From Bacilli bacterium (GTDB lineage Bacteria > Bacillota_I > Bacilli_A > RFN20 > CAG-826), in assembly GCA_017470115.1 (NCBI GenBank), contig JAFUEZ010000003.1, forward strand, positions 173,064 through 237,063: 64,000 nucleotides of DNA. Direction: 5' to 3'. How positions within the stretch are numbered: position 1 is the first letter of the stretch; every line of letters starts with the position of its first letter. Below the pieces are notes generated by a model that was not told the origin of the DNA, searched no databases, and saw only the letters and a program-made list of their open reading frames with translations. Shown here in pieces: positions 1-64,000 of this stretch. Both the position numbers and the translations under genes were made by a program.

Positions 1-1
1 G

Positions 2-211
2 TTTAATAAACAACTCTTTAACATTTTAAACATCAACAAAAAAGATAGATTTACTTTATCTGAAATTTTGCAATGTAAAGTGTTTCTTGGTGATGCAGAT
101 GAGACAAATGAACAAATTGATTCTACACTCAAATTATTTAGGGAAAATGCAATTATTGAATACCTTGGTGGCGGTGAGTATAAAAAATCGTTTAAAATTA
201 TAAATGTTTAA
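2..211 (+). CDS. 3' end of a + strand gene truncated by the window start (no stop in this frame from nt 2 to TAA at 209-211); product unknown
   Basis: Open frame from position 2 (FNKQLFNILNINKK...GGGEYKKSFKIINV*) ends 15 nt before the RBS (GGAGGT) of the next gene, suggesting co-transcription with the PLD nuclease and DUF2075 genes. Confidence 0.3.
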   Translation, partial: FNKQLFNILNINKKDRFTLSEILQCKVFLGDADETNEQIDSTLKLFRENAIIEYLGGGEYKKSFKIINV

Positions 212-226
212 CACGGAGGTACTTAT

Positions 227-1057
227 ATGATTAGTATTGTTAAAACACCATCAAAAGATTCTTTTTTTAATTTAATAAAAGAAGCAAACAGAGAGATGTT
301 GTTTTGTGCTCCGTTTATTAAAAAGGAAATAGTGGATGAAATATTAAAAAACAGGAATCCGGGTGTTGTTTTTGAAGTTATTACGTCAGCAAATTTGGCT
401 AACTTTGTTAATGGATCTCTTGATGTCGAAGCAATAAAGACTCTACTTGAAGCGGGGATAAAAGTAATTAATTTTCAGAATCTTCATGCAAAAATTTATT
501 TGTTTGACAACAAAAAAGCTTTAGTAACCTCTGCAAACTTAACAAACAACGCTTTATACAACAACTACGAGTATGGTTTGCTTTTACATGAAGATGAAAA
601 AGAAACAGTTGATGCAATCTATTCAGATTTTATTATGATGATGGATAGCGAACTGTGCGGTTCATTTGATGAAAATTCCATAAAGGAAATCGAAAAATTC
701 GTTAAAAAATTTAACAATAATAAATTGACTCATATTGACAATGAAGGAGATAGTATTTTGCCAATAGATGAGTCCGACAAAATATCCAACAATTTAAAAG
801 GATGGAAAAAAGACGTGTTCAATTGTCTGCAACTTCTTGATAAACAAGATTTTACAATTTCAGATGTTTATTCGTTTGAAGATGTTTTACATGAAAAGCA
901 TTCAACAAACAATCGCGTAAAGCCTAAAATAAGACAGACGCTTCAATATTTAAGAGATTTAGGATTTGTAAAATTTGTAAAACCAGGTGTTTACAAAAAA
1001 TTATGGATAAATGCTTCTTTTTCAGAATTTTCCAAAAGAACAGAAGTTCAAGCATAA
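227..1057 (+). CDS. PLD-superfamily (single HKD motif) nuclease with extra C-terminal domain, NgoFVII/BfiI/Nuc-like
   Basis: Motif LHAKIYLFDNKKALVTSANLT fits HxK(x)4D(x)6(G/T)SxN of the phospholipase D/nuclease family; GGAGGT RBS 6 nt upstream of the ATG; 276 aa with a C-terminal basic domain that could bind DNA. Confidence 0.6.
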   Translation: MISIVKTPSKDSFFNLIKEANREMLFCAPFIKKEIVDEILKNRNPGVVFEVITSANLANFVNGSLDVEAIKTLLEAGIKVINFQNLHAKIYLFDNKKALVTSANLTNNALYNNYEYGLLLHEDEKETVDAIYSDFIMMMDSELCGSFDENSIKEIEKFVKKFNNNKLTHIDNEGDSILPIDESDKISNNLKGWKKDVFNCLQLLDKQDFTISDVYSFEDVLHEKHSTNNRVKPKIRQTLQYLRDLGFVKFVKPGVYKKLWINASFSEFSKRTEVQA

Positions 1058-1131
1058 ATCAAGCGGCCAATTTGGTCGCTTTTCTTTTTCTGATCTTTTC
1101 TTAATCATATTTAGCTGCTAAGCTATTTATA

Positions 1132-3096
1132 ATGGCAGCTTTAATCAAAGATTATTATAACGATTCGATTTCAAAATTCTTAAGCACATCTTCGGAAACA
1201 ATTTTTGGCGAACTCTTAGTAAAAGATTCTTTTGCTACTGAAGCTACGCAAAAAGATGCTTGGAAATGTGAAATAGAAATACTTAAAGAACAGCTTAAAG
1301 ATATATCTGATGGTTCTATTATTTTCGAATATACTATTCCAAGAATAGGAGACAGAATCGATGTAGCTTTGCTAATCAAAGGTGTTATCTTTGTTCTGGA
1401 ATTTAAAGTTCATAAGAAAACATATGAAATGGCAGACGAAGAGCAAGCAGAAGATTATGCCCTTGATTTGAAATATTTCCATGAGGCTAGTGAACATAGA
1501 TATATAGTTCCCGTTTTAGTAGCAACTGATGCGAAAACCGTTAATTTCAGTGGTGGAATAGCGGAAGATCGTGTTTTTGATTCGCTTCGTTATAATGCCG
1601 TTTCTATTGGAGCACTTATCAAACACGTTTTGTCAATTGTTAGTGATTCGGACATTAATAGAGATGCTTGGATAAAATCGCCATACAGACCAACACCAAC
1701 AATCATTGAAGCGGCTAAAGCTTTATATCAGCATCATGACGTTAAAGAGATTTCAAGAAGCGAAGCAGGTGCTGAGAATTTAGAGAAAACTAACGGCGCT
1801 ATTACATACGTAATTGATAAATGTAAGAGTGAGCACAAAAAAGCTATTTGTTTTATTACCGGTGTTCCTGGTGCAGGTAAAACTCTTGCTGGTTTAAATA
1901 TTGCAAACACAAGACATGATTTTGATAATGATGAACACGCTATCTTTCTTTCTGGTAACGGCCCATTAGTGGAAGTCCTCCAAGAAGCTCTCGCTAGAGA
2001 TGCAGTTGTTCATCAAGGTATCAAGAAGGGTATAGCTAAAGTCGGAACTAAATCATTTATTCAGATTGTTCACCATTTCAGAGACGAATCATTAGATCCA
2101 GACAATGTTCCACATGATAAGATAGCTATTTTTGATGAAGCTCAAAGAGCGTGGGACGAGTCTCAACTCTCTAACTTCATGCAAAGAAAGAAGAATCAAC
2201 CAGGTTATCACATGAGTGAACCTCATTCTTTAATTGAATATATGAACCGTCATAAAGACTGGGCAACGATTGTGTGCCTTGTCGGTGGTGGGCAAGAAAT
2301 CAATACTGGAGAAGGTGGATTAAAAGACTGGTTTGAAGCAATAAGAACCTATTTCCCTGATTGGGAAGTATATATATCTAATAAGATTACAGATTATGAA
2401 TATGTTCGTGATTCATCCATTGATGAGCTTTTAGGTGGACACCCATATAACGTTATCCCTGAGCTTCATTTGAGTGTCAACATGCGTTCCTTTAGAAGTG
2501 AAAAATTATCTGACTTTGTAAAAGCAATTATCGATAATAGGCCTGAAGATGCAAAAAGAATCTATTTAGAAATAAAAGATAAATATCCTGTTGCGATCAC
2601 CAGAGATCTCAATGTTGCTAAGAATTGGGTTAGGACAAAGTCTAGAGGCACAGAAAGATATGGTTTAATGGCATCATCAGCCGCCGAAAGACTAAGAGCC
2701 AAAGGAATATGGGCTTCTAACGAAATTAAGCCAACCAAATGGTTTTTAGATGGCAAAGATGAAGTTGATTCGTCATATCAATTAGAAGTGACTGCTACAG
2801 AGTTTGCAGTACAGGGACTAGAAATTGATTATGGCATTGTCGCTTGGGATGGAGATTTTAGACATAATGGCAACGAATTTGAATATAAACGTTTCACCAG
2901 AAACATGTGGTGCAATGTTAATTCGGACATTAGAAAGCAATACTTAAAGAATGCATACCGTGTATTGCTAACAAGATCTAGACAAGGGTTTGTTATATTT
3001 GTTCCTGAAGGAAGCGATATAGATCCATCAACAAGTCCTAAGATTTATGACAAGACTTTTGAATATTTAAAGAGTATTGGACTAGAAGTTATATAA
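1132..3096 (+). CDS. DUF2075-type protein: N-terminal PD-(D/E)xK nuclease-like domain fused to a P-loop SF1-like helicase/ATPase
   Basis: GDRIDVALLIKGVIFVLEFK (D...ExK nuclease signature), Walker A GVPGAGKT, Walker B/DEAQ box IAIFDEAQRAW; 654 aa, the typical DUF2075 architecture. Confidence 0.6.
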   Translation: MAALIKDYYNDSISKFLSTSSETIFGELLVKDSFATEATQKDAWKCEIEILKEQLKDISDGSIIFEYTIPRIGDRIDVALLIKGVIFVLEFKVHKKTYEMADEEQAEDYALDLKYFHEASEHRYIVPVLVATDAKTVNFSGGIAEDRVFDSLRYNAVSIGALIKHVLSIVSDSDINRDAWIKSPYRPTPTIIEAAKALYQHHDVKEISRSEAGAENLEKTNGAITYVIDKCKSEHKKAICFITGVPGAGKTLAGLNIANTRHDFDNDEHAIFLSGNGPLVEVLQEALARDAVVHQGIKKGIAKVGTKSFIQIVHHFRDESLDPDNVPHDKIAIFDEAQRAWDESQLSNFMQRKKNQPGYHMSEPHSLIEYMNRHKDWATIVCLVGGGQEINTGEGGLKDWFEAIRTYFPDWEVYISNKITDYEYVRDSSIDELLGGHPYNVIPELHLSVNMRSFRSEKLSDFVKAIIDNRPEDAKRIYLEIKDKYPVAITRDLNVAKNWVRTKSRGTERYGLMASSAAERLRAKGIWASNEIKPTKWFLDGKDEVDSSYQLEVTATEFAVQGLEIDYGIVAWDGDFRHNGNEFEYKRFTRNMWCNVNSDIRKQYLKNAYRVLLTRSRQGFVIFVPEGSDIDPSTSPKIYDKTFEYLKSIGLEVI

Positions 3097-3184
3097 AACA
3101 TAGTTAAGCAACTCAAAAACACAGTTTAGTAATATACTAAAAAGGCCTATATACAAAGTATATAGGTATTTTCAAACCCCGTAT

Positions 3185-3376
3185 CAGGGAATACATTTTC
3201 AATTGTTTTTTTCTTTTTATAAGGAAGAAGTAGTAAAAATCTTAATAGATAAGATAATCCAATTGATAAAATTAGCATTCCTAGTAGCATCAATATGACA
3301 TTAAAAACGCCATATGTTTTATAGTCAAAAATTGGATATGGGAAGCGGATATATCCTGATTCTTGAAATGGTGCAC
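3185..3376. repeat. Copy 1 of the ~190-bp R1 repeat, a duplicated 3' end (last ~62 codons plus stop and ~12 nt downstream) of the membrane-protein gene at 24323..25009
   Basis: High identity to 24311..24508 (cagggaatacatttt...ttctttttataaggaagaagtagtaaaaatcttaatag...aaatggtgca); further copies at 7034..7226 and 22230..22402. Confidence 0.85.
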
Positions 3377-3599
3377 GAGGCCTTGAATACTACATTGGGA
3401 TTGTCGCGTTTTTGATAGTCGGTAATACTATATATAGTATTAATCAAACAAACACATTCCCTGATACGTTACATTGCGAGATTGTCGTTCGCTTAATTCT
3501 TCGAAATAGCGGTCTAAACTGAAATAATTTTAAAAAAAATCAAAAAAATGCAGATAAACCTGTCATTTCGTGGTATATTAGTGTTGTGAGGTGATTTAC

Positions 3600-4868
3600 A
3601 TGCGTAAAAAATTATATCCAAGAGAATTGTATCTAAAGAAAATCAGACCTTTTTATCATGAAAACGATTTAATCAAAGTTATTACCGGTGTTAGAAGATG
3701 TGGAAAATCATCTCTGATGCAGTTAATCGCGAAAGAGTTAATCAAAAGCGGCGTAGATGAGAACAACATTGTTTATTTGAATCTTGATAAAAGGCCGTAT
3801 AGAAGAGTTAAAAAAGCTGACCAACTTGAAGATATTCTTGCAAGCAAACTTGATCCCATTAAAGGAGATAAATACCTATTCATTGACGAAATACAAAATG
3901 TAAAAGATTTCGAAGAAGTGATTAATGCTTTTAGAGAAGATGATAATTGTTCCATTTTTATAACTGGAAGCAATGCTTATTTGTTATCTGGAGAATTAGC
4001 CACAAAATTAACTGGTCGATATTTAGAATTCAATGTTGGCACATTATCTTTTTTTGAATATATTGAAATGAAGAAATTCTTCAAAAAGCCAATCGATAAT
4101 GACTTAGAAATCGAACTTAACAACTATATATTAGAAGGCGGTTTTCCACTTGCGGTAAAATACGACACCATTCTTGACAAGCGCAATTACGTAAAAAGCA
4201 TTATTGATGAAATATATAAGAAGGACGTTAAAAAGAATAAAAAGATTAAAAACAGACACTTATTCAACCAAATTCAAACATATATCATTAACAACTTTGG
4301 TGCCACAACTTCAGTTATTTCACTTTGCGATTATTTAGAACAGGTCAATGGGAAAAGACCAAGCAATAACACTGTCTATTCATATTTAAAGATACTTGAA
4401 GATGTAAAAATTATATCTTGCTGTCATCGTTTTGACATGAAGAGCAAAACATCGCTTAACGGAGAAGAAAAATATTATCTTTCAGATTTAAGCTTCTATT
4501 TTGTAGATCAAACTGATAATAGAATCAACTACGGTCCAGTTCTTGAAAACATCGTTTATAACTATTTACTTTCTAACGATTATTCTTCTTCTATCGGGAG
4601 AATCGGAAAATTAGAAGTTGATTTTATTGCTAGAGATGAAACCACTCTTGATTATGCGTACATTCAAGTCGCAATGCGTATCTTTAATGATATATATGAT
4701 GAGAATGGAAAATTAATCACTGAAGAAAGAGAATACGCACCGTTAGAAAGAATTACCGACGGGTATCCGAGATATTTATTAACGCTCGACAAACTTTTAC
4801 AAAAGAGAAGTGGTGTCAAGCACGTGAACCTTATTAACTTCATGCTCAAAAACGAAAAATTTATATAG
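3600..4868 (+). CDS. AAA+ ATPase of the COG1373 family (AAA_14 + DUF4143 domains)
   Basis: N-terminal P-loop ITGVRRCGKSSLMQ, Walker B LFIDEIQNV, length ~420 aa; true ATG at 3600 after RBS GTGAGGTGA (the track ORF starts at a GTG at 3591). Confidence 0.75.
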   Translation: MRKKLYPRELYLKKIRPFYHENDLIKVITGVRRCGKSSLMQLIAKELIKSGVDENNIVYLNLDKRPYRRVKKADQLEDILASKLDPIKGDKYLFIDEIQNVKDFEEVINAFREDDNCSIFITGSNAYLLSGELATKLTGRYLEFNVGTLSFFEYIEMKKFFKKPIDNDLEIELNNYILEGGFPLAVKYDTILDKRNYVKSIIDEIYKKDVKKNKKIKNRHLFNQIQTYIINNFGATTSVISLCDYLEQVNGKRPSNNTVYSYLKILEDVKIISCCHRFDMKSKTSLNGEEKYYLSDLSFYFVDQTDNRINYGPVLENIVYNYLLSNDYSSSIGRIGKLEVDFIARDETTLDYAYIQVAMRIFNDIYDENGKLITEEREYAPLERITDGYPRYLLTLDKLLQKRSGVKHVNLINFMLKNEKFI

Positions 4869-4967
4869 AGATATGTTATTTTGCGAGTCTCCATATACAA
4901 AAGACATGTTATTTAAGTAGGCTCAACACTCCGCAAAGATGTATTCAATTTGTGTTTCATCCTACTC

Positions 4968-5063
4968 TATATAAGAGAATATGTTAGAAGTTTATTACTT
5001 AGCAATAAGTTTTCGGAATCATTATTAAATTTAAATGAAAAATAGTGAAAAAATAGTGAAATA
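4968..5063. repeat. R2 repeat copy 1 (~95 bp) immediately downstream of ATPase gene 1
   Basis: atataagagaatatgttagaagtttattacttagcaataagttttcggaatcattattaaatttaaatgaaaaatagtgaaaaaatagtgaaat recurs at 6833..6927 downstream of the second ATPase gene. Confidence 0.8.
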
Positions 5064-5201
5064 AGAATACATCGATATATTTTTAGTGTAAAAATGGCTC
5101 AAATTTTCCATAGGGTTGAAATTGACACATATCTTTTTTTTGATACCATTGTCGCTGGAAACATATGTTTATAACCTTTGTAGGCGAGAATATAACAAAA
5201 A

Positions 5202-5285
5202 TTGGTGCAAAACCATTAAAAAGTCACTCGGAATTTGGTGCAAAACTATTAAAAAGTCACTCGGAATTTGGTGCAAATTGTATTT
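5202..5285. repeat. Tandem direct repeat of a 30-bp unit (2 full copies + 1 partial) ~50 bp upstream of ATPase gene 2
   Basis: ttggtgcaaaaccattaaaaagtcactcggaa / tttggtgcaaaactattaaaaagtcactcggaa / tttggtgcaaattg read directly from the sequence; the track ORFs 5116..5301 and the 5' extension of 5165..6685 are translations of this repeat. Confidence 0.8.
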
Positions 5286-5332
5286 ACTGCTCTTCATTTA
5301 AGTATTATACTATTTTCGAGGAGACTGCATTT

Positions 5333-6685
5333 ATGGATACAATATATTTTAGAAGAAAAATAGATAAAAGATTATCAGAATGGTTTGAAAGCAAGGACCA
5401 TTCACCAGCATTAGTTTATGGAATAAGGCAATGTGGGAAGAGCAAAAGCATAGAACAATTTGCAAAATCTCATTTTAAAAATGTAAATTCTATAGATTTT
5501 TGGAAGACACCAAACGCCAAGATAGCATTTGAAGAATCTCTTGAAGTAGACGCAATAACAAAATCTTTAACTGGTTTATTTCCTTCTTTTAAATTCGTGC
5601 CTCACGAAACAGTTTTGATATTAGATGAAATTCAAGATTGTCCTAAAGCAAGGCTGGCGTTAAAAAGTTTTAAAAAAGATGGAAGGTATGAAATTATCGC
5701 TAGTGGATCATATATTGGATTAAATATTGACAGCAGCAGTGTTCCAAAACCAAATGGCTCTGAAGATTTTCTTGAAATGAAAACAATGGATTTTGAAGAA
5801 TTTTTATGGGCGATGGGATATGACGATGCTTTTATAAATGATTTATTAAAACACTTTAAAAACAAAACAGAAGTTCCTAAGGCTATTCATCTAAAAATGA
5901 AACAGCTATTCAATGAATATGTTTGTGTTGGAGGATATCCAGAGGCACTAATGAAGTTCATTAATTCAAATAGTTACTCTGAAGCATTTAAAAAAGTAAA
6001 GAGTCTTATTATTGACATAAAAGGTGACCCCGCAAAAAGGAAAAACGAAAAGGAAGAATTTGAATATACTGCAACAGAGATTGCCAGAATTCAAAAGGCG
6101 TTTGATTTAATAGCGGCGTTTGTTGTTAAAGATAACCAAAGATTTATCACTTCTAAAATAAGTGGCAACAGTTATCAGAGAAGCGATGCGGTTAATTATT
6201 TATTAAATTCTTCTGTTGCATATAAAGCGTTTAATGTGGAAGTTCCGTCATTACCTTTGGCGGTTAGAAAAATTGATGCTGAATTTAAATTATTTTACGC
6301 CGATATAGGAATAATGATAAATGAACTTGGTTTTGATGTTATTAAAGGGATTTTACAAAACGGATTAAGTCTAGGGATGAACAAAGGATACTTATATGAA
6401 GCTGTTGTTGCAGATTCGCTTTACAAAGCTAATGTTCCTCTATTCTATTTTGGAAAAGAAAGTGGCCTTGAGGTTGATTTAGTTATTTCTTATAACGGAG
6501 ATGCGACATTAATAGAAGCAAAATCAACAACAGGTAATACTAAATCAAGCAAACAAATAATGAAAAACCCAGATCATTATGGAAAAACTAAATTAATAAA
6601 AATCGGTGATTACAACATTTCAGAAACTGGAGATATAACAACAATTCCACATTACTTAACATTTGTATTAGGAAAAGAATTATAG
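5333..6685 (+). CDS. Second COG1373-family AAA+ ATPase (AAA_14 + DUF4143), a divergent paralog of 3600..4868
   Basis: P-loop VYGIRQCGKSKSIEQF, Walker B LILDEIQDCP; start moved to the ATG at 5333 (MDTIYFRRK...) because the 5' part of the track ORF is the translated tandem repeat. Confidence 0.7.
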   Translation: MDTIYFRRKIDKRLSEWFESKDHSPALVYGIRQCGKSKSIEQFAKSHFKNVNSIDFWKTPNAKIAFEESLEVDAITKSLTGLFPSFKFVPHETVLILDEIQDCPKARLALKSFKKDGRYEIIASGSYIGLNIDSSSVPKPNGSEDFLEMKTMDFEEFLWAMGYDDAFINDLLKHFKNKTEVPKAIHLKMKQLFNEYVCVGGYPEALMKFINSNSYSEAFKKVKSLIIDIKGDPAKRKNEKEEFEYTATEIARIQKAFDLIAAFVVKDNQRFITSKISGNSYQRSDAVNYLLNSSVAYKAFNVEVPSLPLAVRKIDAEFKLFYADIGIMINELGFDVIKGILQNGLSLGMNKGYLYEAVVADSLYKANVPLFYFGKESGLEVDLVISYNGDATLIEAKSTTGNTKSSKQIMKNPDHYGKTKLIKIGDYNISETGDITTIPHYLTFVLGKEL

Positions 6686-6727
6686 TGTTGTCACTGGCGA
6701 ATTGCTAAACCATACTAGTTAGTTTTT

Positions 6728-6830
6728 GTATAACTAAAAAGATAAGCAATAATTTGTGACAATCCTTAAAAGGTAAGCAATTTGGCAGTTACAACCATCT
6801 AAAAGGTAATCGATAAACTTGCACACAGCA
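6728..6830. repeat. Three imperfect ~33-bp direct repeats between ATPase gene 2 and R2 copy 2
   Basis: ctaaaaagataagcaataatttgtgacaatcc / ttaaaaggtaagcaatttggcagttacaacc / ctaaaaggtaatcgataaacttgcacac. Confidence 0.5.
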
Positions 6831-6832
6831 CC

Positions 6833-6927
6833 ATATATTAGAGAATATGTTAGAAGTTTATTACTTAGCAATAAGTTTTCGAAATCATTATTAAATTTAA
6901 ATGAAAAATAGCGAAAAAATAGTGAAA
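6833..6927. repeat. R2 repeat copy 2
   Basis: Near-identical to 4968..5063. Confidence 0.8.
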
Positions 6928-7033
6928 TTATAATGAAAACATAACTATGATTTAAAAATGTCCAAAACATTGTTTAGTAGCCTATAATTTGGCTTTGTTT
7001 TCACAATTATGGACAACATTTTTCACTTTGTAT

Positions 7034-7226
7034 TAGGGAATACATTTTTATTTTTCTTTATTCTTTTTATAAGGAAGAAGTAGTAAAAATCTTAATAGAT
7101 AAGATAATCCAATTGATAAAATTAGCATTGCTAGTAGCATCAATATGACATTAAATACGCCATATGTTTTATAGTCAAAAATTGGATAAAGGAAGCGAAT
7201 ATATCCTGATTCTTGAAATGGTGCAA
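7034..7226. repeat. R1 repeat copy 2 (3'-end fragment of gene 24323..25009)
   Basis: tagggaatacattttt...ttctttttataaggaagaagtagtaaaaatcttaatagataagataatcc...ctgattcttgaaatggtgcaac. Confidence 0.85.
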
Positions 7227-7414
7227 CCCGTGCCGTATAGTCTTATTGTTTTTAGCCGGTTTTAACCAATTTCCTAATAGATTTATCTATTAGAAGAAAA
7301 CCATTAAACAGCACAAATGAACAAAAAAGTGCCGTTTTTATGTTAAAATGGTAAAATTATAAAAAAAGTACCAAAGTATTGCAAAAATGTAATATTATGG
7401 TTATATTATTATAT

Positions 7415-8149
7415 ATGAAACAGTTACCTAAGCTATTTTCTTTTAATGAATTAAAAGATACCTACAAGACGGCGTCTGATTTTTCTGTGTTTGTTTATCG
7501 TGCAATAAAAAGAGGAGATATAAAGAAAGTTAAAAGAGGCCTATATGCATTAGTTAATCCGTCGACTGGAATGATCTTTGTTACTAAATTCCAAATAGCC
7601 AGTCATTTATTTGATGATGCTTATTTCTCTTATCATGACGCTCTTGAATATTACGGCTTAGCAAATCAGTCATTCGTTTCTATATTTACTTATTTAACTA
7701 AGTCACATGCTCGTGATTTAGAATTCGAAGATGTTACATATAAAGCTAAGAAATCCAATAGCGATTTATTCATACGCGATAGAATGAAAGAAGAAGGGAT
7801 ACGTGTAGTATCTTTAGAGCGTGCTATCATAGATTCAATAGACTGTTTATCTTTGGCGGGCGGCTTAGAAGAAGTGGAATACGCTCTTGATTACTGCCCT
7901 AAACTAAACCTTAAAGATGTACAGTTACTCCTAAAAGCCTATGATAAGAACCTTTTATACCAGAAGGTTGGCTATTTATTCGAGAAACACTTTGGTAATG
8001 ACATACCTGAAGAATTTTATAAAGTGTGTTTAAAACATTCAGGAAATACAGTGATGTATCTAGAATGCAATCCTGGTGAAGGTAAATTAAACGCTAAATG
8101 GAAACTAATGATAAAAGAGGAAGGATACCTACCTAATGAACTATTCTGA
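7415..8149 (+). CDS. AbiEi/AbiGi-like protein (putative antitoxin/transcriptional regulator partner of the AbiEii nucleotidyltransferase)
   Basis: Paralog of 22589..23323 (shared KRG.YALVNPSTG.IF.TKFQIASHLFDDAYFSYH, SLERAI.DSID); lies directly upstream of and overlaps an AbiEii-type nucleotidyltransferase gene; start set at the ATG at 7415 by alignment with the paralog (track ORF starts at TTG 7379). Confidence 0.5.
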   Translation: MKQLPKLFSFNELKDTYKTASDFSVFVYRAIKRGDIKKVKRGLYALVNPSTGMIFVTKFQIASHLFDDAYFSYHDALEYYGLANQSFVSIFTYLTKSHARDLEFEDVTYKAKKSNSDLFIRDRMKEEGIRVVSLERAIIDSIDCLSLAGGLEEVEYALDYCPKLNLKDVQLLLKAYDKNLLYQKVGYLFEKHFGNDIPEEFYKVCLKHSGNTVMYLECNPGEGKLNAKWKLMIKEEGYLPNELF

Positions 8150-9078
8150 AGACTACATTTCTAATTTTGGAAAACAAACTGGATTTATCAATGCTAATAT
8201 TGAAAAAGTTATTAGGCTTTTAGATATCCTTGCTTTTATCGATTCTAATTTAGATCCATATCATGAAAAGCTTGTCTTAAAGGGCGGCACTGCGATTAAT
8301 TTAATAATTACAAACCTCGCTCGTTTAAGCGTTGATATCGATTTAGATTATATCGGTAGCCTTGATAAAGAGAAGATGAGCGTTGATAGAGACGCTATTA
8401 TGTCAGCTCTAGATAACTTTATGTTAAAAGAGGGTTACGCCGTCTCACTAGAAAAATCTAGAAGTAGTGTTATCTTAGCAAGCAGAAATTATTCTTATAC
8501 AAACGATTTTGGCAATAGAGATAACATCAAGGTTGAAATTAATTTTATTGATAGAATTCATGTTTGCCCAAGCACCAAAAAGAAAGTTAAGTATTTCGAG
8601 AAAGAACTAATGGTGCATACTCCTTTTAGAAGCTGAGCTTTTTGGAATGAAAATTGCCGCTCTTATTGATAGACATAAACCAAGAGATTTGTTTGATATT
8701 TATAAACTAAAAGGATACATGCCTTATCTAGATAAGGATAGAGTTAGAAAACTTGCGGTATTCTATTTATCATTAGATGGCATTTTTGAGCTCAACGAAG
8801 CTAATTTTGATAATGTTAATAAAATTACACAAGACTCAATAAAAAAAGAATTACGGCCGGTCCTTGCTAAAGGAAACATGTTTGATTTAAATATCGCAAA
8901 AGAAGAAGTCATTAAATTCTTGAAGGATTTGCTCGTACTCACAGATAACGAAAAGAAATATCTAATAGAATTCTCAAATGGAAACTTTGACCCATATCTT
9001 TTATTTGAACCAAATGACGCAGAAAGTGCCACTAAACATCCAATGGCTAAGTGGAGAGCGGCTAATTTAAAGAGGTAG
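8136..9078 (+). pseudogene. AbiEii/AbiGii-family nucleotidyltransferase (DUF1814-like) disrupted by a frameshift near 8620-8640 (track ORFs 8136..8636 and 8647..9078)
   Basis: N-terminal NTase motifs LKGGTAINL and RLSVDIDLDY; colinear with the intact paralog 23310..24248, but the frame changes at ...MVHTPF|RS* and the +1 frame continues LLEAELFGMKIAALIDRHKPRDLF. Confidence 0.7.
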
Positions 9079-9082
9079 CCAC

Positions 9083-10426
9083 ATGGACATGAAACAAGTG
9101 GAAGGGTTTTATTATTATCAAGACGAAAAACACGCCACTGTTTTAATCGTGGATTATCTGAAACATTATGTTCAAAAGATAATGAATTGCCCTCCTGGAG
9201 AATGCATGAATGATGAAGCCATGGAGTATATTTCGGTTAATACAGCAACCATCATGCTTGAAGGTTTTAGTAGAAAGTTTTTCGTGATTCAAGAAATTAA
9301 TTATGGGAACGAGGAGCCTAGCGAAGAACAAAAAAGAAAATTTCATGTATTCGATGAGTTCAATAAACGCTATACAAAACATTTGAAATACATCAAAGAA
9401 GAAGCAAGACTCTATCAGATTTTAAATGAGAAGCGATTCACATATACCGAAATTAACGATAGACATATAGAATCGCTACATAAAGTTGATCCTACTCTAA
9501 TCCATAGTTTTTTGAGTACATTAATTCCTGATGATTTGCCAGAAAAAGAAAGGACTGTGGCTTTGGCTAATATCATGAAAAACAGAGATAAAAATGGCTT
9601 TGATGATTTAATGAAAGAGCTTCATAAAGATAAAGCCTATGAAGAATCTAATGAATTATCTAAAAAAATACAGCCAGCATTCATGGAGTTTCTTAAAGCT
9701 TTTGTTGATGTTGAACTTCTCATGGCCAAAGAATATTCCCTTTATACCGACAAATATAAGAAAAAGATGGATGAATATGCTGATAAAGGTTTATTCCTTT
9801 ACTGTCTAAATACTCCAGATTTGCCAATAGATGCCGAAGATATCACAATGGATGACATCTATAATTATTTTTTGAATGATGATGCAATGTTCCTTCAGGG
9901 AATGTTTGAAGTATTCATCAAGCATGGCGATGTTGGTGGTGAAATTAATAAAAGAGAAGCAGATGATATTGTTGCATCTTATAACCTATTAATTGAAGGA
10001 AAATATTGGGCCTCGCTTAGAAACCTTTATGCTTTAATTGATCATCACCATAAATTGTGCGCAGGTATATTTAATGGCTATGAAGAAGCTAAGAAAGAAT
10101 TTAAAAACGGCAAGGAAAGGTCTGAATACATTTGTAAATTATTCACTGATACCAAGGTTTATTATTACGAGGCTGTTTGGCATAAACTAGATGCCGCGAT
10201 TGAAGAAATGAATAAGGGTTGTGGAGACAGATTTGTTTCTAGAAACGCTATTATTCATGGTGATTATGAAAAACCTGATGTTAATCCGCAAGCCAAAGAT
10301 GTAATTAATGTTTTTATGATTTACATAACAATGAGAATGATTATTGATAGATTAACTAATATCGAGGAGATCATTAAGGAATCAAATATTTATTATTTAA
10401 GTTATAAGACAAAAGGATGGCTTTGA
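9083..10426 (+). CDS. Hypothetical 447-aa, predicted all-alpha protein with no recognisable motif; start overlaps the end of the AbiEii pseudogene
   Basis: Long intact ORF with RBS AAGAGG; its stop is followed by a hairpin that sequesters the RBS of the next gene. Confidence 0.55.
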   Translation: MDMKQVEGFYYYQDEKHATVLIVDYLKHYVQKIMNCPPGECMNDEAMEYISVNTATIMLEGFSRKFFVIQEINYGNEEPSEEQKRKFHVFDEFNKRYTKHLKYIKEEARLYQILNEKRFTYTEINDRHIESLHKVDPTLIHSFLSTLIPDDLPEKERTVALANIMKNRDKNGFDDLMKELHKDKAYEESNELSKKIQPAFMEFLKAFVDVELLMAKEYSLYTDKYKKKMDEYADKGLFLYCLNTPDLPIDAEDITMDDIYNYFLNDDAMFLQGMFEVFIKHGDVGGEINKREADDIVASYNLLIEGKYWASLRNLYALIDHHHKLCAGIFNGYEEAKKEFKNGKERSEYICKLFTDTKVYYYEAVWHKLDAAIEEMNKGCGDRFVSRNAIIHGDYEKPDVNPQAKDVINVFMIYITMRMIIDRLTNIEEIIKESNIYYLSYKTKGWL

Positions 10427-10442
10427 TATATAATAAATATTA

Positions 10443-10485
10443 GCAACTCCGTTAGTAAGACAACGGTCTGAGGACCGGAGGTTGC
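10443..10485 (+). promoter_or_regulatory. Stem-loop (gcaactccg ... cggaggttgc) that pairs the Shine-Dalgarno GGAGGT of the downstream HTH gene
   Basis: 9-10 bp complementary arms read directly from the sequence; ATG of the downstream gene at 10490. Confidence 0.4.
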
Positions 10486-10489
10486 TAAA

Positions 10490-10708
10490 ATGGATTCGAG
10501 CAAAAGAAGAATCGACAAAGAACTAGCTTCGTTTATCCGCATGTGCTATCGACATTCCTGTAAAACTCAGGAAGAATTAGCATTTGCGATAGATGTCGAA
10601 CCTAGAACCTTGAAATATTACTTCAGTGGTGAAAGGAAGCCTAGTCAAAAAACGTTATTGAAGCTACTCAAAGTTGCAAATATTAACGGTAAGGATATCC
10701 CTTTTTAG
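10490..10708 (+). CDS. Small helix-turn-helix (XRE-like) DNA-binding protein, 72 aa
   Basis: RBS GGAGGT; QEELAFAIDVEPRTLKYYFSGERKPSQKTLLKL resembles an HTH_XRE helix-turn-helix. Confidence 0.5.
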   Translation: MDSSKRRIDKELASFIRMCYRHSCKTQEELAFAIDVEPRTLKYYFSGERKPSQKTLLKLLKVANINGKDIPF

Positions 10709-10795
10709 GGGTATTTTTATTATTTTATGAACCACTTGGCTCATTGTGGATATTTTCTTTGGTTAATAACATTAATACGAAAGGAGGTACTCAAA

Positions 10796-11107
10796 ATGTC
10801 AAAATACAATACCATTGATGTTTGGAACAAGGTGTTTGGCTCCGCTCAAGAAGTCAGAGATTACACTGGCAGGCTAATGAAAAAGTCAGCCTGTGGAAAT
10901 ACTAGAAGCCAATATCATCCAACATTAGATCACATTAGGCCATTATCAAAAGGTGGCTCAGATGTACTAGACAATATTATAGTTTGCCATCGTGATACCA
11001 ACGAAGAAAAAGCCGATGCATTCCCACACTGGACAGCAAACGGCAAAAGATATCATGCGGTCAGAGTCAAAGGCTCTAGAGTGGCATACGACATTATTGA
11101 AGACTAG
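10796..11107 (+). CDS. HNH endonuclease, ~103 aa
   Basis: RBS AAGGAGGT 8 nt upstream of the ATG at 10796; HPTLDHIRPLSKGGSDVLDNIIVCHRDTNEEK = H-N-H motif with Cys/His ligands. Confidence 0.65.
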   Translation: MSKYNTIDVWNKVFGSAQEVRDYTGRLMKKSACGNTRSQYHPTLDHIRPLSKGGSDVLDNIIVCHRDTNEEKADAFPHWTANGKRYHAVRVKGSRVAYDIIED

Positions 11108-11116
11108 GTGACTGAT

Positions 11117-11260
11117 ATGGGACCTAAATGGTGCATGAATTACGATTCCGGCGAATACGAATGGATTGATGAAAACGGATTTAGTTGGGATCAAGGCGAA
11201 TACGTCTATAATTGGGATCGTAGCGTATACGATGACGATGATGAAGACGATGACTGGTAA
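11117..11260 (+). CDS. Small acidic 47-aa ORF (MGPKWCMNYDSGEYEWIDENGFSWDQGEYVYNWDRSVYDDDDEDDDW); speculative
   Basis: ATG 10 nt after the HNH stop; W/D/E-rich; too short for the ORF track. Confidence 0.2.
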   Translation: MGPKWCMNYDSGEYEWIDENGFSWDQGEYVYNWDRSVYDDDDEDDDW

Positions 11261-11795
11261 CTAGCGTAGGCTTCCTTTCTGCCTCATCCTTATACATAGT
11301 TCTCACCGCTATTCTCCTAGCGTATGGTGGGAACTTTTTTGTTCAATAAAACCGCATTTCTTACAAAAAATAAATGATTTGTGAGCTTTTTCACTAAATA
11401 TCGACAACTTTATAACTAATAGTGGCTTTCTTTTTAGGATTCTTAGCGGTGATGGTATTGGAGTAGATTGGCTATAATTCCGCTATCTCTTTTCTACATT
11501 CTCTAAGTTTCTCAAGTTTAACCGTATTAGTGCCATCGATGACTACCGCAATATGCGTTATATCGACTGCAATCATACGGTCCACGAAGACATCTAGCAT
11601 CTATTTGGTAATCATGTCATAGTGGCTTTTTTGCGCCTAGAATCTTAAGCATCTGGTCAAGCCTATTCTTTATCGCTTCCTTTGCATTGAATTCTTAAAT
11701 GACATGTTTGGTGTTGGAAATATTGTTCACTGGTGTATATCGCTTATTGAAGAAAAGGTCTTTTTAAGGTTAGAATTAAAAAGAGGTAATTAGAA

Positions 11796-11987
11796 ATGAC
11801 TAAGAAATGTACTCATTGTGGATCTACAAAATTAAGAATAAGAGATTATTCTTTTACTGATACTGCTGACAATTCCTTTCCTATCGATATTTATGTATGT
11901 GAGGAATGTGGGCATATTGAATTATTTGAAAATAACTCAAATTCCTTTAATCCATATTCTACTGGAGATGGAAAAATCGCATATTAG
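11796..11987 (+). CDS. Small zinc-ribbon protein (CxxC...CxxC), 63 aa
   Basis: RBS AAGAGGT; CTHCGS...CEECGH four-Cys motif; followed by an intrinsic terminator. Confidence 0.5.
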   Translation: MTKKCTHCGSTKLRIRDYSFTDTADNSFPIDIYVCEECGHIELFENNSNSFNPYSTGDGKIAY

Positions 11988-11991
11988 TTAA

Positions 11992-12026
11992 ATTGGGCCT
12001 TGTTGAAATATACAAGGCCCTTTTTA
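11992..12026 (+). terminator. Rho-independent terminator
   Basis: gggccttgt-tgaaatat-acaaggccc hairpin followed by TTTTT. Confidence 0.7.
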
Positions 12027-12092
12027 AGTATCTGATTTTCTTAATTTATTATTTTTTCATTTTTAAGAAGATATATTTTTTTGGAAAATTAT

Positions 12093-12131
12093 TTTTCTTT
12101 ATTCTTTTTATAAGATAGAAGTAGTAAAAAG
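12093..12131. repeat. Partial (~38 bp) R1-like fragment (tttttctttattctttttataagatagaagtagtaaaaag)
   Basis: Matches the stop-codon-proximal part of the R1 repeat only; marks the boundary between the Abi cassette and the lipoprotein/GH3 cassette. Confidence 0.6.
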
Positions 12132-12195
12132 CCTGCAAAACAGACATATTTTTGAATAATATGAGATATTTGCAGGTTTAAATAATTAATCTTTT

Positions 12196-13269
12196 TTATT
12201 TAACTTTTAATACAATCGAAGGAGCAACACCTCCGTTGTCTTTATATGCATTATCGTAAAAATAAGTATATCCATGACTTGAATTTCTTCCAGCATGTTC
12301 GTTTGAATTTGGATAAGCTGAGCGTTGCCACCGAATACCCATTCCATAAAAGTAGTCATCCCTTGGCCAAATGTCATTTCCGTTTGCTTTAGATAAATCA
12401 GAACAATATAGTTGTCTTTCTGCATCACCATATTTTCCTACCTTATCAAAACCATATTCTTCTTTATGACATTCTTCATATGACAAAATAAAGACTTTAT
12501 CAGTTAAATCCTGGCATGTTGTAACTGTGTCTTTATCTCTTCCAGCAGCTTTGGTTGTACTTTTATCGTTTTTATATGTTGTATCTTCAATTAATGCTCT
12601 TTGAGTATCACTAAAAGCGGCATTATAGAAGAAGTTGTTGCAATAAACACGTAAATCGCTATATTCATAATTATTCGCATATGTTCCTTCTGGAACACCA
12701 GGTTTAGTCATTAAAAACGTACTCGAATCGTAGTTTTCTTGTTTTGTGAAAGCATAAGAGTCAACAATTCTATCTGTTAAGAGCAAATAATCACCATCAT
12801 TACCGTCTTTATTAAAATCTTTAGATAGAATTCTCCATTTTAAAGGAAGAACTTGAAAATAATACTCAGTATTGGTTATCAATTCTTGGCCATCTTGAAA
12901 ATTATATTTGTTGTTATTATAAGTATGTGATTTTACTTTTGCGTAATAATAGCCATCGCTTCCTTTAAAACAAGTAAACGCATCTTCATCGCCATTCTTG
13001 ATTACTTTAGAATCTGTTTCATCGATTGTAACATTTTCTTTTTTAACAGTTTGTGGATATTCCCCGAAATAAACATAATCACCTTTTATTTCAAATGGCT
13101 TATCGTTGCTTAATTTTGTTGATAACAAATCTGTATCATCGTATTTTTTGTTTGGATCGATTTCATCAGTTTCTGCCGGAGTAGGCTTTTCTTCTTCGTT
13201 TTGTGATTCTCCACATGAAACTAAACTAACGACACTTAAAATTGCAAAAAGTGGCAAAAATTTTTTCAT
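12196..13269 (-). CDS. Lipoprotein of unknown function
   Basis: Signal peptide + lipobox MKKFLPLFAILSVVSLVSCG; start set at the internal ATG (13269) preceded by GGAGGAAACT. Confidence 0.6.
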   Translation of the reverse strand: MKKFLPLFAILSVVSLVSCGESQNEEEKPTPAETDEIDPNKKYDDTDLLSTKLSNDKPFEIKGDYVYFGEYPQTVKKENVTIDETDSKVIKNGDEDAFTCFKGSDGYYYAKVKSHTYNNNKYNFQDGQELITNTEYYFQVLPLKWRILSKDFNKDGNDGDYLLLTDRIVDSYAFTKQENYDSSTFLMTKPGVPEGTYANNYEYSDLRVYCNNFFYNAAFSDTQRALIEDTTYKNDKSTTKAAGRDKDTVTTCQDLTDKVFILSYEECHKEEYGFDKVGKYGDAERQLYCSDLSKANGNDIWPRDDYFYGMGIRWQRSAYPNSNEHAGRNSSHGYTYFYDNAYKDNGGVAPSIVLKVK

Positions 13270-13430
13270 AAGTTTCCTCCATATTTTCTTGATTTTGAAA
13301 AGTTCTATTAAAATTTTACGATTTATATCTATCGATGATTTGTTTTTGGCACACATAACATATTTACGATACTTATTGACAAGTTTTTTCAATGAATTTA
13401 ATTTTTATAAAAATTAAATATTGTTATAAT

Positions 13431-14141
13431 ATGTATATGTTAAAAATATCCATAGTTGAGGATAGCGATAAGGATTTCGAGATTATCAAAAGTCATGTAG
13501 AGAATTTTTTCAATCGACAAAATGAAGTTGTGATTGATCGTTTTGAAAATGCAGAATTGTTTTTATCTGTCTTTTCTAAAAATTACAACATTTGCTTTTT
13601 TGATATTGAATTACCTGGGATTAATGGTTTAGATTTAGCTAGAAAAATCAGAGAAATTGATGAGAATGTCCCTATAATTTTTATTACAAATATGGCTCAA
13701 TTTGCTATTCAAGGCTATGAAGTGAATGCGCTTGACTACATTATAAAACCATTAAAATATGGGGATTTTGAAATGAAAATGAAAAAAGTAGACAAGTTTT
13801 TGAAACAACAAGAAAGTACTCAAGTTGCCATTCAAACTCGAGATGGAGTTCAAATTTTTAAAGAAGAAGATATCTATTTTGTTGAAGTGTATAAACATTA
13901 TTTAAATTTTCATACAAAGCGTGGAGAAATTACATCTCGAGGCACAATGAAAAACGCAGAACAGATTTTGCCTAAAAATTTCGCACGTTCAGGAATTAGT
14001 TTTTTAATTAATATTCGTTGGATTGATAAAGTAACTCCAAATTCAGTAATTGTTAATGGAGTCGAATTACCTCTTACAAGACTTTATAAAAATGATTTTT
14101 TAAAGAAAGTTTCACAATTTGTGAGTGGAAACGTTAAATAA
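13431..14141 (+). CDS. LytTR-family response regulator (AgrA/ComE-like)
   Basis: REC domain (IVEDSD...FFDIELPGINGLDL...IIFIT) and C-terminal LytTR-type DNA-binding domain; start among ATGs at 13392/13431/13437 is uncertain. Confidence 0.7.
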   Translation: MYMLKISIVEDSDKDFEIIKSHVENFFNRQNEVVIDRFENAELFLSVFSKNYNICFFDIELPGINGLDLARKIREIDENVPIIFITNMAQFAIQGYEVNALDYIIKPLKYGDFEMKMKKVDKFLKQQESTQVAIQTRDGVQIFKEEDIYFVEVYKHYLNFHTKRGEITSRGTMKNAEQILPKNFARSGISFLINIRWIDKVTPNSVIVNGVELPLTRLYKNDFLKKVSQFVSGNVK

Positions 14142-15514
14142 TGAATTTTGATAAAATCTTATATACATTCTCTTATAACTATTTTCTTTTCGCGATAATG
14201 TTCGCTGAAATTTTACTTTTTGTTGTCCTTTTTGCTTCAAAACTTAAAAAGAAAAAATATTTTGCTTTGCGTTTTATCTTATCAGTAATTGTGATTTTAT
14301 TTTTAATAGCCGCATTAACGTTTATCAATTCGTTTATCGTTCAAACTAATGAAATTAAAGGCAACCAAGAATATGTTTTTAGTTCTCGTTTTGTCATAAC
14401 AACTTTAATATGGTTACTCTGTTGTGGATTTGTTGAATTATGCTACGAAACGACATCTTTAATTTCTTTATTTGTAGCAGTTGCTTCAGCAAATGGTAGA
14501 AGTATTGCTTATTGTTTGTTTTCGATTCTTTTGAGTTCATTTAAAATTTCGATTGAGATTTTTCCACAAGATTTCCTTGATTATCGAGTGATCATTTCTT
14601 TTGTTGCGTTTTTTTCGGTAACGTGGATGGTTTTATATTTCTTCTTTCAAAAGAAAATTGGAGAATTAATTCAAAAATATGAAGACAAAATTATCTTAAT
14701 TTTATTTGCTCTTTCCATTATTACAAATTATTTTGGATTAAATGCCACAATTATTTACATCCAAAGAGACTTGTTTGTATTTATCGCTTTGCTACTTGTT
14801 TTTACTTCGATTTCAGTTATTGCTTTTGTTGTTCAATATGTTCAACTTCAAAAAATCGAATTAGCTTTTGAAAAGCATGAAGCAGAAATGTTCTTAGCGA
14901 AAGAAGAGAAGATGTATCATTTTCAGAAAAATGTTGTTGATATGTTGAATGTTAAAGCTCATGACATTAAACATCTGATTCATGATATTGAAAATACTGG
15001 AAAGTTAGATAAAGAAACGATTGAAGAATTAACGACAACCACCGACCTTTATGAATCAATGGCAAAGACAGACAATGAGCCTCTTAATGTTATTTTGACA
15101 GAAAAATGGATTTATTGTAAAAAACACAGAATCACATTTACACCTGTTATTGATCCAAATAGTTTGGTATTTATGAAAGCGAATGAAGTCTATTCATTAA
15201 TTGGAAATATTCTAGATAACGCTATCGAAGCAAGTTTAAAATGCCCTGTAGAAAATAGAGCAATCTCATTAAGTATTACAACAAAAAAAGGAATGCAAAT
15301 TGTTGAAGCAAGCAACAACTATGTAGGAAAAGTTGTTATAAAAGGCGGAATTCCAAAAACAACAAAAGAAGATAAAGAAAATCATGGCTTTGGGATAAAA
15401 TCTATCAAAGTTATCGCAAATAAATACGATGGTGCATATGATTTTTCTACTTCAAACAATGTTTTTACAACAAGAATCATTTTTACAAATATTGCAGAAA
15501 ATATAGAAAAATAA
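14141..15514 (+). CDS. Membrane GHKL-type sensor histidine kinase (AgrC/ComD-like), ~6 TM helices + HATPase
   Basis: Multi-TM N-terminus, catalytic motifs NILDNAIEAS and GFGIKSIKVIANKY; start overlaps the regulator's stop (TAATG). Confidence 0.7.
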   Translation: MNFDKILYTFSYNYFLFAIMFAEILLFVVLFASKLKKKKYFALRFILSVIVILFLIAALTFINSFIVQTNEIKGNQEYVFSSRFVITTLIWLLCCGFVELCYETTSLISLFVAVASANGRSIAYCLFSILLSSFKISIEIFPQDFLDYRVIISFVAFFSVTWMVLYFFFQKKIGELIQKYEDKIILILFALSIITNYFGLNATIIYIQRDLFVFIALLLVFTSISVIAFVVQYVQLQKIELAFEKHEAEMFLAKEEKMYHFQKNVVDMLNVKAHDIKHLIHDIENTGKLDKETIEELTTTTDLYESMAKTDNEPLNVILTEKWIYCKKHRITFTPVIDPNSLVFMKANEVYSLIGNILDNAIEASLKCPVENRAISLSITTKKGMQIVEASNNYVGKVVIKGGIPKTTKEDKENHGFGIKSIKVIANKYDGAYDFSTSNNVFTTRIIFTNIAENIEK

Positions 15515-15515
15515 A

Positions 15516-15560
15516 AAAGGAAACCCGTTAAGAGATTGGGGCTCTTAACGGGTAATTATT
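15516..15560. terminator. Bidirectional hairpin terminator between convergent genes
   Basis: cccgttaagag-attgggg-ctcttaacggg, A-run before and T-run after. Confidence 0.65.
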
Positions 15561-15561
15561 C

Positions 15562-16038
15562 TTAGTGGATGGTTATATAAACAAACCATTTTTGATCAAT
15601 TTTTATTGTTGTGACATCTTCGCTATAATCTTGATCAACTTCGGGTAAATTTATTGATTTACCTTTTTCATTTGTTTCCATTATCCAATGGTAATATAGT
15701 GTACCTTTTTCAGCTTCACTAACGATTTTTCCATCATTAATTTTAAGTGATGAGATTTCATCATTACTTAAAGAAGCGCTTTTTTTGTAGTTTAATTTTG
15801 ATACTTCAATTTTGCTATATCCATCAATTGTTAGAAGCGCTTCATTAATAGATGCATCAATTAGTCTTCCAGCATTAGCAGGAAAATAACAATAATTTTT
15901 ATAATCATAATTATATGTGTATCTTAATTTTGCATAATTACTTGATGCTTCAGCAGGAGTTGCTTGTCCAGAAGTTGAACAACTTGCACAAAGCAAAGGA
16001 AACAAACGTAATAATGAGAAAAATCTAAATTTCTTCAT
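15562..16038 (-). CDS. Small lipoprotein, unknown function
   Basis: MKKFRFFSLLRLFPLLCASCSTSG lipobox. Confidence 0.55.
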   Translation of the reverse strand: MKKFRFFSLLRLFPLLCASCSTSGQATPAEASSNYAKLRYTYNYDYKNYCYFPANAGRLIDASINEALLTIDGYSKIEVSKLNYKKSASLSNDEISSLKINDGKIVSEAEKGTLYYHWIMETNEKGKSINLPEVDQDYSEDVTTIKIDQKWFVYITIH

Positions 16039-16040
16039 AA

Positions 16041-17096
16041 TTATTTAAAGAAAACTAACATTGAATTATAAAGGCAAGTTAACCAGCATGCATAACTATG
16101 TCCTGTGCCTTTGATATAAACAAAATCAGCATTATATTGACTTACATCATATCCAACTTTAAATTTATTTCCTGCTTTTGATAAAAGACCTAAATAAGCA
16201 GAAGCGTGTTCAGTTGCTAAACCATCAATATTTCCACAACCATTAAACCAATAATTGCATTCATAATCTTTATATTTTCCAGTTGTGAGATTATTTGCGA
16301 TTTCTGTATAAACTTCTTCGCCAACGCCACCTGAATAATTTCCGATATAAGAAATATATTCAAATGAATTTGTCCAAATTGATCTAAATCCAATTCCTGA
16401 ACCCATTGATAAACCTGCATAAGCAAAGTGATCTCTAGCAGCAATAATACCTTCGCTAGTAGAATTTTCAGCAAATGTTGAATAATGATCTACAATGTAA
16501 GGCAAAATGTCATTATTAACTTCATCATGGAAATTAGAATTTGGACTATCTTTTCCATTATATGTTGTATATAAGCAAGGAGTAACAACAATTGTTTTTT
16601 CAGCTTTTCCTGATTTAATCAAATTATCAAGAACATTTGTAGTGCCATATCCTCTTAAATAAGTGGTGATATTGTTTGGATCATAATCACCTTGAGCAAA
16701 CCAAAAGTCTTCATTTTCGCCACTACCATGAGCTAAAATCAAAACATTGTATTTGTTTTCAACACTATATCCATAAGGAAGATAGACATTCATTTGTTTT
16801 TCAACAACATAATTATCTACCTTATCTGCATCTTCAAGCGCATAAGCGTGAGTAGTATAAGTGACTTTTTCAATTGTTCCTTTTTCATCACATTCTTTTG
16901 TGATATCCTTTCCACCAATTGGTTCAAAAACAAATTCGGTTGAGCCATTACGTTTTGCATCGATCTCATCTTGTTGAGGACCTTTATCGCTTTGTTGACT
17001 TGGAATTAATTCATTTCCGCTATCATTTGATCCGCCACAGCTAGCCAACGTAAGTGCAGCAAATCCTAAAGAAATTAATATTATTCTGTTTTTCAT
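16041..17096 (-). CDS. Lipoprotein with alpha/beta-hydrolase 'putative esterase' domain (carbohydrate esterase-like)
   Basis: Lipobox LTLASCGG; nucleophile elbow GLSMGSG (GxSxG); VLILAHGSGENEDFWF typical of esterase/PF00756-like proteins. Confidence 0.55.
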   Translation of the reverse strand: MKNRIILISLGFAALTLASCGGSNDSGNELIPSQQSDKGPQQDEIDAKRNGSTEFVFEPIGGKDITKECDEKGTIEKVTYTTHAYALEDADKVDNYVVEKQMNVYLPYGYSVENKYNVLILAHGSGENEDFWFAQGDYDPNNITTYLRGYGTTNVLDNLIKSGKAEKTIVVTPCLYTTYNGKDSPNSNFHDEVNNDILPYIVDHYSTFAENSTSEGIIAARDHFAYAGLSMGSGIGFRSIWTNSFEYISYIGNYSGGVGEEVYTEIANNLTTGKYKDYECNYWFNGCGNIDGLATEHASAYLGLLSKAGNKFKVGYDVSQYNADFVYIKGTGHSYACWLTCLYNSMLVFFK

Positions 17097-17189
17097 TTTT
17101 TTTAAATCCTTTCGTGATATAAATATATTATATATTTATATAATTTTCATATTTTTGGCATACTCGACTATCATTTTGAACTCATTAAC

Positions 17190-17220
17190 AAAAACCGCTT
17201 TAGAAATTCTAAAGCGGTTC
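17190..17220 (-). terminator. Rho-independent terminator for the minus-strand GH3 gene
   Basis: aaaaaccgctttagaa-attc-taaagcggtt; T-run on the minus strand. Confidence 0.65.
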
Positions 17221-17248
17221 GGAAGAGGGAAATATTTAAAATTAATTA

Positions 17249-20089
17249 TTATTCTTCAGTAGGAGCTAATTTTTTATGTTTATTATAGCGCAAGATTTCA
17301 AAGACTAAGAATCCAGCAGAAGCAAGAATTCCAGCACTTGATACACAAATAAGTGTAACCATAATTGGTGGCCATGGATTGTTGACATCTTTTAAAGCGA
17401 CAAGTCTATTATTTTGAACTGAAGCAATAGCATATAAAATATGTTTTGCAGCAGTTTTCATTAACTTAACGCCATTATCTGTATTCTTTAATGAATCATC
17501 AATTTGTTTAACAGCAACTGAAAGCATTAAATCAGTTCCACCAACAACACCTTTAGAAGCGGTCATCCAACCACCACAGAAATTGTCGGTAATAATCGCA
17601 CCTTCAAGTCCCCATTCATTACGTAAAACTTGGACATTAAGTGCATAATTTGCTCCGCCCCAATTTCCATTAATCCACATATAAGAAGTCATTAAGCCGG
17701 TAGCTTTAGCTTTCTTAACAGGAATTTCAAATGCTTTGAGGTAGATTTCTCTTGCTGTTTGTTCTGTTAAATAACAGTTTTCTTTGTTAGTTCTATTTGC
17801 TTCAACATCATTAAATGCGAAATGTTTAAGGAAGACATAAACACCATTTGATTGGACACCTTTAACTTCAGCAGCACCGATTAAACCAGCAAGTAGTGGA
17901 TCTTCACTGAAATATTCAGCGTTTCTTCCACCAAATGGAGTTCTATGGGTATTTAAGCCTGGCGCATACCATCCAGCAGTACCTGATGCATTAGCTTCTT
18001 TGCCTATTGTTTTACCTAATCTTTCAATTAATTCGGTATTGAAAGTAGATGCCATAACAACTTCAGTACAATATGACATACAGTGCGTTGATTCATTCAT
18101 TGAAGTTTTAATGTAATTTGATAAGCCAAAAGGACCATCAATATCAACCATTTGAACTTTACCAATTGATTTAATTGCAGCATTTCCCCAGCCACCACTA
18201 CCAATTAAAGTAGATAAATCATTCATTGAAAGTTCGCTAATAAATTCTTCCCATTTTGGATCATCGTATTCGACACCCCACATATCTTCAAATGAATATG
18301 TTTTCGATGCATTTGTAGTAGTTGATTCAAATTCAGCACCTTGATATGCAGGAGTTTTCTTTGCATCAGTTACTAAATATTTATATTCTTCACTATTGGA
18401 AGCGATGATTCTAACGTTTGTTGATCTACCATTTAGTGTAACAGAAGTATAAGTAGGACGTAGAATTGTTGATGCATCATCAAAATTATTTGCTCTTGTA
18501 ATGGTGTTTATACCATTATCAATATCAATTAAATTTCCTAAATTTCCTTTATTAAATTGGTTTTTAGCAGCGTTTTTGTCACTAGATCTCTTGTTTTCAC
18601 CACTATAAACAACTTTATTTAATGTACTTTCAAATGTATCATAATTGAGTAAAGGATCCTTCCATCCATGTGCATTGTTTGATAAATAGAATTTATAATT
18701 TCCTTCATCAAGAACATATGCACCTTCTCCATCATTAGCTGTCTCATCATAACTTGCTAAATCTTCTAAATTGATTTCAAGTTCGATTTGTTCAGAGGCA
18801 CCTGGTGCAAGTTTAGAAGTTTTAGCAAAAGCACAAATAACAACTTTTGATTTTTCTACTCCACCCGTGACATAAGGTGTTTCTGCATAAATTTGAATAA
18901 CATCTTTTCCAGAATATTCTGTTCCTTCATTTTTGACATTAACTTTAAAAGTTACTTTATTATTTAAAACAGTAGGTGTTTCAGCGAAACTTTGAGAGAA
19001 TGTTGTATAAGATTTTCCATATCCAAATGGGAATTGAACAACATCGTTATATCCTGTATAAGGTGATTTATCCCAATATCCGACACTATCAGCAGTTTCA
19101 TACCATCTATATCCGAAATAGATTCCTTCATTATATTCAGTCCATCCACCTGCATCAGCATATGAGCCGTTTTTATCATAAACGTAATTGTAAGTTGATG
19201 AATTGTAATAAGTTGATCCGGTTTTTAAATCATAAGCCCATGTATCAACTAGTCTTCCAGAAGGAGAAACATCTCCGTTTAATATTGTTCCAATTCCTGG
19301 ACAACCAGCAGCACCTGGTCCTCCAATCCATAAGCAAGCATCAACTCCATATGTAGGATCTTCAAAAATTCCTACTTCCATAGGATATGATGTATTTAAT
19401 AAAACAGTAGTGGTGAATCCCTCCTCTTCTAATTTTTGAAGAAGTGCTTTTTCATTTGTTGATAAAGCTAAATATGATTCAGTACCAGAGGTTCCAAATC
19501 CAGTTCTAGAAATATCGCCGCCTTCTCCAGCAAGTCTTCCGATGACGACTACAGCTTGATCACTATATGTTTTTAGTTGATCAAAAGCAGTATTTCCAGT
19601 GTATTTATCTAAAGCAAGTTCAGGAACTGCAACTGATTCTCCGCCTTCGTGGACATCAGTATCAGAAGTAGTGGTATTTTTTGAGATTAAATCATAAAGA
19701 TTTGAATTAATCTCGAAACCAACACTTTCTAAACCTTGCTTTAGTGTGTATTCAATGTTACCTGAAGAAGCAGCACTTCCTGAAGCGTTATAACTTAAAT
19801 CAACTGATTTGACACCAAATAAATTGATTTTTGAATTCTTTTGAAGTGGAAGTGTGTTTGCGTTGTTGAAAAGAAGAACCGAACCTTCTTCAACGAGCTC
19901 TTTTGAAATATTGACTGCATCTTCGTGAGCCTCTTTTTGTAGTTCTTCATCAATTTGAGTTTCTGAAAGTGCAGCTCTCATCGTGTTGCCATAAGCGTTA
20001 TCAACAAAGAAAGTTGCCCCAAGTAAAATTCCAAAAATTGCAATTAATGGAGCATAGAGGAAATATTTTGGTTTTCTTAATTTTTTCAT
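17249..20089 (-). CDS. Glycoside hydrolase family 3 (beta-glucosidase/beta-xylosidase-like), membrane-anchored (paralog 1 of 3)
   Basis: GH3 motifs LKHFAFNDVEANR and EGAIITDNFCGGW (nucleophile Asp), Fn3-junction FPFGYGKSYTTF; N-terminal signal anchor and C-terminal TM helix + basic tail; start at ATG 20089 (MKKLRKPKYF) preceded by AAGGA. Confidence 0.75.
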   Translation of the reverse strand: MKKLRKPKYFLYAPLIAIFGILLGATFFVDNAYGNTMRAALSETQIDEELQKEAHEDAVNISKELVEEGSVLLFNNANTLPLQKNSKINLFGVKSVDLSYNASGSAASSGNIEYTLKQGLESVGFEINSNLYDLISKNTTTSDTDVHEGGESVAVPELALDKYTGNTAFDQLKTYSDQAVVVIGRLAGEGGDISRTGFGTSGTESYLALSTNEKALLQKLEEEGFTTTVLLNTSYPMEVGIFEDPTYGVDACLWIGGPGAAGCPGIGTILNGDVSPSGRLVDTWAYDLKTGSTYYNSSTYNYVYDKNGSYADAGGWTEYNEGIYFGYRWYETADSVGYWDKSPYTGYNDVVQFPFGYGKSYTTFSQSFAETPTVLNNKVTFKVNVKNEGTEYSGKDVIQIYAETPYVTGGVEKSKVVICAFAKTSKLAPGASEQIELEINLEDLASYDETANDGEGAYVLDEGNYKFYLSNNAHGWKDPLLNYDTFESTLNKVVYSGENKRSSDKNAAKNQFNKGNLGNLIDIDNGINTITRANNFDDASTILRPTYTSVTLNGRSTNVRIIASNSEEYKYLVTDAKKTPAYQGAEFESTTTNASKTYSFEDMWGVEYDDPKWEEFISELSMNDLSTLIGSGGWGNAAIKSIGKVQMVDIDGPFGLSNYIKTSMNESTHCMSYCTEVVMASTFNTELIERLGKTIGKEANASGTAGWYAPGLNTHRTPFGGRNAEYFSEDPLLAGLIGAAEVKGVQSNGVYVFLKHFAFNDVEANRTNKENCYLTEQTAREIYLKAFEIPVKKAKATGLMTSYMWINGNWGGANYALNVQVLRNEWGLEGAIITDNFCGGWMTASKGVVGGTDLMLSVAVKQIDDSLKNTDNGVKLMKTAAKHILYAIASVQNNRLVALKDVNNPWPPIMVTLICVSSAGILASAGFLVFEILRYNKHKKLAPTEE

Positions 20090-20114
20090 AGTAATTTTCC
20101 TTATTAATAGAAAA

Positions 20115-20139
20115 TAGGCGCTCACTAAAAGTAAGCGCC
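20115..20139 (-). terminator. Hairpin between lipoprotein gene and GH3 gene (possible attenuator/terminator)
   Basis: aggcgctcac-taaaagt-aagcgcct inverted repeat. Confidence 0.35.
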
Positions 20140-20158
20140 TTTATTATGTTTTTAGTGA

Positions 20159-20686
20159 TTATTCAGGAATAGCGTCGTATACGTATGTAAATGATTTTTC
20201 AGCAAATGTAATTGTTCCTGGATTGAAGTTATCAGCGATTGTTGGATCTTCTTCCATAGTAACAGTTCCTTGTTTGCCCCAGACTGATTCATATTCAGCA
20301 AATGAAGAACCGTAAGCAGTAGTTTTTGAACCGCTTGTTGGAGCAGCTAATTTGTAGACGTTTTCTGAAACAAGTGTAGCAGCACCTTCATATTTTCTTT
20401 CGCAGTGGAAATACATTGCATTTGATTTGTCTTCAACACCTTGATCGATTGCTAAAGCAACATATTTTTCACCTGTAATTTTGACTTCAACGGATGCTGA
20501 AACCATTTGCATCATTGCCCAAGCATATGCTGAGCCTGTAGCATTAGTTTTAATTGGTAAAGCTGTATCAGCTGCTTCATCACCATCTGTGAATGTAAGT
20601 TTAGCACTAATACTCTTTTCTCCACAGCTAGCAAGTGTAGCTAATAAAGCGATTGAAACTAATGATGATTTGATTAAATTTTTCAT
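20159..20686 (-). CDS. Small lipoprotein, unknown function
   Basis: MKNLIKSSLVSIALLATLASCG lipobox. Confidence 0.55.
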   Translation of the reverse strand: MKNLIKSSLVSIALLATLASCGEKSISAKLTFTDGDEAADTALPIKTNATGSAYAWAMMQMVSASVEVKITGEKYVALAIDQGVEDKSNAMYFHCERKYEGAATLVSENVYKLAAPTSGSKTTAYGSSFAEYESVWGKQGTVTMEEDPTIADNFNPGTITFAEKSFTYVYDAIPE

Positions 20687-20866
20687 TTTTATTTTCTCCT
20701 TATTTTTGCCTTTTGGCTTGTGATTCTAATTTAGTTAAATCAAATTTAAAAAGCAAAAAAATGGCACGAACGACAAAGAATGAGAACTGATTAGCAGCAA
20801 AAACTCATATATATAAAAAAGGAAGTAATTATATTTTATCAACTTCCTTAAAATTCTTCTAACTTA

Positions 20867-22009
20867 TTAAAGCATCAGATTTCTGATATTTTCAATTTGA
20901 GTAGAAGTGACACCTATATCAAGTAGTGCCGCTTCACATTTATCTTTAAATGTTTCACCATTATAGGCTTTAATTTCATTTATGAATTTTGTATCACGAA
21001 TCATTGTAGCCGTACGTCTTCCTCCAATTAAACCAAAATTTGAGAAAGCATAATCAAAAATACAACTATCAAACGGTACACCAAGTACTCCATTATATAA
21101 CATTGAAATCATTCCAGTTCTATCTGTTCCAATGTTGCAATGAAAGCAAAGTGGATAATTTGATTGATCGCTTAGACAATCAAATATTTCTTTTAAAACT
21201 CCTTTATTATCTTCGATACTGATTACTTGGAATGGAAACCATTTATATTCTAATTCTTCAACAACAGAAGAAGTACCATCTAATCCACCTGTTTCGTCGT
21301 ATTTGTTATTTCTTAAATCGACTTCCGTTTTCATTTTTAAAGTTTCAATCAATGCTTTTTCGCCTTCTTCAGTAATTTCTTTATTAATTTCTTTAGTTCC
21401 TGAAGTATTGAATCTGCCACATCTATAGATCAAACCTTGTTTTGTTCTTTTTCCATCAACTGTGACCCAGCCTCCTAAATCTCTAAAATTTGTGACGCCA
21501 TCAACTCTCACATTTCTAGGAGCCATAAAAGAAGTTTGAAATGCTTTTATTTCAGCGGTAGCTAAATTCTCTAACGAAGTAGCAGTTCTATAATAATATT
21601 TTGAAGCAATGAATAAATTTTCTAGTTTGATTGAAGAAGCGGATGTTTCAAAAATTTCTGAATCTTCAAAATTTTCATTTAAAGAAAGTTCAAAATAATT
21701 CTTTTCTTCACCATTAAGTTTAATTTCGTATTTTTGAGGGAAGCTTTTTTCTTCTTTTCCATCTGCTCTATTATCAAGATTTAGCGTTTCATCATTCAAG
21801 AAATCTTTTTGAACATCTGTGTGTATTTCATAAAGTGGGATGCTTTCATCTCTTGATTCGCCTGTTGCAAATTCAGGTTGAACAGCATAAGTAATTGGTG
21901 TTCTATCTTCTTGATTGTCTTCATTTGGACTTCCTTTATCACTCGAAGCACCACAAGAAGTAAGAGCAAGAGCGCCTAAAATTAAAGCAAGTGAAAATAA
22001 TTTTTTCAT
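20867..22009 (-). CDS. Lipoprotein with C-terminal protein-tyrosine-phosphatase-like domain (Y_phosphatase3 family, CX5R)
   Basis: Lipobox ALTSCG; NFRDLGG motif and active-site signature HCNIGTDRTG (C-x5-R); paralog of 43343..44563. Confidence 0.6.
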   Translation of the reverse strand: MKKLFSLALILGALALTSCGASSDKGSPNEDNQEDRTPITYAVQPEFATGESRDESIPLYEIHTDVQKDFLNDETLNLDNRADGKEEKSFPQKYEIKLNGEEKNYFELSLNENFEDSEIFETSASSIKLENLFIASKYYYRTATSLENLATAEIKAFQTSFMAPRNVRVDGVTNFRDLGGWVTVDGKRTKQGLIYRCGRFNTSGTKEINKEITEEGEKALIETLKMKTEVDLRNNKYDETGGLDGTSSVVEELEYKWFPFQVISIEDNKGVLKEIFDCLSDQSNYPLCFHCNIGTDRTGMISMLYNGVLGVPFDSCIFDYAFSNFGLIGGRRTATMIRDTKFINEIKAYNGETFKDKCEAALLDIGVTSTQIENIRNLML

Positions 22010-22229
22010 TTTTTTACCTCCATTACTATTAAACTTATAAAAGTTTATTAGTGCAAAATAAGTGGCACGAATGGTAATAATAGCGGCACCAATAACAATT
22101 TTAAATGATATAAATTAATATTTTTGTGTTTGTATATGCGTCATATTAAATGTCAATTTTTGAACTTTGCAAAAAATATTTTGGATTTGCAGGGTTTTTG
22201 AAAGAAAGCACTTGATTTTTAAGTTATTT

Positions 22230-22402
22230 GTCTTTATTCTTTTTATAAGGAAGAAGTAGTAAAAATCTTAATAGATATGCTAATCCAATTGATAAAATTA
22301 GCATTGCTAGTAGCATCAATATGACATTAAATACACCATATGTTTTATAGTCAAAAATTGGATAAGGGAAGCGGATATAGCCTGATTCTTGAAATGGTGC
22401 AA
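22230..22402. repeat. R1 repeat copy 3 (~97% identical to the native 3' end at 24311..24508)
   Basis: ctttattctttttataaggaagaagtagtaaaaatcttaatagatatgctaatccaattgataaaattagcattgctagtagcatcaatatgacattaaatacaccatatg...aaatggtgcaac. Confidence 0.85.
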
Positions 22403-22588
22403 CCCGTACCGTGTATACTTATTGTTTATAGTCTATTTTAGGGACTCCTTTTATAGGTTTTACTTATAAAAATGAGAGAACTATTGAGCTGATTTGCTTA
22501 AAAAATACCTGATTTTCAGCCAAATATAAAATATACCAACTTACAAGTAAAACTTTACATATGTGTTTAGTTGTGCTTAAATTATGGT

Positions 22589-23323
22589 ATGAAAACTCTA
22601 CCAATAATCTTTAAATATGAAGATATAAAGGAATTTTATCCAAATGTAGCAACCTTTTATGCTTTTGTTGATCGCGCTTCAAAGCGTGGAGAGCTTAAAC
22701 AAATAAAAAGAGGAATATATGCACTAGTAAATCCATCTACAGGAAATATCTTTGCAACTAAATTTCAAATAGCAAGCCATCTATTTGATGACGCTTATTT
22801 TTCATATCATGAGGCTCTAGAATACTATGGTTTAGCTACTCAATCTTTTGTTTCTTATTTCACTTATCTAACGCATGTATATGTTGATGATGTGGTTTTT
22901 GAAGACGTAATATATCATTCAAAAAAGAGTGGATATGATTTAGAAATACTTAACCGTATAAAAGAAGAGGATATTCGTGTTGTTTCTTTAGAACGCGCAA
23001 TAGTGGATTCTATAGATTCTCCTTCTCTAGCGGGTGGTCTTGAAGAAATAGAATACGCTCTTAGTAATTGTCGTAGACTTAATATAGATAAGATTGAGAT
23101 GCTATTAAAGCATTATGATAAAACATTCTTATATCAGAAAATCGGATACTTATTTGAAAAACACTTTGGCGAAGAAATACCGGAATCGTTTTATAAATTA
23201 TGTTTATCTAAGATAGGTAATAAGATCAATTATTTTGAATCTAAGGTTGGCCACTCTAAGTTAATACTTAAGTGGAAATTAATGGTGCCATCAGAAAGGA
23301 GCATGCCTGATGAATTATTCTAG
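22589..23323 (+). CDS. AbiEi/AbiGi-like protein (intact copy)
   Basis: Paralog of 7415..8149; overlaps the downstream AbiEii gene by 14 nt (operon). Confidence 0.5.
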   Translation: MKTLPIIFKYEDIKEFYPNVATFYAFVDRASKRGELKQIKRGIYALVNPSTGNIFATKFQIASHLFDDAYFSYHEALEYYGLATQSFVSYFTYLTHVYVDDVVFEDVIYHSKKSGYDLEILNRIKEEDIRVVSLERAIVDSIDSPSLAGGLEEIEYALSNCRRLNIDKIEMLLKHYDKTFLYQKIGYLFEKHFGEEIPESFYKLCLSKIGNKINYFESKVGHSKLILKWKLMVPSERSMPDELF

Positions 23324-24248
23324 AAAATATATTGAAGTGTTAAACAAAGATAACAATTTCATTCTAAATAATCTTGAAAAAGTAGTTAGGCTTTTAGATG
23401 TTCTTAAATTTATATCCACTGAATTAGATCCATATGGGGATAAACTTATTCTTAAAGGTGGTACCGCCATTAATTTGATGTATACCAATTTAGCAAGATT
23501 AAGCGTAGATATCGATTTAGATTACATTGGTTCACTTGATAAAGAAAAAGCTAGCCAAGATAGAGACAAAATCATGGACGCTTTGGATAATTATATGCTT
23601 GGTGAAGATTACGAGATTTCTTCTAGATCTAGAGGAAGTTTTATTTTAGCCAGTAGAACATATACATTTACCAATGCTTCTCATAATAGAGACAATATTA
23701 AAGTTGAGATCAATTTTATTGATAGAATTCACATTGATCCAAGCGTTAGAAAGAAAATTAATTACTTTGAAGAAGAAGTAATGGTACAAACTCTTGTTTT
23801 GGAAGAGCTATTTGGAATGAAGATTTGTGCTTTAATCGATAGAAGCAAACCAAGGGATCTATTTGATGTTAGCAAATTAAAAAAGAACATGATGTTCATC
23901 GAAGAAGACAAATTACGAAAGATGATGGTGTTTTATATGTCTTTAGATGGCATCTTTGATATTAACGAGCATACATTTGACTCAATTAGAGCAATCAGCC
24001 AAGAAGACATAAAAAAAGAATTACTCCCAGTATTAGCTAAAAACTCGAAATTTGATTTAATTGAAACTAAGGAAGAAGTTATTTCTTTCTTAATCGAATT
24101 GCTAGCGCTCACTGATGGCGAAAAGAAATATCTAATAGAATTCTCAAAAGGTAATTTTGACCCATATCTTTTATTTGAACCAAATGATGCAGAAAGAGCC
24201 GCTAAACATCCAATGGCTAAGTGGAGAGTGGCTAATCTTAAAAAGTAG
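23310..24248 (+). CDS. AbiEii/AbiGii-family nucleotidyltransferase toxin (DUF1814-like), intact 312 aa
   Basis: LKGGTAINLMYTNLARLSVDIDLDY nucleotidyltransferase signature; C-terminal region colinear with the frameshifted copy at 8136..9078. Confidence 0.7.
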   Translation: MNYSRKYIEVLNKDNNFILNNLEKVVRLLDVLKFISTELDPYGDKLILKGGTAINLMYTNLARLSVDIDLDYIGSLDKEKASQDRDKIMDALDNYMLGEDYEISSRSRGSFILASRTYTFTNASHNRDNIKVEINFIDRIHIDPSVRKKINYFEEEVMVQTLVLEELFGMKICALIDRSKPRDLFDVSKLKKNMMFIEEDKLRKMMVFYMSLDGIFDINEHTFDSIRAISQEDIKKELLPVLAKNSKFDLIETKEEVISFLIELLALTDGEKKYLIEFSKGNFDPYLLFEPNDAERAAKHPMAKWRVANLKK

Positions 24249-24322
24249 TAGGGGGCTTCTATGGCGTATCTTAATAATCACTATGCCCTCAATTCATCCA
24301 CCCTATATCAGGGAATTCATTT

Positions 24323-25009
24323 TCATTTTTCTTTATTCTTTTTATATGGAAGAAGTAGTAAAAATCTTAATAAATATGCTAATCCAATTGATAAAATTAG
24401 CATTGCTAGTAGCATCAATATGACATTAAATACGCCATATGTTTTATAGTCAAAAATTGGATAAGGGAAGCGGATATATCCTGATTCTTTAAATGGTGCA
24501 ACATCTCCTAAAATAAGTGATCTAATAATAATGAATATACTATAAATAAATGGATATATGGTTGTTTCTAAAGGAGCATATTTTGTTATTTTTTCTTTAT
24601 TAGAAAATAAAAAGAAATCTAATGAAAATAAAAGTGGAGAAGCAAGATGCAATATCCAAACTTGAATACGCGCCCAAAAGGCAGGAGTAAAGATATTTTG
24701 ATTAGGAGTAAAAACATTAAAGAAGATTGCAGTTATTGCTAAATATATAAAAGTCATGAAACTTAAATTAACAAATCTCTCTTCTTTTTTATTAGTTATT
24801 TTATTTTTAATATCTGTTATTGATGAATAGATTAAAAGTAGAGCTACAATAACAGCAAATATATTTGTTTGATTTGTAAAGAAAACATAAAACTCATTAT
24901 GAATATCTGGAAACCAACCAATCCAACTAGCTAAAATACCAGCAGTTGTAATAGATACATAAACTATCCTATAAATTAAATGAAAGATTCTGTTTTGTAA
25001 AATATTCAT
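24323..25009 (-). CDS. Multi-pass membrane protein (possibly Pr6Pr/FAR-17a-like); its 3' end is the source of the R1 repeats
   Basis: 228 aa, ~6 hydrophobic helices; 3'-terminal ~190 bp (24311..24508) duplicated at 3185, 7034 and 22230. Confidence 0.6.
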   Translation of the reverse strand: MNILQNRIFHLIYRIVYVSITTAGILASWIGWFPDIHNEFYVFFTNQTNIFAVIVALLLIYSSITDIKNKITNKKEERFVNLSFMTFIYLAITAIFFNVFTPNQNIFTPAFWARIQVWILHLASPLLFSLDFFLFSNKEKITKYAPLETTIYPFIYSIFIIIRSLILGDVAPFKESGYIRFPYPIFDYKTYGVFNVILMLLAMLILSIGLAYLLRFLLLLPYKKNKEK

Positions 25010-25219
25010 ATAATAATTATGACTATGTAGTTAAATTTAGAAAAGAAAAAGTGACTCAATTTACATTTCAATAAATAAATACTAATAATTGAACTATTAT
25101 CCTTATATATATTAAAAAAAGTAGAAACCACAATTTTAATGATATAAAATTAATATGTTGAAAAAATATAGATATCATTTTTTTCGCTTATAGCGAAAAA
25201 GACTATCAAAGGAGTTTTT

Positions 25220-26869
25220 ATGGCTGAAGAAGTTATTAAAGAAGCACAAGACACTCAAGGTAGCGATTATATCTCACGTACTAGTGGTCTAAAACGTAAA
25301 GACTATATTGGTTACGCAATGGGTGATTTTGCCGGATGTCTTTGCTTTGCAACGGTCACAACGTTGCTTCAAAAGTATTACACTGACGTATTAGGTCTTG
25401 CTCCTCTTTTCATTATGATTATGTTTATTGTTGCTCGTGTGTGGGATGCAATAAATGATCCAATCATGGGAAGAATTGTTGACTTGAGACGTAGTGATAA
25501 ACGCGGTAGATATCGTGTTTGGATGAAGTTTGTTGCTATTCCTCTTGCTATTGCAACAATCTTAATGTTCCTTCCTTGGACAGGTTTAGCAAATATTTTA
25601 GGACCAGTTGGAATCGCAGTTTATGCAACTATTACCTACATAATTTTTGGTATGGTTTATACAGTTCATCAAATTCCATATGGTTCACTTGCTAGTGTTG
25701 TTACAACTGATGGTAAAGAAAGAAATAAATTATCAGTTTTCCGTTCAATTGGTGCTGCTTTAGGTAGTATTCCAGTTTTACTTGTTACATTCTTATGGGC
25801 AAAACCAGCAGTTTATAGTGGAGCTGGAGCTGTAACATTTACAGCTGAACAATTAAAAGCTGATGATATTATTGCTCAACTTCAACAATGTTATGCTGAT
25901 GGAAACGTTCCAGTAAATGAACTTGGACAACAACTTGGTGAAAACGCAAAAGTATTAACTCAAGTTCAATATTTACCTATCATAATTGGCGTAGCTATTA
26001 GTGCTGTTGTTGCTTGTTTATTACTTTTTGTTGCATATAAATGGAACAAAGAAAGAGTCGTTAAAAAAGACGAAGTTAAAGATCAAGCTACTCCAAAAGA
26101 AAAAGGTAAAGCTTTCAAAATTGTTAAAGCTCTCTTAAAAAATAGATCATTCTTAGGTTGTTCACTTGCTGGTTTATTACTTTTAGCAGGTCAAATGTTT
26201 ACACAAACATATTACACATATTTATTTAATGATTTATTCTCAGCAAACCGGATGAACATGGTTTCAATGGTTTGTACATATGCACCTATGGCAGTACTCA
26301 TGTTATTTGCTGGCAAACTCGTTAGAAAATTTGGTAAAAAAGAAATTTGTGGAGTTGGAGCCGCAATTGCAGCTTTAGCTAATCTCTTATTATTCTTCTT
26401 ACAACCAATCGTTGTTAAAATGCCTATTTTATTCTTAGTATTCTGTCTTATTTCGGGAATTGGTTTATCAATTATTACTCTTGAAATTTGGGCAATTGCT
26501 ACAGATGCTATTGATGACGTTGAAGTTAAAACTGGAATGAGAAATGATGGAACATCTTATTCAGTCTTTATGTTCTTCCGTAAAATGGGTCAAGTTGTTG
26601 CCGCAGTTGCAGTTAACGTAGCCTTACTTGCTATGAACTATAAATCTGGAGCAGGTCAAGTTCAAACCGCTGAAACACTTGATACAATGTATAAACTTGC
26701 TACAATCATTCCTGCAGTTTTATTTGGTGTGATGGCTATCGTATTCTTCCTTGTTTATGGTTTAAGCCACAAGAAAACTGCTGAACTTCAAGAAGCAAAA
26801 GAAAAGATGCTTGCTGAACAAGTTGCAAATAATGAAATCGCAATTGGTGCAGAAGCAACTCAAGATTAA
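25220..26869 (+). CDS. GPH-family (MelB/YihO-like) glycoside:cation symporter, MFS
   Basis: RBS AAAGGAG; GPH signature RVWDAINDPIMGRIVDLRRSDKRGRYRVWM; 12 TM. Confidence 0.7.
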   Translation: MAEEVIKEAQDTQGSDYISRTSGLKRKDYIGYAMGDFAGCLCFATVTTLLQKYYTDVLGLAPLFIMIMFIVARVWDAINDPIMGRIVDLRRSDKRGRYRVWMKFVAIPLAIATILMFLPWTGLANILGPVGIAVYATITYIIFGMVYTVHQIPYGSLASVVTTDGKERNKLSVFRSIGAALGSIPVLLVTFLWAKPAVYSGAGAVTFTAEQLKADDIIAQLQQCYADGNVPVNELGQQLGENAKVLTQVQYLPIIIGVAISAVVACLLLFVAYKWNKERVVKKDEVKDQATPKEKGKAFKIVKALLKNRSFLGCSLAGLLLLAGQMFTQTYYTYLFNDLFSANRMNMVSMVCTYAPMAVLMLFAGKLVRKFGKKEICGVGAAIAALANLLLFFLQPIVVKMPILFLVFCLISGIGLSIITLEIWAIATDAIDDVEVKTGMRNDGTSYSVFMFFRKMGQVVAAVAVNVALLAMNYKSGAGQVQTAETLDTMYKLATIIPAVLFGVMAIVFFLVYGLSHKKTAELQEAKEKMLAEQVANNEIAIGAEATQD

Positions 26870-26905
26870 TATTTAGTTAAGCACATTAGAAGCTTTGCAA
26901 TAAAA

Positions 26906-26945
26906 GAAACTACTTAGGATTAAAAAATCTAGGTAGTTTTTTATT
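26906..26945 (+). terminator. Rho-independent terminator
   Basis: aaactacttagg-attaaaaaat-ctaggtagttt + TTTTATT. Confidence 0.65.
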
Positions 26946-27075
26946 TAAGTATATTAAAGCTTAACTGACCTTTTTAACATAGAAATAACAAAAATGATAA
27001 ATATATCGATATTACTTAATTTGCACTTTTAAATATTGTAAAATATTTAAGAACTTAAATTTTTTGAGGTTAGAT

Positions 27076-29052
27076 ATGGATAAAATTGAATTAAGTAAAT
27101 ATTTTTTCGACCAGCTAATTAATGGTGAATGTTATTTAGTTGTGGCAAAATGTAATGCTAAATACAAGATGTCACGTGGATCTTTTAAAAAGCATATTTC
27201 TAAAAGAGATATAAATGTTCTTAAATACACTCATAAAGATGGCAATCGATATGTTTATTCTAATGGAAAAGTTTCTGCAGAAATAATCACTGAAGATCAA
27301 CGAGCTCCATTTAAATTTCATTTCCATGTAGATTTTGGTTTCAATTATTTTGAAATTAGATTCAAAACATTTGAAGGTGAACATTTCTATGGATTTGGTG
27401 AACAATATACAACACTTGATTTATCAGGAAAAACTGTTCCTATTTGGGTTAGTGAGCATCAACAAGTCTTAGAAATTGCTAAAAAACTTTTAAGATGGAA
27501 AATCAAAGGAAAACCAGAACCAGATAGAGTCGCCTCTTATAAACATCATCAAACGTATTGTTCAGTTCCTACATTTATTTCTAGTAAGAATTATGCTTTC
27601 TATTGTCATGGTGATTCTTATGGAGAAGTTAAACTTAAAAATGGCGAAGTAATCATCTCATTTACTGATACTCCTAAATCAATTTCACTTTTAACTGCAG
27701 ATAATATGGAAGAACTTGCAAGTGAATTATGTAAACTTGTAGGAATTCCTGCTCCAATTCCAGATTGGGTTAATGATGGAGCTATTTTAGCTGTTCAAGG
27801 TGGCTTAGAAGAAATCAAAAAGAAATATTTAAAAGCCAAAGAAAAAGGAGTCAAAATTGCAGCTTTATGGGCTCAAGATTGGTGTGGACATGTTGTCACA
27901 AGTTTTGGCTATCAAGTTTATTGGAACTGGGCTAAAGATGATGAACTCTATCCTGGACTTGAAGAATTTATTAAAGAATTAAATAAAGATGGAGTTAGAT
28001 TTTTAGGCTACATCAATACATTCCTTAAAAAAGATGCCCCTTTATATAATTTTGCTAAGATTAATCATTTCCTTGTTAAAAAGCAAAATGGTGAAGTTTA
28101 TCACATTAAGTCGACAACATTTGATGCTGGAATTGTTGATTTAACAAATCCTAGTGCATATGAATGGTATAAAAATATTATTAAAGAAAACATGATTGGA
28201 ATCGGACTTTCTGGTTTCATGGCAGATTTTGGTGAATATCTCCCTACAGACGCTTTAGTTTATGGTGGAGATGCCAAATTACTTCATAATAAATGGCCAT
28301 CATTATGGGCAAAGTGTTGTGCTGAAGCAATAAAAGAAAGCGGAAAAGAAAACGAAGTATTTTTCTTCTCACGTGCAGCTTATGGTCATACGCTCAAATA
28401 TACAAATTCGATGTGGAATGGCGATCAACATGTTGATTTTTCTGATGAATATGGAATTGGTTCTGTAATTCCTGCTTCTTTATCGCTTAGTTGCTCAGGA
28501 TGTGGCGTTGTCCATTCAGATATTGGCGGATATACAACAGTTATGATGATGAAACGTGGCAAAGAATTATTTGATCGTTGGGCTGAAATGAATGTATTTA
28601 CGCCAGTATATAGGACTCATGAAGGAAATAGACCAAAAGATAATGTTCAATTCTCAGATGATGAAGTAATCGATAATTTTGCACTTAATTCAACTCGATT
28701 TGCTACATTAAAACCATATCGTAAAGCAGTTTTAGATGAATATTATAAAAATGGCACCCCAGCAATTAGACCATTATTTTTCGAATATACATCTAAAGAA
28801 GAATATTTTACTAACAAAAGAGAATATTTATTTGGAAGTGATATTTTAGTTGCTCCAGTATTAAGAGAAAAAGTTAATAAACATAACGTTTTACTACCAG
28901 AAGGAAATTGGGTACAATTCTTTACTGGTGATGAATATCAAGGTGGAGAAATTACAGTTGATTCACCAATAGGTCAACCAATCGCTTTTTATAAAAAAGA
29001 CTCTAAATTTAAAGATTTATTTGAAAGTATGAATACTAAGAAAGGAGAATAG
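27076..29052 (+). CDS. GH31 glycoside hydrolase (YihQ-like; candidate sulfoquinovosidase by gene context)
   Basis: GH31 catalytic regions GFMADFGEYLP (nucleophile Asp) and SMWNGDQHVDF (acid/base); ATG at 27076 after GAGGT. Confidence 0.55.
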   Translation: MDKIELSKYFFDQLINGECYLVVAKCNAKYKMSRGSFKKHISKRDINVLKYTHKDGNRYVYSNGKVSAEIITEDQRAPFKFHFHVDFGFNYFEIRFKTFEGEHFYGFGEQYTTLDLSGKTVPIWVSEHQQVLEIAKKLLRWKIKGKPEPDRVASYKHHQTYCSVPTFISSKNYAFYCHGDSYGEVKLKNGEVIISFTDTPKSISLLTADNMEELASELCKLVGIPAPIPDWVNDGAILAVQGGLEEIKKKYLKAKEKGVKIAALWAQDWCGHVVTSFGYQVYWNWAKDDELYPGLEEFIKELNKDGVRFLGYINTFLKKDAPLYNFAKINHFLVKKQNGEVYHIKSTTFDAGIVDLTNPSAYEWYKNIIKENMIGIGLSGFMADFGEYLPTDALVYGGDAKLLHNKWPSLWAKCCAEAIKESGKENEVFFFSRAAYGHTLKYTNSMWNGDQHVDFSDEYGIGSVIPASLSLSCSGCGVVHSDIGGYTTVMMMKRGKELFDRWAEMNVFTPVYRTHEGNRPKDNVQFSDDEVIDNFALNSTRFATLKPYRKAVLDEYYKNGTPAIRPLFFEYTSKEEYFTNKREYLFGSDILVAPVLREKVNKHNVLLPEGNWVQFFTGDEYQGGEITVDSPIGQPIAFYKKDSKFKDLFESMNTKKGE

Positions 29053-29054
29053 TT

Positions 29055-29735
29055 ATGAAATATTTTTTAGATTCAGCTAAGTTAAATGAAATAGATTATG
29101 CTTATAAGGCATATAAAATTGATGGTGTCACAACAAATCCTAGACACATTCAAGCAAGCGGGAAACCATTTTTAGTTGCTATTACTGATATTGCTAATTG
29201 GATTAAAGAAAACAATCTTGAAGGAATGGAAAAATTCCCTGTATCAGTTGAAATTAATCCACATTTAGACAATAAAGATGACATGGTAAAAGAAGCTAAA
29301 AAGATTTCTTCTTTATCTCCTAACTTTGTTATAAAAATTCCTTGCAACCTTGAAGGCTTAAAAGCTGCAAAAGAATTAGAAGAACAAGGAATTAGAACAA
29401 ATGTTACTTTAGTATTTTCACCATCTCAAGCAATTCAAGCTGGAAGAATTGGTGCTAAATATGTTTCACCATTTATTGGATGGAAAGAAAGTAGTGGTGA
29501 AGATTGCTATGATTATATGGCAAAGATTGCAACAATTTATAAACTTAAAGGGTATAAAACAGAAATTATTGCTGCAGCAGTAAGAACTGGAAAGCAAATG
29601 GCTGAAATGGCTGAATTAGATGTTGATATCATTACAGCTGGTTTAGCAGTTTATGAAGAAAGCTTCAAACATCCATTTACTGATTTTGGTTTAAAACAAT
29701 TCCAAGATGCTTGGGATCACACTAAAGAGAACTAA
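29055..29735 (+). CDS. Small transaldolase/fructose-6-phosphate-aldolase family protein (TalC/FSA-like; candidate 6-deoxy-6-sulfofructose transaldolase)
   Basis: GVTTNP motif (DGVTTNPRHIQ), ~226 aa; RBS AAAGGAGAA. Confidence 0.6.
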   Translation: MKYFLDSAKLNEIDYAYKAYKIDGVTTNPRHIQASGKPFLVAITDIANWIKENNLEGMEKFPVSVEINPHLDNKDDMVKEAKKISSLSPNFVIKIPCNLEGLKAAKELEEQGIRTNVTLVFSPSQAIQAGRIGAKYVSPFIGWKESSGEDCYDYMAKIATIYKLKGYKTEIIAAAVRTGKQMAEMAELDVDIITAGLAVYEESFKHPFTDFGLKQFQDAWDHTKEN

Positions 29736-29736
29736 T

Positions 29737-30567
29737 ATGAAAGTATTTTTTATTGGCCTTGGAATCATGGGCCTACCAATGGCAACAAACGTCTCTAAAA
29801 AGTTTGATTTAGTTGGTTATGACATTATAAAAAAAGAAACACCTTTCCCTTTTGCTAAAGGTTATGAAGCAGCAAAAGAAGCAGATGTAATTATTTCTAT
29901 GGTTCCAAAAAATGAGCATTTTATCGCACTTTTTAATGAACTAAAACCATATTTAAAAAATAAAATTTGGATTGATATGTCAACGATTTCGCCACTTGTT
30001 AATCAAGAGATTGCTCCTCAAGTTGAAAAGTTAGGTGGCGAGATTTTAGATTGTCCAGTAGTTAAATCTCAACCAGCGGCTATTAAAGGTGAACTAGGAA
30101 TTTATGCTGGAGGTAAAAAAGAGATTTATGAAAAAGTTTTACCAATTTTAAAATGCATGGGACAAAATATAATTTATCTTGGTGGTCATGGCTTAGGACT
30201 TACAATGAAAATCTTACATAATGCACTTGTAGGAGAAATCCAAAATGGTGTTAATGAGATTTTAGGTTTAGCAAGAAGTTGTAATATGAATCTAGATGAT
30301 GTTGTTGAAGCTCTTGGATATGGTGGAGCAAGTTGTTTCTATCTTTCAACAAAAGCAAACAACATTAAAAATAGAGAATATCCTACAGCATTTTCAGTTG
30401 AAAATATGAATAAAGATGTACATTTTGCTAAAGACTTAACCGAAAGTAAAAATATGGACCTTCCAGGTTTAAATAATGTCGTTAAAGTCTATGAAAAAGC
30501 AATGGATCAAGGATTAGCAAAACAAGATTTTAGCGCATCATATGAAGTAGTGAATGGAGAAAAATAA
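29737..30567 (+). CDS. HIBADH-family NAD(P)-dependent beta-hydroxyacid dehydrogenase (YihU/GarR-like; candidate sulfolactaldehyde reductase)
   Basis: N-terminal Rossmann fold MKVFFIGLGIMGLPMA, ~276 aa; start at the ATG at 29737. Confidence 0.6.
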   Translation: MKVFFIGLGIMGLPMATNVSKKFDLVGYDIIKKETPFPFAKGYEAAKEADVIISMVPKNEHFIALFNELKPYLKNKIWIDMSTISPLVNQEIAPQVEKLGGEILDCPVVKSQPAAIKGELGIYAGGKKEIYEKVLPILKCMGQNIIYLGGHGLGLTMKILHNALVGEIQNGVNEILGLARSCNMNLDDVVEALGYGGASCFYLSTKANNIKNREYPTAFSVENMNKDVHFAKDLTESKNMDLPGLNNVVKVYEKAMDQGLAKQDFSASYEVVNGEK

Positions 30568-31886
30568 TGAAGAAAGCACGTATTGGCATTGTATGTACCG
30601 TTAGAAAAACATTTGACTATTTAACAGCTTATAAACTCTATCAAGAAAGAAGTGCTGAAGTAGTTAAAGATACTTCAGTTGAATGGGTAAATTATCCAGA
30701 AATGGTCATAGAAAAAGATGAAGCAGAGAAAGCTGGACAATTTTTCCATGATCAAAATGTTGATGCTTTAATTATAGTTTCAGCAACATTTCATTTAGGT
30801 CATTTAGCCTTGATTTTGAACAAAAAGGTTGCAAAACCCCTACTTTTATGGGGATTTGATGAACTTCCTTATGACGGAGGCAAGATCAGATTAAATGCTG
30901 TTTGTGGTGTAAATTTAAATGCTTCAAACCTTTATAAAGCTGGAGTTGATGATTATATTGTTCACGTTGGAAATACAGTTGATGAAGACTGGATTCGAGC
31001 AATTAAAATGAAAGTTGCTATTGAAAATTCTAAGGTTGGACTTGTTGGTTATCATGCTGATGGATTCTATAATGTTGGCGTTAATGAACTCGATTTATAT
31101 CAAAAATTAGGTATTTTAATTCAACATTATGAATTAGATGAATTCTTTGGTGGAGAAGCAAGCGAAGAAGAAATCGCAAAAGAAAAAGAAGTTGTTTTAA
31201 AAACATTTAATGTTAATAAATTAAACGATTATCAAGTCAATCAAGTTGCCAAACTTTGTGTATTAGCAGATAAATTTATGGCTAGAGAAAAAATGGATGT
31301 TGTTGCAATTAGATGTTGGCCAGAATTTGCCCGTCATTATGGTGTATCACCATGTGCAATGATGTCAATTTTACAATCTAGAGGAATTTTACTTGCTTGT
31401 GAAGGTGATATTGAAGCAGCAATTTCAATGGTTGCTGTTAGAGCTGCTGGTGAAGCTACTCCATTTATGGCCGACTTATCACAAGTAAATTATGATGAAA
31501 ATTACGCATTGTTATGGCACGATGGTGTTGCTCCATGTAATTTATGGGATGGTAAATGTGTTAGAAGTTTAGAAACATATTTTGCTGGTGGTAAAGGTGT
31601 TACTGCTGATTTTGTTATGAAGAGCGGTGACATGTCAATTTTTAGAATTGATACTGCTAGAGGCAAAACAAGGATCTTCTATGAAGAAGGTGAAGCTGTT
31701 CCAATGGATAAATTATTAAGTGGAACATATGCAAAAGTCATCTTTGATCATCATATTAAAGATGTCATTGATACAGTTGTTTATACAGGTGTTGCTCATC
31801 ACGTTATTATGGGCTATGTAAGATATAAAAAAGCAGCTGAATATTTAGCTAGATTATTAAATTTCGAGGTTATTAATGTTAAATAG
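30567..31886 (+). CDS. L-fucose/L-arabinose isomerase-like sugar isomerase (candidate sulfoquinovose isomerase)
   Basis: 439 aa; overall similarity to the FucI/AraA fold (recollection, not a sharp motif); translationally coupled (ATGA overlap with the upstream stop). Confidence 0.4.
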   Translation: MKKARIGIVCTVRKTFDYLTAYKLYQERSAEVVKDTSVEWVNYPEMVIEKDEAEKAGQFFHDQNVDALIIVSATFHLGHLALILNKKVAKPLLLWGFDELPYDGGKIRLNAVCGVNLNASNLYKAGVDDYIVHVGNTVDEDWIRAIKMKVAIENSKVGLVGYHADGFYNVGVNELDLYQKLGILIQHYELDEFFGGEASEEEIAKEKEVVLKTFNVNKLNDYQVNQVAKLCVLADKFMAREKMDVVAIRCWPEFARHYGVSPCAMMSILQSRGILLACEGDIEAAISMVAVRAAGEATPFMADLSQVNYDENYALLWHDGVAPCNLWDGKCVRSLETYFAGGKGVTADFVMKSGDMSIFRIDTARGKTRIFYEEGEAVPMDKLLSGTYAKVIFDHHIKDVIDTVVYTGVAHHVIMGYVRYKKAAEYLARLLNFEVINVK

Positions 31887-32478
31887 TGCTTCAAAAGAGT
31901 TTTTAGAATATGGATATAAACTAGAAGGTGATTTTTCTGATTTACTTGAAAAGCTAAAATCAACTCCAGTTCCTGAAACAGGTAATATTTATGTTAGAGA
32001 CGATGAATCTTTCCATAACTGTCCTTCTTTTTTGCGAATTGAAGAAGAAATTTATGGGTTAAATAAAGCCGAGATTGGTTATTGTAATGGTAATAATAAA
32101 TTGCTTAATTGCCTTGAATATCATACTTGTCCAGAAGTAGACATTGCTTTAAATGATTTGATTTTGCTTTTAGCTAGACCATGTGACATTAAAAATGGTG
32201 TTATTGATTCAAAAGATGTTAAAGCTTTTTATATTAAAGCTGGTGAAGCAGTAGTTTTATATCCTTACACATTACATTTTTCACCTTGTATGGTTGATAA
32301 TGTACCTTTTAGATGCCAAATCATTTTAAGTGATCATACAAATGAGGACTTAGATGTAAAACCTAATGATCCAAAACTTTGGAAACGCAATAAGTGGCTT
32401 TATGCTCATAAAGACACTAACCAAGCCAAACTTGGAGCATATGTAGGAATTATTGGAGAAAATATAGAAATTAAATGA
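31876..32478 (+). CDS. Hypothetical 200-aa protein (possibly a DUF4867-like protein of sulfoglycolysis clusters)
   Basis: Intact ORF overlapping its neighbours by 11 and 4 nt (operon); no motif recognised. Confidence 0.4.
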   Translation: MLNSASKEFLEYGYKLEGDFSDLLEKLKSTPVPETGNIYVRDDESFHNCPSFLRIEEEIYGLNKAEIGYCNGNNKLLNCLEYHTCPEVDIALNDLILLLARPCDIKNGVIDSKDVKAFYIKAGEAVVLYPYTLHFSPCMVDNVPFRCQIILSDHTNEDLDVKPNDPKLWKRNKWLYAHKDTNQAKLGAYVGIIGENIEIK

Positions 32479-33197
32479 TAACACGGCAAACAATTTTATT
32501 TGTTTTAATTATTTTTATAACAAATATAATTCAAACAATAACAGGATTTGCAGGGACAGTTTTAGCAATGCCTCCATCTTTGTTATTGGTTGGAGCAGAT
32601 GTGGCAAAACCAATTTTAAATGGAGTTGCCATTTTTGTTAGTTTGATTATCGTAATATTTAATTTTAAGAAAATCTTATGGATTGAAGTTCTTAAGATGC
32701 TTCTTTTTATTGGAATAGGGTTTGCTGGAGGCTTCTTTATTCCTGAAGTTGTTAAAAATGCAAAATATATCCTTATTATATATGGAGTCATTGTTTGCTT
32801 AATTGCTATTTTCTTTTTCTTTTTTAAACCAGAAAAACTTAAGATTCCTAATTGGGTGTTATATATCTTCCTAGTTTTAGGTGGATTGCTCCATAATCTA
32901 TTTATTTCTGGAGGACCACTTGTTGTCATTTATGCACGATTAAAAATTGAAGATAAGGACAACTTTAGAGGAACACTTTCTTTTATCTGGTTAGTTTTGA
33001 ATTCAATACTTTTAGGTACTCATATTTATAATGGTTTATGGACTGCTAACTCGGCAATTATATTAGCAATTGGAGTTGCAGTAACAGTTGGAGCGATTTT
33101 CCTTGGAAGATTAATTGTTAAAAAAATCAACGTAGATATATTTATGAAGATAACATGCATACTATTATTTATTAGTGGAGTAAGCATGTTTTTCTAA
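32475..33197 (+). CDS. TauE/SafE-family membrane permease (candidate sulfite/organosulfonate exporter)
   Basis: ~240 aa, 7-8 TM helices, glycine-rich motif TITGFAGTVLAMPPS...GFAGGFFIPE typical of PF01925. Confidence 0.55.
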   Translation: MITRQTILFVLIIFITNIIQTITGFAGTVLAMPPSLLLVGADVAKPILNGVAIFVSLIIVIFNFKKILWIEVLKMLLFIGIGFAGGFFIPEVVKNAKYILIIYGVIVCLIAIFFFFFKPEKLKIPNWVLYIFLVLGGLLHNLFISGGPLVVIYARLKIEDKDNFRGTLSFIWLVLNSILLGTHIYNGLWTANSAIILAIGVAVTVGAIFLGRLIVKKINVDIFMKITCILLFISGVSMFF

Positions 33198-33314
33198 TTA
33201 TTAAAACTTGTAAACTACTAGTAAAAACCTTGCAAAAAACCACTATTTTTCTAGAATTAGTAGAAATTTAGTGGCTTTTTAGTTGTTAATTTAGTTAAGA
33301 ATTAGTGATTTTTA

Positions 33315-35768
33315 TTAGTTAAAATTGACGTTATTTGCAGCACACCAATTATAGAATGTTGACTCTTTATTTTGCAAATAAACTGAAATATCAAGAGCCC
33401 AACCAGTTGCTGGATCTAAATTATCAGTGAAACTAAACTCGTTTTGAGTGCCAATAATTCTAGTACCTAAAGTAGTATCATCGTGATAATGTTCATAAGC
33501 TTTATCATAGTAAGTTTTAAAGGTTGCAGGTTTGAACCAGTTACTTTGTAAGACTTGGTGGACCTTATTTAAGTAATCTCTTCTAATTGTTGTTGAAGCA
33601 GTGTCATATAAAGTCTTTGATAAAACTCTACAATTTCTACTATCACCATGACCGGTTTTTGTATCGAATGGGTTATTGAGAGATCCACGATGTCCAGTTG
33701 GGTTTGCTTGTCTGAAGTCTCTTTCAGCAGAACCATTAGATTGATCGTTATCTAAAGGCATTAATACAAATTGAGGTATTTCAGTATTAGTTATCATATA
33801 AACATATGTATTGTTTGTATTACCTCTTAAGTCATCAGCATCACCATTAAGATAAGCAAGAGCATTATAAGTAATGAAATCTTCATAAATTGTATTTGTT
33901 TTAATGAAGTTTGTGATTGTTGAAGAATTTGTATTTCCTAAATTGTTAATAAATCCTTTTAGAGCACTATGATCGGATGTTTTCTTGTTTGTCTTTAAAT
34001 CATAGAGATAAGATGTTTGAGTGAATGAATCGCCCCAACGACCTGTATTTTTAGTTAATGTTTCAACACCGAAATTGTTGTCCCAAGAACTATCAAAATT
34101 ATTTCCCCAACCACATTTATATAAATCTCCAGTAGCGTAATCTGTTTTATAGTTTCTAGCAAGGAATGTATCATCAGCACATTCTACACCTAGATAAATA
34201 CCCATATTTTCAGTGGCACCATTATTAGTAAGAGTAATATGCATTGGGTTACTTCTTGAAGAAATACCACCATTTGCTCTAAAGCCTTCATAAGCATAAT
34301 ATTCTCTTAAGAATGTCTTATCAGCAGTTGTGTTTCTTCTAAGATCCATTTTTTCCATGCCAAATAAAGTACGATTCTTACGATACTTTTTGGCATCTGC
34401 ATTTGTAAATGAATATGGAGTTTCAGTAAATTCATCGTTGAATTGTTCTTTGAATTTTAACTTATAGTGTCTTAAGTTAATTCTATTACCTGTTAAGATT
34501 TCACCTCTTGATGTATTACCTTTTTGTCTAATACCAACTTCACGATAGTGAATTCTAATTCCAAGTAATTCAATATCTAAATCACAAATTCTATAAGATT
34601 CACGATTACCAACTTGGTTATCATGATTTAATTTTTGTAATTCTTCATTAGAAATTGTGATATTTAATTTAATTTCATTATCGATATTAAAGAGCGCTAA
34701 AAGACCTTTTTGATAATTAAGCTCCCTTGTTTCACTAATAGGAGTTGTGGTGACAGTTAATAAATCTTTATAGTATGCTTCAAGTAGGCTTGGATCTTTA
34801 GTTTTATCGATCCACTCAACATAATCACCATATTTACCTAAATAATATTTATCTTCATCAAATGAAGTTAATTCTTGATCACAAGCTGAAATATAATCAG
34901 TAATTTCACCTGGACCTTCATTTTCTCTTAAAGGAGCAATGTAGAGTTCAGGAATGTTATATGCTTGATTAATTTCAAGACCATAAACAATCTCGTTAAC
35001 AGTGAAATTTACAGAATCATCCTTTAAAGGAACTCTTAAATTTCCAATTGTTGTTTCTGGAGTTGATTTTGAATTAGAAACATCAGTATATAAAGTTTCA
35101 AAGTGAGTAATATAACCTTTTTGAGTAGTATAATCGAGAGAATCAACGTTATCTAATCTAAATCTAAATTTAAAATTATCACCATTAATTTCGGCTTTTC
35201 CTTGATATGCAGCAATAGCATATGCCCAGGAATTAGAACCATCATATGTTCCATCATTTTCTAAATATAATTTTGAATCACGTTCTAAAAGTGATGTTGT
35301 GTAATAGTGATGGGTACCTTCAACTACGAGATAGACTTCTGTATTATTTTTGACTTCTAAATATAAAAGTGAACAAGTTAATGATGGAGTAGGTCTTATA
35401 TCAACAGTAATTGGAATTTTTGCTGTTAATTCTTTATACTTAACAACCATGACTGCATCATCAAGAGTAAGCTCTCTATCTTCATCAAGGATTTCAAAAT
35501 CATTGATAATTTTAGAAGAGTCATCATCATAAATTACTGAAACTTGTAAACCTTCACGTTCAAATTTATCCCCTTCAAAATAATCTTGTTTTGTAGGAAG
35601 ATGCGTGATTTGCAGGCTTTTTTCCACTTTTTCAACAGGAGTTTGATCACCAGGATTATCAGTTGGATCAACGTGATGATCACCAGTAGGGGCACATCCG
35701 TTAGCTAAAACAACAGCTGATAAAAGAAATAAACCTGGGATTATTTTTTTCATATTAAAAGTCTTCAT
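33315..35768 (-). CDS. Large lipoprotein with N-terminal Big_3-like Ig module and a CotH-like domain
   Basis: Lipobox VLANGCA; RBS GAGGT; segment MEKMDLRRNTTADKTFLREYYAYEGFRANG...NNGATENMGIYLGVECADDTFLARNY resembles the CotH-family core. Confidence 0.5.
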   Translation of the reverse strand: MKTFNMKKIIPGLFLLSAVVLANGCAPTGDHHVDPTDNPGDQTPVEKVEKSLQITHLPTKQDYFEGDKFEREGLQVSVIYDDDSSKIINDFEILDEDRELTLDDAVMVVKYKELTAKIPITVDIRPTPSLTCSLLYLEVKNNTEVYLVVEGTHHYYTTSLLERDSKLYLENDGTYDGSNSWAYAIAAYQGKAEINGDNFKFRFRLDNVDSLDYTTQKGYITHFETLYTDVSNSKSTPETTIGNLRVPLKDDSVNFTVNEIVYGLEINQAYNIPELYIAPLRENEGPGEITDYISACDQELTSFDEDKYYLGKYGDYVEWIDKTKDPSLLEAYYKDLLTVTTTPISETRELNYQKGLLALFNIDNEIKLNITISNEELQKLNHDNQVGNRESYRICDLDIELLGIRIHYREVGIRQKGNTSRGEILTGNRINLRHYKLKFKEQFNDEFTETPYSFTNADAKKYRKNRTLFGMEKMDLRRNTTADKTFLREYYAYEGFRANGGISSRSNPMHITLTNNGATENMGIYLGVECADDTFLARNYKTDYATGDLYKCGWGNNFDSSWDNNFGVETLTKNTGRWGDSFTQTSYLYDLKTNKKTSDHSALKGFINNLGNTNSSTITNFIKTNTIYEDFITYNALAYLNGDADDLRGNTNNTYVYMITNTEIPQFVLMPLDNDQSNGSAERDFRQANPTGHRGSLNNPFDTKTGHGDSRNCRVLSKTLYDTASTTIRRDYLNKVHQVLQSNWFKPATFKTYYDKAYEHYHDDTTLGTRIIGTQNEFSFTDNLDPATGWALDISVYLQNKESTFYNWCAANNVNFN

Positions 35769-35918
35769 AAAAAGTACCTCGATTATATTTAACTAAAAAT
35801 AGTTATTTTTAAAAAGGTAAAATTATGCAAATTAGGTAGAAGCGACTGCAATAGAATTGAATATTAAAACTAGTCTTATAGTATTAATTTATAAGTAAAA
35901 TTTTGAAAGGAGCTTATA

Positions 35919-38915
35919 ATGATTGGCAAAAAACGGATTTTAAGAATCATTAGTTTAAGTGCCGCAGCAATCATTGGTACTGGTCTAGGTGTAGGAGATT
36001 CCATAGCTTTAGGAAACGGAAACAACCTTGACCAAATTTTATGTCCTCCAATTGTTGATGGCGAAAACGTTTCAAGGAGTTCAGCTAAAGGTCAAGCAAT
36101 GTCGCAAGAATTAATCGAAGAAGGCATAGTCTTGCTTAAAAACGATAATAATGTTTTACCTTTAGATAAAGATGTTTCAAATAAAGTTAACATCTTTGGT
36201 TGGGCAAGCATCGACTGGGCTTATGGTGCAAATAGTACATCATGTTCAGGCCGTGTTATGGCAGAAAATAATAAAGAATCTGAACTTATCGATTTATATG
36301 ATGCTTTAAGTGAATATGGAATTGAATATAATACAGAACTTCAAGCTATGTATAAGCGATATGCAAATCCTTATGTTTATGCTTTAAAAGATCCAGGTGC
36401 AGTTAGCAATGATGGTGTCATTACACTTCATGAACCAGATATTGAAAACAAAACTTATTATTCAGATGAACTCTTAGCAAACGCTAAGAAATATTCAGAT
36501 ACCGCGATCGTTGTCATTACTAGAAACGCCGGTGAAGATATTCCAGCTGATAGAGCAATGAGAAAAGCTGGTGCTGGTTATAAATCTGAATCAGGCAAGA
36601 TTTATTTAGATTATTCAATTGAAGAAGCTAATTTACTTAGATATGTTGGTGATAACTATGATAACGTAGTCGTTATTATCAACTCTCCAGTTGCTATGGA
36701 TATGAGTTTCTTAGATACTATTCCAGGATTAAGCGCAGCTATTCAAGTTGGATTTACTGGAACTCATGGTGCTTATGGAATTCCTAGAATTCTTTATGGA
36801 GAAAAATCTCCATCAGGTCACTTAGTTGATACCGTTGCTTATGATAGAAATACTACATTTGCAATGAAATCTAAAAAAGGTGGCTCATTAAGCACAAATA
36901 GAGGTAACAAGAGATATTTTGAATATCTTGAAAACATCTATGTTGGCTACAGATGGTATGAAACAGCAGATGAAGAAGGCTATTGGGATGAATATGAGCT
37001 TGAGACATATGATGCTAACTTTAGACCAGTAACTAAAACTGGTTATGATGCTGTTGTTCAATATCCATTTGGATATGGATTAAGTTATACAAAATTTGAT
37101 TGGGAATTATTTGGAGTTGAAATCCTTGATAAAGGTGAACCAGTAACAAACATTACTCCAACGGCAGATATTACCTTCAAGATTAAAGTTACAAATACTG
37201 GACATCATGCAGGAAAAGATGTTGTTGAATGTTATGTAACACCTCCTTATCATAATCACGAAATTGAGAAATCAGCAGTTTCACTTGTTGGTTATGAAAA
37301 GACAATCGAACTCAAACCTGGTGAATATCAAGTTGTTGATGTCAAGGTTGATATGGCAGATGTTTTAAGTTATGACTGCTATGATTTGAATGACAATAAT
37401 CATACAGGTTATGAACTTGATAGAGGTAAATATCAATTCAAATTCATGACTGATTCACACAACATAAAGGTAGGAAAAAAAGAAAATACCTTGCAAAACC
37501 TCATTGTTTCTTATGATATTAACGAAACAATTAATGCTGATAAAGATAAGTATACAGGAGCAATTGTAGAAAATATGTTCACTGGAGAAGATGCTCTTGA
37601 TGGGTATCCTATCGACTCAGTTGAAGAGAGTTATGCACCAGATTATTTAACAAGATCAGGCTTTAAAGATGTTAAAGATTTTACAGGTTTAAAATCAAGA
37701 ACAGCTTCAACACAGCTCAATAACGCATTCTATTTCACAGATGCAAAAGGTACTGCTTGGGACAATGCTGAATATGACATTTTTGGAGAACCAGTTTTTG
37801 ATGAAGATGTCGTTTGGGGCAAAAATAATAATTTAAAGATTTACGCAAATAACGAAGTAACTGAAACCGGATATCAACTTGGTGAAGATTATGATGATCC
37901 TTTATGGGAAGATGTCTTAGAGCAAGTTACAGTTCAAGAAACTTTAAATACCATTAATAAATCATATGGTACACCTGCAGTTCCATCAGTAGGAAAACCA
38001 GCATGTAGTGAAGTTGATGGCCCTGCACAAATTAAGTGTTACTATCAACAAGCTCCTCGTGGAACAGGTTATCCAAGCGCAATTAATATCGCTCAAACTT
38101 GGAACTTAGATTTAATTGAAGCATTTGGTTTATCATATGCTGCTGATATGAACTCAGTTGGTATCTTTGGTGTCTGGGGTTGGGGATGTAACATCCATAG
38201 AACTCCAGTCGGTGGAAGAAACTGGGAATATTTCAGTGAAGATCCATTCATTTCAGGCATGACTCTTGCTGCAGCAGTTAGAGGCTTAAATAATGGTGGA
38301 AGATACGATTACATCAAACATTTCTGCTTGAATGAAACAGAAGAAAATAAAGTTGAAGGTTTCACATTTGTCACAGAACAAGCTTATAGAGAAATCTACT
38401 TAAAACCATTCCAAATCGGTATTCAAAAAGGTGGAGCACTTGGTGTTATGACATCATTCAATAGAATTGGTGCTTTATATAGTGGAGGAAGTGAAGCTTC
38501 CTTAACTGGTGTTTTAAGAAGAGAATGGGGCTTCAAAGGAAGTATCATTACTGACTGGGCAAATAATGGACCATACATGTCAATTGATCACCAACTTAGA
38601 GCTGGTGGCGACTTAGGTATGAATACTGAACTTAACGATGCTGGAACTCACTTCACATATGGAACAGGTTCAACAAAGAGACTTCAACATCAAATGAAAG
38701 AAGTTATGCATCACGTTCTTTATACATATTTAAGAAGTCAATATCTCAACAAGGTTTATAATGAAGATCCAAATACTGGTACAAAATTCATTACATCTCA
38801 AGTTATTGAATCTTGGAAATATTGGAGAGTTTTACTTGTTGATGCTAACATCGCTCTTCTTGGTGGAGCATTACTCTTTGTAGTTATGACTTTCCTTCCA
38901 AAAAAGGAAATTTAA
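35919..38915 (+). CDS. Glycoside hydrolase family 3, membrane-anchored (paralog 2)
   Basis: IKHFCLNETEENK, KGSIITDWANNG (nucleophile), QYPFGYGLSYTKF; RBS AAAGGAG; N-terminal signal and C-terminal TM LLGGALLFVVMTFLPKKEI. Confidence 0.75.
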   Translation: MIGKKRILRIISLSAAAIIGTGLGVGDSIALGNGNNLDQILCPPIVDGENVSRSSAKGQAMSQELIEEGIVLLKNDNNVLPLDKDVSNKVNIFGWASIDWAYGANSTSCSGRVMAENNKESELIDLYDALSEYGIEYNTELQAMYKRYANPYVYALKDPGAVSNDGVITLHEPDIENKTYYSDELLANAKKYSDTAIVVITRNAGEDIPADRAMRKAGAGYKSESGKIYLDYSIEEANLLRYVGDNYDNVVVIINSPVAMDMSFLDTIPGLSAAIQVGFTGTHGAYGIPRILYGEKSPSGHLVDTVAYDRNTTFAMKSKKGGSLSTNRGNKRYFEYLENIYVGYRWYETADEEGYWDEYELETYDANFRPVTKTGYDAVVQYPFGYGLSYTKFDWELFGVEILDKGEPVTNITPTADITFKIKVTNTGHHAGKDVVECYVTPPYHNHEIEKSAVSLVGYEKTIELKPGEYQVVDVKVDMADVLSYDCYDLNDNNHTGYELDRGKYQFKFMTDSHNIKVGKKENTLQNLIVSYDINETINADKDKYTGAIVENMFTGEDALDGYPIDSVEESYAPDYLTRSGFKDVKDFTGLKSRTASTQLNNAFYFTDAKGTAWDNAEYDIFGEPVFDEDVVWGKNNNLKIYANNEVTETGYQLGEDYDDPLWEDVLEQVTVQETLNTINKSYGTPAVPSVGKPACSEVDGPAQIKCYYQQAPRGTGYPSAINIAQTWNLDLIEAFGLSYAADMNSVGIFGVWGWGCNIHRTPVGGRNWEYFSEDPFISGMTLAAAVRGLNNGGRYDYIKHFCLNETEENKVEGFTFVTEQAYREIYLKPFQIGIQKGGALGVMTSFNRIGALYSGGSEASLTGVLRREWGFKGSIITDWANNGPYMSIDHQLRAGGDLGMNTELNDAGTHFTYGTGSTKRLQHQMKEVMHHVLYTYLRSQYLNKVYNEDPNTGTKFITSQVIESWKYWRVLLVDANIALLGGALLFVVMTFLPKKEI

Positions 38916-38930
38916 TGGAGGTAAGAAAGT

Positions 38931-39093
38931 ATGACTAAAAAGATTAGATTAATAATTTTGTTATCAGGAATAGGTGCTTTGCTTATTGCAATTGCCTTAT
39001 ATACTGGAATCAATTACGGACAATATAAAGCTTATCGAGATGGCGTTGAAAAGCCATCAAGTCAAAGCGATATTGTGTTAGTTGATAGATAAA
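38931..39093 (+). CDS. Small 54-aa single-TM membrane protein (MTKKIRLIILLSGIGALLIAIALYTG...)
   Basis: RBS GGAGGT 7 nt upstream; immediately followed by a strong terminator; too short for the ORF track. Confidence 0.4.
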
Positions 39094-39097
39094 ATTA

Positions 39098-39126
39098 GGA
39101 GCCGCTTATAGCGGTTCCTTTTTTTG
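39098..39126 (+). terminator. Rho-independent terminator
   Basis: ggagccgc-ttat-agcggttcc + TTTTTTT. Confidence 0.75.
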
Positions 39127-39277
39127 CAATGTGGGTTTAAGAAACTGCAAAATAGTTATATAAATATGCTGCTTCCTTAACCTTGTAAAATACTTTTGAC
39201 ACAATAAAACCATAAGTTTTATTAATTGTTTACATAATAAAGCAATTTTAGTGGCGAAAGTCACAGGAGGAAAAATA

Positions 39278-42200
39278 ATGAAAAAAAGAAAAGTAATGGT
39301 ATCATTACTCGCTACTGCACTTCTCATTGGTGGAGCAGTCAGTTTAGCAAGCTGTGGTGACAAACCATCCGAACAACAAGGTGAAGATGAAGCTACAGTC
39401 GTTTCACTCGAAGTTACAAAAATGCCAACTAAGACTGAATACCAAGATGGTGAAAATTTCGATCCAACCGGAATGGAAATCAGTGGTGTTTTAGATAATG
39501 GCAAGAAAAAAGTTATTCCTAATGAAGAATTAAGAATGCCTACAAAAGCTGTCGCTTATGGTGATAAGAGTGTAACAGTCAAATATGGCAGATTATCAGT
39601 TGAAGTTCCTATCACTGTTAAAGCTATTGAATTAACTGATTTTACTCTTGATCATTCAGAAGAAACAGTTGAAGTTGGTGCAAGAATTCAATTACACGCA
39701 ACATTTACACCTGAGAATGCATCGGAAAAAGGCTTAACATACAGTTCAAGCAAAGATACTGTTGCTACAGTTTCAGAATCAGGTGAAATTAGAGCGGTTG
39801 GTCTTGGTGATGCAACAATCACAGTTAAATCAGTTGCTAAAGCATCATTAGTCAAAACAGTTTTAATTCACGTTAAAGCTACTGCTATTACAGGATTAGA
39901 ACTCGATGTTGATGATATTACCTTAAAAGAAGGCGAAACAAAGCAAATTGGTGTCACAATTACTCCAGCAAACGCAACAGAAAAGGGCGTTACATTTACT
40001 TCAAGTGAACCAACAGTTGCTTCAGTTAGTGCTACTGGTTTAATCGAAGCTCTTAAAGAAGGTAAAACAACAATTACAGTTGAAACAGTTGCTACAAATG
40101 CTCAAGGTCAAAAATTAAAAGAAGAATTTGAAGTTACAGTTGAAAGTATTGCAACAAAATACTTAGTCGCATTCAGAAATAGTGATGGTACATTAGTCCA
40201 AGGCTACAAAGAAGGCGAAATCGAAGTTGGTGCAGTTCCTGAATTTACAGCAAAAACTCCAAGAAAAGCAAAAGATGCTGAAGGCGTCTATGTCTTCCGT
40301 GGTTTTGATAAAGAAATTCTTCCATATGCAGCTTCCGAAGAAGAAGTTACATATACAGCTGTCTATCAAAAATTAGACATCACTGCTACAAACGTTAAAC
40401 TTGTTGAAAGTGGAGACAAATTACTTTACGAAGTTACATTTGATGCTGCAAAAGATGTCGAAGGATTTAGATTACGTGCTATGATTCATGGCGGAAGCTG
40501 GGGCACATCAGATTTAGTTCTCGATGGAGAAATTCAACATAATGCCGATGGAACATTTGTTGCTAGAGCAAACCTTTTAGAAGAAACAAATTTTGCACTT
40601 CTTTCTGGAAGCCTTGATACTTCATTTATTGGCAAATTTACATATGAAGGCGCTGGAGGAGATATCGATTTAAAAGTTCATACACGTTGTGACCAAAAGA
40701 GATATAGACATGATGCTTCAGGTAAAGTTATTGAAGTCAATACATTAGCTGATGATTGGGATGGCGTTGAAGGTTATGATTCACTTTCAGAAGAATTCAA
40801 GAACGCAATTCCTGCTCCAACATGGGATGGTTTAGGAATCGAATTAGAATCTAGAACAGTTGTCAAGAATGGTTATAATATCGAATTATTTACAAACGCT
40901 ACTGAATGGAATAACGCTTCATTAAAAGTTAGTGTATATCATGATCCAGATGAAGCATTTGTTTCTGCAGTTACTCCAAAATCTGCTGATGTCGAATTAA
41001 TCGACGATAAAGCATATTATGTTGTTAGTGGTGAATATGCAGGACAAAATGTTACTAAAGAAGTTTTATTAGATCAATATGGTCTTGATTTCCAACACAA
41101 TAGCAATCTTGATGGTGCTGGATGGACATATTTAAGCCACGAAGAAGCTGAATCAAGCAGTGCAGTTAAATTCTCTGGTGATTCTGCTTTATCATCCATT
41201 GACCCTGAACAAAAAACATTTACATTAAAAGTTCCTGTTGCAGATCCAAATATTGCTAAACTTGATTTACAAGTCTTCTCAGTTCACTCACAATTTGGTG
41301 GACAAAAAGATAATATGAAGAATCTTAAAGTTGGAAATACCAAATTTACACTTAATGGTTTCGATTATTCAATTCAATCCGGTTCAAACACTTGGAATAT
41401 TGCTGCATTAAGAGTTGAAAGACATCCAGATGAATCAAAGGTCCTTACTACAAAGAATGCAGAATTAGTTGAAGTTGATGGCGTCATTACTTATAGAATT
41501 AGTGGCGAATTCAAGGGATATGAAGCAGATGATCTTGTTTGTTTAGCTGATTTACAATCCAATCCTTATTATTTCACAGGTGCTTATAATGGTACTTGGA
41601 CAACCGTTTGGGGATTAAACAATGGTGAAGGTGTTAAAGCTACAATTGATGCAGCTCCTAATGGTGACGATGCTGGTAGATGGCACTTTGATATCGCTTT
41701 ATCAAATAATGCAAATATTGATAATACAAAAGATGCTAAAGATGGAAAATCAGTTTATACAGTTCACTTCCAAATTGGCAAAGGTGGAGATTGGGTTTTA
41801 AGTGGTACTAATAGACCAAACTTAGTTACTGAAACATTCAGTGATGTTGCAAAATCAGGTTCAGCATTTAAATATTCAATCGTTAATTCATCTGGTACAT
41901 GGAATTCAACATCATTAATGGTTGAAAGCCTTCCAGTTGAGCACGATGAAGATGAAGAACCAAATGTTGGAGAACACGGCATTGAATTAAGTGCAACAGA
42001 AAAAGTTAGATTTGAAGCTGAAAAAGTTGATACCAAAGATTGGGTATTAGCAGGTGGAAATGCAACAGCTGTTGTTGAAAGAGCTGATGCAAGCGATGGC
42101 AAATTCTTAGCTGCTGCTACTGGTGATACAGCAAAATCAAAACCAGCATATTTCAAAATCTATGTTCCTGAAACAAAAGAATATGATATCGCTGGAGCAT

Positions 42201-42460
42201 TTGCACAAGTTGAAAGCAAAAAAAGTAATGTAGTTGATATGGCATTGACATATCAATTAACAGTTGATAATACACAAAAAATTGCATTCACAGGAACACT
42301 TAATGCTCGTGAAGACATCACAGTTTGGCAATTTATGGAGTTAGCTAGAGCAAGTCTAACCAAGGGAAATCATGATGTTAAGCTTGAAGTAGTCTCAAAT
42401 ACTGGTAAAGGTACAGCAAATGTCGATTACTTTGAATTTACACCAGTCGTTTCTGAATAA
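39278..42460 (+). CDS. Large surface lipoprotein with Big_3-like N-terminal module and tandem Big_2 (bacterial Ig-like) domains
   Basis: RBS AGGAGG; lipobox VSLASCG; repeated ...ATVS.SGEIRAVGLGDATITVKS... / ...ASVSATGLIEALKEGKTTITVET... Big_2-type repeats. Confidence 0.65.
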   Translation: MKKRKVMVSLLATALLIGGAVSLASCGDKPSEQQGEDEATVVSLEVTKMPTKTEYQDGENFDPTGMEISGVLDNGKKKVIPNEELRMPTKAVAYGDKSVTVKYGRLSVEVPITVKAIELTDFTLDHSEETVEVGARIQLHATFTPENASEKGLTYSSSKDTVATVSESGEIRAVGLGDATITVKSVAKASLVKTVLIHVKATAITGLELDVDDITLKEGETKQIGVTITPANATEKGVTFTSSEPTVASVSATGLIEALKEGKTTITVETVATNAQGQKLKEEFEVTVESIATKYLVAFRNSDGTLVQGYKEGEIEVGAVPEFTAKTPRKAKDAEGVYVFRGFDKEILPYAASEEEVTYTAVYQKLDITATNVKLVESGDKLLYEVTFDAAKDVEGFRLRAMIHGGSWGTSDLVLDGEIQHNADGTFVARANLLEETNFALLSGSLDTSFIGKFTYEGAGGDIDLKVHTRCDQKRYRHDASGKVIEVNTLADDWDGVEGYDSLSEEFKNAIPAPTWDGLGIELESRTVVKNGYNIELFTNATEWNNASLKVSVYHDPDEAFVSAVTPKSADVELIDDKAYYVVSGEYAGQNVTKEVLLDQYGLDFQHNSNLDGAGWTYLSHEEAESSSAVKFSGDSALSSIDPEQKTFTLKVPVADPNIAKLDLQVFSVHSQFGGQKDNMKNLKVGNTKFTLNGFDYSIQSGSNTWNIAALRVERHPDESKVLTTKNAELVEVDGVITYRISGEFKGYEADDLVCLADLQSNPYYFTGAYNGTWTTVWGLNNGEGVKATIDAAPNGDDAGRWHFDIALSNNANIDNTKDAKDGKSVYTVHFQIGKGGDWVLSGTNRPNLVTETFSDVAKSGSAFKYSIVNSSGTWNSTSLMVESLPVEHDEDEEPNVGEHGIELSATEKVRFEAEKVDTKDWVLAGGNATAVVERADASDGKFLAAATGDTAKSKPAYFKIYVPETKEYDIAGAFAQVESKKSNVVDMALTYQLTVDNTQKIAFTGTLNAREDITVWQFMELARASLTKGNHDVKLEVVSNTGKGTANVDYFEFTPVVSE

Positions 42461-42480
42461 CTCAAAATTTAAACTATATA

Positions 42481-42506
42481 AAGGGCGAGAAATCGCCCTT
42501 TATTTA
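42481..42506 (+). terminator. Rho-independent terminator
   Basis: aagggcga-gaaa-tcgccctt + TATTT. Confidence 0.65.
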
Positions 42507-42517
42507 AATCTATAATT

Positions 42518-43333
42518 ATGAAAAATATTAAATTTTTACTCATTTCGTCTTTAATTTTTGGTTCCTTAATTGTTGGTTGTTCGTCTAGTGAAAATCAAAT
42601 AGTTAAAGAAGCTAAACTCACAAGAATTGAAGTTGTTACTGATCCAATTAAAACAGTTTATTTAGAAGGTGAATATTTTGATCCAATAGGAATGGATGTT
42701 GTTGGATATTTTGATGATGGAGATATTCAAACGATTACGCAATATACATATGAATCAAAACCTTTAACAGTTGATGATACTGAAGTTGCTATTTCATATA
42801 AAAAGAAAGAAGCAACTGTAGAAATTGCTGTTTTAGAGGACGCTCAAAATAAACCTTTATTTGAAGTAACAAATTCAAATAATTTGATTAAAAGATTTGA
42901 AGCTGAAGAAACTTCTCTTTGGAGTAATCCTGATGGATTAAAAAAGACTGTTCATGGCTCAAAATCAACTCCTGAAAAACCTAGAAATCCATCTACATCA
43001 AATGAAGAATCTGTTGGTGATGTTACAAAAGATAATGTATTTAAGATTGTTTTTAATAGCAAAGTTGCCACAAAATTAGATGTGACAGTTGCTATTGCAC
43101 ATAATACAACAGTTAATTTTGATGATTATTATGCAATTTCTTTAAATAATGAAACTAAAAAAACTAATCAATCAATTGAAAAAGGATCTACTTATGAATG
43201 GTATGATTGGAGAAAGATTGAAGTTAAAGGTTTAGATGTAGTTATTGGAAAGAATATTTTTAATCTTAAGAAAACAAGTTCAACATCAGGTTTAAATTTA
43301 GACTATGTAGAACTTAATGTTTCTCCAGAATAG
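42518..43333 (+). CDS. Lipoprotein with N-terminal Big_3-like module, otherwise unknown
   Basis: Lipobox LIVGCSSS; LTRIEVVTDPIKTVYLEGEYFDPIGMDVVGYFDDGD shares a module with 33315(-) and 39278. Confidence 0.55.
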   Translation: MKNIKFLLISSLIFGSLIVGCSSSENQIVKEAKLTRIEVVTDPIKTVYLEGEYFDPIGMDVVGYFDDGDIQTITQYTYESKPLTVDDTEVAISYKKKEATVEIAVLEDAQNKPLFEVTNSNNLIKRFEAEETSLWSNPDGLKKTVHGSKSTPEKPRNPSTSNEESVGDVTKDNVFKIVFNSKVATKLDVTVAIAHNTTVNFDDYYAISLNNETKKTNQSIEKGSTYEWYDWRKIEVKGLDVVIGKNIFNLKKTSSTSGLNLDYVELNVSPE

Positions 43334-43342
43334 GTGGTTGAT

Positions 43343-44563
43343 ATGAATAAGAAAATTATATTTTTAGGTATATTATCACTTTCTTTCTTGCTTCCTTCTT
43401 GTAGTGCAACTCAAGGTGCAAGTAGACATATTAGAATTTATAATGATGCACCAAAAACTTTTGATTATAACGAATATTATAAAGAAGAAAGCATTAAAGA
43501 TTCTTATGATATTTTAGTTAACGCTAATACTGTTAAGGTTCCTGATAATGATATTCATTCACCAATTCAATATGCATATTTTAGAAGTGGATATAACAAG
43601 ATTTCTAATTTTGGAAACGGCTCAAATGAATATTCAAAATCTCGTAGTTTGCGCTTATTAGCAGGAGAAGCTGAAGAAGAAAAAGAAGAATACGTTATTC
43701 AAGTTTCAGAAAGTAAGAAATTTGATGAATCAATAATTTTTGAAACTACATCAAATTATATTGATGTCAAAAATCTTAAAGTAGGAACAACCTACTATAT
43801 TAAGGGTGCTGAAACAAAAGAAGAACTGAAAAATTCAAAAGTATATCTTTATCGTACTGCATATTCTCTTCCTAGAAATCTTGATATTGACGGAATCACA
43901 AATGTTAGAGATCTTGGTGGATACCGTTCTAAGCTTGGTGGAAGAGTGCGTCAAGGATTATTCTTTAGAGGTGGAAGATTAAATGTTTCATCTCAAAACA
44001 CTTTTAAATCCGACATTACTGAAGATGGATTAAGAGAACTATTAGAAGTACAAGGTGTTAAAAGCGAGATAGATTTAAGAATGAATGACACTTATTATGG
44101 TGAAAGTGGTGATAAAAACGAATTTGGCTATATAAATAACGATAGTTATGAGGATTTAGAATATCATAATTTCCCACTTAATTGGCATTTATCAAATATG
44201 ATGACTGGAGAAAAACAAACAATTGGAAAGATATTTAAATTCTTATCCCATAAAGACAATTATCCAGTTTATTTGCATTGCAACATTGGTACTGATAGAA
44301 CAGGATTATGTAGTTATCTTCTTGGAACTCTTTTAGGCATCAGTCAAGAAGAACTATTTAAAGATTATCTTTTCTCAAATTTAGGAAAGATTAACAACAC
44401 AAGAACATTAGATACTGTTAGAAATACATATTTAGGTGTCTTGGAAAGTTATCAACAAGATAACTTATATTTAGATGCAAGAGAGTATTTATTATCGTGT
44501 GGGTTAGATGATGATGAGATTGATAATATCATCAGAATCTTTGTAGATAACAAGGCTTTCTAA
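43343..44563 (+). CDS. Lipoprotein with Y_phosphatase3-type tyrosine-phosphatase-like domain (paralog of 20867..22009)
   Basis: RBS AGGTGG; lipobox LLPSCSA; NVRDLGG and HCNIGTDRTG (C-x5-R). Confidence 0.6.
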   Translation: MNKKIIFLGILSLSFLLPSCSATQGASRHIRIYNDAPKTFDYNEYYKEESIKDSYDILVNANTVKVPDNDIHSPIQYAYFRSGYNKISNFGNGSNEYSKSRSLRLLAGEAEEEKEEYVIQVSESKKFDESIIFETTSNYIDVKNLKVGTTYYIKGAETKEELKNSKVYLYRTAYSLPRNLDIDGITNVRDLGGYRSKLGGRVRQGLFFRGGRLNVSSQNTFKSDITEDGLRELLEVQGVKSEIDLRMNDTYYGESGDKNEFGYINNDSYEDLEYHNFPLNWHLSNMMTGEKQTIGKIFKFLSHKDNYPVYLHCNIGTDRTGLCSYLLGTLLGISQEELFKDYLFSNLGKINNTRTLDTVRNTYLGVLESYQQDNLYLDAREYLLSCGLDDDEIDNIIRIFVDNKAF

Positions 44564-44724
44564 AGTTACACATTTTTGCTTATTTAAAAAAATAGTCGAG
44601 ATTTGCAGCGTTTTTGCTGAAAAATCCTGCTATTTTTTAAATACAAGGCTTTTTTATATTTGAAAAAAATCATTATTCTATTTGAATATTTAGTAATATT
44701 CAAAGATAATATAAGGAGAATATT

Positions 44725-45960
44725 ATGGGCTATAAATTATTAATTGTTGAAGATGAACCATTTGCAAGAAAGGGACTTCAATCCATCGTTGATTGGAAAT
44801 CTTTTGGTATTGATGAAATTTTTGTTGCTAAAAATGGACAAGAAGGAATTGGAATTGCTAAATTAGTTCAACCTGATATTATCTTAACCGATATTAAAAT
44901 GCCTGTAATGGATGGTCTCCAAATGATTAAAAAATTAAGAGAGATCATTGGTGATGAAGTAGAAATTGCCATTTTAAGTGGATATGGTGAATTTGAATAC
45001 GCAAAAATGGCCCTTGAGTACAATGTTGTCAATTATTTATTGAAACCAGCACGTGCTGAAGAAATTAAAGATACATTTAGAAGAATTGTTTCTAATATTG
45101 AACGTAAAAAGCAAATCAAAGGTAATGAAGAAATTATCAATAACACAGCTGATGTTTTGTGTTCAAAGGTTATTAGAATTTTGGTTCATAACAATTATAG
45201 TGAAGCTGAAGATCTTAAAAAAGAACTTGAACAATATGGTTTTCCATTCATTGAATCTGGTTATGTTATTTCGGGTTCTATTGTAAATTCAAAAGAAGAG
45301 AATCCACCTCAAATTTTTGATTTTATTAGGGTTTTGCAAGGTTTTTTAAAAGAAATCGAGGAAAAATCTGATTTAAAATCAATCTGTGGTTCATATCATG
45401 ACAAGTTAGTTTGCATAATTAATAACTACAATCTAGATGCAATTGTTGAAGCAATTAACAAATCTTTTGATTCTCTTGAAGGCAAATATAAAGAAAAAAT
45501 TTCTGTAGGAATTTCGTCTCCATTTGAATCGTTCAAAGAGATTCACAAGTCATATGAAGAAGCAAAGGCTCTTTCAACAAACAATCTTTTACCTTTTAAA
45601 AATAACATTCAAATTTATGGAAAAGGAACAAACGAATTCTCTAAAAATTTGATTGCTGCATTAAATATTATTCACGAAGAATACATGAAAGATTTAAATA
45701 TCAATTATATTGCTGAAAGACTAAATGTTAGTGATTCCTATATCATGCACATGTTTAAAAATGAAATTAACACAACTTTCAATAAAACATTACTTGATGT
45801 TAGATTAAAGAAAGCTCAAGAACTTTTGCTAACTGGTAAATTGAGAGTTAATGAAGTAGCATACGCAGTTGGTTTTAACGATGAAAAATATTTCACTATT
45901 ATCTTTAAAAAATATATTGGTTGTACACCAACTCAATTTATAAAGAACAACAATGCTTAA
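44725..45960 (+). CDS. YesN-like response regulator (REC + AraC-type HTH)
   Basis: LLIVEDEPFARKGL...DIKMPVMDGL receiver; C-terminal AraC helix-turn-helix; RBS AAGGAG. Confidence 0.75.
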   Translation: MGYKLLIVEDEPFARKGLQSIVDWKSFGIDEIFVAKNGQEGIGIAKLVQPDIILTDIKMPVMDGLQMIKKLREIIGDEVEIAILSGYGEFEYAKMALEYNVVNYLLKPARAEEIKDTFRRIVSNIERKKQIKGNEEIINNTADVLCSKVIRILVHNNYSEAEDLKKELEQYGFPFIESGYVISGSIVNSKEENPPQIFDFIRVLQGFLKEIEEKSDLKSICGSYHDKLVCIINNYNLDAIVEAINKSFDSLEGKYKEKISVGISSPFESFKEIHKSYEEAKALSTNNLLPFKNNIQIYGKGTNEFSKNLIAALNIIHEEYMKDLNINYIAERLNVSDSYIMHMFKNEINTTFNKTLLDVRLKKAQELLLTGKLRVNEVAYAVGFNDEKYFTIIFKKYIGCTPTQFIKNNNA

Positions 45961-47608
45961 AAAAATAAAATTTAGTAGGACATTCTTTATTGTAACCGGA
46001 GTCGCCTTCGGTTTTTTAGCGATTTCAATAGGAACACTCGTTGCTTATAAATATGCATTTATCGCTAATTCTATCACCAATTCTTTGCGAGAAGCTGATG
46101 ATGAAAGTGATCGCACTTATAAAGAATTAACAGATGATATTGTTACTTATCAAAATACTGTTTTTAGTGAGGACTTTTTAACAAGATTCAAATTATCAGT
46201 TGATAAGGAGAATTATTTAACTGGATATTTAAATAGTAGAGCACTTTCAAGTTCAATCGCTTATTCAGTTTCTTTAGTTTATGAAAACCAATTCTATTCA
46301 AGTACAAGCGATTATGTCTATATCACCTCTACTGATTTGAAAAAAGTTGATAGCGAAGGTAAAGCTTATTTACTTGGAAGATATTTGTATAGAGACAATC
46401 TTTATTCAACTATTTTAGGTTATAAAAGTAGTGATGTAATTTGTCTTTATTATTTGAATGAAGATTCATTTGCGGTTTATCTAGATAAAAGCAATCCAAA
46501 TATTCAGACATTTTTAACTACGCTTGATGGAAATGCTTATATTTCAACTACAGATAGAATAGAAGATTTTGAACTTAGTAAGAATTTAAAAAACGAAAGT
46601 TCCAAATGGATTTTTGTTAACGGTAAAAGATACTATTATTTAAGGGTAAAAAGTGAATTCACTTCTGATTTATTTAATCTAGATTTATATTTTGGCCATT
46701 TTGTCGATTATTATTATGCTTTTTTAACGATTGATCTTGCTATTATTCTTGTTTCTATTTTGGCGTTTGGTGTTGCTCTTTTTACTATAATTACATCTTT
46801 AATTAATATTAAGAGGAGCGTTAAACCTGTTAAAGAAATATCAAATGAAATTAGAAATCTTGATTTGGAAAATATTGAAAACGAAAATGCTGTTTATACA
46901 GATATAAAAGAAGACGTTGAAATTTTACACAATTCTTATTTAGATATGGTTACGCGTATTCAAAACTTAATTGCTAAGCAAAAACTTGATAGTGAAATCC
47001 AACGTAAACTTGAATATGATGCTCTTCAAATGCAGATCAATCCACATTTTCTTTATAACGCACTAGATTGTGCAGTCTGGATGGCACGTATTTATAATAT
47101 TCCTGAACTTGAAGAGTTTATAATTTCACTTGCTAGATTCTATCGTTTATCGCTTCATAAAGGAGCTAAATATATTAAGGTAAGTGAAGAATTAGATATT
47201 GTTAAATATTTCTTAGATATTCAAAAAACTAGAAGTGATATCAACCTTAAATATGAAATTAATTTAGCTAATGAAGTAGAAGATTGCTTAACTTTAAAGC
47301 TGATTCTGCAGCCTTTTGTCGAAAATTGTACGAAATATGCCTTCGTTGGAAATTCAGAAAATAATCTAATCACAATTGATGCATATGGGGAAGAAGACAA
47401 TATTATATTTGAAATTAAAGATAATGGAGTTGGCTTTGATACTGAAAAATTAGATAAACTTCAAAGTAGTGAAGCAAAGAATGGATTTGGTATCAAAAAC
47501 GTTAGAGATAGATTAAATCTCGAATACAAAGAAAAGGCAAATGTTGAGATATATTCAACCCCTGGGAAGGGTACTTTAATTAAGATTTCAATTCCAAAGA
47601 CATTCTAA
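45953..47608 (+). CDS. YesM-like sensor histidine kinase (2 TM, extracellular sensor, His_kinase + HATPase)
   Basis: NPHFLYNALD motif of the LytS/YesM kinase family; GFGIKNVRDRL; overlaps the regulator's stop. Confidence 0.75.
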   Translation: MLKKIKFSRTFFIVTGVAFGFLAISIGTLVAYKYAFIANSITNSLREADDESDRTYKELTDDIVTYQNTVFSEDFLTRFKLSVDKENYLTGYLNSRALSSSIAYSVSLVYENQFYSSTSDYVYITSTDLKKVDSEGKAYLLGRYLYRDNLYSTILGYKSSDVICLYYLNEDSFAVYLDKSNPNIQTFLTTLDGNAYISTTDRIEDFELSKNLKNESSKWIFVNGKRYYYLRVKSEFTSDLFNLDLYFGHFVDYYYAFLTIDLAIILVSILAFGVALFTIITSLINIKRSVKPVKEISNEIRNLDLENIENENAVYTDIKEDVEILHNSYLDMVTRIQNLIAKQKLDSEIQRKLEYDALQMQINPHFLYNALDCAVWMARIYNIPELEEFIISLARFYRLSLHKGAKYIKVSEELDIVKYFLDIQKTRSDINLKYEINLANEVEDCLTLKLILQPFVENCTKYAFVGNSENNLITIDAYGEEDNIIFEIKDNGVGFDTEKLDKLQSSEAKNGFGIKNVRDRLNLEYKEKANVEIYSTPGKGTLIKISIPKTF

Positions 47609-48530
47609 TTTTTGCGTTAATTTCTTCAAGCGGAGCATATGTCTTTCTTGAATAATATTTAGCAAATAAATAGAAAAGTCCCACAAGAACGACAAAAGCA
47701 GCAAATGAAATTAAATTAAGTGTAACTAGAGGAGTGACAAGTGTATTTTTAACTCTAAACTCTAAATATAAATCATTAAATATTTTGTAACGGACTTTTT
47801 CTAAGTTACCAATGTTTAAAGTATCTTTAATATTGAATAATTCGATATTGCTATTTGATATTTCACAAAAAAATCCATAATTATTATTAACATCGATATT
47901 GTTGTTGATAATCACTGTATTTAAATATGTAGGATCAAATTCTACTGATAGTAAACCTATAAAATGATGAGTATCATCGTATATTTTTCTAAAAGCGGTT
48001 AAAGCTCTAAGTGGTGGTTTTGATTCGCTAGCGTAATCTCCAATTAATCCTTTATCACGCAAAATAACTCGAGATTCACCAGAAGAGATTAAAAACATTT
48101 TTGTCTCCAAATATTCATATAAACTATCTAAAGAATTTTGCTCAATAATGTTATTTGAATGAAGAGCAGGTAAATTTTCTCTCACAGGAAAAAGGGAAAC
48201 TCCAAGAACACCTTGAACTGTTGTTTCTCTAATATTTAAAAGAGAAGTAATAGTATCTTCGAGTTCATCGTTTCCAAGCAAATAGTTAGTAACATCATTT
48301 GATAGCGCAATTGAGTTATTAAAAGAAAGATTAATTTCAATGTAATGATTTAAACTCATAAGAGCTTTTCTTTGTTCGTTTTCTACCCTTGAATTAATAA
48401 CTTCTGGAATTGTAATAATAGCTGTTAAGTTTATTGAAAAAGTGACAACACCAAAAAGAATCGCAAAAGGAATAAATAGCGATCGGAAAAATCTTTGAGT
48501 CGATTTCTTAAATAAAAGCTCTTTTTTCAT
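47580..48530 (-). pseudogene. N-terminal (TM-sensor-TM) fragment of a second YesM-like sensor kinase, truncated before the kinase core; antisense-overlaps the 3' end of 45953..47608 by 29 nt
   Basis: MKKELLFKKSTQRFFRSLFIPFAILFGVVTFSI... (TM1), sensor region, ...LNLISFAAFVVLVGLFYLF (TM2), then ends; no HFLYN/HATPase region follows. Confidence 0.35.
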
Positions 48531-48698
48531 TGTCCTAATTATAACTTTTCTTTGTGCAAAAAGAAAAAAATTAAATGTGTTTACCTATGGTTTGTAATAC
48601 TGCAAAATAGGCTTTGCTAACTGCAATAGATTATACAAGTAATTTTAATATTTATAATATTAAATCACTAAGATAAAAGTTTAAAACAGAAAATTAAC

Positions 48699-50960
48699 AT
48701 GAAAAAGCAAATCAGCAATTTATTTTGTGGATTGATGCTCCTCTCTTCATTCAGTTTAGCTTCGTGTGCAACTAACTTACCAGATGAAGAAGAAAAAGGG
48801 GAAATAATTAATCACAGACTCTATGATTTTAAAGCTCAAGTGAATCAAAATCGTAGTTATGATATAGAATTTAAATGTGATGATGCATTAAATTCTTCTT
48901 TTTCATTTTTTGTTTCTGAAGATAAAAATGTTGATAATGATGATGTAAAAGTAGATGTCATTAAAAAAGAAGCCAGTTATCAATTTGAATATAACTCCTT
49001 ATTTAGTAATTTCTATCTTTTAGCTCAAAATAATGAATCAAATCATGTCGAAGGAGTTGGTTCAATTCAACTTCCATCAATTAATTTGATTATTAATGAA
49101 GATGATACTCGAGATGAAATTAGTGAAGTAATTACTTTTGATACCCTTCATGATGGTAAAGATTTTGGAGCATATTTAGATTTTGATACATTTAAAATTT
49201 ATCGCTCTGAAAAAGATGTTTTTGATATAGGCGAAGCAGAAATAGTTGTTAATGATGGCTCAATTTTTAATGAAAAAGAGAAATTTGTCGTTACAAAAAA
49301 CACTAAAAATAATTATTTCTATACTGTAACTTATGGCACCACTGAAGTAATTTCTGGAGCTTATAAGGCAGGAGAAGAAGTTAAGCCAGATGGAGTAAAC
49401 ATTTCAAATTTATTAGTTAAGGATGATTCTATCTCGCTTGAAGGAACTCTTGAAAATGATCTTAATCACGTCAATTTTGGAATCATAAATAATAATGATT
49501 ATGTTAGCAAATATTCTAAAGGTGAAATTAAAAATAATGAATTTACAATCGATTTTGATTTGAGTCAACTCACTGATACAAGCGAAACTTATGATGTATT
49601 TTTATCAACTTGTGGTGGTTTATTCTCACGAATTGATTATTCATTTGTTGATGAAAGTGATAGATATACTCAAATCGGTTCTAATGTCTTGACTTTGATT
49701 GACGTTAATGGGAATTTAGGAATTAGTTTAAAAAAGAAAAAAGATATTAATATTGTTGAAGCAACATTTGCAAAAAACGATGAGGGTCATGTTGTTTTTA
49801 AGACATTTGGTATATTTGATAAAACTCAATTATCTAGTGCAATCGAATCACCAAAACTTGCTATTTATAATAAGCAATATGGTGTAAATGATGTTAAGAC
49901 TTTTGACGTAACAATTGATGAAGAAAACGGCCTTTTTAGCGTTGATGCAGATCTTAATAGACTAGAAAAAGAAGGATATTGGTATGATATTTCGCTTTAT
50001 TTAGATGGTAGACTTCAAGGAAATGAATTCATCAATGAGCCAACTTATACATATAAAATTGCTGATTGTAATAATATCGATCAATTAATTAGTGACGAAA
50101 TAAGTTTCAAAGCTTTTAATTTTGAAAATTATGAAGATGGGTTAAAAATCTGTTTTAGAGATAGCACAAATTATATAAAAGAAATAAATTTTGTACATGA
50201 AGATGAGATTATTTATCTCAATTTCAAAGGTGTATATACAAAATCTGATTCTTCATATTTATCGATTTTTAGAGGTTCTATAAGCGATAGAATCGATGAA
50301 AGAAGAGCAATTGTTTCAGTTGATGAAAATAAAAACTTTGAAGCAAAAATAAGAATTGATAATATCCAAGACGTTTCACACTATAGTATTTTCTGGTTCT
50401 ATGGCTCAAGTAGTATTGAACTTACTAGTAGAACTTATGGTGATAGACCAACCATTTTAACTAGTGATGAAAATAATTATTTATACTCAATTGTTAGTGA
50501 AACTTTGAATTCAACAAACTACTATAAATTATTAAAAGATAACGAAATTTCTAAATTAAATTATGTTGAATTTGTAGGTGAAGAAGACTCTTATTTAAAT
50601 ATTAAAGGCATTATAAGCAAAGAAATTCAAAATAAAGAATTATTTGTTGTTTTAGAACCTCAAAAATCGAGTGAAGGAATCATTTATAACCCAATAAGTG
50701 TCGATGAAAATCGTAATTTTTCTTGCTCAATAAATTTAAAAACAATTTCAAAAAAATACATATATTATTCGTTTAAACTTGTTGAATTTGTTGATTTACA
50801 ATTCCAAGAATTATCTAAATCTGGTTTCTATTTCTTGGATCAAAACTTACCAGATCAATATAGTTCTCACAATCAACTTATCACAGAAAAAGGAACGTAT
50901 AGACTTAATGCCTCTCAAGTTGAAGGAACATTAAATAGATTACGTCTCTTCTTATCTTAA
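48699..50960 (+). CDS. Large lipoprotein of unknown function with internal beta-sandwich-like repeats
   Basis: Lipobox LASCATN; 753 aa. Confidence 0.55.
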   Translation: MKKQISNLFCGLMLLSSFSLASCATNLPDEEEKGEIINHRLYDFKAQVNQNRSYDIEFKCDDALNSSFSFFVSEDKNVDNDDVKVDVIKKEASYQFEYNSLFSNFYLLAQNNESNHVEGVGSIQLPSINLIINEDDTRDEISEVITFDTLHDGKDFGAYLDFDTFKIYRSEKDVFDIGEAEIVVNDGSIFNEKEKFVVTKNTKNNYFYTVTYGTTEVISGAYKAGEEVKPDGVNISNLLVKDDSISLEGTLENDLNHVNFGIINNNDYVSKYSKGEIKNNEFTIDFDLSQLTDTSETYDVFLSTCGGLFSRIDYSFVDESDRYTQIGSNVLTLIDVNGNLGISLKKKKDINIVEATFAKNDEGHVVFKTFGIFDKTQLSSAIESPKLAIYNKQYGVNDVKTFDVTIDEENGLFSVDADLNRLEKEGYWYDISLYLDGRLQGNEFINEPTYTYKIADCNNIDQLISDEISFKAFNFENYEDGLKICFRDSTNYIKEINFVHEDEIIYLNFKGVYTKSDSSYLSIFRGSISDRIDERRAIVSVDENKNFEAKIRIDNIQDVSHYSIFWFYGSSSIELTSRTYGDRPTILTSDENNYLYSIVSETLNSTNYYKLLKDNEISKLNYVEFVGEEDSYLNIKGIISKEIQNKELFVVLEPQKSSEGIIYNPISVDENRNFSCSINLKTISKKYIYYSFKLVEFVDLQFQELSKSGFYFLDQNLPDQYSSHNQLITEKGTYRLNASQVEGTLNRLRLFLS

Positions 50961-51018
50961 TTTAGTAAAAACTTTAATTTCAAATTAAAGAGAAATATAA
51001 AAGAAAGGATTAATTTTT

Positions 51019-54000
51019 ATGGGAAAAATTAGTACAAAGCAAATCGTTCTAACCATTGCAGCAGCTGCAACACTTGGTATTGTTGGTGCCGCAAACGGTG
51101 TTGCATTTAGTTATGCTGGTATTATTGACCACGCATTAAACGGACAATCTAGAGAAATCGATAGTGAAGCTTTTGAAGAAGTAAGCGCACAATCTGGTGA
51201 ACTCGTTAAAAAGATTGCAGAAGAAGGTATCGCTCTTGTTCGTAACGAAAATAAAGCATTACCTCTAGATTTAGGTGAAGAAAAACGTATTAATGTCTTT
51301 GGTTGGGCATCAACTGATAACGGTTTCTTACTTAAGGGTATTGGTAGTGGATCTTCAACAATTCAAGCCGATAAAACAGTTACTCTTTTAGGTGCATTGA
51401 GAGCTAAAGGCATTGAATACAATACTGAGCTTATTCAAATGTATGAAAATTACTACAAAGGTAATTTCAGTTTTGCAACAGGCAACTCTTCACGTCAATA
51501 TATTATTGAGCCACCTCAATCAAATTACACTGAAGCAATCATTAATAACGCAGTTGATTTTTCAGATGTAGCTCTTGTTACGATTTCAAGAGTCGCAGGT
51601 GAAAATATTGGTGAAATTCCTCAAACACAAAGAAAATTAGGTGCTGGTGTTTCAACTGATAATAGCCGTCACTATCTTCAAATTTCAAAGGAAGAAGAAG
51701 ATCTCATTAAAATGTGCAAAGAGAACTTCGACAAAGTTATCGTCATCATTAACTCTTCAAACCAAATGGAACTTGGTTTCTTAGAAAAATATGATGTTGA
51801 TGCATGTTTAAATGTTGGTTTAATGGGCCAAAACGGTGCCGAAGCAATTCCTGAAATTTTACTTGGTGAAGTCAACCCATCAGGTAGATTAACGGATACT
51901 CACGCATACGATTATAAGGCTGCCCCTTCATATAAAAACTATTTACGTCAAGGAAGCCATATTCAATATGTTGAAGATATTTATTTTGGTTATAAATATT
52001 ATGAAACAGCTGATGTTGAAGGCTTATTTGATGATGTAGATAACGAATATGGCCAAGGATATGATGGCGTTGTTCAATATCCATTTGGTTATGGTTTAAG
52101 CTATACAACATTTGAATGGAAACTTACTAATTCTAACCTAACATCAATTACAAATTTAACAAAAGATACCAAGATTGAACTTGAATTCTCATGTACAAAT
52201 ACTGGTAATGTTGCTGGTAAAGATGTCATGCAAATCTATGTTGAAGCACCATTTAATGGTGAAGTTGAAAAAGCTGCAATTCAACTTGTAGATTTTGAAA
52301 AAACCGCTCTAATCCCAGCTGGTCAAACACAAACTGGTATTAAATTCTCAATTGATCCATATTACTTTGCATCATTTGATTGCTACGATAGAAACGAAAA
52401 CGGTGAAGCAACATTTGAGCTTGATAAAGGTAATTACAATTTACGCTTTATGGAAAATGCTCATGTTGCTAAAAAGATGGAAGCAGGAGAAGCAAATCAA
52501 TACACATTAAAAGTTAATGAAATCCAAGTTTATGATAAAGACCCTGTTACTGGGAATGAAGTTAAAACAAGATTAACAGGTAGTGATGCTTATAGTGGTG
52601 TACCTCTTGATGGAAGCACAATTTCAAATAATCCAACTCCATATTTAACTCGTGATACTATGTCAACTGGCGCTCAAAGAATGCCTTCTTCATTTATCAA
52701 TTCAGTTGTTACAACAGCTAATAACTTCACAAACCACTCATTTGATCAAGACTCTATGCCAATAACAAGCGCAAATAATGGATTATATATTAAAAAGACA
52801 ACAAGTGGTGGTAAAGCATCTTCTCAACAATTAAATACTGTTAATAATCCAAATACAGTATTTGATGAAGATTTAATTGAAGATATCGCTGCTGATTATG
52901 ATAGCGAAGAATTAACAAAATTAATCGATCAATTATCAGCTGATGATGCATGCTACATTGTTGAAAACTGTGGTTTTGGTACTCCAGCAATCGAATCAAT
53001 TGGTAAAGAAAAAACATACGATTTTGATGGTCCTGCAGGATTCAATACAACAGTTCAAGGATTTGGTTCAACAGCTCTCTGGACAGCATTCCCATCAGAG
53101 ACATTAGTTGGTCAAACCTTTGATAAATTCTTAGCAAAACAAATGGGTTTAGCAGTTGGTTATGAAGGAAAAGCTACTGGTGTTGCTGGATGGTATGCAC
53201 CTGGATGTAACTTACACAGATCACCATTTAATGCTAGAAACTATGAATATTATTCAGAAGACCCAATTTTAAGTGGTTACCTTACAGCAAATGTTGTTGA
53301 AGGTGCAAGAGCAAATGGTGTTTATGCCTACGTTAAACATTTCTGTTTATCAGAACCTGGTGAAAACGCTAGAAACTTAAATACATGGTTAACTGAACAA
53401 AATTATCGTGAAAATTATATGAGACCATTTGAACTTGCAGTTAAAGTTGGTGGTGCAAATGCTATGATGACAGCATTCAACTCTGTTGGAGGATGTTGGG
53501 CTGGTGCAAACTATGCTCAAAACGTTGAAATCCTTAGAGGTGAATGGGGATTCAGAGGAACACTTTTAACTGACTGGTCAACTGGTGATGGAAATATGAA
53601 TGGACCACGTGGTGTTAGAGCAGGTAACGACATTTGGTTAAATCCTAACACAGGTTCAATGGCTTCAAAATTATCAAGATCAAATGCAACAGATGTATAT
53701 TGTGCAAAACAAGCTGCACGTAATGTTGTTTATACATTCTGTTCAACATATCAATACGCAAAAACATACGATCACTCAAACGATATTATGAACGTTGAAA
53801 TCGGTAAAGCAGTTGTTAAAGAAAACTTCTCATGGTGGAGACCAGTAGTCTTTGCTATCGATGGGTTAGCAGTTGTTGGTGTTGGCGTATGGATGTTCTT
53901 CACTTGGAAAGGTAAAAAAGTAGTTTCTGGTGGAAGTGCTTTAGAACAAGCAGGTGAACAAAATATCGATTTAAATAATGAAGCTTTAGATGCCTCAGAA

Positions 54001-54042
54001 ACAAATGTTGATTTTTCTGAAGGCGATGGCGGAGCTGAATAA
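51019..54042 (+). CDS. Glycoside hydrolase family 3, membrane-anchored (paralog 3), with acidic C-terminal tail
   Basis: VKHFCLSEPGENARN, RGTLLTDWSTGDG, QYPFGYGLSYTTF; C-terminal TM VVFAIDGLAVVGVGVWMFF followed by a cytoplasmic tail. Confidence 0.75.
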   Translation: MGKISTKQIVLTIAAAATLGIVGAANGVAFSYAGIIDHALNGQSREIDSEAFEEVSAQSGELVKKIAEEGIALVRNENKALPLDLGEEKRINVFGWASTDNGFLLKGIGSGSSTIQADKTVTLLGALRAKGIEYNTELIQMYENYYKGNFSFATGNSSRQYIIEPPQSNYTEAIINNAVDFSDVALVTISRVAGENIGEIPQTQRKLGAGVSTDNSRHYLQISKEEEDLIKMCKENFDKVIVIINSSNQMELGFLEKYDVDACLNVGLMGQNGAEAIPEILLGEVNPSGRLTDTHAYDYKAAPSYKNYLRQGSHIQYVEDIYFGYKYYETADVEGLFDDVDNEYGQGYDGVVQYPFGYGLSYTTFEWKLTNSNLTSITNLTKDTKIELEFSCTNTGNVAGKDVMQIYVEAPFNGEVEKAAIQLVDFEKTALIPAGQTQTGIKFSIDPYYFASFDCYDRNENGEATFELDKGNYNLRFMENAHVAKKMEAGEANQYTLKVNEIQVYDKDPVTGNEVKTRLTGSDAYSGVPLDGSTISNNPTPYLTRDTMSTGAQRMPSSFINSVVTTANNFTNHSFDQDSMPITSANNGLYIKKTTSGGKASSQQLNTVNNPNTVFDEDLIEDIAADYDSEELTKLIDQLSADDACYIVENCGFGTPAIESIGKEKTYDFDGPAGFNTTVQGFGSTALWTAFPSETLVGQTFDKFLAKQMGLAVGYEGKATGVAGWYAPGCNLHRSPFNARNYEYYSEDPILSGYLTANVVEGARANGVYAYVKHFCLSEPGENARNLNTWLTEQNYRENYMRPFELAVKVGGANAMMTAFNSVGGCWAGANYAQNVEILRGEWGFRGTLLTDWSTGDGNMNGPRGVRAGNDIWLNPNTGSMASKLSRSNATDVYCAKQAARNVVYTFCSTYQYAKTYDHSNDIMNVEIGKAVVKENFSWWRPVVFAIDGLAVVGVGVWMFFTWKGKKVVSGGSALEQAGEQNIDLNNEALDASETNVDFSEGDGGAE

Positions 54043-54059
54043 AAAAGGAGACTAATATA

Positions 54060-55949
54060 ATGAAAAAAAGAAGATTAATCGGTGCTTTAGCTTTAAGTGC
54101 AGTATTACTTGGTGGCTCATTAACCGCTTGTGGAGGTGGTGATGGAGATGGATCAGGTCAAACAACTGGTCAAAAATTCAAAGTAACTTATGCAGAAAGT
54201 GAAGATTACAAAGTCGAAGGTCTTAAAGCAGAATATAAGGCCGGAGATGAAGTTAGCTTTACAGTTGAAGTTTTAAACCCAAAGAAAACACTTAGTTCAG
54301 TTAGAGCAGGAACAATCAGACCAACAAAAAAAGACGGAGTTTATTCTTTTGAAATGCCTGAAGAAGATGTTGAAATTAGAATTGTTTTAGCTGATAAAGT
54401 TGCTCCAGAATTTAAAGCAAGTTATGTTGGAACAACTGAAATCGGTTCAACATTAACATTCAGCGCAACAGCAGATGAAGAGGCTGTTAGTGATTTCACT
54501 CTTACAGCAACTGCTGGTGCAAGTTTAGTCACAATTAGTGGAAAAACAGTAAAACTTAATGCTGCTGGTGATGTCACAATTAAAGTCAGCGCAAAAGTTA
54601 ATGAATTTGATGTATCAGCTGATGTAAGTTTCACAATTTTACCTGATGAAGCTTCACTTGGAACAAATATTACATTTGAAAAGAAGACATTTGTCTTTGG
54701 TACAGAAGATGCTTCAAAACGTGATAAAGCTGCTTGGAAATATTGGGCAGGTGATGGCGGAAACGTCGCTCAACATGCTTATGATCCTGCTAGTGATGAA
54801 TATTCAGTAACTTATTCAGTTGGTTGGGCATTCTATGGTGTTCAATTCTTCTACACACTTCCTTATGCAGAAGCAGGTGAAAACTATAAAGCTAGATGGG
54901 AAATTGAAACAGATGCTGCTGGAACAATTACAGTATCAGGAAAACAAATTGCTCTTGTTGTTGGTAAAAATGTTCTTGATTTAGATCTTACACAAGGAAA
55001 TGGCGCTACAGTTAGTGTCCAACTTGGATATATGGATGGTACAACGCACGTTGGTATGCCAGGTGGAACATTAAAATTCAAAGGCATTAAAATTTATGAT
55101 GTTGATACAACTCACGTTTATCAAGATGTTACCTTCAAAGATGGTTCAACAGTTTTAAGAAGCATCAAAGTTAGAGATGGTAAGACTGTTGAAGCTCCAG
55201 AAGCTCCAGCAAAACAAAATTTAGTTTTCAAAAACTGGACAGATGGTGATGTTGTTTATTCTGACAGTTTGGCTATTACAAAAGCATATAATTTCACTGC
55301 AAATTATGTTGAAAAATCAGATGCAACAATTAAGAAAGTTACATTAATGTTAAATGGTAATAAACTTACTGAAGTTGAAGTTGCAACAGGTGCAGTCCTT
55401 GTCCTTCCAGAGAACTTAAATTATGGATTTGGTAAAGGTTTAGCAGGCTTATATAGAGATGCAGAATTTACTCAAGCATTTGATTTATCAACTCCAATTA
55501 ATGAATCCATGACACTCTATTGCAAGACTTGGGTCCAATTTGATTCAACATATGCTCATGCAGAAGGTTTAGGTTGGAGTATTCCAACAGAAAGTTTATT
55601 ACATGATGCTGATGGTGGAGCTGTTATTAAATATCATGGTTGGGGTAGTGATGGATGGCACGTCCAAGCTAACTTCAAGAATCCTCCAAAAGGAAATGAT
55701 GGTCAAACAGTTACAATCAACTTCACATATTCAATGAACGTTGCTGGTGGAAATTCACAAGTTTATGATGGTGAACAAAAAGCACAACAAACACTTGAAG
55801 TTGGTACACGTAAAGCTGGTGTCCTCTCATATCCAGGTGGAACACTCAACACTGATGGTGATTACAAACTCACATTCGAATTTGGTGCAATCGAACTCGA
55901 TCTTGAATACGAATTCACCTTACACGACATTTCTGTCACAATTGCTTAA
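54060..55949 (+). CDS. Lipoprotein with Big_2-like and Listeria/Bacteroides (Flg_new) repeats
   Basis: Lipobox SLTACGGGDG; Flg_new-like ...LVFKNWTDGDVVYSDSLAITKAYNFTANYV and ...MTLYCKTW. Confidence 0.55.
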   Translation: MKKRRLIGALALSAVLLGGSLTACGGGDGDGSGQTTGQKFKVTYAESEDYKVEGLKAEYKAGDEVSFTVEVLNPKKTLSSVRAGTIRPTKKDGVYSFEMPEEDVEIRIVLADKVAPEFKASYVGTTEIGSTLTFSATADEEAVSDFTLTATAGASLVTISGKTVKLNAAGDVTIKVSAKVNEFDVSADVSFTILPDEASLGTNITFEKKTFVFGTEDASKRDKAAWKYWAGDGGNVAQHAYDPASDEYSVTYSVGWAFYGVQFFYTLPYAEAGENYKARWEIETDAAGTITVSGKQIALVVGKNVLDLDLTQGNGATVSVQLGYMDGTTHVGMPGGTLKFKGIKIYDVDTTHVYQDVTFKDGSTVLRSIKVRDGKTVEAPEAPAKQNLVFKNWTDGDVVYSDSLAITKAYNFTANYVEKSDATIKKVTLMLNGNKLTEVEVATGAVLVLPENLNYGFGKGLAGLYRDAEFTQAFDLSTPINESMTLYCKTWVQFDSTYAHAEGLGWSIPTESLLHDADGGAVIKYHGWGSDGWHVQANFKNPPKGNDGQTVTINFTYSMNVAGGNSQVYDGEQKAQQTLEVGTRKAGVLSYPGGTLNTDGDYKLTFEFGAIELDLEYEFTLHDISVTIA

Positions 55950-55963
55950 TTAAAAGATTAGAC

Positions 55964-55989
55964 TAAGAGGGGCTTTATGCCTCTCTTAG
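55964..55989 (+). terminator. Hairpin downstream of 54060..55949 (weak terminator, no T-run)
   Basis: taagagagg-ggctttatg-cctctctta. Confidence 0.3.
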
Positions 55990-56008
55990 GTGCTAAATAG
56001 GTAACCTT

Positions 56009-57013
56009 ATGAAAAAAAGATTGTTAATTTTGCCACTTTTAGGCTTGCTTCTCACTTCATGTGATTTCTTTACACCTAAAACTCCTGATGGACAAGGTGA
56101 AAAAGATGATGAAGGTGGAGATGATACTCCAGATACACCTGATACACCTGACACACCAGATATTCCAGACACACCTGACACTCCAGATACTCCAGAAACT
56201 CCAGAAGAAGGAAAATTTAAAGGCTATGCTCCAGAAGGATATTCTTTAACATGGGAAGATGAATTTGAAGGAGATAAGTTAGATTCAAGATATTGGGAAC
56301 ATCAAGTTGGTGATGGCTCTGATTATGGAATTTATAGGTATGGAAATAATGAAGAGCAATATTATAAAGCTGAAAATACTAAAGTTAAGGATGGAAAATT
56401 AACAATTACAGCTAAAAAAGAACTTACTCATACTGAAAGATACGATTTCCAATATACAAGTTCAAGATTAAGAACTAAAGGTAAAGTCTTTACAACCTTT
56501 GGATATATTGAAGCACGTATTAAACTTCCTGCTGGAACTGGAATGTGGCCAGCTTTTTGGATGCTTCCTGAAGGATCTTATAAAGATAAAGGATGGCCAG
56601 TAAGTGGTGAAATCGATATCATGGAAGCAAAGGGTAGAGAGTTAGGAAAATATGGTGCAACAACTCACTCAGCTAATAGTGCAGATAGAGATGCTTATCA
56701 TAATAAAGATTACGTATTTAGCGCAGAAGAAGGAGATATAACTAATTTCCATTGCTACGCAGTTGAACGGCTTGAAAGATCATTTGTTTTTTCAGTTGAT
56801 GGAAAACCTTTTTTTACAGTCTCAAATACTGTTTATCAAAATGGAAATACCTTATATTCAAGTGATAGTCCAAGTGCTCCATTTAATCAAGATTTCCATA
56901 TTTTACTTAATCTTGCTGTCGGAGGAAATTACGATGGTAATCGTAAACCTGATGATTCGTTCGTTAGCGCTGATATGGTTGTAGATTACGTAAGAATATT
57001 TGAAAAGAATTAA
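56009..57013 (+). CDS. GH16 beta-glucanase (laminarinase/lichenase-type) lipoprotein with (DTP)n linker
   Basis: Lipobox LLTSCD; DTPDTPDTPDTPDIPDTPDTPDTPETPEEG linker; GH16 catalytic motif GEIDIMEAKG (E-x-D-x-x-E). Confidence 0.75.
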   Translation: MKKRLLILPLLGLLLTSCDFFTPKTPDGQGEKDDEGGDDTPDTPDTPDTPDIPDTPDTPDTPETPEEGKFKGYAPEGYSLTWEDEFEGDKLDSRYWEHQVGDGSDYGIYRYGNNEEQYYKAENTKVKDGKLTITAKKELTHTERYDFQYTSSRLRTKGKVFTTFGYIEARIKLPAGTGMWPAFWMLPEGSYKDKGWPVSGEIDIMEAKGRELGKYGATTHSANSADRDAYHNKDYVFSAEEGDITNFHCYAVERLERSFVFSVDGKPFFTVSNTVYQNGNTLYSSDSPSAPFNQDFHILLNLAVGGNYDGNRKPDDSFVSADMVVDYVRIFEKN

Positions 57014-57014
57014 T

Positions 57015-58955
57015 ATGAAAAATTTAAAAAAGATAGTTTTAACTCTTGGAATTAGTGCACTAGCTTTAGTGCCTTATTTAAATACAAATAATTTAGTCAA
57101 AAGAGAATCTTTAGTTTTAAAAGCTCAAGATCAAGCATTAGGAAGAACACTTAATCCTAGTGAGATTTTAGAAAATACTAGATTAAGAGGAAGATACTTT
57201 GAAAAAAGTGATGGTGTTGTAATCGATCAATCTGGTAGTGGAATTGAATTTAATGTTAAAAATTGTGAACGTGTAGAAGTTGCTTTTGCTACATCAAATG
57301 CTCGTATAGCTTGGACAGTTGATGGAGGAGAAGAACATCTTGAACAATTAAATGAGAATGGTTCAATTCGCGTTGCAGAGAATTTAAGAAAAGATGTCCA
57401 ACATACTATCAAGATTTATAAAGCGAATGAGGCAGCTGGTGGTCTTTGTGAGATTAAATATCTTTATTTAAGTGATTATGAGGCTGAAATTTGGCCAACA
57501 CCAGAAAAGAAATATCAATTTGAATTTGTTGGTGCTTCTTTAACTTGTGGAAATCAAATTGATCATGCAAAAGGCATTGATGCATTTGGAGCATATCCTC
57601 GAGTTGTTTCTGATTATTTTGATGCTGATTATAGATGTATTTGTACATCAGGTAGAGGCTTATTTCAAGGCTACAATAGTGAACTTAACTGGGCAGCAAG
57701 CCAAGAAAATGAACTTAAAGATTTATATTGGGAAGTTTCTCATTTTAGAGATCCTTCTAAAAAATATGATGCTAAAGAATATGAACCTGATGTAATTGTT
57801 TTCTCACTTGGAGATAATGATTTAGGCGAAAATATTCTTTCTGTTTTTAATAATTCAATGACTACATTTGTTGCAGAACTTGATAATTATTATCAACGTG
57901 TTAGACAAACTTATCCTGACACAGAACTTATTTTCATGTATGGAACTTACGTTAATAGAAAATATAGTGATCAATACGAAGCCAAAATTAAAGAGTGGCA
58001 ACAAAAGGGTGATGATGCAGTTGAATTTTTAATGCTTAATAAGATGGGAAGTGGTGCTGATGGCCATCCAGATTATGCTCAACATAAACAAATGGCTGGC
58101 GCAATTGCTAGAGTCATTGAAGAAAAGACATATTGTGAAGCAGTTAAAACAATTGATGAAACTGCTTTAAGATGGGAAGCTGAAAGTTGTGAAATGGCTC
58201 CAGCAAGTAGTAGCTATATACATTCTAACCAAATTGATTTCTCTGATTGGGCATATTTAGGCAACATGCAAAATGCAACTAATGTTTCGCTTGATCAAGT
58301 TAAGGAAGATGGAAGCACAATTAGAGTGGCAAAAAAGACCATAAACCTTGCTAAATCTGGATATTTTGATTTTTCTTTAGGATATTCAACACCTGCAAAC
58401 GTTCAAATTTATACTAAAATTGATAACGCACCTTGGAAGCCTTTAGATCTCCCTTCAACTGGTGGATGGGCTACAGTTTGGGATAGTACAAAAGAAAAAG
58501 TTTATCTTGAAGCAGGAAATCACACAATCTATTTCACATGTCCAAATAATGCAAGTTATTATTGTAACTTTGATTATTTTGAACTTTTAGAAACAACTGA
58601 AAAGAACCAATTTGATGTTTCTTACCCACTTAATGAAAACATTAGAATTAGTGGAAGTGATAAAGTTGATGAAGGTGACGATTTAAAATTCACTTGTAGA
58701 TTTAAAAATGGTTATTCAGGCAAACTCTATGTAGGCGATGAAGAATTAAGCAAGAATTCTAATGGTGAATATGTTGTAAAAAATGTTAAACAAAATACTA
58801 TGATCTTATTAGATGCTTATAAAGGTAATGGAGAAGATACTCCAAAAGGAGACCCTTTAATTCCTATTTTACTTGGAACTACAATCCCTGGAGGAGTTGC
58901 TCTTGTTGGACTTGGAGCGTTTATAGGTTATAAACTTGCAAAGAAAAAGAAGTAG
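57015..58955 (+). CDS. Secreted, C-terminally membrane-anchored SGNH/GDSL-type hydrolase (putative carbohydrate esterase) with flanking beta-sandwich (CBM-like) domains
   Basis: SGNH blocks FEFVGASLTCGN (I), VIVFSLGDNDLG (III, GxND), DGHPDYAQH (V, DxxH); signal peptide; C-terminal TM + KKKK. Confidence 0.5.
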   Translation: MKNLKKIVLTLGISALALVPYLNTNNLVKRESLVLKAQDQALGRTLNPSEILENTRLRGRYFEKSDGVVIDQSGSGIEFNVKNCERVEVAFATSNARIAWTVDGGEEHLEQLNENGSIRVAENLRKDVQHTIKIYKANEAAGGLCEIKYLYLSDYEAEIWPTPEKKYQFEFVGASLTCGNQIDHAKGIDAFGAYPRVVSDYFDADYRCICTSGRGLFQGYNSELNWAASQENELKDLYWEVSHFRDPSKKYDAKEYEPDVIVFSLGDNDLGENILSVFNNSMTTFVAELDNYYQRVRQTYPDTELIFMYGTYVNRKYSDQYEAKIKEWQQKGDDAVEFLMLNKMGSGADGHPDYAQHKQMAGAIARVIEEKTYCEAVKTIDETALRWEAESCEMAPASSSYIHSNQIDFSDWAYLGNMQNATNVSLDQVKEDGSTIRVAKKTINLAKSGYFDFSLGYSTPANVQIYTKIDNAPWKPLDLPSTGGWATVWDSTKEKVYLEAGNHTIYFTCPNNASYYCNFDYFELLETTEKNQFDVSYPLNENIRISGSDKVDEGDDLKFTCRFKNGYSGKLYVGDEELSKNSNGEYVVKNVKQNTMILLDAYKGNGEDTPKGDPLIPILLGTTIPGGVALVGLGAFIGYKLAKKKK

Positions 58956-58963
58956 GAGAGTAC

Positions 58964-59803
58964 ATGGAATATTTTAGTTTATTAGGTGGAACAAAAATTC
59001 CTGCATTTGGTTTAGGTACATATCAAATGACAAAACGTGAAGTAGTTAAAAACTCAATTTTGACTGCAATTAAGCTTGGTTATCGTCATTTTGATACAGC
59101 AGAGATATATGGAAATCAAGCTTTTGTTGGCGAAGCGCTAGAAGAATCTGGAGTTCCTAGAAATGAATTATTCATAACAACTAAAATATGGATGAATCAT
59201 TATAAAGATGTTAGAAGTGCTTTAAAAGAGGACTTAAAGAGATTAAGAACAGATTATGTTGATTTACTTTTACTTCATCAACCACTTTGTAATTATGTTG
59301 ATGCTTTTAAAGAATTAATCAAACTTAAAAAAGAAGGATTAGTTAAAGCGATTGGTGTATCTAATTTTGAAAATGAGCATATCCATAAACTCATTGAAAA
59401 AACTGGAGTAATTCCTGAAGTTAATCAAATTGAGATACATCCTTTCTGCCAAAGAAAAGAGCAAGTTGATTATTGTAAAAGGAATGGAATATTAATTGAA
59501 GATTGGTATCCACTTGCAAATGCAAAATCAAAATTACTTGATAATGAAGTAATTAAAGAAATTGCTAAAAAATATGATAAGACACCAGGTCAAATTATCT
59601 TGAGATGGCACTTTGAAATTGGACATGTCGCTTTTCCTAGAGCAACAAGTGAAGCTCACTTAAAAGAAAATATTGAAATATTTAACTTCGCTCTTAATAA
59701 AGAAGATGTTGAAAAAATTAATGCTTTAGATACTGGAAAAGGTTATGATAAACCAGTGTGGTTAAAAAAGATTACAGAGACATTAAAAAAGGCAAATCAC
59801 TAA
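58964..59803 (+). CDS. Aldo/keto reductase (DkgA/YtbE-like)
   Basis: GYRHFDTAEIYGNQ signature, 279 aa; RBS GGAGAG. Confidence 0.8.
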   Translation: MEYFSLLGGTKIPAFGLGTYQMTKREVVKNSILTAIKLGYRHFDTAEIYGNQAFVGEALEESGVPRNELFITTKIWMNHYKDVRSALKEDLKRLRTDYVDLLLLHQPLCNYVDAFKELIKLKKEGLVKAIGVSNFENEHIHKLIEKTGVIPEVNQIEIHPFCQRKEQVDYCKRNGILIEDWYPLANAKSKLLDNEVIKEIAKKYDKTPGQIILRWHFEIGHVAFPRATSEAHLKENIEIFNFALNKEDVEKINALDTGKGYDKPVWLKKITETLKKANH

Positions 59804-59940
59804 AAACCCTGCAAAACCTTAATATTTTTTTGGTAAAAGTGTATTAGTTGAATGATTTTTCAACTATGCATTGCAATATTTTAATAAATTTTGCAGTTTA
59901 ATAAGTTCTATTAAAAATAAAATTTTAATAGAATTTTTTT

Positions 59941-60891
59941 ATGAAGAATTTTGTATCAAGTATTTTAAAAGTATCATCGGTTTTGTTTCTTTCTTTGCTT
60001 GCTGCTTGTAATACAAGTAAACCTGTAGAGCCTTGTGAAGTTCATAGTTTTGGAAGATGGCATAGAACAGAGACTGAACATTTTAGAAAATGTAAAAGAT
60101 GTGGCTATGAAGAAAGAAGCCTACATGATAATGGTGAGGAACTAGTTTGTAGAACATGTGCTGATTTTAAAGTGCTCGCTTTAGGATATTTAGAAGGCGG
60201 AGATCCTGCTCATTCAGATTTTTTCAAAGAAGCTAATGAATGGTTCCCACTTCAAGCAAAAGAAAATGGATTTATTTATGATTATTCAACTGATTTTGGA
60301 AAGCTAAATGATGATGATTTAGCTGAATATGATGTTGTAATGTTTATGAATAATTATCCAGGAAATAAAGCTCAACAAGAAGCCTTTCAACGTTATATGG
60401 AAAATGGTGGATGTTGGATGGGATGGCATGTTTCAGCATTTACTACAGAAGCCACAAGTTGGAATTGGTATTTTAATGAATTTTTAGGTAGTGGAAATTT
60501 TAAAAGTAATACACGGAATCCAACCCCAGAAATTTTAAAAGTTGAAACTCATGATCATTTTGCTACAGCAAATCTTCCTCAACAAATCCATAGCAGTCAT
60601 AACGAATGGTATTCATGGAGTAATGACTTAAGAGCAAATAAAGATATCACAGTTTTATTGTCATTAGATCCTTCAACATTCCCAGTTGGTGATAGAGTTG
60701 GAGAAATATGGCAAACTTATGTAGATGTTCCAGTTGCTTGGGCAAACAATAATTACAATATGATCTATATGAATATGGGTCATAATTTGATGGATTATAA
60801 TGATTTTGAAAAAGAATCAAGAACGTTTTCTAGCGAAGAAGAAAACGAATTTATATTAGAATCTTTAATTGGTTTAGTAGATTATAGATAA
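59941..60891 (+). CDS. Lipoprotein, possibly ThuA-like/class-I glutamine-amidotransferase-like fold (tentative)
   Basis: Lipobox LLAACNTS; DVVMFMNNYPGNKAQQEAFQRYMENGGCWMGWHVSAF loosely resembles ThuA-family proteins. Confidence 0.35.
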   Translation: MKNFVSSILKVSSVLFLSLLAACNTSKPVEPCEVHSFGRWHRTETEHFRKCKRCGYEERSLHDNGEELVCRTCADFKVLALGYLEGGDPAHSDFFKEANEWFPLQAKENGFIYDYSTDFGKLNDDDLAEYDVVMFMNNYPGNKAQQEAFQRYMENGGCWMGWHVSAFTTEATSWNWYFNEFLGSGNFKSNTRNPTPEILKVETHDHFATANLPQQIHSSHNEWYSWSNDLRANKDITVLLSLDPSTFPVGDRVGEIWQTYVDVPVAWANNNYNMIYMNMGHNLMDYNDFEKESRTFSSEEENEFILESLIGLVDYR

Positions 60892-60892
60892 T

Positions 60893-61378
60893 TTAGGACT
60901 TATATTTAGCTAAATTTATATGACAATAGCCATCTTTATGTTTATCTAAATAATCCTGATGATATTCTTCAGCAGGAGAGTAATTAGAAAGTAAAGAGAC
61001 TTCAATATTAAATTTACCTTTATTTAAGTCTTTTTCTTTCTTATTTAATATATCTTTTATTTTATTAAGTTCATCATTATCTAATGAATATATTCCAGTT
61101 CGATATTGTAATCCTTCATCTTCACCTTGTTTATTGATTGAATAAGGATTAATAACTTCTAAATATGTATTAATGATAGTTTCTAAAGATGTTTCATCTT
61201 TATATGTTAGTTTTAATGTTTCTGCATGCGTTGCTTTATGAGCTTTTAATTCTTCATATTTTGGATTTAAATAATTTCCATTAGCATAGCCAACTTCAGT
61301 ATCAAGAGTAAAATCAAAAAGTTTGAAGTAAGCTTCAATTCCCCAAAAACAACCACCAGCTAAATAAATAGTTTTCAT
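60893..61378 (-). CDS. msrA: Peptide methionine sulfoxide reductase MsrA
   Basis: Active-site motif GGCFWG; 161 aa. Confidence 0.85.
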   Translation of the reverse strand: MKTIYLAGGCFWGIEAYFKLFDFTLDTEVGYANGNYLNPKYEELKAHKATHAETLKLTYKDETSLETIINTYLEVINPYSINKQGEDEGLQYRTGIYSLDNDELNKIKDILNKKEKDLNKGKFNIEVSLLSNYSPAEEYHQDYLDKHKDGYCHINLAKYKS

Positions 61379-61435
61379 GGTATTAATTTTACTTGAGTTA
61401 GATTATTTGTAAATATAGATGATTAGAATAATTTA

Positions 61436-61831
61436 TTAATAGGTTTTCATTTGAACATCTTTATATTTTGAAATTGTTTTATCATGCGTTATCAAGCATA
61501 AATCTCTGCTTTTAGCAGTTGAAAGCAATATATGGTCGAAAGGGTCATTGTGTATATTTTGTTGCATTATAAAATCAATATTATTTATATCTTGTGAATC
61601 GATTGGAAGAATGTAATAACCAGCATTTGAAATTGAAAGTTCGATTAATTTTGAATTATAAGGCATTGTTAATGGTCTTTTTTGATTTTTGATTTCTATT
61701 TCCCATAAACTAGCAGTTGAAACATATATTTCATTCCTTAAGTTTGAAATAGCTAATTGAATTTCAACCGGCAATTTATCAGGATCAAATAAAGCCCATA
61801 TTAATGTATGTGTATCTAATAGGAATCTCAT
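61436..61831 (-). CDS. PIN-domain ribonuclease toxin (VapC-like)
   Basis: MRFLLDTHTLIW N-terminus, conserved acidic residues; directly downstream of a Phd/YefM-like antitoxin gene. Confidence 0.7.
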   Translation of the reverse strand: MRFLLDTHTLIWALFDPDKLPVEIQLAISNLRNEIYVSTASLWEIEIKNQKRPLTMPYNSKLIELSISNAGYYILPIDSQDINNIDFIMQQNIHNDPFDHILLSTAKSRDLCLITHDKTISKYKDVQMKTY

Positions 61832-61833
61832 AA

Positions 61834-62067
61834 TTAATAACCAAATAATTCATCAAGTTTATCGTCTTCGTCTTTCAATTTAAAATTCAAAGATTCGGAA
61901 AACTTTAATCCTGCACCAAGTCTTTGCTTGTTATTAATGCTTGGAACAATCTTAGCGACCTCTTTGCCGTTTTTTAATATAATAATTTCATTTGCTTCTC
62001 CGCTTTCAAGCAATGCTATATATTTTGATAATTGTGTTTTTGCTTCGTAAATACTAATTTGATACAT
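61834..62067 (-). CDS. Phd/YefM-family antitoxin
   Basis: 77 aa, MYQISIYEAKTQLSKYIALLESGE...IIILKNGKEVAKIVP typical Phd/YefM fold; 2-nt gap to the PIN gene. Confidence 0.65.
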   Translation of the reverse strand: MYQISIYEAKTQLSKYIALLESGEANEIIILKNGKEVAKIVPSINNKQRLGAGLKFSESLNFKLKDEDDKLDELFGY

Positions 62068-62190
62068 AAAACCTCCTTGGTTAACTTGGTCAACCTAATT
62101 ATAACCTGTATTTGGTATTTATCAAATTATTTTTAATAAAAAATGCCTTAAAAAGTAAAAATTAATTTATTTATATAAGGTGAGTTAGCT

Positions 62191-63414
62191 TTAAAGTTTA
62201 ATGTGCCAAGGCCTACCAGCAACAAAGATAGGAGTAAGTTCAGCTTGAATTAAAGGAAGAGCATATTCAATGAATTCGTGTTTCATTTGCATGTGGTCTT
62301 CTGTAATCCATTCAAGTGGTATTTTCTTTTCATAATTTGCTACTTCATTTATATCAACAAGTGTAGTAGTGGCTTGATAAGGAGCATTTGATATACGTTT
62401 AATTGCTACAAATTTCCCAGTATTACCTTCAAAAGCAGCTTTAACAGCAGCTCCACCAACTTGATAAGCTTCAGTGATATCAACTCTAGAAGTTAAATGT
62501 CCTGCACAACGTTGAAGGATTGAAAGTTCAATTGATCTTGTCTTTGTATCGATATTTTTTCTTACTAAATTTGCTAGATATCTAGCTGTACCAGTTAAGG
62601 CTTTATGACCAAACGCGTCTTCTTCATGTCCATCATCATTTAATTCACATACATATCGACCATCAGGAAGTTTAACGCCTTCACTAACAGCGATAACGAT
62701 ACTATTTTTCTTTGCTTGTAATTTTTTAACCTTTTCAATAAATCCTTCACAAGTAAAAGGAATTTCAGGAAGGCAAATCATATCTACGCCTTCATTGTCT
62801 ACGCCTTTAGCTAAACTTGCTGCAGCAGTGAGCCATCCAGCGTTTCGACCCATTATTTCTACAATTGTGACATATTTTGTGCCATAAACTGTTGCATCTC
62901 TAATTATTTCTTTCATAGTGACAGCAATATATTTTGCAGCACTTCCATATCCTGGAGTGTGATCAGTTTTAACTAAATCATTATCGATTGTTTTAGGAAC
63001 TCCAATGAATTTAATATCTGAATTAATCTTTTTTCCATAATTAGAAAGTTTAGCAATTGAATCCATTGAATCATTTCCACCAATATAAAAGAAATAGCCA
63101 ACATTTAATTCATTTAAATAATCAAATATAAAATCATATAAATTTTTATTATTAATATCATCTGGATCAGGAAGTTTATATCTACATGAACCTAAAAAAG
63201 AAGAAGGAGTTCTTTTAAGTGATTCTATATCTAATGAGTTTTTAAAGTATAGTGATAAATCAACTACTCGCTTTTCTAAAAATCCTTTTATACCATTAAG
63301 CATTCCATAAACGATAGGTGCACCACGTTCAAGTGCAGATTCATATACTCCAGCAAGTGAAGAATTAATTACAGAAGTAGGACCACCAGATTGACCAACA
63401 ATTGCATTTTTCAT
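62191..63414 (-). CDS. 6-phosphofructokinase (long, 407-aa type; ATP- or PPi-dependent not resolvable)
   Basis: GGPTSVINSS, GGNDSM, PKTIDNDL, MGR motifs of the PFK family. Confidence 0.8.
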   Translation of the reverse strand: MKNAIVGQSGGPTSVINSSLAGVYESALERGAPIVYGMLNGIKGFLEKRVVDLSLYFKNSLDIESLKRTPSSFLGSCRYKLPDPDDINNKNLYDFIFDYLNELNVGYFFYIGGNDSMDSIAKLSNYGKKINSDIKFIGVPKTIDNDLVKTDHTPGYGSAAKYIAVTMKEIIRDATVYGTKYVTIVEIMGRNAGWLTAAASLAKGVDNEGVDMICLPEIPFTCEGFIEKVKKLQAKKNSIVIAVSEGVKLPDGRYVCELNDDGHEEDAFGHKALTGTARYLANLVRKNIDTKTRSIELSILQRCAGHLTSRVDITEAYQVGGAAVKAAFEGNTGKFVAIKRISNAPYQATTTLVDINEVANYEKKIPLEWITEDHMQMKHEFIEYALPLIQAELTPIFVAGRPWHIKL

Positions 63415-63545
63415 AAATTTAAACCCTCTTTGTTTTTATTTTGCGTTTTAGCGAAAGCTTATAAAATAACAATTTTGTTTTTGTTTAATTGCAAAAAGTG
63501 ATTATATGAAAAAATAATTAATTAATCAAAATGAACTAATTAATA

Positions 63546-63578
63546 AAAAAACCGATAAAAATATATCGGTTTTGAATG
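63546..63578 (-). terminator. Rho-independent terminator for the partial minus-strand gene
   Basis: aaaccgata-aaaatat-atcggttt with T-run on the minus strand. Confidence 0.6.
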
Positions 63579-63609
63579 GTTTTTGATTATATAATCACAA
63601 ATTTTAAAT

Positions 63610-64000
63610 CTATTGAGGTAAAGTTATTTCAGGTTTAGAAGTTAAAATAGTAGCAGTTAATTCTTTTGTAGTTTTACTTCTTTCCCCTGTGTCGCTTACA
63701 TATTCTTGAAGTTCATATGCTGAGTGATAAGTTAAATTATTATAAACGATAACGTTAGAATATTTTGCTCCATTACCTTCATAATTAATTTTAATAACTA
63801 AAGAAGAATCATCATCTGAATAATAATTAAATGAAACTGTATAGCCCCAACTATCTGCCCATTCTGTTTCTCTAACTTCATCAAATCCATGAACATAAGG
63901 ATCAATATAATCTAAAGGAGATTTCATTATCATATTGATAGTTGCGTAATTTTTTGAATATGTTTCACTACTTTCATCAAATGTAGCATCTATGTTTTCT
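63610..64000 (-). CDS. 3' part of a minus-strand gene whose 5' end lies beyond the window; product unknown
   Basis: Reading frame stays open upstream of the track's ATG (…ENIDATFDESSETYSKNYATINMIMKSPL…) through position 64000. Confidence 0.4.
   Translation of the reverse strand, partial: ENIDATFDESSETYSKNYATINMIMKSPLDYIDPYVHGFDEVRETEWADSWGYTVSFNYYSDDDSSLVIKINYEGNGAKYSNVIVYNNLTYHSAYELQEYVSDTGERSKTTKELTATILTSKPEITLPQ

Follow-up and report, generated by a model that had tools for sequence, protein, structure and literature searches.

Positions 1..3116 of the window, the 64,000-nucleotide stretch of contig that was analysed, probably (at a probability of about 0.8) hold the tail of one defence module followed by two complete, independent single-gene defence modules that are neighbours in a defence island. 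The first of the complete genes encodes a single-HKD PLD-family nuclease fused to a DpnI-type winged helix (PLD-wH) and the second a nuclease-helicase with a DUF2075 core. Both genes are real and almost certainly have a defensive role, and both are of kinds already described, so that no new two-gene system is formed. The sequence-only reading had placed the pair in a defence island; indeed, the source contig stretch, from an uncultured Bacilli bacterium, carries PDC-M33, two PDC-S01 genes and AbiEi/AbiEii as neighbours. The two open reading frames are as it had described them, and the features of the region are as follows.

2..211, + strand: 3′ end of the M33C gene, last 69 codons and stop (frame-2 translation)
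215..219, + strand: Shine-Dalgarno GGAGG of the PLD-wH gene (read from the sequence)
227..1057, + strand: PLD-wH gene, 276 aa (open reading frame, Pfam, PADLOC)
269..628, + strand: single-HKD PLD nuclease domain, aa 15-134 (PLDc_2)
785..1003, + strand: DpnI-type winged helix, predicted reader domain, aa 187-259 (DpnI alignment)
1061..1091, + strand: intrinsic-terminator-like hairpin at 1061..1081, then TTCTTTTTCT (fold prediction)
1080..3116, + strand: DUF2075 module including its leader (nucleotide identity to locus L098)
1132..3096, + strand: nuclease-helicase gene, 654 aa, PDC-S41 (PADLOC, Pfam)
1132..1686, + strand: N-terminal PD-(D/E)xK-like nuclease domain, aa 1-185 (invariant residues, domain model, Foldseek)
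1840..3006, + strand: DUF2075 / SLFN group-3 helicase core, aa 237-625 (Pfam)
1861..1884, + strand: Walker A GVPGAGKT, aa 244-251 (motif)
2134..2145, + strand: Walker B DEAQ, aa 335-338 (motif)

The assignment of the first protein to the single-HKD PLD nucleases holds. In Pfam it matches PLDc_2 (aa 15-134, E 3.6e-17), RE_NgoFVII (E 1.4e-6) and the PLDc motif (E 3.9e-6), and the structures of NucT and BfiI are weak matches to its PLD domain. The catalytic residues are H87, K89, D94, S102, N104 and E115; all but D94 are invariant in 30/30 and in 68/68 relatives, and D94 is kept in 67/68. A dN/dS of 0.04-0.07 against relatives indicates strong purifying selection. The C-terminal domain, previously noted as basic, can be given an identity: aa 191-258 form a DpnI_C winged helix (Pfam E 1.3e-24, above the curated cut-off), and the DpnI structure 4esj (chain 4esj_A) matches aa 187-259 (E 1.9e-11), with 29/73 residues identical between the two winged helices. 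In DpnI the methyl pocket and the reading of G6mATC involve the contact residues E228, K229, R231, Q232 and Q235 (PMC3424567). The recognition helix of the PLD protein runs P233-K234-I-R236-Q237-T-L-Q240 and keeps four of these five Gm6ATC contacts, K229, R231, Q232 and Q235, as K234, R236, Q237 and Q240; the fifth, E228, is replaced by P233. Among the 68 relatives the K, R, Q and Q contacts are kept in 61-67, and the position equivalent to E228 varies between A, P, E and D.

The PLD-wH architecture has been published as a candidate 6mA-dependent type IV restriction family with 27 members (Helbrecht et al. 2024, Front Microbiol, PMC11037411). In that work CbaI was toxic specifically in Dam+ E. 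coli and Aba4572I was an anomalous outlier. Because no member has been purified and Aba4572I is anomalous, methyl-dependent cleavage is inferred for the whole PLD-wH family. By analogy with Nuc and BfiI, two PLD-wH subunits would join into one metal-independent active site. The winged helices would dock on DNA in which 6mA-T sites of the Dam type (G6mATC) or a closely similar kind are fully methylated, and the PLD site would cut near the docking site via a covalent phospho-histidine intermediate. Foreign Dam-methylated DNA would be destroyed in this way and host DNA without that mark spared.

The published count of 27 members (PMC11037411) greatly understates the size and spread of the family. 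It comprises 324 protein clusters and occurs in 305 stretches in GTDB species, with carriers spanning many bacterial phyla and some Asgard archaea; many relatives come from Chloroflexota (Dehalococcoidia), the phylum of CbaI. No recurrent partner was found among 66 upstream and 70 downstream neighbour genes. Pfam assigns the immediate neighbours to 116 families upstream and 70 downstream, none of them seen more than 3-4 times, most loci have no methyltransferase next door, and the contexts vary even at 70%-95% identity. The PLD-wH gene of the window is likewise solitary, without an obligatory partner or a cognate methyltransferase, yet a Dam-family methyltransferase lies 6 kb upstream.

The second open reading frame begins past a spacer of 74 nt; the close spacing noted earlier is correct, although the gap had been given as 75 nt. 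A conserved 52-nt leader without an obvious Shine-Dalgarno lies within the DUF2075 module, and no recognisable promoter or Shine-Dalgarno was found for the gene. Pfam matches aa 237-625 to SLFN-g3_helicase/DUF2075 (E 3.7e-77), and the Walker A GVPGAGKT and the DEAQ box are invariant. The domain composition proposed earlier is essentially correct; the support for the N-terminal PD-(D/E)xK nuclease domain is moderate. E66, D77 and E90-x-K92, the candidate nuclease residues, are invariant. The model of the N-terminus (pLDDT 84.9, pTM 0.86) predicts an alpha-beta-beta-beta-alpha-beta topology with the canonical strand order. The top Foldseek matches of this model are all PD-(D/E)xK nucleases but weak (E of at least 0.012): McrC (prob 0.90), Cdn1 (0.91), VC1899, Can2, ACE1 (Cas4 family), Card1, Kpn2I and BspD6I. 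In the suggested Pfam search PLDc_2 and DUF2075 were recovered and NERD stayed below threshold (E 0.14), as did HSDR_N (E 0.06).

Over its full length the 654-aa protein matches the PADLOC profile PDC-S41 (905 bits, E 5.6e-273, aa 6-653 against profile positions 3-652 of 657); its other PADLOC matches are AbiO (E 9e-5) and Cas3b. It has at least 8000 relatives, the best 120 of which are almost all 651-656 aa long, and its gene is under strong purifying selection (dN/dS 0.02). Judged from its sequence, the architecture is Nhi-like, with nuclease and DUF2075 helicase in one chain. By analogy with Staphylococcus Nhi, the protein may work alone, and its ATP-driven helicase and nuclease may degrade phage replication intermediates.

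The gene fragment noted upstream is present. It is a frame-2 open reading frame that enters at the start of the window and stops at 209..211; the 15 nt reported earlier separate this stop from the PLD start codon and not from the ribosome-binding site. On the related contig L001 (8672-9985) the entire gene encodes a 437-aa DUF6339 / PDC-M33C protein, with matches to PDC-M33C (E 1.1e-65, PADLOC), DUF6339 (E 8.5e-43, Pfam) and DpnI_C (E 0.003-0.009). The upstream gene is thus not the methyltransferase that, together with a characterised type II enzyme, would have marked a conventional restriction-modification (RM) system. M33C is the last gene of an MTase-HNH-M33A-M33B-M33C block, in which PADLOC detects M33A, M33B and M33C; the block also holds a 76-aa protein, and its HNH nuclease is McrA-like. 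The methyltransferase of the block, 6 kb upstream of the PLD gene, belongs to the Dam family (185 bits against TIGR00571), has the GATC enzyme DpnM as its closest structural relative and retains residues equivalent to K9, Y119, R124 and P134 of E. coli Dam. This genome region is poor in GATC (O/E 0.61) and CATG (O/E 0.65). If the methyltransferase methylates GATC or CATG, a reader of G/C-6mA-T-G/C would attack the host.

An alternative is that in this lineage MTase-HNH-M33ABC has gained PLD-wH as an additional effector, which would be co-transcribed with the block and depend on it functionally, for example by way of the two related winged helices or of the methylation that the block installs. 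In three contexts with differing downstream genes (the window and L001, L084, L087) the PLD gene lies 15 nt past M33C; its ribosome-binding site is strong, the gap contains no terminator, and co-transcription with M33 is likely in these cases. In addition, the C-terminus of M33C is a diverged DpnI_C-like winged helix homologous to that of the PLD protein (30% identical over 69 aa, E 4e-7), and in 4/4 loci of the sub-clade a D12 methyltransferase is encoded 1-6 kb upstream of the PLD-wH gene. However, the three contexts are closely related (PLD 91%-100%) and shared ancestry would suffice to explain them, and the M33C winged helix has none of the DpnI contacts, with Q, D, S and K where K, R, Q and Q are expected. 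In the M33 blocks whose M33C is 78%, 47% and 44% identical, no PLD gene follows, and L100 and L001 are homologous exactly as far as the stop codon of M33C. The PLD relatives at ∼70% identity are instead preceded by a NOV_C or GmrSD gene, and PLD-wH is solitary in 76 other species. Functional coupling to the block is therefore unlikely, and PLD-wH was rejected as a regular component of PDC-M33, a candidate system of three genes, the PLD gene being absent after M33C in the M33 loci L100, L102, L103 and L105. Slightly less likely still is the wider proposal that the upstream adjacency counts and PLD+DUF2075 does not, and that MTase-HNH-76-aa-M33A-M33B-DUF6339-wH is a conserved, uncharacterised, methylation-linked defence block that captured PLD-wH as an added co-transcribed effector in this lineage. 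If this were true and the methyltransferase of the block wrote 6mA in an A-T context, PLD-wH would be no simple G6mATC-dependent killer; its target would have to be another mark, or the block would have to control it.

At its downstream end the PLD-wH gene is probably transcribed and inherited separately from the DUF2075 gene. The hairpin at 1061..1081, directly after the PLD stop codon, has a 9-bp stem with 5 G-C pairs and a 3-nt loop and is followed by a T-run; the 86-nt spacer region 1050-1135, hairpin included, has a predicted folding energy of -19.3 kcal/mol (z -3.1). A terminator-like hairpin is no proof of termination. The homology boundaries of the two genes are independent of each other. 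Homology of the PLD gene to L084 stops at 1059, and that to L085 and L086 is confined to the gene itself. The DUF2075 homology to L098 spans 1080..3116 at 90.6% nucleotide identity, in an unrelated context in which the DUF2075 copy lies downstream of a type I RM system. Of three DUF2075 copies, the one at 97% identity lies behind a type I RM system, the one at 67% behind an HTH gene and the one at 57% behind an AIPR-Dcm-Vsr block; none of them follows a PLD gene. From the side of the PLD gene, the next gene downstream is on the opposite strand in L084 (PLD 91% identical) and encodes a 203-aa HNH protein in L087 (95%), in neither case with DUF2075; L085 and L086 (∼70%) have neither M33 nor DUF2075. 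The pair was found only on contigs with an identical PLD protein and the same surrounding genes, which probably belong to the same lineage as this one. The gene-neighbourhood conservation suggested as a check was thus absent: in 0/76 PLD-wH loci from other GTDB species did DUF2075 or M33 occur within 10 kb. The adjacency of the two genes is probably ordinary cassette stacking in a defence island.

These comparative data largely refute the proposal, made from the sequence alone, of a single operon of the PLD nuclease and DUF2075 nuclease-helicase genes, with the upstream gene as an optional third member, that would act as one unnamed immunity system. Such a system would be analogous to Mokosh type I. 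Two nuclease-type proteins are indeed encoded on one strand of a defence island just 74 nt apart, and PLD nucleases do work with helicases elsewhere, namely in Mokosh, DISARM and SauUSI. In L004, one of 66 other loci, the gene immediately upstream of PLD-wH encodes an SF1 AAA_11/AAA_12 helicase. In PADLOC, run as had been suggested, the PLD core also gives weak matches to DrmC (E 1.5e-21, aa 19-126 only), MkoB (E 3.9e-5) and MkoB/MkoC (about 1e-5 to 1e-6), all on the HKD core only. Set against this are the hairpin exactly at the junction, the independent boundaries, and the absence of the pair from the 91%-95% PLD relatives, from the 97% DUF2075 relative and from all 76 loci of other species. 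The DUF2075 protein moreover lacks a match to MkoA, and PADLOC lists PDC-S41 as a one-gene candidate, so that a joint system is very improbable.

It is equally improbable that PLD-wH is the restriction half of a conventional RM pair, cutting unmethylated sites while the nearby adenine methyltransferase protects the host: a Dam-family enzyme does lie upstream, GATC and CATG are depleted, the published Aba4572I adjoins an amino-methyltransferase, and in ∼6-12 loci of other phyla PLD-wH is followed with operon-like spacing by an ∼80-aa ORF and/or an N6_N4 methyltransferase, but the methyltransferase here is 6 kb off and already paired with an HNH nuclease next to it, as it also is in L100, L102 and L103, where PLD is absent, most PLD-wH loci have no adjacent methyltransferase, the winged helix retains the DpnI methyl-pocket residues, and of the two published members it is CbaI that shows Dam-specific toxicity, with Aba4572I as the outlier.

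Two independent single-gene modules thus remain the preferred reading, and a false candidate for a new system is removed. The locus adds one PLD-wH gene and one Nhi-like/PDC-S41 gene to families of hundreds and thousands, and it gives clean module boundaries for both cassettes, which are handy for cloning. Three or more related contigs have PLD-wH near a Dam-family methyltransferase, a natural setting in which to examine the ‘genomic conflict’ problem of Helbrecht et al.

Among known systems, Mokosh type I (MkoA + MkoB) and DISARM with DrmC likewise place a PLD-family nuclease near an SF1-type helicase. In contrast to these, the matches at this locus are limited to the generic HKD core, the helicase is DUF2075 and not the COG1112 of MkoA, and the genes are not co-inherited. 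Mokosh type I was rejected on the missing MkoA match of the 654-aa protein and the lack of conservation of the pair, and DISARM, in which DrmC goes with DrmA, DrmB and a DrmM methyltransferase, because no DrmA, DrmB, DrmD or DrmE was present in the 8 upstream and 15 downstream proteins scanned.

Neither gene is of an unnamed kind. The combination of nuclease and DUF2075 has been published as Nhi and Nhi-like (bioRxiv 10.1101/776245; 10.1101/2022.05.11.491447). Nhi (SERP2475, Bari et al. 2022) and the Nhi-like proteins (Millman et al. 2022) have the same PD-(D/E)xK and DUF2075 (PF09848) domains in one protein of ∼650 aa. Like the 654-aa gene, they and PDC-S41 are solitary in defence islands and spread horizontally; PDC-S41 is itself a computational, single-gene candidate. 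As judged by PADLOC models and a tblastn search against plasmids, no direct similarity of the 654-aa protein to the staphylococcal Nhi clade was found: no Nhi model matched, and the plasmid matches lay in Bacillus, Persicobacter, Niallia and Exiguobacterium, with none in Staphylococcus.

R.DpnI (type IIM, Gm6ATC; 4esj, 4kyw) shares with PLD-wH a homologous winged helix; of the five residues by which DpnI reads the two methyls and the GATC bases, PLD-wH keeps four. Its catalytic domain, however, is a sequence-specific PD-(D/E)xK nuclease, whereas that of PLD-wH is a metal-independent PLD domain, and with this replacement specificity must come from the winged helix alone. The DpnI winged helix on its own is relaxed to S-6mA-T-S, and cleavage by PLD-wH is expected outside the site. 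Closest are Aba4572I and CbaI, compared by published description. The PLD-wH studied here differs from them in its origin from an uncultured Bacilli bacterium, in the proline at the position of DpnI E228, and in its location, immediately behind a PDC-M33 block and at a distance of 6 kb from a Dam-family methyltransferase. In other respects they agree: an N-terminal single-HKD PLD domain precedes a C-terminal DpnI-type winged helix in ∼260-280 aa, the KxRQxxQ motif of the recognition helix is kept, and the gene stands alone in defence islands.

The first 3096 nucleotides of the window contain three coding elements, all on the forward strand, in a region of ∼30%–37% G+C. Three independent defence modules meet in this region: the last part of a block of genes matching the PADLOC profiles PDC-M33A, B and C, a gene for a PLD nuclease carrying a winged helix (PLD-wH), and an Nhi-like PDC-S41 gene of the DUF2075 family. 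The two complete ORFs reported in the sequence-only reading were confirmed in their coordinates and by very strong profile matches; being long and so strongly matched, they are not chance features.

Coding elements and associated site at window 1..3096
Left edge to stop codon at 209..211, forward strand: fragment of an upstream gene, a frame-2 ORF
215..219, forward strand: GGAGG site 5′ of the 276-aa ORF
227..1057, forward strand: PLD-wH ORF, 276 aa, with very strong profile matches
1132..3096, forward strand: DUF2075 ORF, 654 aa, after a 74-nt spacer following the PLD-wH ORF

Purifying selection is strong on both genes, with dN/dS of 0.04–0.07 for PLD-wH and 0.02 for DUF2075, and they are therefore functional cassettes, not debris. 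The NCBI annotation of the identical PLD protein reads ‘MAG: Bacilli bacterium’.

The proposal that PLD-wH and DUF2075 act as one joint system is not supported. A hairpin at 1061..1081, with a 9-bp stem (five G-C pairs) followed by TTCTTTTTCT, lies four bases 3′ of the PLD stop codon. Nucleotide homology to the locus whose PLD protein is 91% identical (L084) stops at window 1059, that to the locus whose DUF2075 protein is 97% identical (L098) covers 1080..3116, and homology to the ∼70% PLD relatives is limited to the PLD gene. The module boundaries thus coincide with the hairpin. The pair is not kept in the close relatives, seven loci in all.

Close relatives of either gene and their surroundings
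L084: PLD 91% identical, opposite-strand gene downstream
L087: PLD 95% identical, 203-aa HNH gene downstream
L085: PLD ∼71% identical, after a NOV_C gene, without DUF2075
L086: PLD ∼69% identical, after a GmrSD gene, without DUF2075
L098: DUF2075 97% identical, after a type I RM system
L089: DUF2075 67% identical, after an HTH gene
L093: DUF2075 57% identical, after an AIPR-Dcm-Vsr block

Neither a DUF2075 nor an M33 gene was found within 10 kb of PLD-wH in any of 76 loci from other species, and clustering of all neighbors revealed no recurrent partner except a small ORF in ∼12 loci. The immediate neighbors match many different Pfam families, 116 upstream and 70 downstream, with no family seen more than three to four times; many are RM or other defence genes. 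Because of the hairpin, the separate homology boundaries, the absence of the pair in relatives and the lack of a recurrent partner, the two genes are not considered one system.

The small ORF (∼80–100 aa, no Pfam match), seen in other phyla, either overlaps the PLD stop codon or adjoins it, and has the consensus YIFLTTEGYTFQP...ENxQVIGF...AF.NL. It lies directly 3′ of PLD-wH in L018, L022, L030, L031, L034, L036, L037, L040, L051, L056 and L071, and is absent from the window. An N6_N4 amino-methyltransferase is found near PLD-wH in six loci (L018, L032, L033, L036, L041 and L078), directly 3′ of the small ORF in two of them (L018 and L036), which suggests a methyltransferase-linked sub-family of PLD-wH genes. 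One of 66 loci shows a Mokosh-like juxtaposition: in an Erysipelotrichaceae contig (L004 6880-9981; PLD-wH 55% identical), a 1034-aa AAA_11/AAA_12 SF1 helicase with a nuclease-like DUF2726 C terminus is directly upstream of PLD-wH. For the window itself, DISARM and Mokosh were considered on account of DrmC and Mko matches and rejected; these matches cover only the generic HKD core, the catalytic motif of PLD enzymes, and the partner genes are absent.

Residues 15–134 of the 276-aa protein match PLDc_2 (E 3.6e-17), with further matches to RE_NgoFVII (E 1.4e-6) and the PLDc active-site motif (E 3.9e-6). The C-terminal third matches DpnI_C (E 1.3e-24), the winged helix of DpnI, a Gm6ATC-dependent enzyme. 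The domain calls of the sequence-only reading were largely right, save that its basic C-terminal domain is in fact this winged helix. PADLOC gives the same split, with DrmC-type PLD matches at residues 19–126 and a ‘type II methyl-directed restriction enzyme’ match at 187–259. The top solved-structure match is the DpnI winged-helix domain (4esj/4kyw; E 1.9e-11, 29 of 73 residues identical); the N-terminal part matches NucT, a mitochondrial PLD nuclease and BfiI weakly. In DpnI, E228, K229, R231, Q232 and Q235 provide the pockets for two methyl groups and hydrogen bonds to bases (PMC3424567), and these residues align with P233, K234, R236, Q237 and Q240 of the PLD-wH protein. The family comprises 324 clusters in the protein collection (E ≤ 1e-5) and 305 confirmed stretches in GTDB species representatives, spread over Bacillota, Chloroflexota, Planctomycetota, Bacteroidota and other phyla, including Asgard archaea. 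Across the relatives aligned, the HKD residues are invariant, the K, R, Q and Q contact residues are kept in 61–67 of 68, and the E position is variable. Against phage records a single match was obtained, partial and confined to the winged helix.

The window can be extended leftward on contigs that encode the identical PLD protein. The upstream fragment (window 2..211) encodes the C-terminal end of a DUF6339 protein of 437 aa that matches PDC-M33C. It had been suggested as a third gene of the operon, and the case of a truncated methyltransferase was also tested; it is not a methyltransferase but the terminal gene of a different candidate system. Immediately 5′ of M33C come PDC-M33B (294 aa) and then PDC-M33A (654 aa); stop and start codons of successive genes overlap, and neither A nor B has a Pfam match. 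Further 5′ are a 76-aa ORF, a 272-aa McrA-like HNH protein and a Dam-family D12 methyltransferase, which complete a conserved six-gene block (L001 3563-9985, on a contig extending the window leftward) that overlaps the window only at 2..211. A metagenome scan with M33C returned two close loci only, and no papers on PDC-M33, DUF6339 or PDC-S41 turned up in a literature search. MANTIS (Gao_RL), checked since the preprint mentions PLD, DpnI and winged helices, has components unrelated to M33. The methyltransferase-HNH-M33ABC block, uncharacterised and almost wholly outside the window, is the more interesting lead.

Might the M33 block have recruited PLD-wH? The PLD gene lies 15 nt 3′ of M33C, without a terminator, in three related contexts, and long M33C consists of DUF6339 and a diverged DpnI_C-like winged helix that matches that of the PLD protein at E 4e-7, although the DpnI contact residues are lost. 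The order methyltransferase-HNH-A-B-C, however, recurs without the PLD gene at 78%, 47% and 44% M33C identity (L100, L102 and L103, the 76-aa ORF being kept in L100 only). The homology between L100 and L001 ends exactly at the M33C stop codon, and the PLD gene is also absent at the short-M33C locus (L105), which is without the methyltransferase-HNH pair. Recruitment is therefore unlikely, and the M33 block and PLD-wH are treated as independent modules.

The upstream methyltransferase (L001 3563-4693) scores 185 bits against TIGR00571 (cut-off 115), and among solved structures it is closest to DpnM, which acts on GATC (E 1e-25). In a structural comparison confined to GATC enzymes, residues corresponding to K9, Y119, R124 and P134 of E. 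coli Dam are kept, and those corresponding to N120 and R137 are not. In 73.8 kb of the genome, CGCG is the only 4-mer palindrome more depleted than GATC (O/E 0.61) and CATG (O/E 0.65), a pattern compatible with either specificity. The methyltransferase lies 6 kb upstream of PLD-wH, a gene whose product retains in its winged helix the DpnI residues reading 6mA in GATC, and the ∼70% relatives in L085 and L086 are also just downstream of tandem D12 methyltransferases. If the enzyme makes G6mATC or C6mATG, a winged helix reading S-6mA-T-S would target the host. This possible genetic conflict, of the kind that Helbrecht et al. noted for the PLD-wH enzyme Aba4572I (PMC11037411), is the chief reservation about the proposed PLD-wH mechanism.

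Further along the island, two PDC-S01 genes are bracketed by two pairs of repeats in a cassette-like layout.

Features at window 3196..11107
3591..4868 and 5165..6685: AAA_14-DUF4143 genes (PADLOC PDC-S01)
3196-3375 and 7046-7225: intergenic direct repeats, 180 nt, 94% identity
4968-5068 and 6834-6934: intergenic direct repeats, 101 nt, 95% identity
7379..8149: AbiEi gene
10727..11107: stand-alone HNH endonuclease ORF, 126 aa (HNH_4, E 3e-6)

A 33-nt tandem duplication is present at 5199-5264. AbiEii, 3′ of AbiEi, is split into ORFs at 8136..8636 (profile 1-149) and 8647..9078 (profile 171-305); this toxin gene has probably suffered a frameshift or an interruption. Neither Pfam nor PADLOC gave a match for the 447-aa ORF at 9083..10426.

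The 654-aa protein matches PDC-S41, a PADLOC single-gene candidate, end to end (905 bits), and its residues 237–625 match SLFN-g3_helicase/DUF2075 (E 3.7e-77). All 22 relatives compared share Walker A (GVPGAGKT) and DEAQ without variation, as they do E66, D77 and E90-x-K92 within the N-terminal 190 residues. The full-length AlphaFold model (mean pLDDT 64) resolved the helicase core poorly and gave only noise and a weak McrC match in Foldseek; a model of residues 1–192 (pLDDT 84.9, pTM 0.86) was used in its place. Its helix 38–54, strands 62–66, 77–82 and 85–92, helix 100–116 and strand 125–131 follow the PD-(D/E)xK core order; D77 opens the second strand, and the third carries E90-x-K92. The top Foldseek matches, at E-values only ≥0.012, are PD-(D/E)xK nucleases, led by McrC, Cdn1, VC1899, Can2, ACE1 (Cas4-family), Card1, Kpn2I and BspD6I. 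Sub-threshold Pfam matches are to HSDR_N and NERD, and a profile of the domain against PDB sequences gave nothing relevant. Invariant motif, model topology and weak Foldseek matches together argue with moderate strength for a putative PD-(D/E)xK nuclease, as the sequence-only reading had proposed. The 52-nt leader of the gene (1080..1131) is conserved in L098 and travels with it; it lacks a Shine-Dalgarno sequence, and the scan recognised no promoter there. TATAAT overlaps the start codon, and the transcript is possibly leaderless.

Both complete genes are further members of already known kinds. Helbrecht et al. (2024, PMC11037411) published fusions of PLD and winged helix, Aba4572I and CbaI among 27 members, and place them with the wH-fusion type IV restriction systems that depend on 6mA. 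The 654-aa protein has at least 8000 relatives, the best 120 listed being almost all 651–656 aa. Neither the PADLOC profiles nor a plasmid search linked its sequence directly to staphylococcal Nhi (SERP2475, WP_002489608), a defence in which one nuclease-helicase protein prevents phage DNA from accumulating (bioRxiv 10.1101/776245). Nhi and the ‘Nhi-like’ protein reported by Millman et al. both combine a PD-(D/E)xK domain with DUF2075, the architecture shared by the 654-aa protein.

Follow-up and report, generated by a model that had tools for sequence, protein, structure and literature searches.

A strain-variable array of accessory gene cassettes separated by copies of a membrane-protein gene end in an uncultured rumen Bacilli bacterium

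Related arrays of inserted units

Among known systems, the locus analyzed here is most similar to accretion arrays of CIMEs (cis-mobilizable elements) and to pseudo-SCC composites. In streptococci, tandem accretion of ICEs and IMEs with CIMEs at the 3' ends of genes has been described (Pavlovic 2004; Bellanger 2011; review PMC5704250). Our locus, within the 3' portion of a chromosomal gene for a Pr6Pr membrane protein in an uncultured rumen Bacilli, resembles these cases in that newly arriving elements are inserted at the repeat that adjoins the intact gene and build up arrays, and in that toxin-antitoxin and defence genes are among the cargo. However, CIMEs are decayed ICEs or IMEs and usually lie beside an integrase-bearing element, whereas no unit of our locus contains an integrase or a relic of one. 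Furthermore, the units are as small as one AbiE operon that is flush with the crossover point, the repeat has about 190 bp instead of tens of bp, and conjugation and relaxase genes are absent.

SCC and pseudo-SCC composites of staphylococci are located at the 3' end of rlmH (orfX), and many of their units lack a recombinase and depend on Ccr in trans. In these composites, as at our locus, successive units were inserted at a single position within the 3' end of a chromosomal gene, and the cargo consists of accessory and defence genes. However, the target gene and the host are different, a Ccr-type serine recombinase was not detected here, and the SCC repeats are integration-site sequences of about 15–18 bp, whereas here a replacement gene end of 190 bp is repeated. 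Integron arrays and CALINs contain small, often single-operon, recombinase-less cassettes that are stacked at one insertion point. As at our locus, the newest cassette adjoins the insertion point, and toxin-antitoxin and defence cargo is common. In contrast to integrons, the repeated unit is a piece of a host gene, the orientation of the cargo is mixed, and neither IntI nor attI is present. An earlier note on this DNA had called the locus possibly integron-like but without attC/IntI features; a likeness in sequence features is indeed not supported, as IntI is absent and no convincing attC-like site was found by eye.

Models of defence islands that are exchanged by double crossover also share features with our locus, i.e., a strain-variable island without mobility genes beside a core gene, and indications of homologous exchange in the sequence of the adjoining gene. 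However, such exchanges leave no scar, whereas here a duplicated piece of the gene end, whose inner boundary is fixed, remained after each event; the insertions were therefore additive single-crossover events. Lastly, dif/pdif modules and IMEXs are recombinase-free, often encode toxin-antitoxin systems, and are mobilized by the housekeeping Xer recombinase, which acts on short end sites. The cassettes described below also have no recombinase of their own, but inspection by eye revealed no convincing 28-bp XerC-spacer-XerD site at the insertion point or in the terminal 32-mer of the AbiE modules.

The repeated gene end and its cassettes

The window, i.e., the whole stretch of 64 kb that was analyzed, contains the intact target gene, which matched NCBIfam NF038065 with 43 bits (cutoff 30). 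Full-length homologues have 47–94% identity, and in the 47%-identity relatives the gene is found in the core context pepM29-gene-secG-uvrB. Repeat finding, MAFFT alignment, and blastn were used to delimit the copies of its 3' end, which are termed R1 (Table 1).

Table 1. Features of the array and its surroundings (positions in the window).
Feature	Position	Strand	Remarks
Distal island part	227..3096	+	PLD-DpnI_C nuclease, DUF2075/PDC-S41; outside the R1-bounded array
R1 copy c1	3176..3375	-	92.5% to native end over 201 nt
13-mer CGTATCAGGGAAT	3180..3192	+	just past stop codon
Cassette E1	3376..7030	+	two PDC-S01 (AAA_14-DUF4143) ATPases, 3591..4868 and 5165..6685
R1 copy c2	7031..7227	-	94.9% to native end over 197 nt
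Cassette E2	7228..12090	+	decayed AbiE pair and other genes
E2 AbiEi'	7379..8149		
E2 AbiEii'	8136..8636 + 8647..9078		broken
E2 unknown protein	9083..10426		447 aa
E2 HTH_3 protein	10490..10708		
E2 HNH protein	10727..11107		
E2 non-coding stretch	11262-11795		
E2 Zn-ribbon protein	11796..11987		
R1 remnant c2b	12091..12130	-	92.5% over 40 nt
Cassette E3	12131..22225	.	
R1 copy c3	22226..22403	-	96.6% to native end over 178 nt
AbiE-module left terminus	22400..22431	+	CAACCCGTRCCRTRTA...TTATTGTTT; E2 copy at 7224-7255
Cassette E4	22404..24299	+	intact AbiEi 22571..23323, AbiEii 23310..24248
Current gene end (R1 copy at gene) and class I downstream flank	24300..24502	-	flank with TATCAGGGAAT motif
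Intact target gene	24323..25009	-	228-aa Pr6Pr-family membrane protein, NCBIfam NF038065
Insertion point X	~24500-24502		codon 170 of 228, directly after GGTGCA

All copies have the orientation of the 3' end of the target gene, and the long copies c1, c2, and c3 have lengths of 178–201 bp. The coordinates, the length of about 190 bp, and the identity gradient given in the earlier note were reproduced by repeat search, MAFFT, and blastn. The divergence is graded along the array, with identities to the native end of 92.5% (c1), 94.9% (c2), and 96.6% (c3). The most diverged copy is c1, which is 91–93% identical to all others and has lost its stop codon by a 1-nt deletion, while the stop codon is inside every other copy; c2 and c3 are 94–98% identical.

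The inner boundary of c1, c2, and c3 is one gene-internal point, X, directly after GGTGCA in codon 170. Two unrelated cargo sequences follow at this point, CGAGGCC in c1 and ACCCGT in c2 and c3. The outer boundaries of the long copies vary and lie either at the stop codon or 25–36 nt beyond it. Homology of c3 extends from the stop codon, which we call a class II left boundary, up to X, and c2, with a class I flank, extends to X, where it is joined to the terminus of an AbiE module. The remnant c2b comprises the 40 nt nearest to the stop codon, with its left boundary at the stop codon and its right side truncated. A common inner boundary and differing outer boundaries are expected if the crossover was fixed at X and each element carried a gene end of its own length.

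The left flank of c1 (3148-3197) aligns with the sequence downstream of the intact gene in strain L003, which carries the 94%-identity allele; the match extends over 231 nt at 91%. This comparison suggests that c1, which is outermost, has kept the ancestral downstream flank, and is most decayed, is the oldest copy. It agrees with the view of the earlier note that the gene end was regenerated in each event and that the old copy was displaced outward. In a metagenome scan, a 29-mer pattern derived from R1 retrieved two contigs, both with intact genes. The R1 repeats are therefore not a dispersed family, the alternative that the earlier note had named.

The locus varies between strains, in agreement with the earlier note. 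In strain L012, the right end of E1 (6935-7030, the 96 nt left of c2) is located directly before an intact gene that runs past X; therefore, E2–E4 are missing from its array. The L012 repeat is a mosaic, as its left part resembles c2 and its middle part resembles c3 and the native end, which suggests that crossovers took place within R1 and not at X alone.

The cargo was annotated with Pfam and PADLOC. The contents of the cargo blocks listed in the earlier note were confirmed; the PLD/DUF2075 block, however, lies outside the array, as it has a repeat on its right side only. It belongs to a distal island that extends at least 10 kb to the left of the window and includes a type II restriction-modification system and PDC-M33ABC. 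In E1, direct repeats of 101 nt (4968-5068 and 6834-6934, 95% identical) flank the second ATPase gene. The cargo of E3 encodes a DUF6273 lipoprotein, a LytTR response regulator and a GHKL kinase, lipoproteins, an esterase, GH3, and a Y_phosphatase3 lipoprotein.

ORFs of at least 100–120 aa in the window and the 10 kb to its left (together 74 kb) did not yield any Phage_integrase, resolvase, rve, or other transposase domain, so that the absence of integrases and transposases noted before also holds for this larger region. Likewise, no recombinase remnant was found when Pfam and translated frames were used to scan the two largest non-coding gaps, and relaxase, conjugation, and phage genes were not found.

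As the source is a metagenome scaffold, it had to be considered that strain variants downstream of the gene were concatenated via the common repeat during assembly. Logan contigs of the same strain indeed break in or near c1 (L011). However, at X the repeat is followed by non-gene sequence, and a collapse of variants that share the whole gene cannot yield such junctions. In addition, the copies differ by 2–9%, and therefore each is unique at assembly k-mer lengths. The window has an N count of 0, is 100% identical to ENA scaffold ERZ28656003 scaffold_37, and a 12.9-kb stretch with the end of E3, c3, the AbiE genes of E4, the target gene, and sequence beyond is 100% identical in the assembly of a second sample (ERZ28655269, L014). 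The same arrangement is present on five contigs, which agree with one another, and an assembly artefact is thus very improbable.

AbiE modules and a flanking motif

The AbiE units of E2 and E4 are colinear and only about 65% identical, in contrast to the 94–98% identity of their R1 copies. These two cassettes result from separate acquisitions. The AbiE unit of E4 has a 95%-identical counterpart in another MAG, and the module (22400-24252) is present at two other loci with 90–95% identity and the same left end. This conserved left end, which begins with CAACCCGT, is flush with X in the array, and at the other two loci it is preceded by different flanks, GGGC directly before CAACCCGT in one case and GATC directly before CAACCCGT in the other. 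In its terminal 32 nt the E2 copy matches the L030 module at 31 of 32 positions, while the genes are only about 70% identical. At locus L031, the AbiE end adjoins a 52-nt fragment with 98% identity, in direct orientation, to codons 57–74 of the downstream DUF1295 gene, so that the module is bracketed by this repeat. The fragment is the same type of neighbouring-gene scar on another membrane-protein target. Not all AbiE modules have this terminus; in two of them, homology starts 64 nt (L034) or 126 nt (L038) further in. Three points go beyond the earlier note: the long copies have a single inner boundary, the AbiE cassettes of E2 and E4 were acquired in separate events, and the AbiE module has a defined left terminus, which recurs at other loci and once with a neighbouring-gene-fragment scar.

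The 13-mer CGTATCAGGGAAT has a perfect inverted copy (13/13) at 3456-3468 inside E1, 80 nt from X. Related copies are present at 7030-7043 (+), 24305-24318 (+), and, 42 nt from X inside E2, at 7269-7279 (-). All five exact matches to TATYAGGRAAT in the 64-kb window are at array junctions, compared with about 0.5 matches expected window-wide according to a rough composition-based estimate; this consensus was defined after the hits had been seen. When one mismatch was allowed, 13 matches were observed and 11 were expected, which equals chance level.

Mechanism of array formation

The array was formed by serial additive (Campbell-type) insertion of cassettes that carried a replacement gene end, and its additive topology can be read directly from the repeats. 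From this arrangement we infer circular intermediates, site-specific catalysis in trans, and an order of insertion. Cassettes of 1.9–10 kb would have entered serially as DNA circles or their topological equivalent, each with its own copy of the last ~180 bp of the gene and 0–36 bp of downstream flank. Every circle would join the chromosome at X, so that the incoming copy would become the new gene end and the previous end would be left as a dead fragment beyond the cassette. E1 with its ATPases would have arrived first, followed by E2, E3, and the AbiE cassette E4, which adjoins the gene and would have brought in the current gene end and its class I flank. Subsequently, homologous recombination between the ~180-bp repeats would homogenize the copies and could shuffle, delete, or export cassettes.

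We tentatively regard the locus as a strain-variable accretion site at which joining at X may be performed by a site-specific recombinase in trans, whose gene would lie in another part of the genome or on a helper element. Several observations speak against this enzyme. No recombinase was identified in the 74 kb covered, no free cassette circles or empty sites were observed, and the 180-bp repeats are long enough for a circle to be integrated by RecA alone. The L012 repeat is mosaic, the CAACCCGT terminus is not on all AbiE modules, and the junction of X with E1 could derive from that with AbiE by module replacement, so that the junctions may not be independent. The left junction of E3 is not at X because the adjoining copy c2b is truncated. 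The two other direct-repeat-flanked insertions (the second ATPase and L031) use unrelated repeats, and such scars are not predicted by a single att-specific enzyme. The earlier note had also proposed a circular intermediate with both gene ends, for which a 26-mer at 25131 was compared with sequence near 22090. It matches there only with indels and at chance level (blastn-short E ~0.1, equal to several unrelated 12-mers), and this proposal is not supported.

The recombinase in trans had to be weighed against three other origins of the array. In the strongest of these, a rare illegitimate, microhomology-mediated event placed a truncated gene-end copy by a cassette, and RecA then built and reshuffled the array, with the gene-end repeats as portable homology, either through unequal crossover or when circularized sister-strain DNA with a different cassette and the same gene end was integrated via a single crossover. 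Continual homologous exchange or gene conversion fits the high identity of the 180–200 bp repeats compared with their cargo, and the mosaic in L012. The junctions have just 2–4 nt of possible microhomology (CA or CAAC), the 101-nt and 52-nt repeats are scars of the same type on unrelated local repeats, and c2b shows that illegitimate truncation inside R1 happens. However, recurrence at fixed points is not expected of random illegitimate joins. Two unrelated cargo types are joined to the gene at one nucleotide (±2 nt), one AbiE left terminus has three unrelated left flanks, conservation of the terminal 32-mer is far higher than that of the genes behind it, and the motif flanks the repeat on both sides in opposite orientations. 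We consider RecA with illegitimate joining to be the less likely of the two and favour, with reservation, the recombinase in trans.

Decayed tandem IMEs, ICEs, or prophage-like islands, i.e., CIMEs in the strict sense, that later lost their gene-end-specific integrases and transfer genes by deletion would have the topology described for ICE/IME/CIME accretion at gene 3' ends (PMC5704250). AbiEii' is broken and c1 is decayed, and therefore the locus accumulates damage; the non-coding stretch of E2 could be a relic of lost genes. Yet the recombinase is missing from all four units, including the newest, E4, which has only 1.9 kb and a repeat with 96.6% identity to the native end, no relic was detected by Pfam in the translated frames of the two largest gaps, and relaxase, conjugation, and phage genes were not found. 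Moreover, the AbiE terminus of E4 directly follows X (0 nt in between) and is the same at other loci, so that a deletion would need exact ends at both points, and we judge this origin to be improbable. Far less probable still is that the copies are silent 3' ends from which the membrane protein would obtain variants of its C-terminus through gene conversion, comparable to the partial-gene repeats of Mollicutes. The fragments do have the orientation of the gene, and three of them can be translated in frame for about 60 codons. However, only 1–3 amino acids differ between the copies and the native end, 2–10 kb of unrelated cargo lie between the copies, one copy is merely a 40-nt stump, and the outermost copy carries the ancestral flank.

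Copies of a gene end at the Pr6Pr locus

The earlier note had described fragments of one gene end repeated along the array, and these were confirmed. The last ~180-200 bp of a Pr6Pr-family membrane-protein gene, stop codon included, are present again in the same orientation as the native end, as three long copies (c1, c2 and c3) and one stump (c2b). The gene matches NF038065 (NCBIfam) with 43.2 bits against a cutoff of 30, and its Pfam AgrB match is below the cutoff (20.1 versus 23). The coordinates of all features are collected in the table.

Gene-end copies, cassettes and further features of the array and of related loci (cassette contents from Pfam/PADLOC)
Feature	Sequence	Position	Description
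Pr6Pr target gene	window	24323..25009(-)	228-aa membrane protein
c1	window	3176-3375	92.5% identical to native end
c2	window	7031-7227	94.9% identical to native end
c2b	window	12091-12130	40-nt stump
c3	window	22226-22403	96.6% identical to native end
E1	window	3376..7030	two PDC-S01 ATPases
E2	window	7228..12090	decayed AbiE pair, 447-aa unknown protein, HTH, HNH and Zn-ribbon proteins
E3	window	12131..22225	lipoproteins, GH3, esterase, tyrosine phosphatase, LytTR/GHKL two-component pair
E4	window	22404..24299	intact AbiE pair
AbiE module of E4	window	22400-24252	
101-nt direct repeat	window	4968-5068, 6834-6934	95% identical
Stretch noted with the 101-nt repeat	L012	1469-1563	
Tandem 33-nt units	window	5199-5264	two units (94% identical) and a partial third
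447-aa protein	window	9083-10426	no family match
391-aa protein	L023	10949-12124	
ORF-less stretch in E2	window	11262-11795	530 bp, no family match in any frame
AbiE palindrome	window	7275-7294, 22450-22472	
AbiE palindrome	L030	~5066-5085	
AbiE palindrome	L034	~9150	
TCAGTTTCGTGGGAAA repeats	L031	~11190-11290	three direct repeats, spacing ~35 nt
Permuted GH3 modules	window	17249-22009, 35919-44563, 51019-54042	
Cluster upstream of target gene	window	25053-33222	8.2 kb

The long copies measure 178-201 bp and share their inner boundary, which is a single point inside the gene (X, codon 170). Their translations start with ...(V)APFQESGY and continue to the stop codon, except for c1, in which the stop was lost through a 1-nt deletion. 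Written in the register that fits every join, with a slash at X, the junction reads GGTGCA/CGAGGCC at c1 and GGTGCA/ACCCGT at c2 and c3, and the uninterrupted gene reads GGTGCA/ACATCT. Unlike the inner boundary, the outer one is not constant. A class I flank, which extends 25-36 nt past the stop codon and contains GTATCAGGGAATAC, is common to c1, c2 and the native end; in class II, comprising c2b and c3, the homology begins at the stop codon. The pentamer AGCGG, the Chi sequence of Bacillus subtilis, which may not be that of the host, lies inside the repeat ~33 nt from X (~24462-24466). It is also present in c1 and c3, and c2 has AGCGA at this position. A DNA end at X would meet the pentamer in the correct orientation, but its presence could be due to chance, which is ~6% per 180-nt stretch at this base composition.

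An assembly chimera was ruled out: the window contains no N bases and is identical to ENA scaffold ERZ28656003 scaffold_37, and the assembly of a second sample is 100% identical over c3, AbiE and the Pr6Pr gene. In relatives with 47% identity, the Pr6Pr gene lies between pepM29 and secG-uvrB-prfB-secA and the island is absent; the target is a core gene. In alleles of 67% and 79%, the 3' end of the gene abuts pyrG or a trxB-like gene. Within the species, strain L003 (94% allele) has a native downstream flank that matches the sequence left of c1 over 231 nt at 91%, and c1 is therefore the original gene end. In the related strain L012, the gene is intact and continues beyond X. It is preceded by 96 nt that in the window are found left of c2, and then by the istA gene of an IS21 element. 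Because these 96 nt are the right end of E1, the L012 array stops after E1. The most diverged copy is c1, and c2, c3, the native end and the L012 sequence are 96-98% alike. Only one relative was found among the GTDB species representatives, with 52% identity and without repeats.

The locus is unusual in that its build record is legible: with every addition, a piece of the gene end whose inner boundary is fixed stayed behind, so that the order and the topology of the events can be read directly. In its topology, the array corresponds to additive insertion by single crossover (Campbell-type), with the incoming DNA already bearing a copy of the gene end. Each event would renew the gene end and push the older end outward. 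The two related strains and the divergence pattern are as expected for such a displacement, which the earlier note had proposed. Its main reading is partly supported. Its idea that sequence near the 5' flank of the gene recurs just left of c3, as if a circle had carried both gene ends, is not supported, since the similarity between 22090 and 25130 (blastn-short, E ~0.1) is no better than that of random 12-mers. The array at the Pr6Pr gene is a real, strain-variable accretion array.

AbiE modules and their left terminus

The segments formed by c2 with the decayed AbiE pair and by c3 with the intact pair are colinear. Their repeats are 94-98% identical, the AbiE units only ~65%. Two counterparts of the E4 module were found elsewhere: one, in another Bacilli MAG (L031-33, GCA_017468925.1), shares 95% identity with it, and one in a third context (L023-30) shares 90%. 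Because repeats and AbiE units differ in divergence (96% versus 65%), and because a closer copy of the E4 module exists elsewhere, an in-situ tandem duplication of repeat plus AbiE was excluded, and the two cassettes were acquired separately.

At the other two loci, the homology begins at identical nucleotides (CAACCCGTRCC...) and stops at the abiEii stop codon, and the left flanks are mutually unrelated. The left-terminal 32-mer is AACCCGTRCCRTRTANWCTTATTGTTT. Over these first 32 nt, E2 and L030 are identical at 31 positions, whereas the genes are only ~70% identical. The terminus is not universal to AbiE, as the homology breaks 64 nt further in for contexts of the L034 type and 126 nt further in for the L038 type. 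A DUF1295 membrane-protein gene begins 400 bp downstream of the AbiE module at L031, and its codons 57-74 are repeated directly, at 98% identity, in a 52-nt fragment that borders the left terminus of the module. This fragment is the same kind of scar on another target, where the 5' part of a gene is involved. In the window, the motif TATYAGGRAAT has five exact matches, three in the class I flanks and two inverted. One inverted copy lies in E1 at X+80 and pairs with the c1 flank as an inverted repeat without mismatch (13/13); the other lies in E2 at X+42. With one mismatch allowed, the number of matches is that expected by chance.

The AbiE modules contain, some 50-70 nt in from their left end, a palindrome whose sequence changes between copies while palindromy is kept (arms CTAATAGAT..ATCTATTAG, TTTTATAGG..CTTATAAAA and TTATAGGT..ACCTATAA). 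In L034, the homology breakpoint is at its centre. The palindrome may serve as the AbiEi operator or as a hotspot of recombination. Upstream of the DUF1295 gene of L031 are direct repeats of TCAGTTTCGTGGGAAA, and a DUF559-like pseudogene tail, seen by eye only, lies between abiEii and these repeats.

Origin of the joins

In agreement with the earlier note, which saw no recombinase, we found no recombinase, resolvase or transposase domain, and none of the Phage_integrase type, in the sizeable ORFs of the 64-kb window and the 10 kb to its left (74 kb of the 270-kb scaffold). Array ORFs of at least 100 aa contained no integration or transfer genes (Pfam and PADLOC). The two largest non-coding gaps yielded no recombinase or transposase in any frame scanned (Pfam), and no integrase, relaxase or conjugation relics in their translated frames. 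An IS3-like transposase relic, guessed at 11472-11600(-) from a 'DITHI' string, had no Pfam support in any frame. No terminal inverted repeats were detected around the AbiE modules, which, together with the lack of a transposase in the window, led us to reject insertion by a transposon or IS. A carrier phage or plasmid was likewise rejected: IMG/VR contained no match to the gene-end repeat (R1), the 32-mer, the Pr6Pr protein or AbiEii, and PLSDB and INPHARED contained none to c3 plus AbiE. A long target-site duplication does not apply, as the copies flanking E4 differ in their outer flank (class II at c3, class I at the native end). By eye, nothing convincing in the way of integron attC or dif-like sites was seen at the junctions. 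The junction heptamers fit RYYYAAC loosely (GTGCAAC and GGCCAAC 6/7, ATCCAAC 7/7), no GTTRRRY partner was seen within ~130 nt, and X and the 32-mer resemble a 28-bp XerC-spacer-XerD site only loosely.

We tentatively favor, as a reading that comes close to an even chance, a site-specific enzyme acting in trans as the maker of the joins, because a single nucleotide of the gene is the junction for unrelated cargos, three different flanks adjoin the AbiE terminus, the 32-mer at that terminus is over-conserved, and an inverted motif lies on both sides of the repeat. RecA combined with illegitimate joining is a serious rival, if a somewhat unlikely one: the repeats are long enough for RecA and are homogenized in comparison with the cargo, L012 has a mosaic repeat, and like scars use unrelated local repeats. 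Decay of integrase-bearing elements fits poorly and is improbable, as E4 consists of the AbiE operon alone, flush with X, the translated gaps gave no relic, and no related element with an integrase was present at any locus fetched. A bolder version of the trans-acting enzyme, unlikely in its entirety, is that small defense operons such as the AbiE pair are true recombinase-free mobile cassettes. The conserved ~32-nt terminus (CAACCCGTRCC...) and the flanking TATYAGGRAAT-type motif would then be the site for an undescribed enzyme, and insertion would occur in membrane-protein genes after ...CA with the replacement gene part carried along. Arrays would build up beside the gene as they do in an integron, a piece of the host gene taking the role of attC.

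If a trans-acting enzyme does recognize a defined cassette terminus, the locus would represent a new cassette-capture system in Mollicutes-like gut Bacilli. If RecA alone was at work, the locus would show, in a clean natural case, how the end of a core gene becomes a growing defense array through short portable homology. Rumen metagenome reads that already exist would allow either outcome to be tested.

Integron and CALIN arrays are characterized by IntI with an adjacent attI and by attC sites (R''-L''...L'-R' imperfect palindromes with a GTTRRRY core) at the cassette ends. The present array is like them in logic, but has no IntI in the 74 kb covered and, by eye, no convincing attC-like site, and its repeated unit is host coding sequence. 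SCC and pseudo-SCC elements insert in rlmH, use Ccr serine recombinases and have integration-site repeats of ~15-18 bp, whereas here the target is the Pr6Pr gene, no resolvase/recombinase domain was found and the repeats are 178-201 bp long. SCC/pseudo-SCC composites and the accretion of ICEs, IMEs and CIMEs at the 3' ends of genes (PMC5704250) are the closest known systems. In contrast to CIME and SCC, no unit here has a recombinase or a detected relic of one, one unit consists of a single operon, ~190 bp of host coding sequence make up the repeat, and one cargo module bears its own conserved terminus. As in CIME arrays, the repeats (four copies and the native end) all have one orientation, the three long copies have a common inner boundary, and the units are devoid of integration and transfer genes; however, the ICE/IME derivation that defines a CIME is unsupported, given the lack of relics in the two largest gaps and of an integrase-bearing relative at the fetched loci, and given that E4 is an AbiE operon alone, flush with X. 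A large share of bacterial hotspots of horizontal gene transfer and defense lack mobility genes, and their construction has yet to be explained (PMC5635113; PMC10250203). The array belongs to this broad class. Turnover at such hotspots is thought to occur by scarless double crossover (PMC5635113; PMC10250203), whereas the scars described here record additive events.

Cargo and surroundings of the array

Base composition gave no foreign-DNA signal, as the GC content is flat at ~30%. Left of c1 are a PLD-DpnI_C nuclease and PDC-S41, followed beyond the window by a type II restriction-modification system and PDC-M33ABC; R1 repeats bound none of these. The defense island extends into the 10 kb left of the window (L009, 1-10000), which encode a D12 methyltransferase with an HNH nuclease, resembling type II restriction-modification, as well as PDC-M33 A/B/C and unknown proteins of 329 and 573 aa. 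Neither a recombinase nor a copy of the gene-end repeat was found in these 10 kb.

Within E1, the 101-nt direct repeat flanks the second PDC-S01 ATPase, and its right edge (between 6934 and 6935) coincides with the end of the IS21-family element in L012, which carries a 402-aa IstA-like gene. This repeat is a scar of the same type as those of the main array, with a sequence unrelated to R1. The second ATPase probably starts at the Met at 5333, and the tandem 33-nt units are located immediately upstream of this start. In E2, the 447-aa protein directly follows the broken abiEii' and has an RNxxxHG (HEPN-like) motif, seen by eye. At L023, a 391-aa protein without homology to it occupies the same position after abiEii, and AbiE with either protein may constitute three-gene AbiE variants. 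The ORF-less stretch of E2 is the sole place in the array large enough to conceal a gene relic.

The permuted GH3, with its C-terminal domain first, occurs three times in the window, each time with lipoproteins and twice with a Y_phosphatase3 lipoprotein. Because of this recurrence, E3 resembles foreign defense DNA less than it does the ordinary carbohydrate modules of the chromosome, of which it looks to be a paralogue. Directly upstream of the target gene, the 8.2-kb cluster encodes an MFS_2 transporter, GH31, a TAL_FSA transaldolase, an NAD_binding_2 reductase, a 439-aa isomerase-like protein, DUF4867 and a TauE exporter, and looks like a sulfoquinovose pathway of the sulfo-TAL type. It is a strain-specific indel: L003 has 48 nt in its place, without a flanking repeat, and there the Pr6Pr gene adjoins the sequence corresponding to window positions 33223-34310.

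Follow-up and report, generated by a model that had tools for sequence, protein, structure and literature searches.

The 64,000-nucleotide stretch of DNA analysed here (the window) comes from a Bacilli bacterium of the gut or rumen that has not been cultured, and carries, at approximately 7357..11340 on the plus strand, a 4-kb cassette that is on balance best read as a mobile defence cassette of three linked but separable units: an AbiE pair, a HEPN-type 447-aa protein with a small HTH protein, and an HNH nuclease unit. Its bounds were set with blastn against the two closest relatives (loci L009 and L010), with which 7357..11340 forms a collinear block of 78% identity, with differing flanks on both sides. 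The conserved block contains AbiEi, AbiEii, the 447-aa gene, a leader, the HTH gene, the HNH gene and an acidic ORF. The cassette lies in a phage-defence island, together with genes for a PLD/DpnI_C nuclease, an SLFN-type helicase and two AAA_14/DUF4143 ATPases, bearing out the suggestion of a compact defence-type cassette in an earlier note on this DNA; all ORFs named there exist in the sequence. The single operon it proposed from 9083 to 11107 was not recovered, this stretch falling into at least three units whose boundaries are marked by a palindrome, terminator-like sites and a -10 box that is conserved. We regard the cassette as a candidate HEPN-type defence locus with an unusual and conserved regulatory architecture.

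The most novel gene of the cassette is that of the unannotated 447-aa protein (9083..10426, plus strand), for which no match was found in four HMM libraries (Pfam, PADLOC, NCBIfam and PHROGs). The family is rare: it comprises 33 clusters (90% identity), and 83 representatives were found in a set of 1.84 billion proteins. The 33 homologues measure 365-466 aa, nearly all of them 441-466 aa. Scanning 13 distinct loci for co-occurrence with the HTH and HNH genes confirmed the association: a small HTH gene, belonging to one of three types, follows the 447-aa gene in 12 loci and HNH is present in 11, while one lineage (L017) has a 447-family gene without any HTH and two lineages have no HNH. Neighbouring genes in these loci are of the AbiE, Shedu-type (SduA_C), Gabija-like, GmrSD, SIR2/SLFN and R-M kinds.

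The HTH gene has conserved signals of its own. A promoter-like site (AAGACA-17-TATAAT, 10406..10434, plus strand) spans the stop codon of the 447-aa gene, and a TATAAT-like box lies 6-10 nt 5' of the hairpin in most of 11 related hairpin-bearing loci. In the RNAalifold consensus the leader hairpin (10440..10488, plus strand) consists of an outer stem, in which 10440-10451 pairs with 10476-10488 and buries the Shine-Dalgarno sequence GGAGG at 10477-10481, and an inner hairpin AGAC-AACG-GTCT at 10458-10469. This RBS-occluding hairpin, already noticed from the sequence, is real: it is kept with covariation in 12 loci, 92.7% of the cells in the leader alignment are paired (compared with 36-50% in slid controls), and eight pairs show compensatory change. 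The CM R1 gave one leader match (53-81 bits) in each locus with a small ORF after the 447-aa gene; a search of Rfam gave no match for the hairpin. The hairpin arms also form a DNA inverted repeat, and the inner motif AGACAAC recurs, as reverse complement, in the DUF4238-type leader, so part of the conservation may reflect a DNA operator instead of RNA structure. The downstream gene (10490..10708, plus strand) encodes the expected HTH protein, a 72-aa member of the XRE family (Pfam HTH_3, 4.3e-9) found after the 447-aa gene in most loci at 43-69% identity, and ends in a terminator-like hairpin with T-run (10688..10721, plus strand; ATCCCTTTTTAGGGAT) which is kept in eight loci.

Beyond this terminator lies the palindrome GAACCAnnTGGYTC (10729..10742), which is present as a single copy per locus, always between HTH and HNH and 5' of a promoter-like box of HNH, and is missing in loci without this HTH type. 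Its count in the window is above chance, being reached in none of 100 shuffles, and it is probably the operator of the HTH protein. The HNH gene itself (10796..11107, plus strand; Shine-Dalgarno sequence GGAGG at 10783-10787) encodes a minimal nuclease with the invariant residues DH...N...H/N. Its domain scores above the Pfam cut-offs (HNH_4 27.5 bits, cut-off 22, 3e-6; HNH 26 bits, cut-off 21.4), but the gene almost certainly starts at the ATG at 10796 to give 103 aa, not 126; its homologues are in the great majority 103-105 aa with a minority called longer, and the supposed extension (10727-10795) contains the conserved terminator tail and the palindrome. A 70-80-aa XRE HTH gene just 5' of a nuclease gene, with a palindrome before the nuclease promoter, is also seen in controller (C) protein-nuclease units of R-M systems. 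Unlike these, the cassette has no methyltransferase, a terminator separates HTH and nuclease, the 103-aa HNH protein is without a recognisable DNA-recognition domain, and the palindrome presumably differs from known C-boxes.

The HNH gene is not specific to the cassette; its family is far larger than that of the 447-aa protein and is found beside other defence genes too. At least 499 clusters match (69-93% identity among the 120 matches listed), about 15 times the size of the 447-aa family, and elsewhere the gene adjoins DUF4238, AbiL-like or radical-SAM genes. In other cases there is no HTH, and the gene, preceded by a terminator and a promoter of its own, immediately follows an AbiL/Septu-like ATPase gene or a radical-SAM gene. 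The full layout of leader, HTH, terminator, palindrome and HNH recurs behind a DUF4238 gene in two unrelated elements, and DUF4238-HTH-HNH occurs at a prophage end. Comparison of two further loci (L026 and L027) showed flanks of 97.5% and 94.8% identity, and a swapped cargo in the segment that runs from the integrases to the HNH RBS. In integrative elements HNH thus stands at the conserved edge of a hotspot for cargo, and the earlier idea of a mobile-element remnant holds in part, in this edge and in a mosaic of gene relics beyond the acidic ORF. Near-identical flanks with differing defence cargo are likewise a property of the P2/P4 hotspots (Rousset et al. 2022); in the HNH hotspot the flanks are integrases on one side and HNH plus backbone on the other, and one cargo is a DUF4238 gene, a kind shown to protect against T7 (PMC9122126). 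In contrast to the P2/P4 hotspots, the HNH hotspot is found in uncultured Firmicutes/Bacilli and in another type of element, its conserved edge is a tiny, highly conserved HNH gene with its own regulator, and the remaining element backbone is missing in the window.

A true three-gene system would also be compatible with the frequency of HNH among the 447-family loci. In that case the HEPN protein would be the sensor or first effector and would alter the output of the HTH protein, for instance by cleaving the leader or opening its fold, and the HTH protein would control a suicide HNH DNase. Such integration could account for the trio staying together in 11 of the 13 loci, across 447-aa identities of 39-91% and differing flanks, for the retention of the type-1 leader with the 447-aa gene even where the downstream HTH is of the 67-aa or 80-aa type, and for the recurrence of the whole layout with DUF4238. 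We nevertheless consider it unlikely: the HNH family is much the larger of the two and has members without HTH behind their own transcription signals, two 447-family lineages do without HNH, and a single DUF4238 protein is an experimentally demonstrated defence gene which protects on its own (PMC9122126). Separable units remain the preferred reading.

The small HTH protein could also be the partner of the 447-aa protein in a toxin-antitoxin pair of the higBA or mqsRA order, toxin gene first, neutralising or transcriptionally controlling a HEPN RNase while the leader hairpin sets the toxin-to-antitoxin ratio. HEPN toxins are well established in such systems (e.g. HepT/MNT), the HTH protein weakly resembles the HipB and MqsA antitoxins in NCBIfam, and the HTH gene, of whichever of the three types, is always preceded by the same leader and by a -10 box in or beside the end of the 447-aa gene. 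We think this quite improbable, however, as 72 aa barely exceed the HTH domain and leave scant room for a neutralising extension, the conserved palindrome precedes HNH and not the 447-aa gene, and the L017 lineage manages without HTH. A specific fit between the two proteins is also hard to reconcile with the exchange of the HTH among three forms that are unrelated or distantly related.

With regard to the 447-aa protein itself, the separable-units reading draws on its predicted structure. In the AF2 model of the whole protein (pLDDT 89.7) an N-terminal beta-sheet domain (residues 6-73, the domain being taken as 1-80) precedes a helical middle part and a HEPN-like C-terminal domain, so that the previous description as all-alpha does not hold. 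The predicted HEPN domain (residues 283-447; 9929..10423, plus strand) was modelled as four helices at pLDDT 95.1, with the invariant motif R-N-x3-H-G placed after the third helical element and before the long helix at the end; R387 (10241-10243), H392 (10256-10258) and G393 are invariant in 64 sequences, including relatives just 15-30% identical. Foldseek matches of the domain in the PDB with rmsd 4.1-5.4 Å and target TM-score 0.50-0.59 were only to 2hsb, labelled a HEPN protein in the output, and to 1wwp and 2q00, which we take to be HEPN proteins, with E-values (1.1-3.5) that are not significant; whole-chain Foldseek found nothing. In Pfam, too, the matches that the domain gave most often were to three HEPN families, all under the gathering scores and in up to 7 of 32 members (HEPN_RiboL-PSP in four, best 1.7e-4; HEPN_Apea in two; HEPN_MAE_28990 in one). 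With hhalign, RNAIIHGDY was aligned to RNGLVHE-Y, the HepT motif RNxxxHxY, HEPN alignments having probabilities of 7-28% over about 21 columns. The remote-homology check thus gave weak matches that recur on HEPN, none of them significant with Foldseek, Pfam or hhalign. Because the motif is invariant, the four-helix model confident and the weak matches recurrent on HEPN families, the C-terminal 165 residues probably form a HEPN RNase domain with an R-x4-H motif, where previously no recognisable domain had been seen. The four-helix bundle is a common fold, and R-x4-H is short enough to occur by chance; the invariance of the motif in 64 sequences argues against a chance origin.

The 447-aa protein resembles the solo HEPN Abi proteins (HepS; lactococcal AbiD/F, AbiJ, AbiU2 and AbiV) in being a single protein with a predicted C-terminal R-x4-6-H HEPN domain and putative non-catalytic sensing regions, whose gene lies among the accessory or defence genes that mobile elements carry, and by analogy its mode of action would be phage-triggered RNA cleavage arresting the cell (PMC13043305; see also the review PMC13064643). 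It differs from them in being larger, in its N-terminal beta domain and invariant NTPDLP loop, and in that none of these families matches it significantly in sequence. HepS of prophage Gifsy-1 is an anticodon nuclease of the solo HEPN kind, with a phage tail protein as its trigger and with no co-occurring partner genes reported by its authors (PMC13043305), whereas the 447-aa gene is followed by the conserved leader-HTH(-HNH) arrangement, which HepS does not have. As for HepT/MNT, the motif R-N-x3-H-x(1-2)-Y aligns with that of HepT, but the likeness is confined to the 21 or so columns at the 28% probability, and the 447-aa gene has no MNT nucleotidyltransferase partner.

It is improbable that the 447-aa protein, instead of being a nuclease or defence effector, has an accessory or regulatory part in a mobile element, with R-N-x3-H in a structural or ligand-binding role. 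The statistical weakness of the HEPN matches would fit it, as would the position of the most conserved loop (NTPDLP, within the invariant G-x-F-L-Y-x3-T-P-D-x-P of the helical middle part) outside the putative HEPN domain. Yet R, H and G are invariant across 64 diverse sequences, the weak matches fall repeatedly on HEPN families and structures without scatter, and the genomic setting is consistently a defence island.

The remaining unit, the AbiE pair, was correctly identified from the sequence. The AbiEi antitoxin/regulator ORF (7379-8149, plus strand, from a TTG at 7379; probable ATG start at 7415, giving 7415..8149 and 244 aa) matches PADLOC AbiEi at 6.5e-58 and Pfam AbiEi_4 weakly, and is 76% identical to the AbiEi region of L009, where a 244-aa gene is called. 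Its 3' end overlaps the AbiEii start by 14 nt. The AbiEii gene (8136..9078, plus strand), a DUF1814 nucleotidyltransferase toxin, is a pseudogene in two pieces (8136-8636 and 8647-9078) which match positions 1-149 and 171-305 of the 306-position PADLOC model PDLC02305. An AbiEi gene overlapping a DUF1814 nucleotidyltransferase gene with motifs I-IV makes the genes at 7415-9078 true members of the AbiE type IV toxin-antitoxin and abortive infection system (PMC3985639). They depart from that system in the 447-aa gene downstream and in a frame broken between motifs II and III, which makes this copy of AbiEii probably inactive (for the roles of the motifs see Dy et al. 2014, PMC3985639). The earlier note had rightly recorded this frameshift and an intact AbiEii paralogue elsewhere, which belongs to an intact paralogous pair at 22571-24248, but to call the AbiE genes decayed was too strong: the only lesion is a +1 frameshift in the T-run at 8624-8627, which reads TTTT against TTT in the intact L009 gene and leaves motifs I and II 5' and motifs III and IV 3' of it, and removal of one T restores a 313-aa ORF. 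The truncated product is recorded in NCBI, Logan and ENA.

Translational coupling of AbiEii to the 447-aa gene had also been proposed, and the AAGAGG (9069-9074) does lie within the AbiEii 3' end, but the genes do not overlap: the AbiEii stop (9076-9078) is separated from the ATG at 9083 by a 4-nt gap, which is kept with the internal RBS in L009 and L010. The gene 5' of the 447-aa gene varies among the 13 loci, being AbiEii, a Shedu-type SduA_C gene, a Gabija-like pair or a gene for an unknown protein of 56, 185, 266, 347 or 462 aa, and the 447-aa protein is therefore not an AbiEii appendage; this variation speaks against the earlier proviso that it might have no role independent of AbiEii. 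A dedicated AbiEii partner or extension which takes over or modulates toxin function is thus very improbable, for all the probable translational linkage in three loci and the AbiE genes nearby in two further lineages, as the upstream gene is unrelated to AbiEii in most lineages, the intact AbiE pair at 22571-24248 has no 447-type gene after it, and, among the placeable short-form relatives, one follows the tail genes of an IMG/VR viral contig and has no detected AbiE gene close by.

Under the reading of three separable units, the cassette may work as follows. The AbiE pair would contribute a toxin gene inactivated by a one-base insertion parting catalytic motifs I/II from III/IV. If it acts as solo HEPN defence proteins do, the 447-aa protein would be made constitutively, here from the AbiE operon via the RBS embedded in AbiEii, and would dimerise via its HEPN domains, with the N-terminal and middle domains holding it inactive. 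On sensing a phage product through these domains it might cleave cellular RNA (tRNA, mRNA or rRNA), so that translation would stop and the infection be aborted. The promoter overlapping its stop codon would drive the small XRE HTH gene, whose leader hairpin, by hiding the Shine-Dalgarno sequence, could keep the regulator at a low and tunable level. The HNH unit comprises, in order, a terminator, the probable HTH operator, a promoter, the 103-aa nuclease, sometimes the acidic peptide, and a terminator; in integrative elements and prophages it is the right-hand edge, itself conserved, of a hotspot for defence cargo, and in this hotspot the 447-aa gene fills the slot held elsewhere by DUF4238, AbiL-like or radical-SAM defence genes.

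Finally, the DNA beyond the HNH gene was compared with the other loci. A 63-aa CxxC...CxxC zinc-ribbon ORF (11796-11987) with a terminator found by scanning (11995-12020; together 11796..12020, plus strand) is present as described before, but lies outside the conserved cassette, forms a singleton cluster and gave only sub-threshold zinc-ribbon matches. The preceding segment (11341-11795), likewise outside the block shared with the closest relatives, contains remains of genes, namely a fragment on the minus strand (11346-11618) and a relic on the plus strand (11703-11781), with matches by tblastx and blastn to a gene of L010 (31% amino acid identity over 91 aa) and to the 3' end of a gene for 448 aa in another locus (L014, 77% nucleotide identity). 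The ORF for the acidic, aromatic-rich 47-aa peptide was confirmed at 11117..11260 (plus strand) as an optional companion of HNH, stop-interrupted in L010 and missing after HNH in several loci, and its exact sequence occurs in a 189-member cluster at 90% identity.

We read the region, with moderate confidence, as a defence cassette assembled from three separable units. From the sequence, these would be an AbiE pair in which the toxin gene was broken recently, a new abortive-infection candidate of HEPN type accompanied by a small regulator of its own that is gated by a leader, and a mini-HNH under the control of a regulator, which would mark the edge of a cargo hotspot in mobile elements. The ORFs claimed in the earlier note are all present, and the window is collinear with its two closest relatives (L009 and L010) from approximately 7357 to 11340 at 78% nucleotide identity, with unrelated flanks. 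The 63-aa zinc-ribbon ORF, which had been placed in the same module, is better left out: it lies past the end of the conserved block and beyond gene relics, one a minus-strand fragment with similarity to a gene of L010, another a stretch of 79 nt resembling the 3' end of a 448-aa gene in a different locus (L014). It has its own ribosome binding site and terminator, and forms a cluster by itself in the protein collection. A 16-nt inverted repeat (7318-7333 and 11330-11345) was rejected as a pair of cassette terminal repeats, as conservation of the left arm does not extend to L010 and the right one, read by eye, seems to form the end of a hairpin resembling a terminator. The last ORF within the block encodes a 47-aa acidic peptide (11117-11260) rich in D, E, W and Y and ending in DDDDEDDDW, which to judge from its 189-member cluster at 90% identity is a real and recurrent small protein that could be a DNA mimic or nuclease inhibitor. 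A role as general immunity partner of the HNH protein was rejected, as L010 has an interrupted copy of the peptide gene and several loci have none after the HNH gene.

The HNH gene (10796-11107) belongs to a family which is far larger and more conserved than that of the 447-aa protein, with at least 499 clusters at 90% identity, of which 120 were listed, with identities to the query of 69-93%; by tblastn, the HNH protein is 71-84% identical in loci where the 447-aa protein is 42-58% and the HTH protein 43-64% identical. Profile scores exceed the cut-offs for both HNH_4 (27.5 bits, cut-off 22) and HNH (26 bits, cut-off 21.4), the catalytic residues are present, and the DH...N...H/N residues are invariant in the family, with H46, N60, H65 and N69 invariant in 22 diverse members. 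Searches of viral sequences gave a single locus in IMG/VR and merely remote HNH-core matches in GenBank phages. The longer HNH ORF proposed in the earlier note did not hold: nearly all homologues are 103 aa (a minority are called longer), the start codon is the ATG at 10796 following GGAGG at 10783-10787, and the additional 69 nt contain a palindrome, GAACCACTTGGCTC (10729-10742), preceded by the last part of a terminator-like hairpin (10688-10721). This palindrome is found exactly once in each locus with this type of HTH, always between the HTH and HNH genes, and was not found in loci lacking this HTH type. It is the best candidate for an operator bound by the HTH protein, which would therefore regulate the HNH promoter, with the DNA targets of the HTH predicted from this arrangement. 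Two known systems with an HNH or a small regulator differ from the window: a restriction-modification system with controller protein has the cognate methyltransferase beside the C protein and nuclease, and no methyltransferase domain was found among the ORFs of 5165-12030, while Septu has the PtuA ATPase and PtuB HNH in one operon, and no AAA_15 or AAA_21 ATPase is found beside the HNH gene in the window. In L026, an HNH-bearing integrative element, an AAA_15 ATPase does precede the HNH gene, but a terminator hairpin and a -10 box lie between them.

The HNH gene was found in four settings: after two tyrosine integrases plus either AAA_21, RloB and AAA_15 or DUF4238 and HTH; directly after a 266-aa radical-SAM protein; at a prophage end in the order XhlA, DUF4238, HTH, HNH; and with the 447-aa gene. 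The first setting is illustrated by the near-identical integrative elements L026 and L027 (1950-5984 and 4198-5984, respectively), which differ only in cargo and share the order two tyrosine integrases, cargo, HNH, 55-aa ORF, SAM synthetase, ArdA, DUF4314 and DNA methylase. Their integrases are 94.8% identical. The right-hand breakpoint is located 16 nt before the HNH start codon, and rightwards of it the elements are 97.5% identical over 6.3 kb, a block which includes the SAM synthetase, ArdA and DNA methylase genes, with the cargo between these flanks swapped (AAA_21, RloB and AAA_15 in one, DUF4238 and HTH in the other), so by sequence comparison this position is a cargo hotspot. In the second setting (L036, 6184-7315; L041, 6173-7312) the HNH gene lies 16-24 nt downstream of the gene for a 266-267-aa Radical_SAM and Fer4_12 protein with a CNYSCKHC motif, which could be a viperin-like defence gene. 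As a DUF4238 protein alone has been shown experimentally to be anti-phage (PMC9122126), the 447-aa gene sits in a slot which elsewhere is used by bona fide defence genes. The highly conserved mini-HNH and its regulator mark a swappable slot for defence cargo, and could serve as a practical landmark in genomes when looking for new defence genes in Firmicutes in the manner of the P2/P4 hotspots of E. coli.

The DUF4238-type loci have the same layout as the window, consisting of a -10 box, an SD-hiding leader, HTH, terminator, a GAACC..GGTTC palindrome and HNH. That the complete layout is found again with other first genes leaves room for an integrated three-gene system of the 447-aa, HTH and HNH proteins, which we nevertheless consider unlikely. 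Similarly doubtful, and slightly more so, is a modular two-stage immunity in which a swappable first gene (encoding the 447-aa HEPN-like protein, DUF4238 or possibly the viperin-like radical-SAM protein) would be wired to the shared, highly conserved 103-aa HNH as suicide nuclease via the small XRE regulator, the translation of which would be gated by an RBS-hiding leader specific to the first gene.

The hairpin ahead of the HTH gene (hairpin 10440-10488; HTH 10490-10708), which had been described as occluding the ribosome binding site, is borne out by comparison. Conservation of the intergenic sequence 3' of the 447-aa gene extends over 12 distinct loci, including loci with a protein identity of only about 42%, and RNAalifold gives an outer stem of which the 3' arm (CGGAGGUUGCUAA) holds GGAGG 8 nt before the HTH start codon, and an inner hairpin AGAC-AAYG-GUCU, in the window AGACAACGGTCT at 10458-10469. 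A covariance model found one copy (53-81 bits) in each locus where a small ORF follows the 447-aa gene, with no other copy in the window, and none in either L017 (a locus of this family without a small downstream ORF) or the HNH loci without a 447-aa gene. On the model-fitted alignment, which leans towards structure, 92.7% of cells were paired compared to 36-50% with slid partners, 8/15 pairs had changes on both sides compared to 1-2 in the controls, and none of 500 shuffles attained the observed pairing and covariation values. The anti-SD arm pairs largely via U.G (10/12 and 7/12 sequences at two positions), and since this is tolerated by RNA and not by a DNA palindrome, the outer stem is read as an RNA structure. 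Part of the inner conservation may instead reflect a DNA operator, as the leader of the DUF4238-type loci, which differs in sequence (AAACCTTyGGAGCACTGCGTTGTCTATGCAAAGGAGGTTTGC; L027 5610-5690, L046 2530-2590), holds GTTGTCT, the reverse complement of AGACAAC in the leader found with the 447-aa gene. No Rfam match was found in 7000-12500 on either strand at E-values up to 1, and the leader core pattern was not found in IMG/VR. The conserved SD-hiding leader is a candidate new cis-regulatory RNA.

In most loci a TATAAT-like box lies after the stop codon and ahead of the stem (AAGACA-17-TATAAT at 10406-10434 in the window), and the distance from stop to stem, by our counts, varies between loci from roughly 8 to 30 nt. 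Coupling by a ribosome stopping at the end of the 447-aa gene and melting the hairpin was rejected because of this variable distance and the intervening -10 box, and for the same reasons we prefer to see the hairpin as the 5' leader of an HTH mRNA with a promoter of its own. The HTH ORF is in frame with the 447-aa ORF, the two being parted only by two TGA codons (10424 and 10469), but this arrangement (10424-10492) was dismissed as coincidence, as other loci have TAA or TAG stops (TAA TAA in L001) and genetic code 11 suits the long ORFs of the window. In the window the HTH gene adjoins the 447-aa gene, and the two could be taken for a toxin-first toxin-antitoxin pair of type II, in which the HTH as antitoxin would bind and neutralise the 447-aa toxin and the operon would be autoregulated; the type of HTH varies between loci, which makes this pairing rather improbable. 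Where the HTH is replaced by a 67-aa type (L005, L020 and L021) or a hybrid 80-aa type (L014), the leader is kept with the 447-aa gene.

The 447-aa protein was identified by exact-sequence look-up as MBQ9265747.1, and Pfam, PADLOC, NCBIfam and PHROGs contain no match to it. Among 5.8 billion proteins, a word-indexed search returned 33 clusters with 35-91% identity, all but one (365 aa) with lengths of 441-466 aa and none with a Pfam domain, and a profile search of 1.84 billion representatives returned 83 matches, including shorter relatives of approximately 330-375 aa in which the first ~85 residues are absent. The plasmid collection contained no match, and an alignment-based scan of IMG/VR gave no locus for the long form. 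One short-form relative of 346 aa (L045, 6001-7041) is encoded on an IMG/VR viral contig downstream of tail genes, and has the HEPN-like C-terminus and lacks the N-terminal beta domain. Using the family alignment, AlphaFold2 modelled the 447-aa protein with a pLDDT of 89.7 as an N-terminal beta-sheet domain (residues 6-73) followed by long helices, so that it is not all-alpha as had been proposed. Whole-chain Foldseek searches of PDB and BFVD gave non-specific helical matches, apart from several small phage proteins in BFVD (73-101 aa, probability 0.90-1.00, target TM-score 0.47-0.61), and profile searches of PDB sequences gave noise alone, e.g. Rpn11 and Hir3. The small phage proteins are uncharacterised, include proteins of Lactobacillus phages SAC12B and Bromius, and perhaps match the N-terminal beta domain.

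The signature of HEPN ribonucleases is R-x4-6-H (PMC13043305). Such a motif, with a polar residue after the arginine, is present in the C-terminal domain (residues 283-447) as R387-N-A-I-I-H392-G, in the family context S-R-N-A-I-x-H-G-D-Y, and R387, H392 and G393 are invariant in 64 sequences, some of which are merely 15-30% identical. Modelled alone, these 165 residues reached a pLDDT of 95.1, with helices at 5-22, 26-46, 61-96 and 122-161 of the domain and the motif (105-110) directly ahead of the last helix. In a Foldseek search of PDB with this domain, the only well-superposing matches were 2hsb, named as HEPN-domain protein in the output, and 1wwp and 2q00, which we take to be HEPN proteins (rmsd 4.1-5.4 A, target TM-score 0.50-0.59, E-values 1.1-3.5). 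A Pfam scan of 32 domain sequences most often returned HEPN_RiboL-PSP (4/32, best 1.7e-4), HEPN_Apea (2, 8e-3) and HEPN_MAE_28990 (1, 1.3e-3), the latter match spanning the motif-bearing C-terminal half of the model below the gathering score, and the other two likely also sub-threshold judged by their E-values. With hhalign, RNAIIHGDY was aligned on RNGLVHE-Y of the HepT (DUF86) alignment (E = 6e-4, probability 28.5%, 21 columns). No test is significant singly, but all agree in direction, and we consider it probable from sequence and model that the domain is HEPN. The statement in the earlier note that there is no recognisable domain stands for the HMM libraries, and gives way to this probable assignment from motif, model and weak matches. 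RNase activity and its trigger are predictions; a HEPN RNase would act as a dimer with a composite active site and independently of metal. We regard a non-nuclease accessory protein as improbable. If it is a phage-triggered HEPN RNase, the protein would represent a new sensor-effector family in abortive-infection immunity. It is encoded by little-studied, uncultured Bacilli of the gut or rumen, and is recognised by no defence-annotation library among those tested. HEPN abortive-infection effectors, hotspots and SD-sequestering leaders are known in kind; the protein family, the leader motif and the recurrent layout of first gene, leader, HTH and HNH had no match in the HMM libraries, Rfam or literature searched.

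Upstream of the 447-aa gene (9083-10426, + strand) lies the AbiE pair, of which AbiEi matches PADLOC AbiEi (6.5e-58) and has its stop codon (8149) overlapping the AbiEii start (8136) by 14 nt. A bicistronic arrangement, with an AbiEi-family regulator gene directly before the toxin gene and overlapping it, is a feature of AbiE (PMC3985639), and the window shares this overlap and the toxin motifs with AbiE type IV toxin-antitoxin and abortive infection systems, but here the toxin reading frame is broken. Pfam AbiEii gives a match at 2e-14, and the two AbiEii pieces score 8.7e-48 and 6.8e-34 with PADLOC, covering positions 1-149 and 171-305 of one 306-position model. DNA alignment with the intact 312-aa relative in L009 showed TTTT instead of TTT (8624-8627) as the sole frame-breaking difference, and removal of one T gives an ORF of 313 aa, as long as the intact proteins of its 90% cluster. 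In this repaired ORF, all four DUF1814/AbiEii motifs (I hGG/S, II DhD, III KLxAaxxR and IV +DxxD) are present as KGGT, DIDLD, MKIAALIDR and RDLFD. The frameshift noted earlier is thus confirmed, whereas the description as decayed is not: there is one lesion, which is recent, since the two halves differ little in their amino acid identity to L009 (71% and 68%). The shift falls between motifs II and III, and as substitutions in motifs III and IV abolish toxicity of Streptococcus agalactiae AbiEii (PMC3985639), this copy is probably inactive. The truncated product is recorded in the NCBI, Logan and ENA assemblies, which argues against an assembler error, although these assemblies may share the same reads. 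A second pair at 22571-24248 is intact, as had been claimed for its AbiEii, with 68% (toxin) and 63.5% (antitoxin) identity to the copy studied here, and has no 447-aa gene 3' of it.

In the window and in L009 and L010 (91% identity), the 447-aa gene starts 4 nt after AbiEii, with AAGAGG located within the AbiEii 3' end. In other lineages the upstream gene encodes a Shedu-type SduA_C protein, a Gabija-like OLD-TOPRIM and UvrD pair, or an unknown protein of 56, 185, 266, 347 or 462 aa, so a role as AbiEii partner is highly implausible and the independence of the 447-aa protein withstands this comparison, which indicates that it is not an AbiEii appendage. Genes around the related loci include GmrSD, SIR2/SLFN-helicase, Eco57I/MmeI-type methylase, HigB, HepT/MNT and further AbiE pairs, consistent with a defence-island signature. 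Similarly, the first 12 kb of the window, including the region studied here, form a defence island with a PLD-family nuclease with DpnI_C (Dam-replacing HTH) domain (227-1057), a SLFN-group-3-type helicase (1132-3096) and two AAA_14/DUF4143 ATPases (3591-4868 and 5165-6685), the latter, which is the one of the two that was tested, matching PADLOC candidate PDC-S01 (1e-103). The window has a G+C content of about 31%, and no integrase was found within it on the defence-island side. The ORF at 5165-6685 opens (5165-5340) with a repeated peptide (GAKPLKSHSEF / GAKLLKSHSEF) before the match to the ATPase models (from residue 61); translation probably begins at the Met of residue 57 instead, and the DNA upstream of that Met contains a short tandem repeat. 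Finally, a LytTR response regulator and GHKL histidine kinase are encoded at 13392-15514, and 9 kb beyond them there is a weak AgrB-like match (24323-25009); these genes could form a peptide quorum-sensing circuit beside the defence island.
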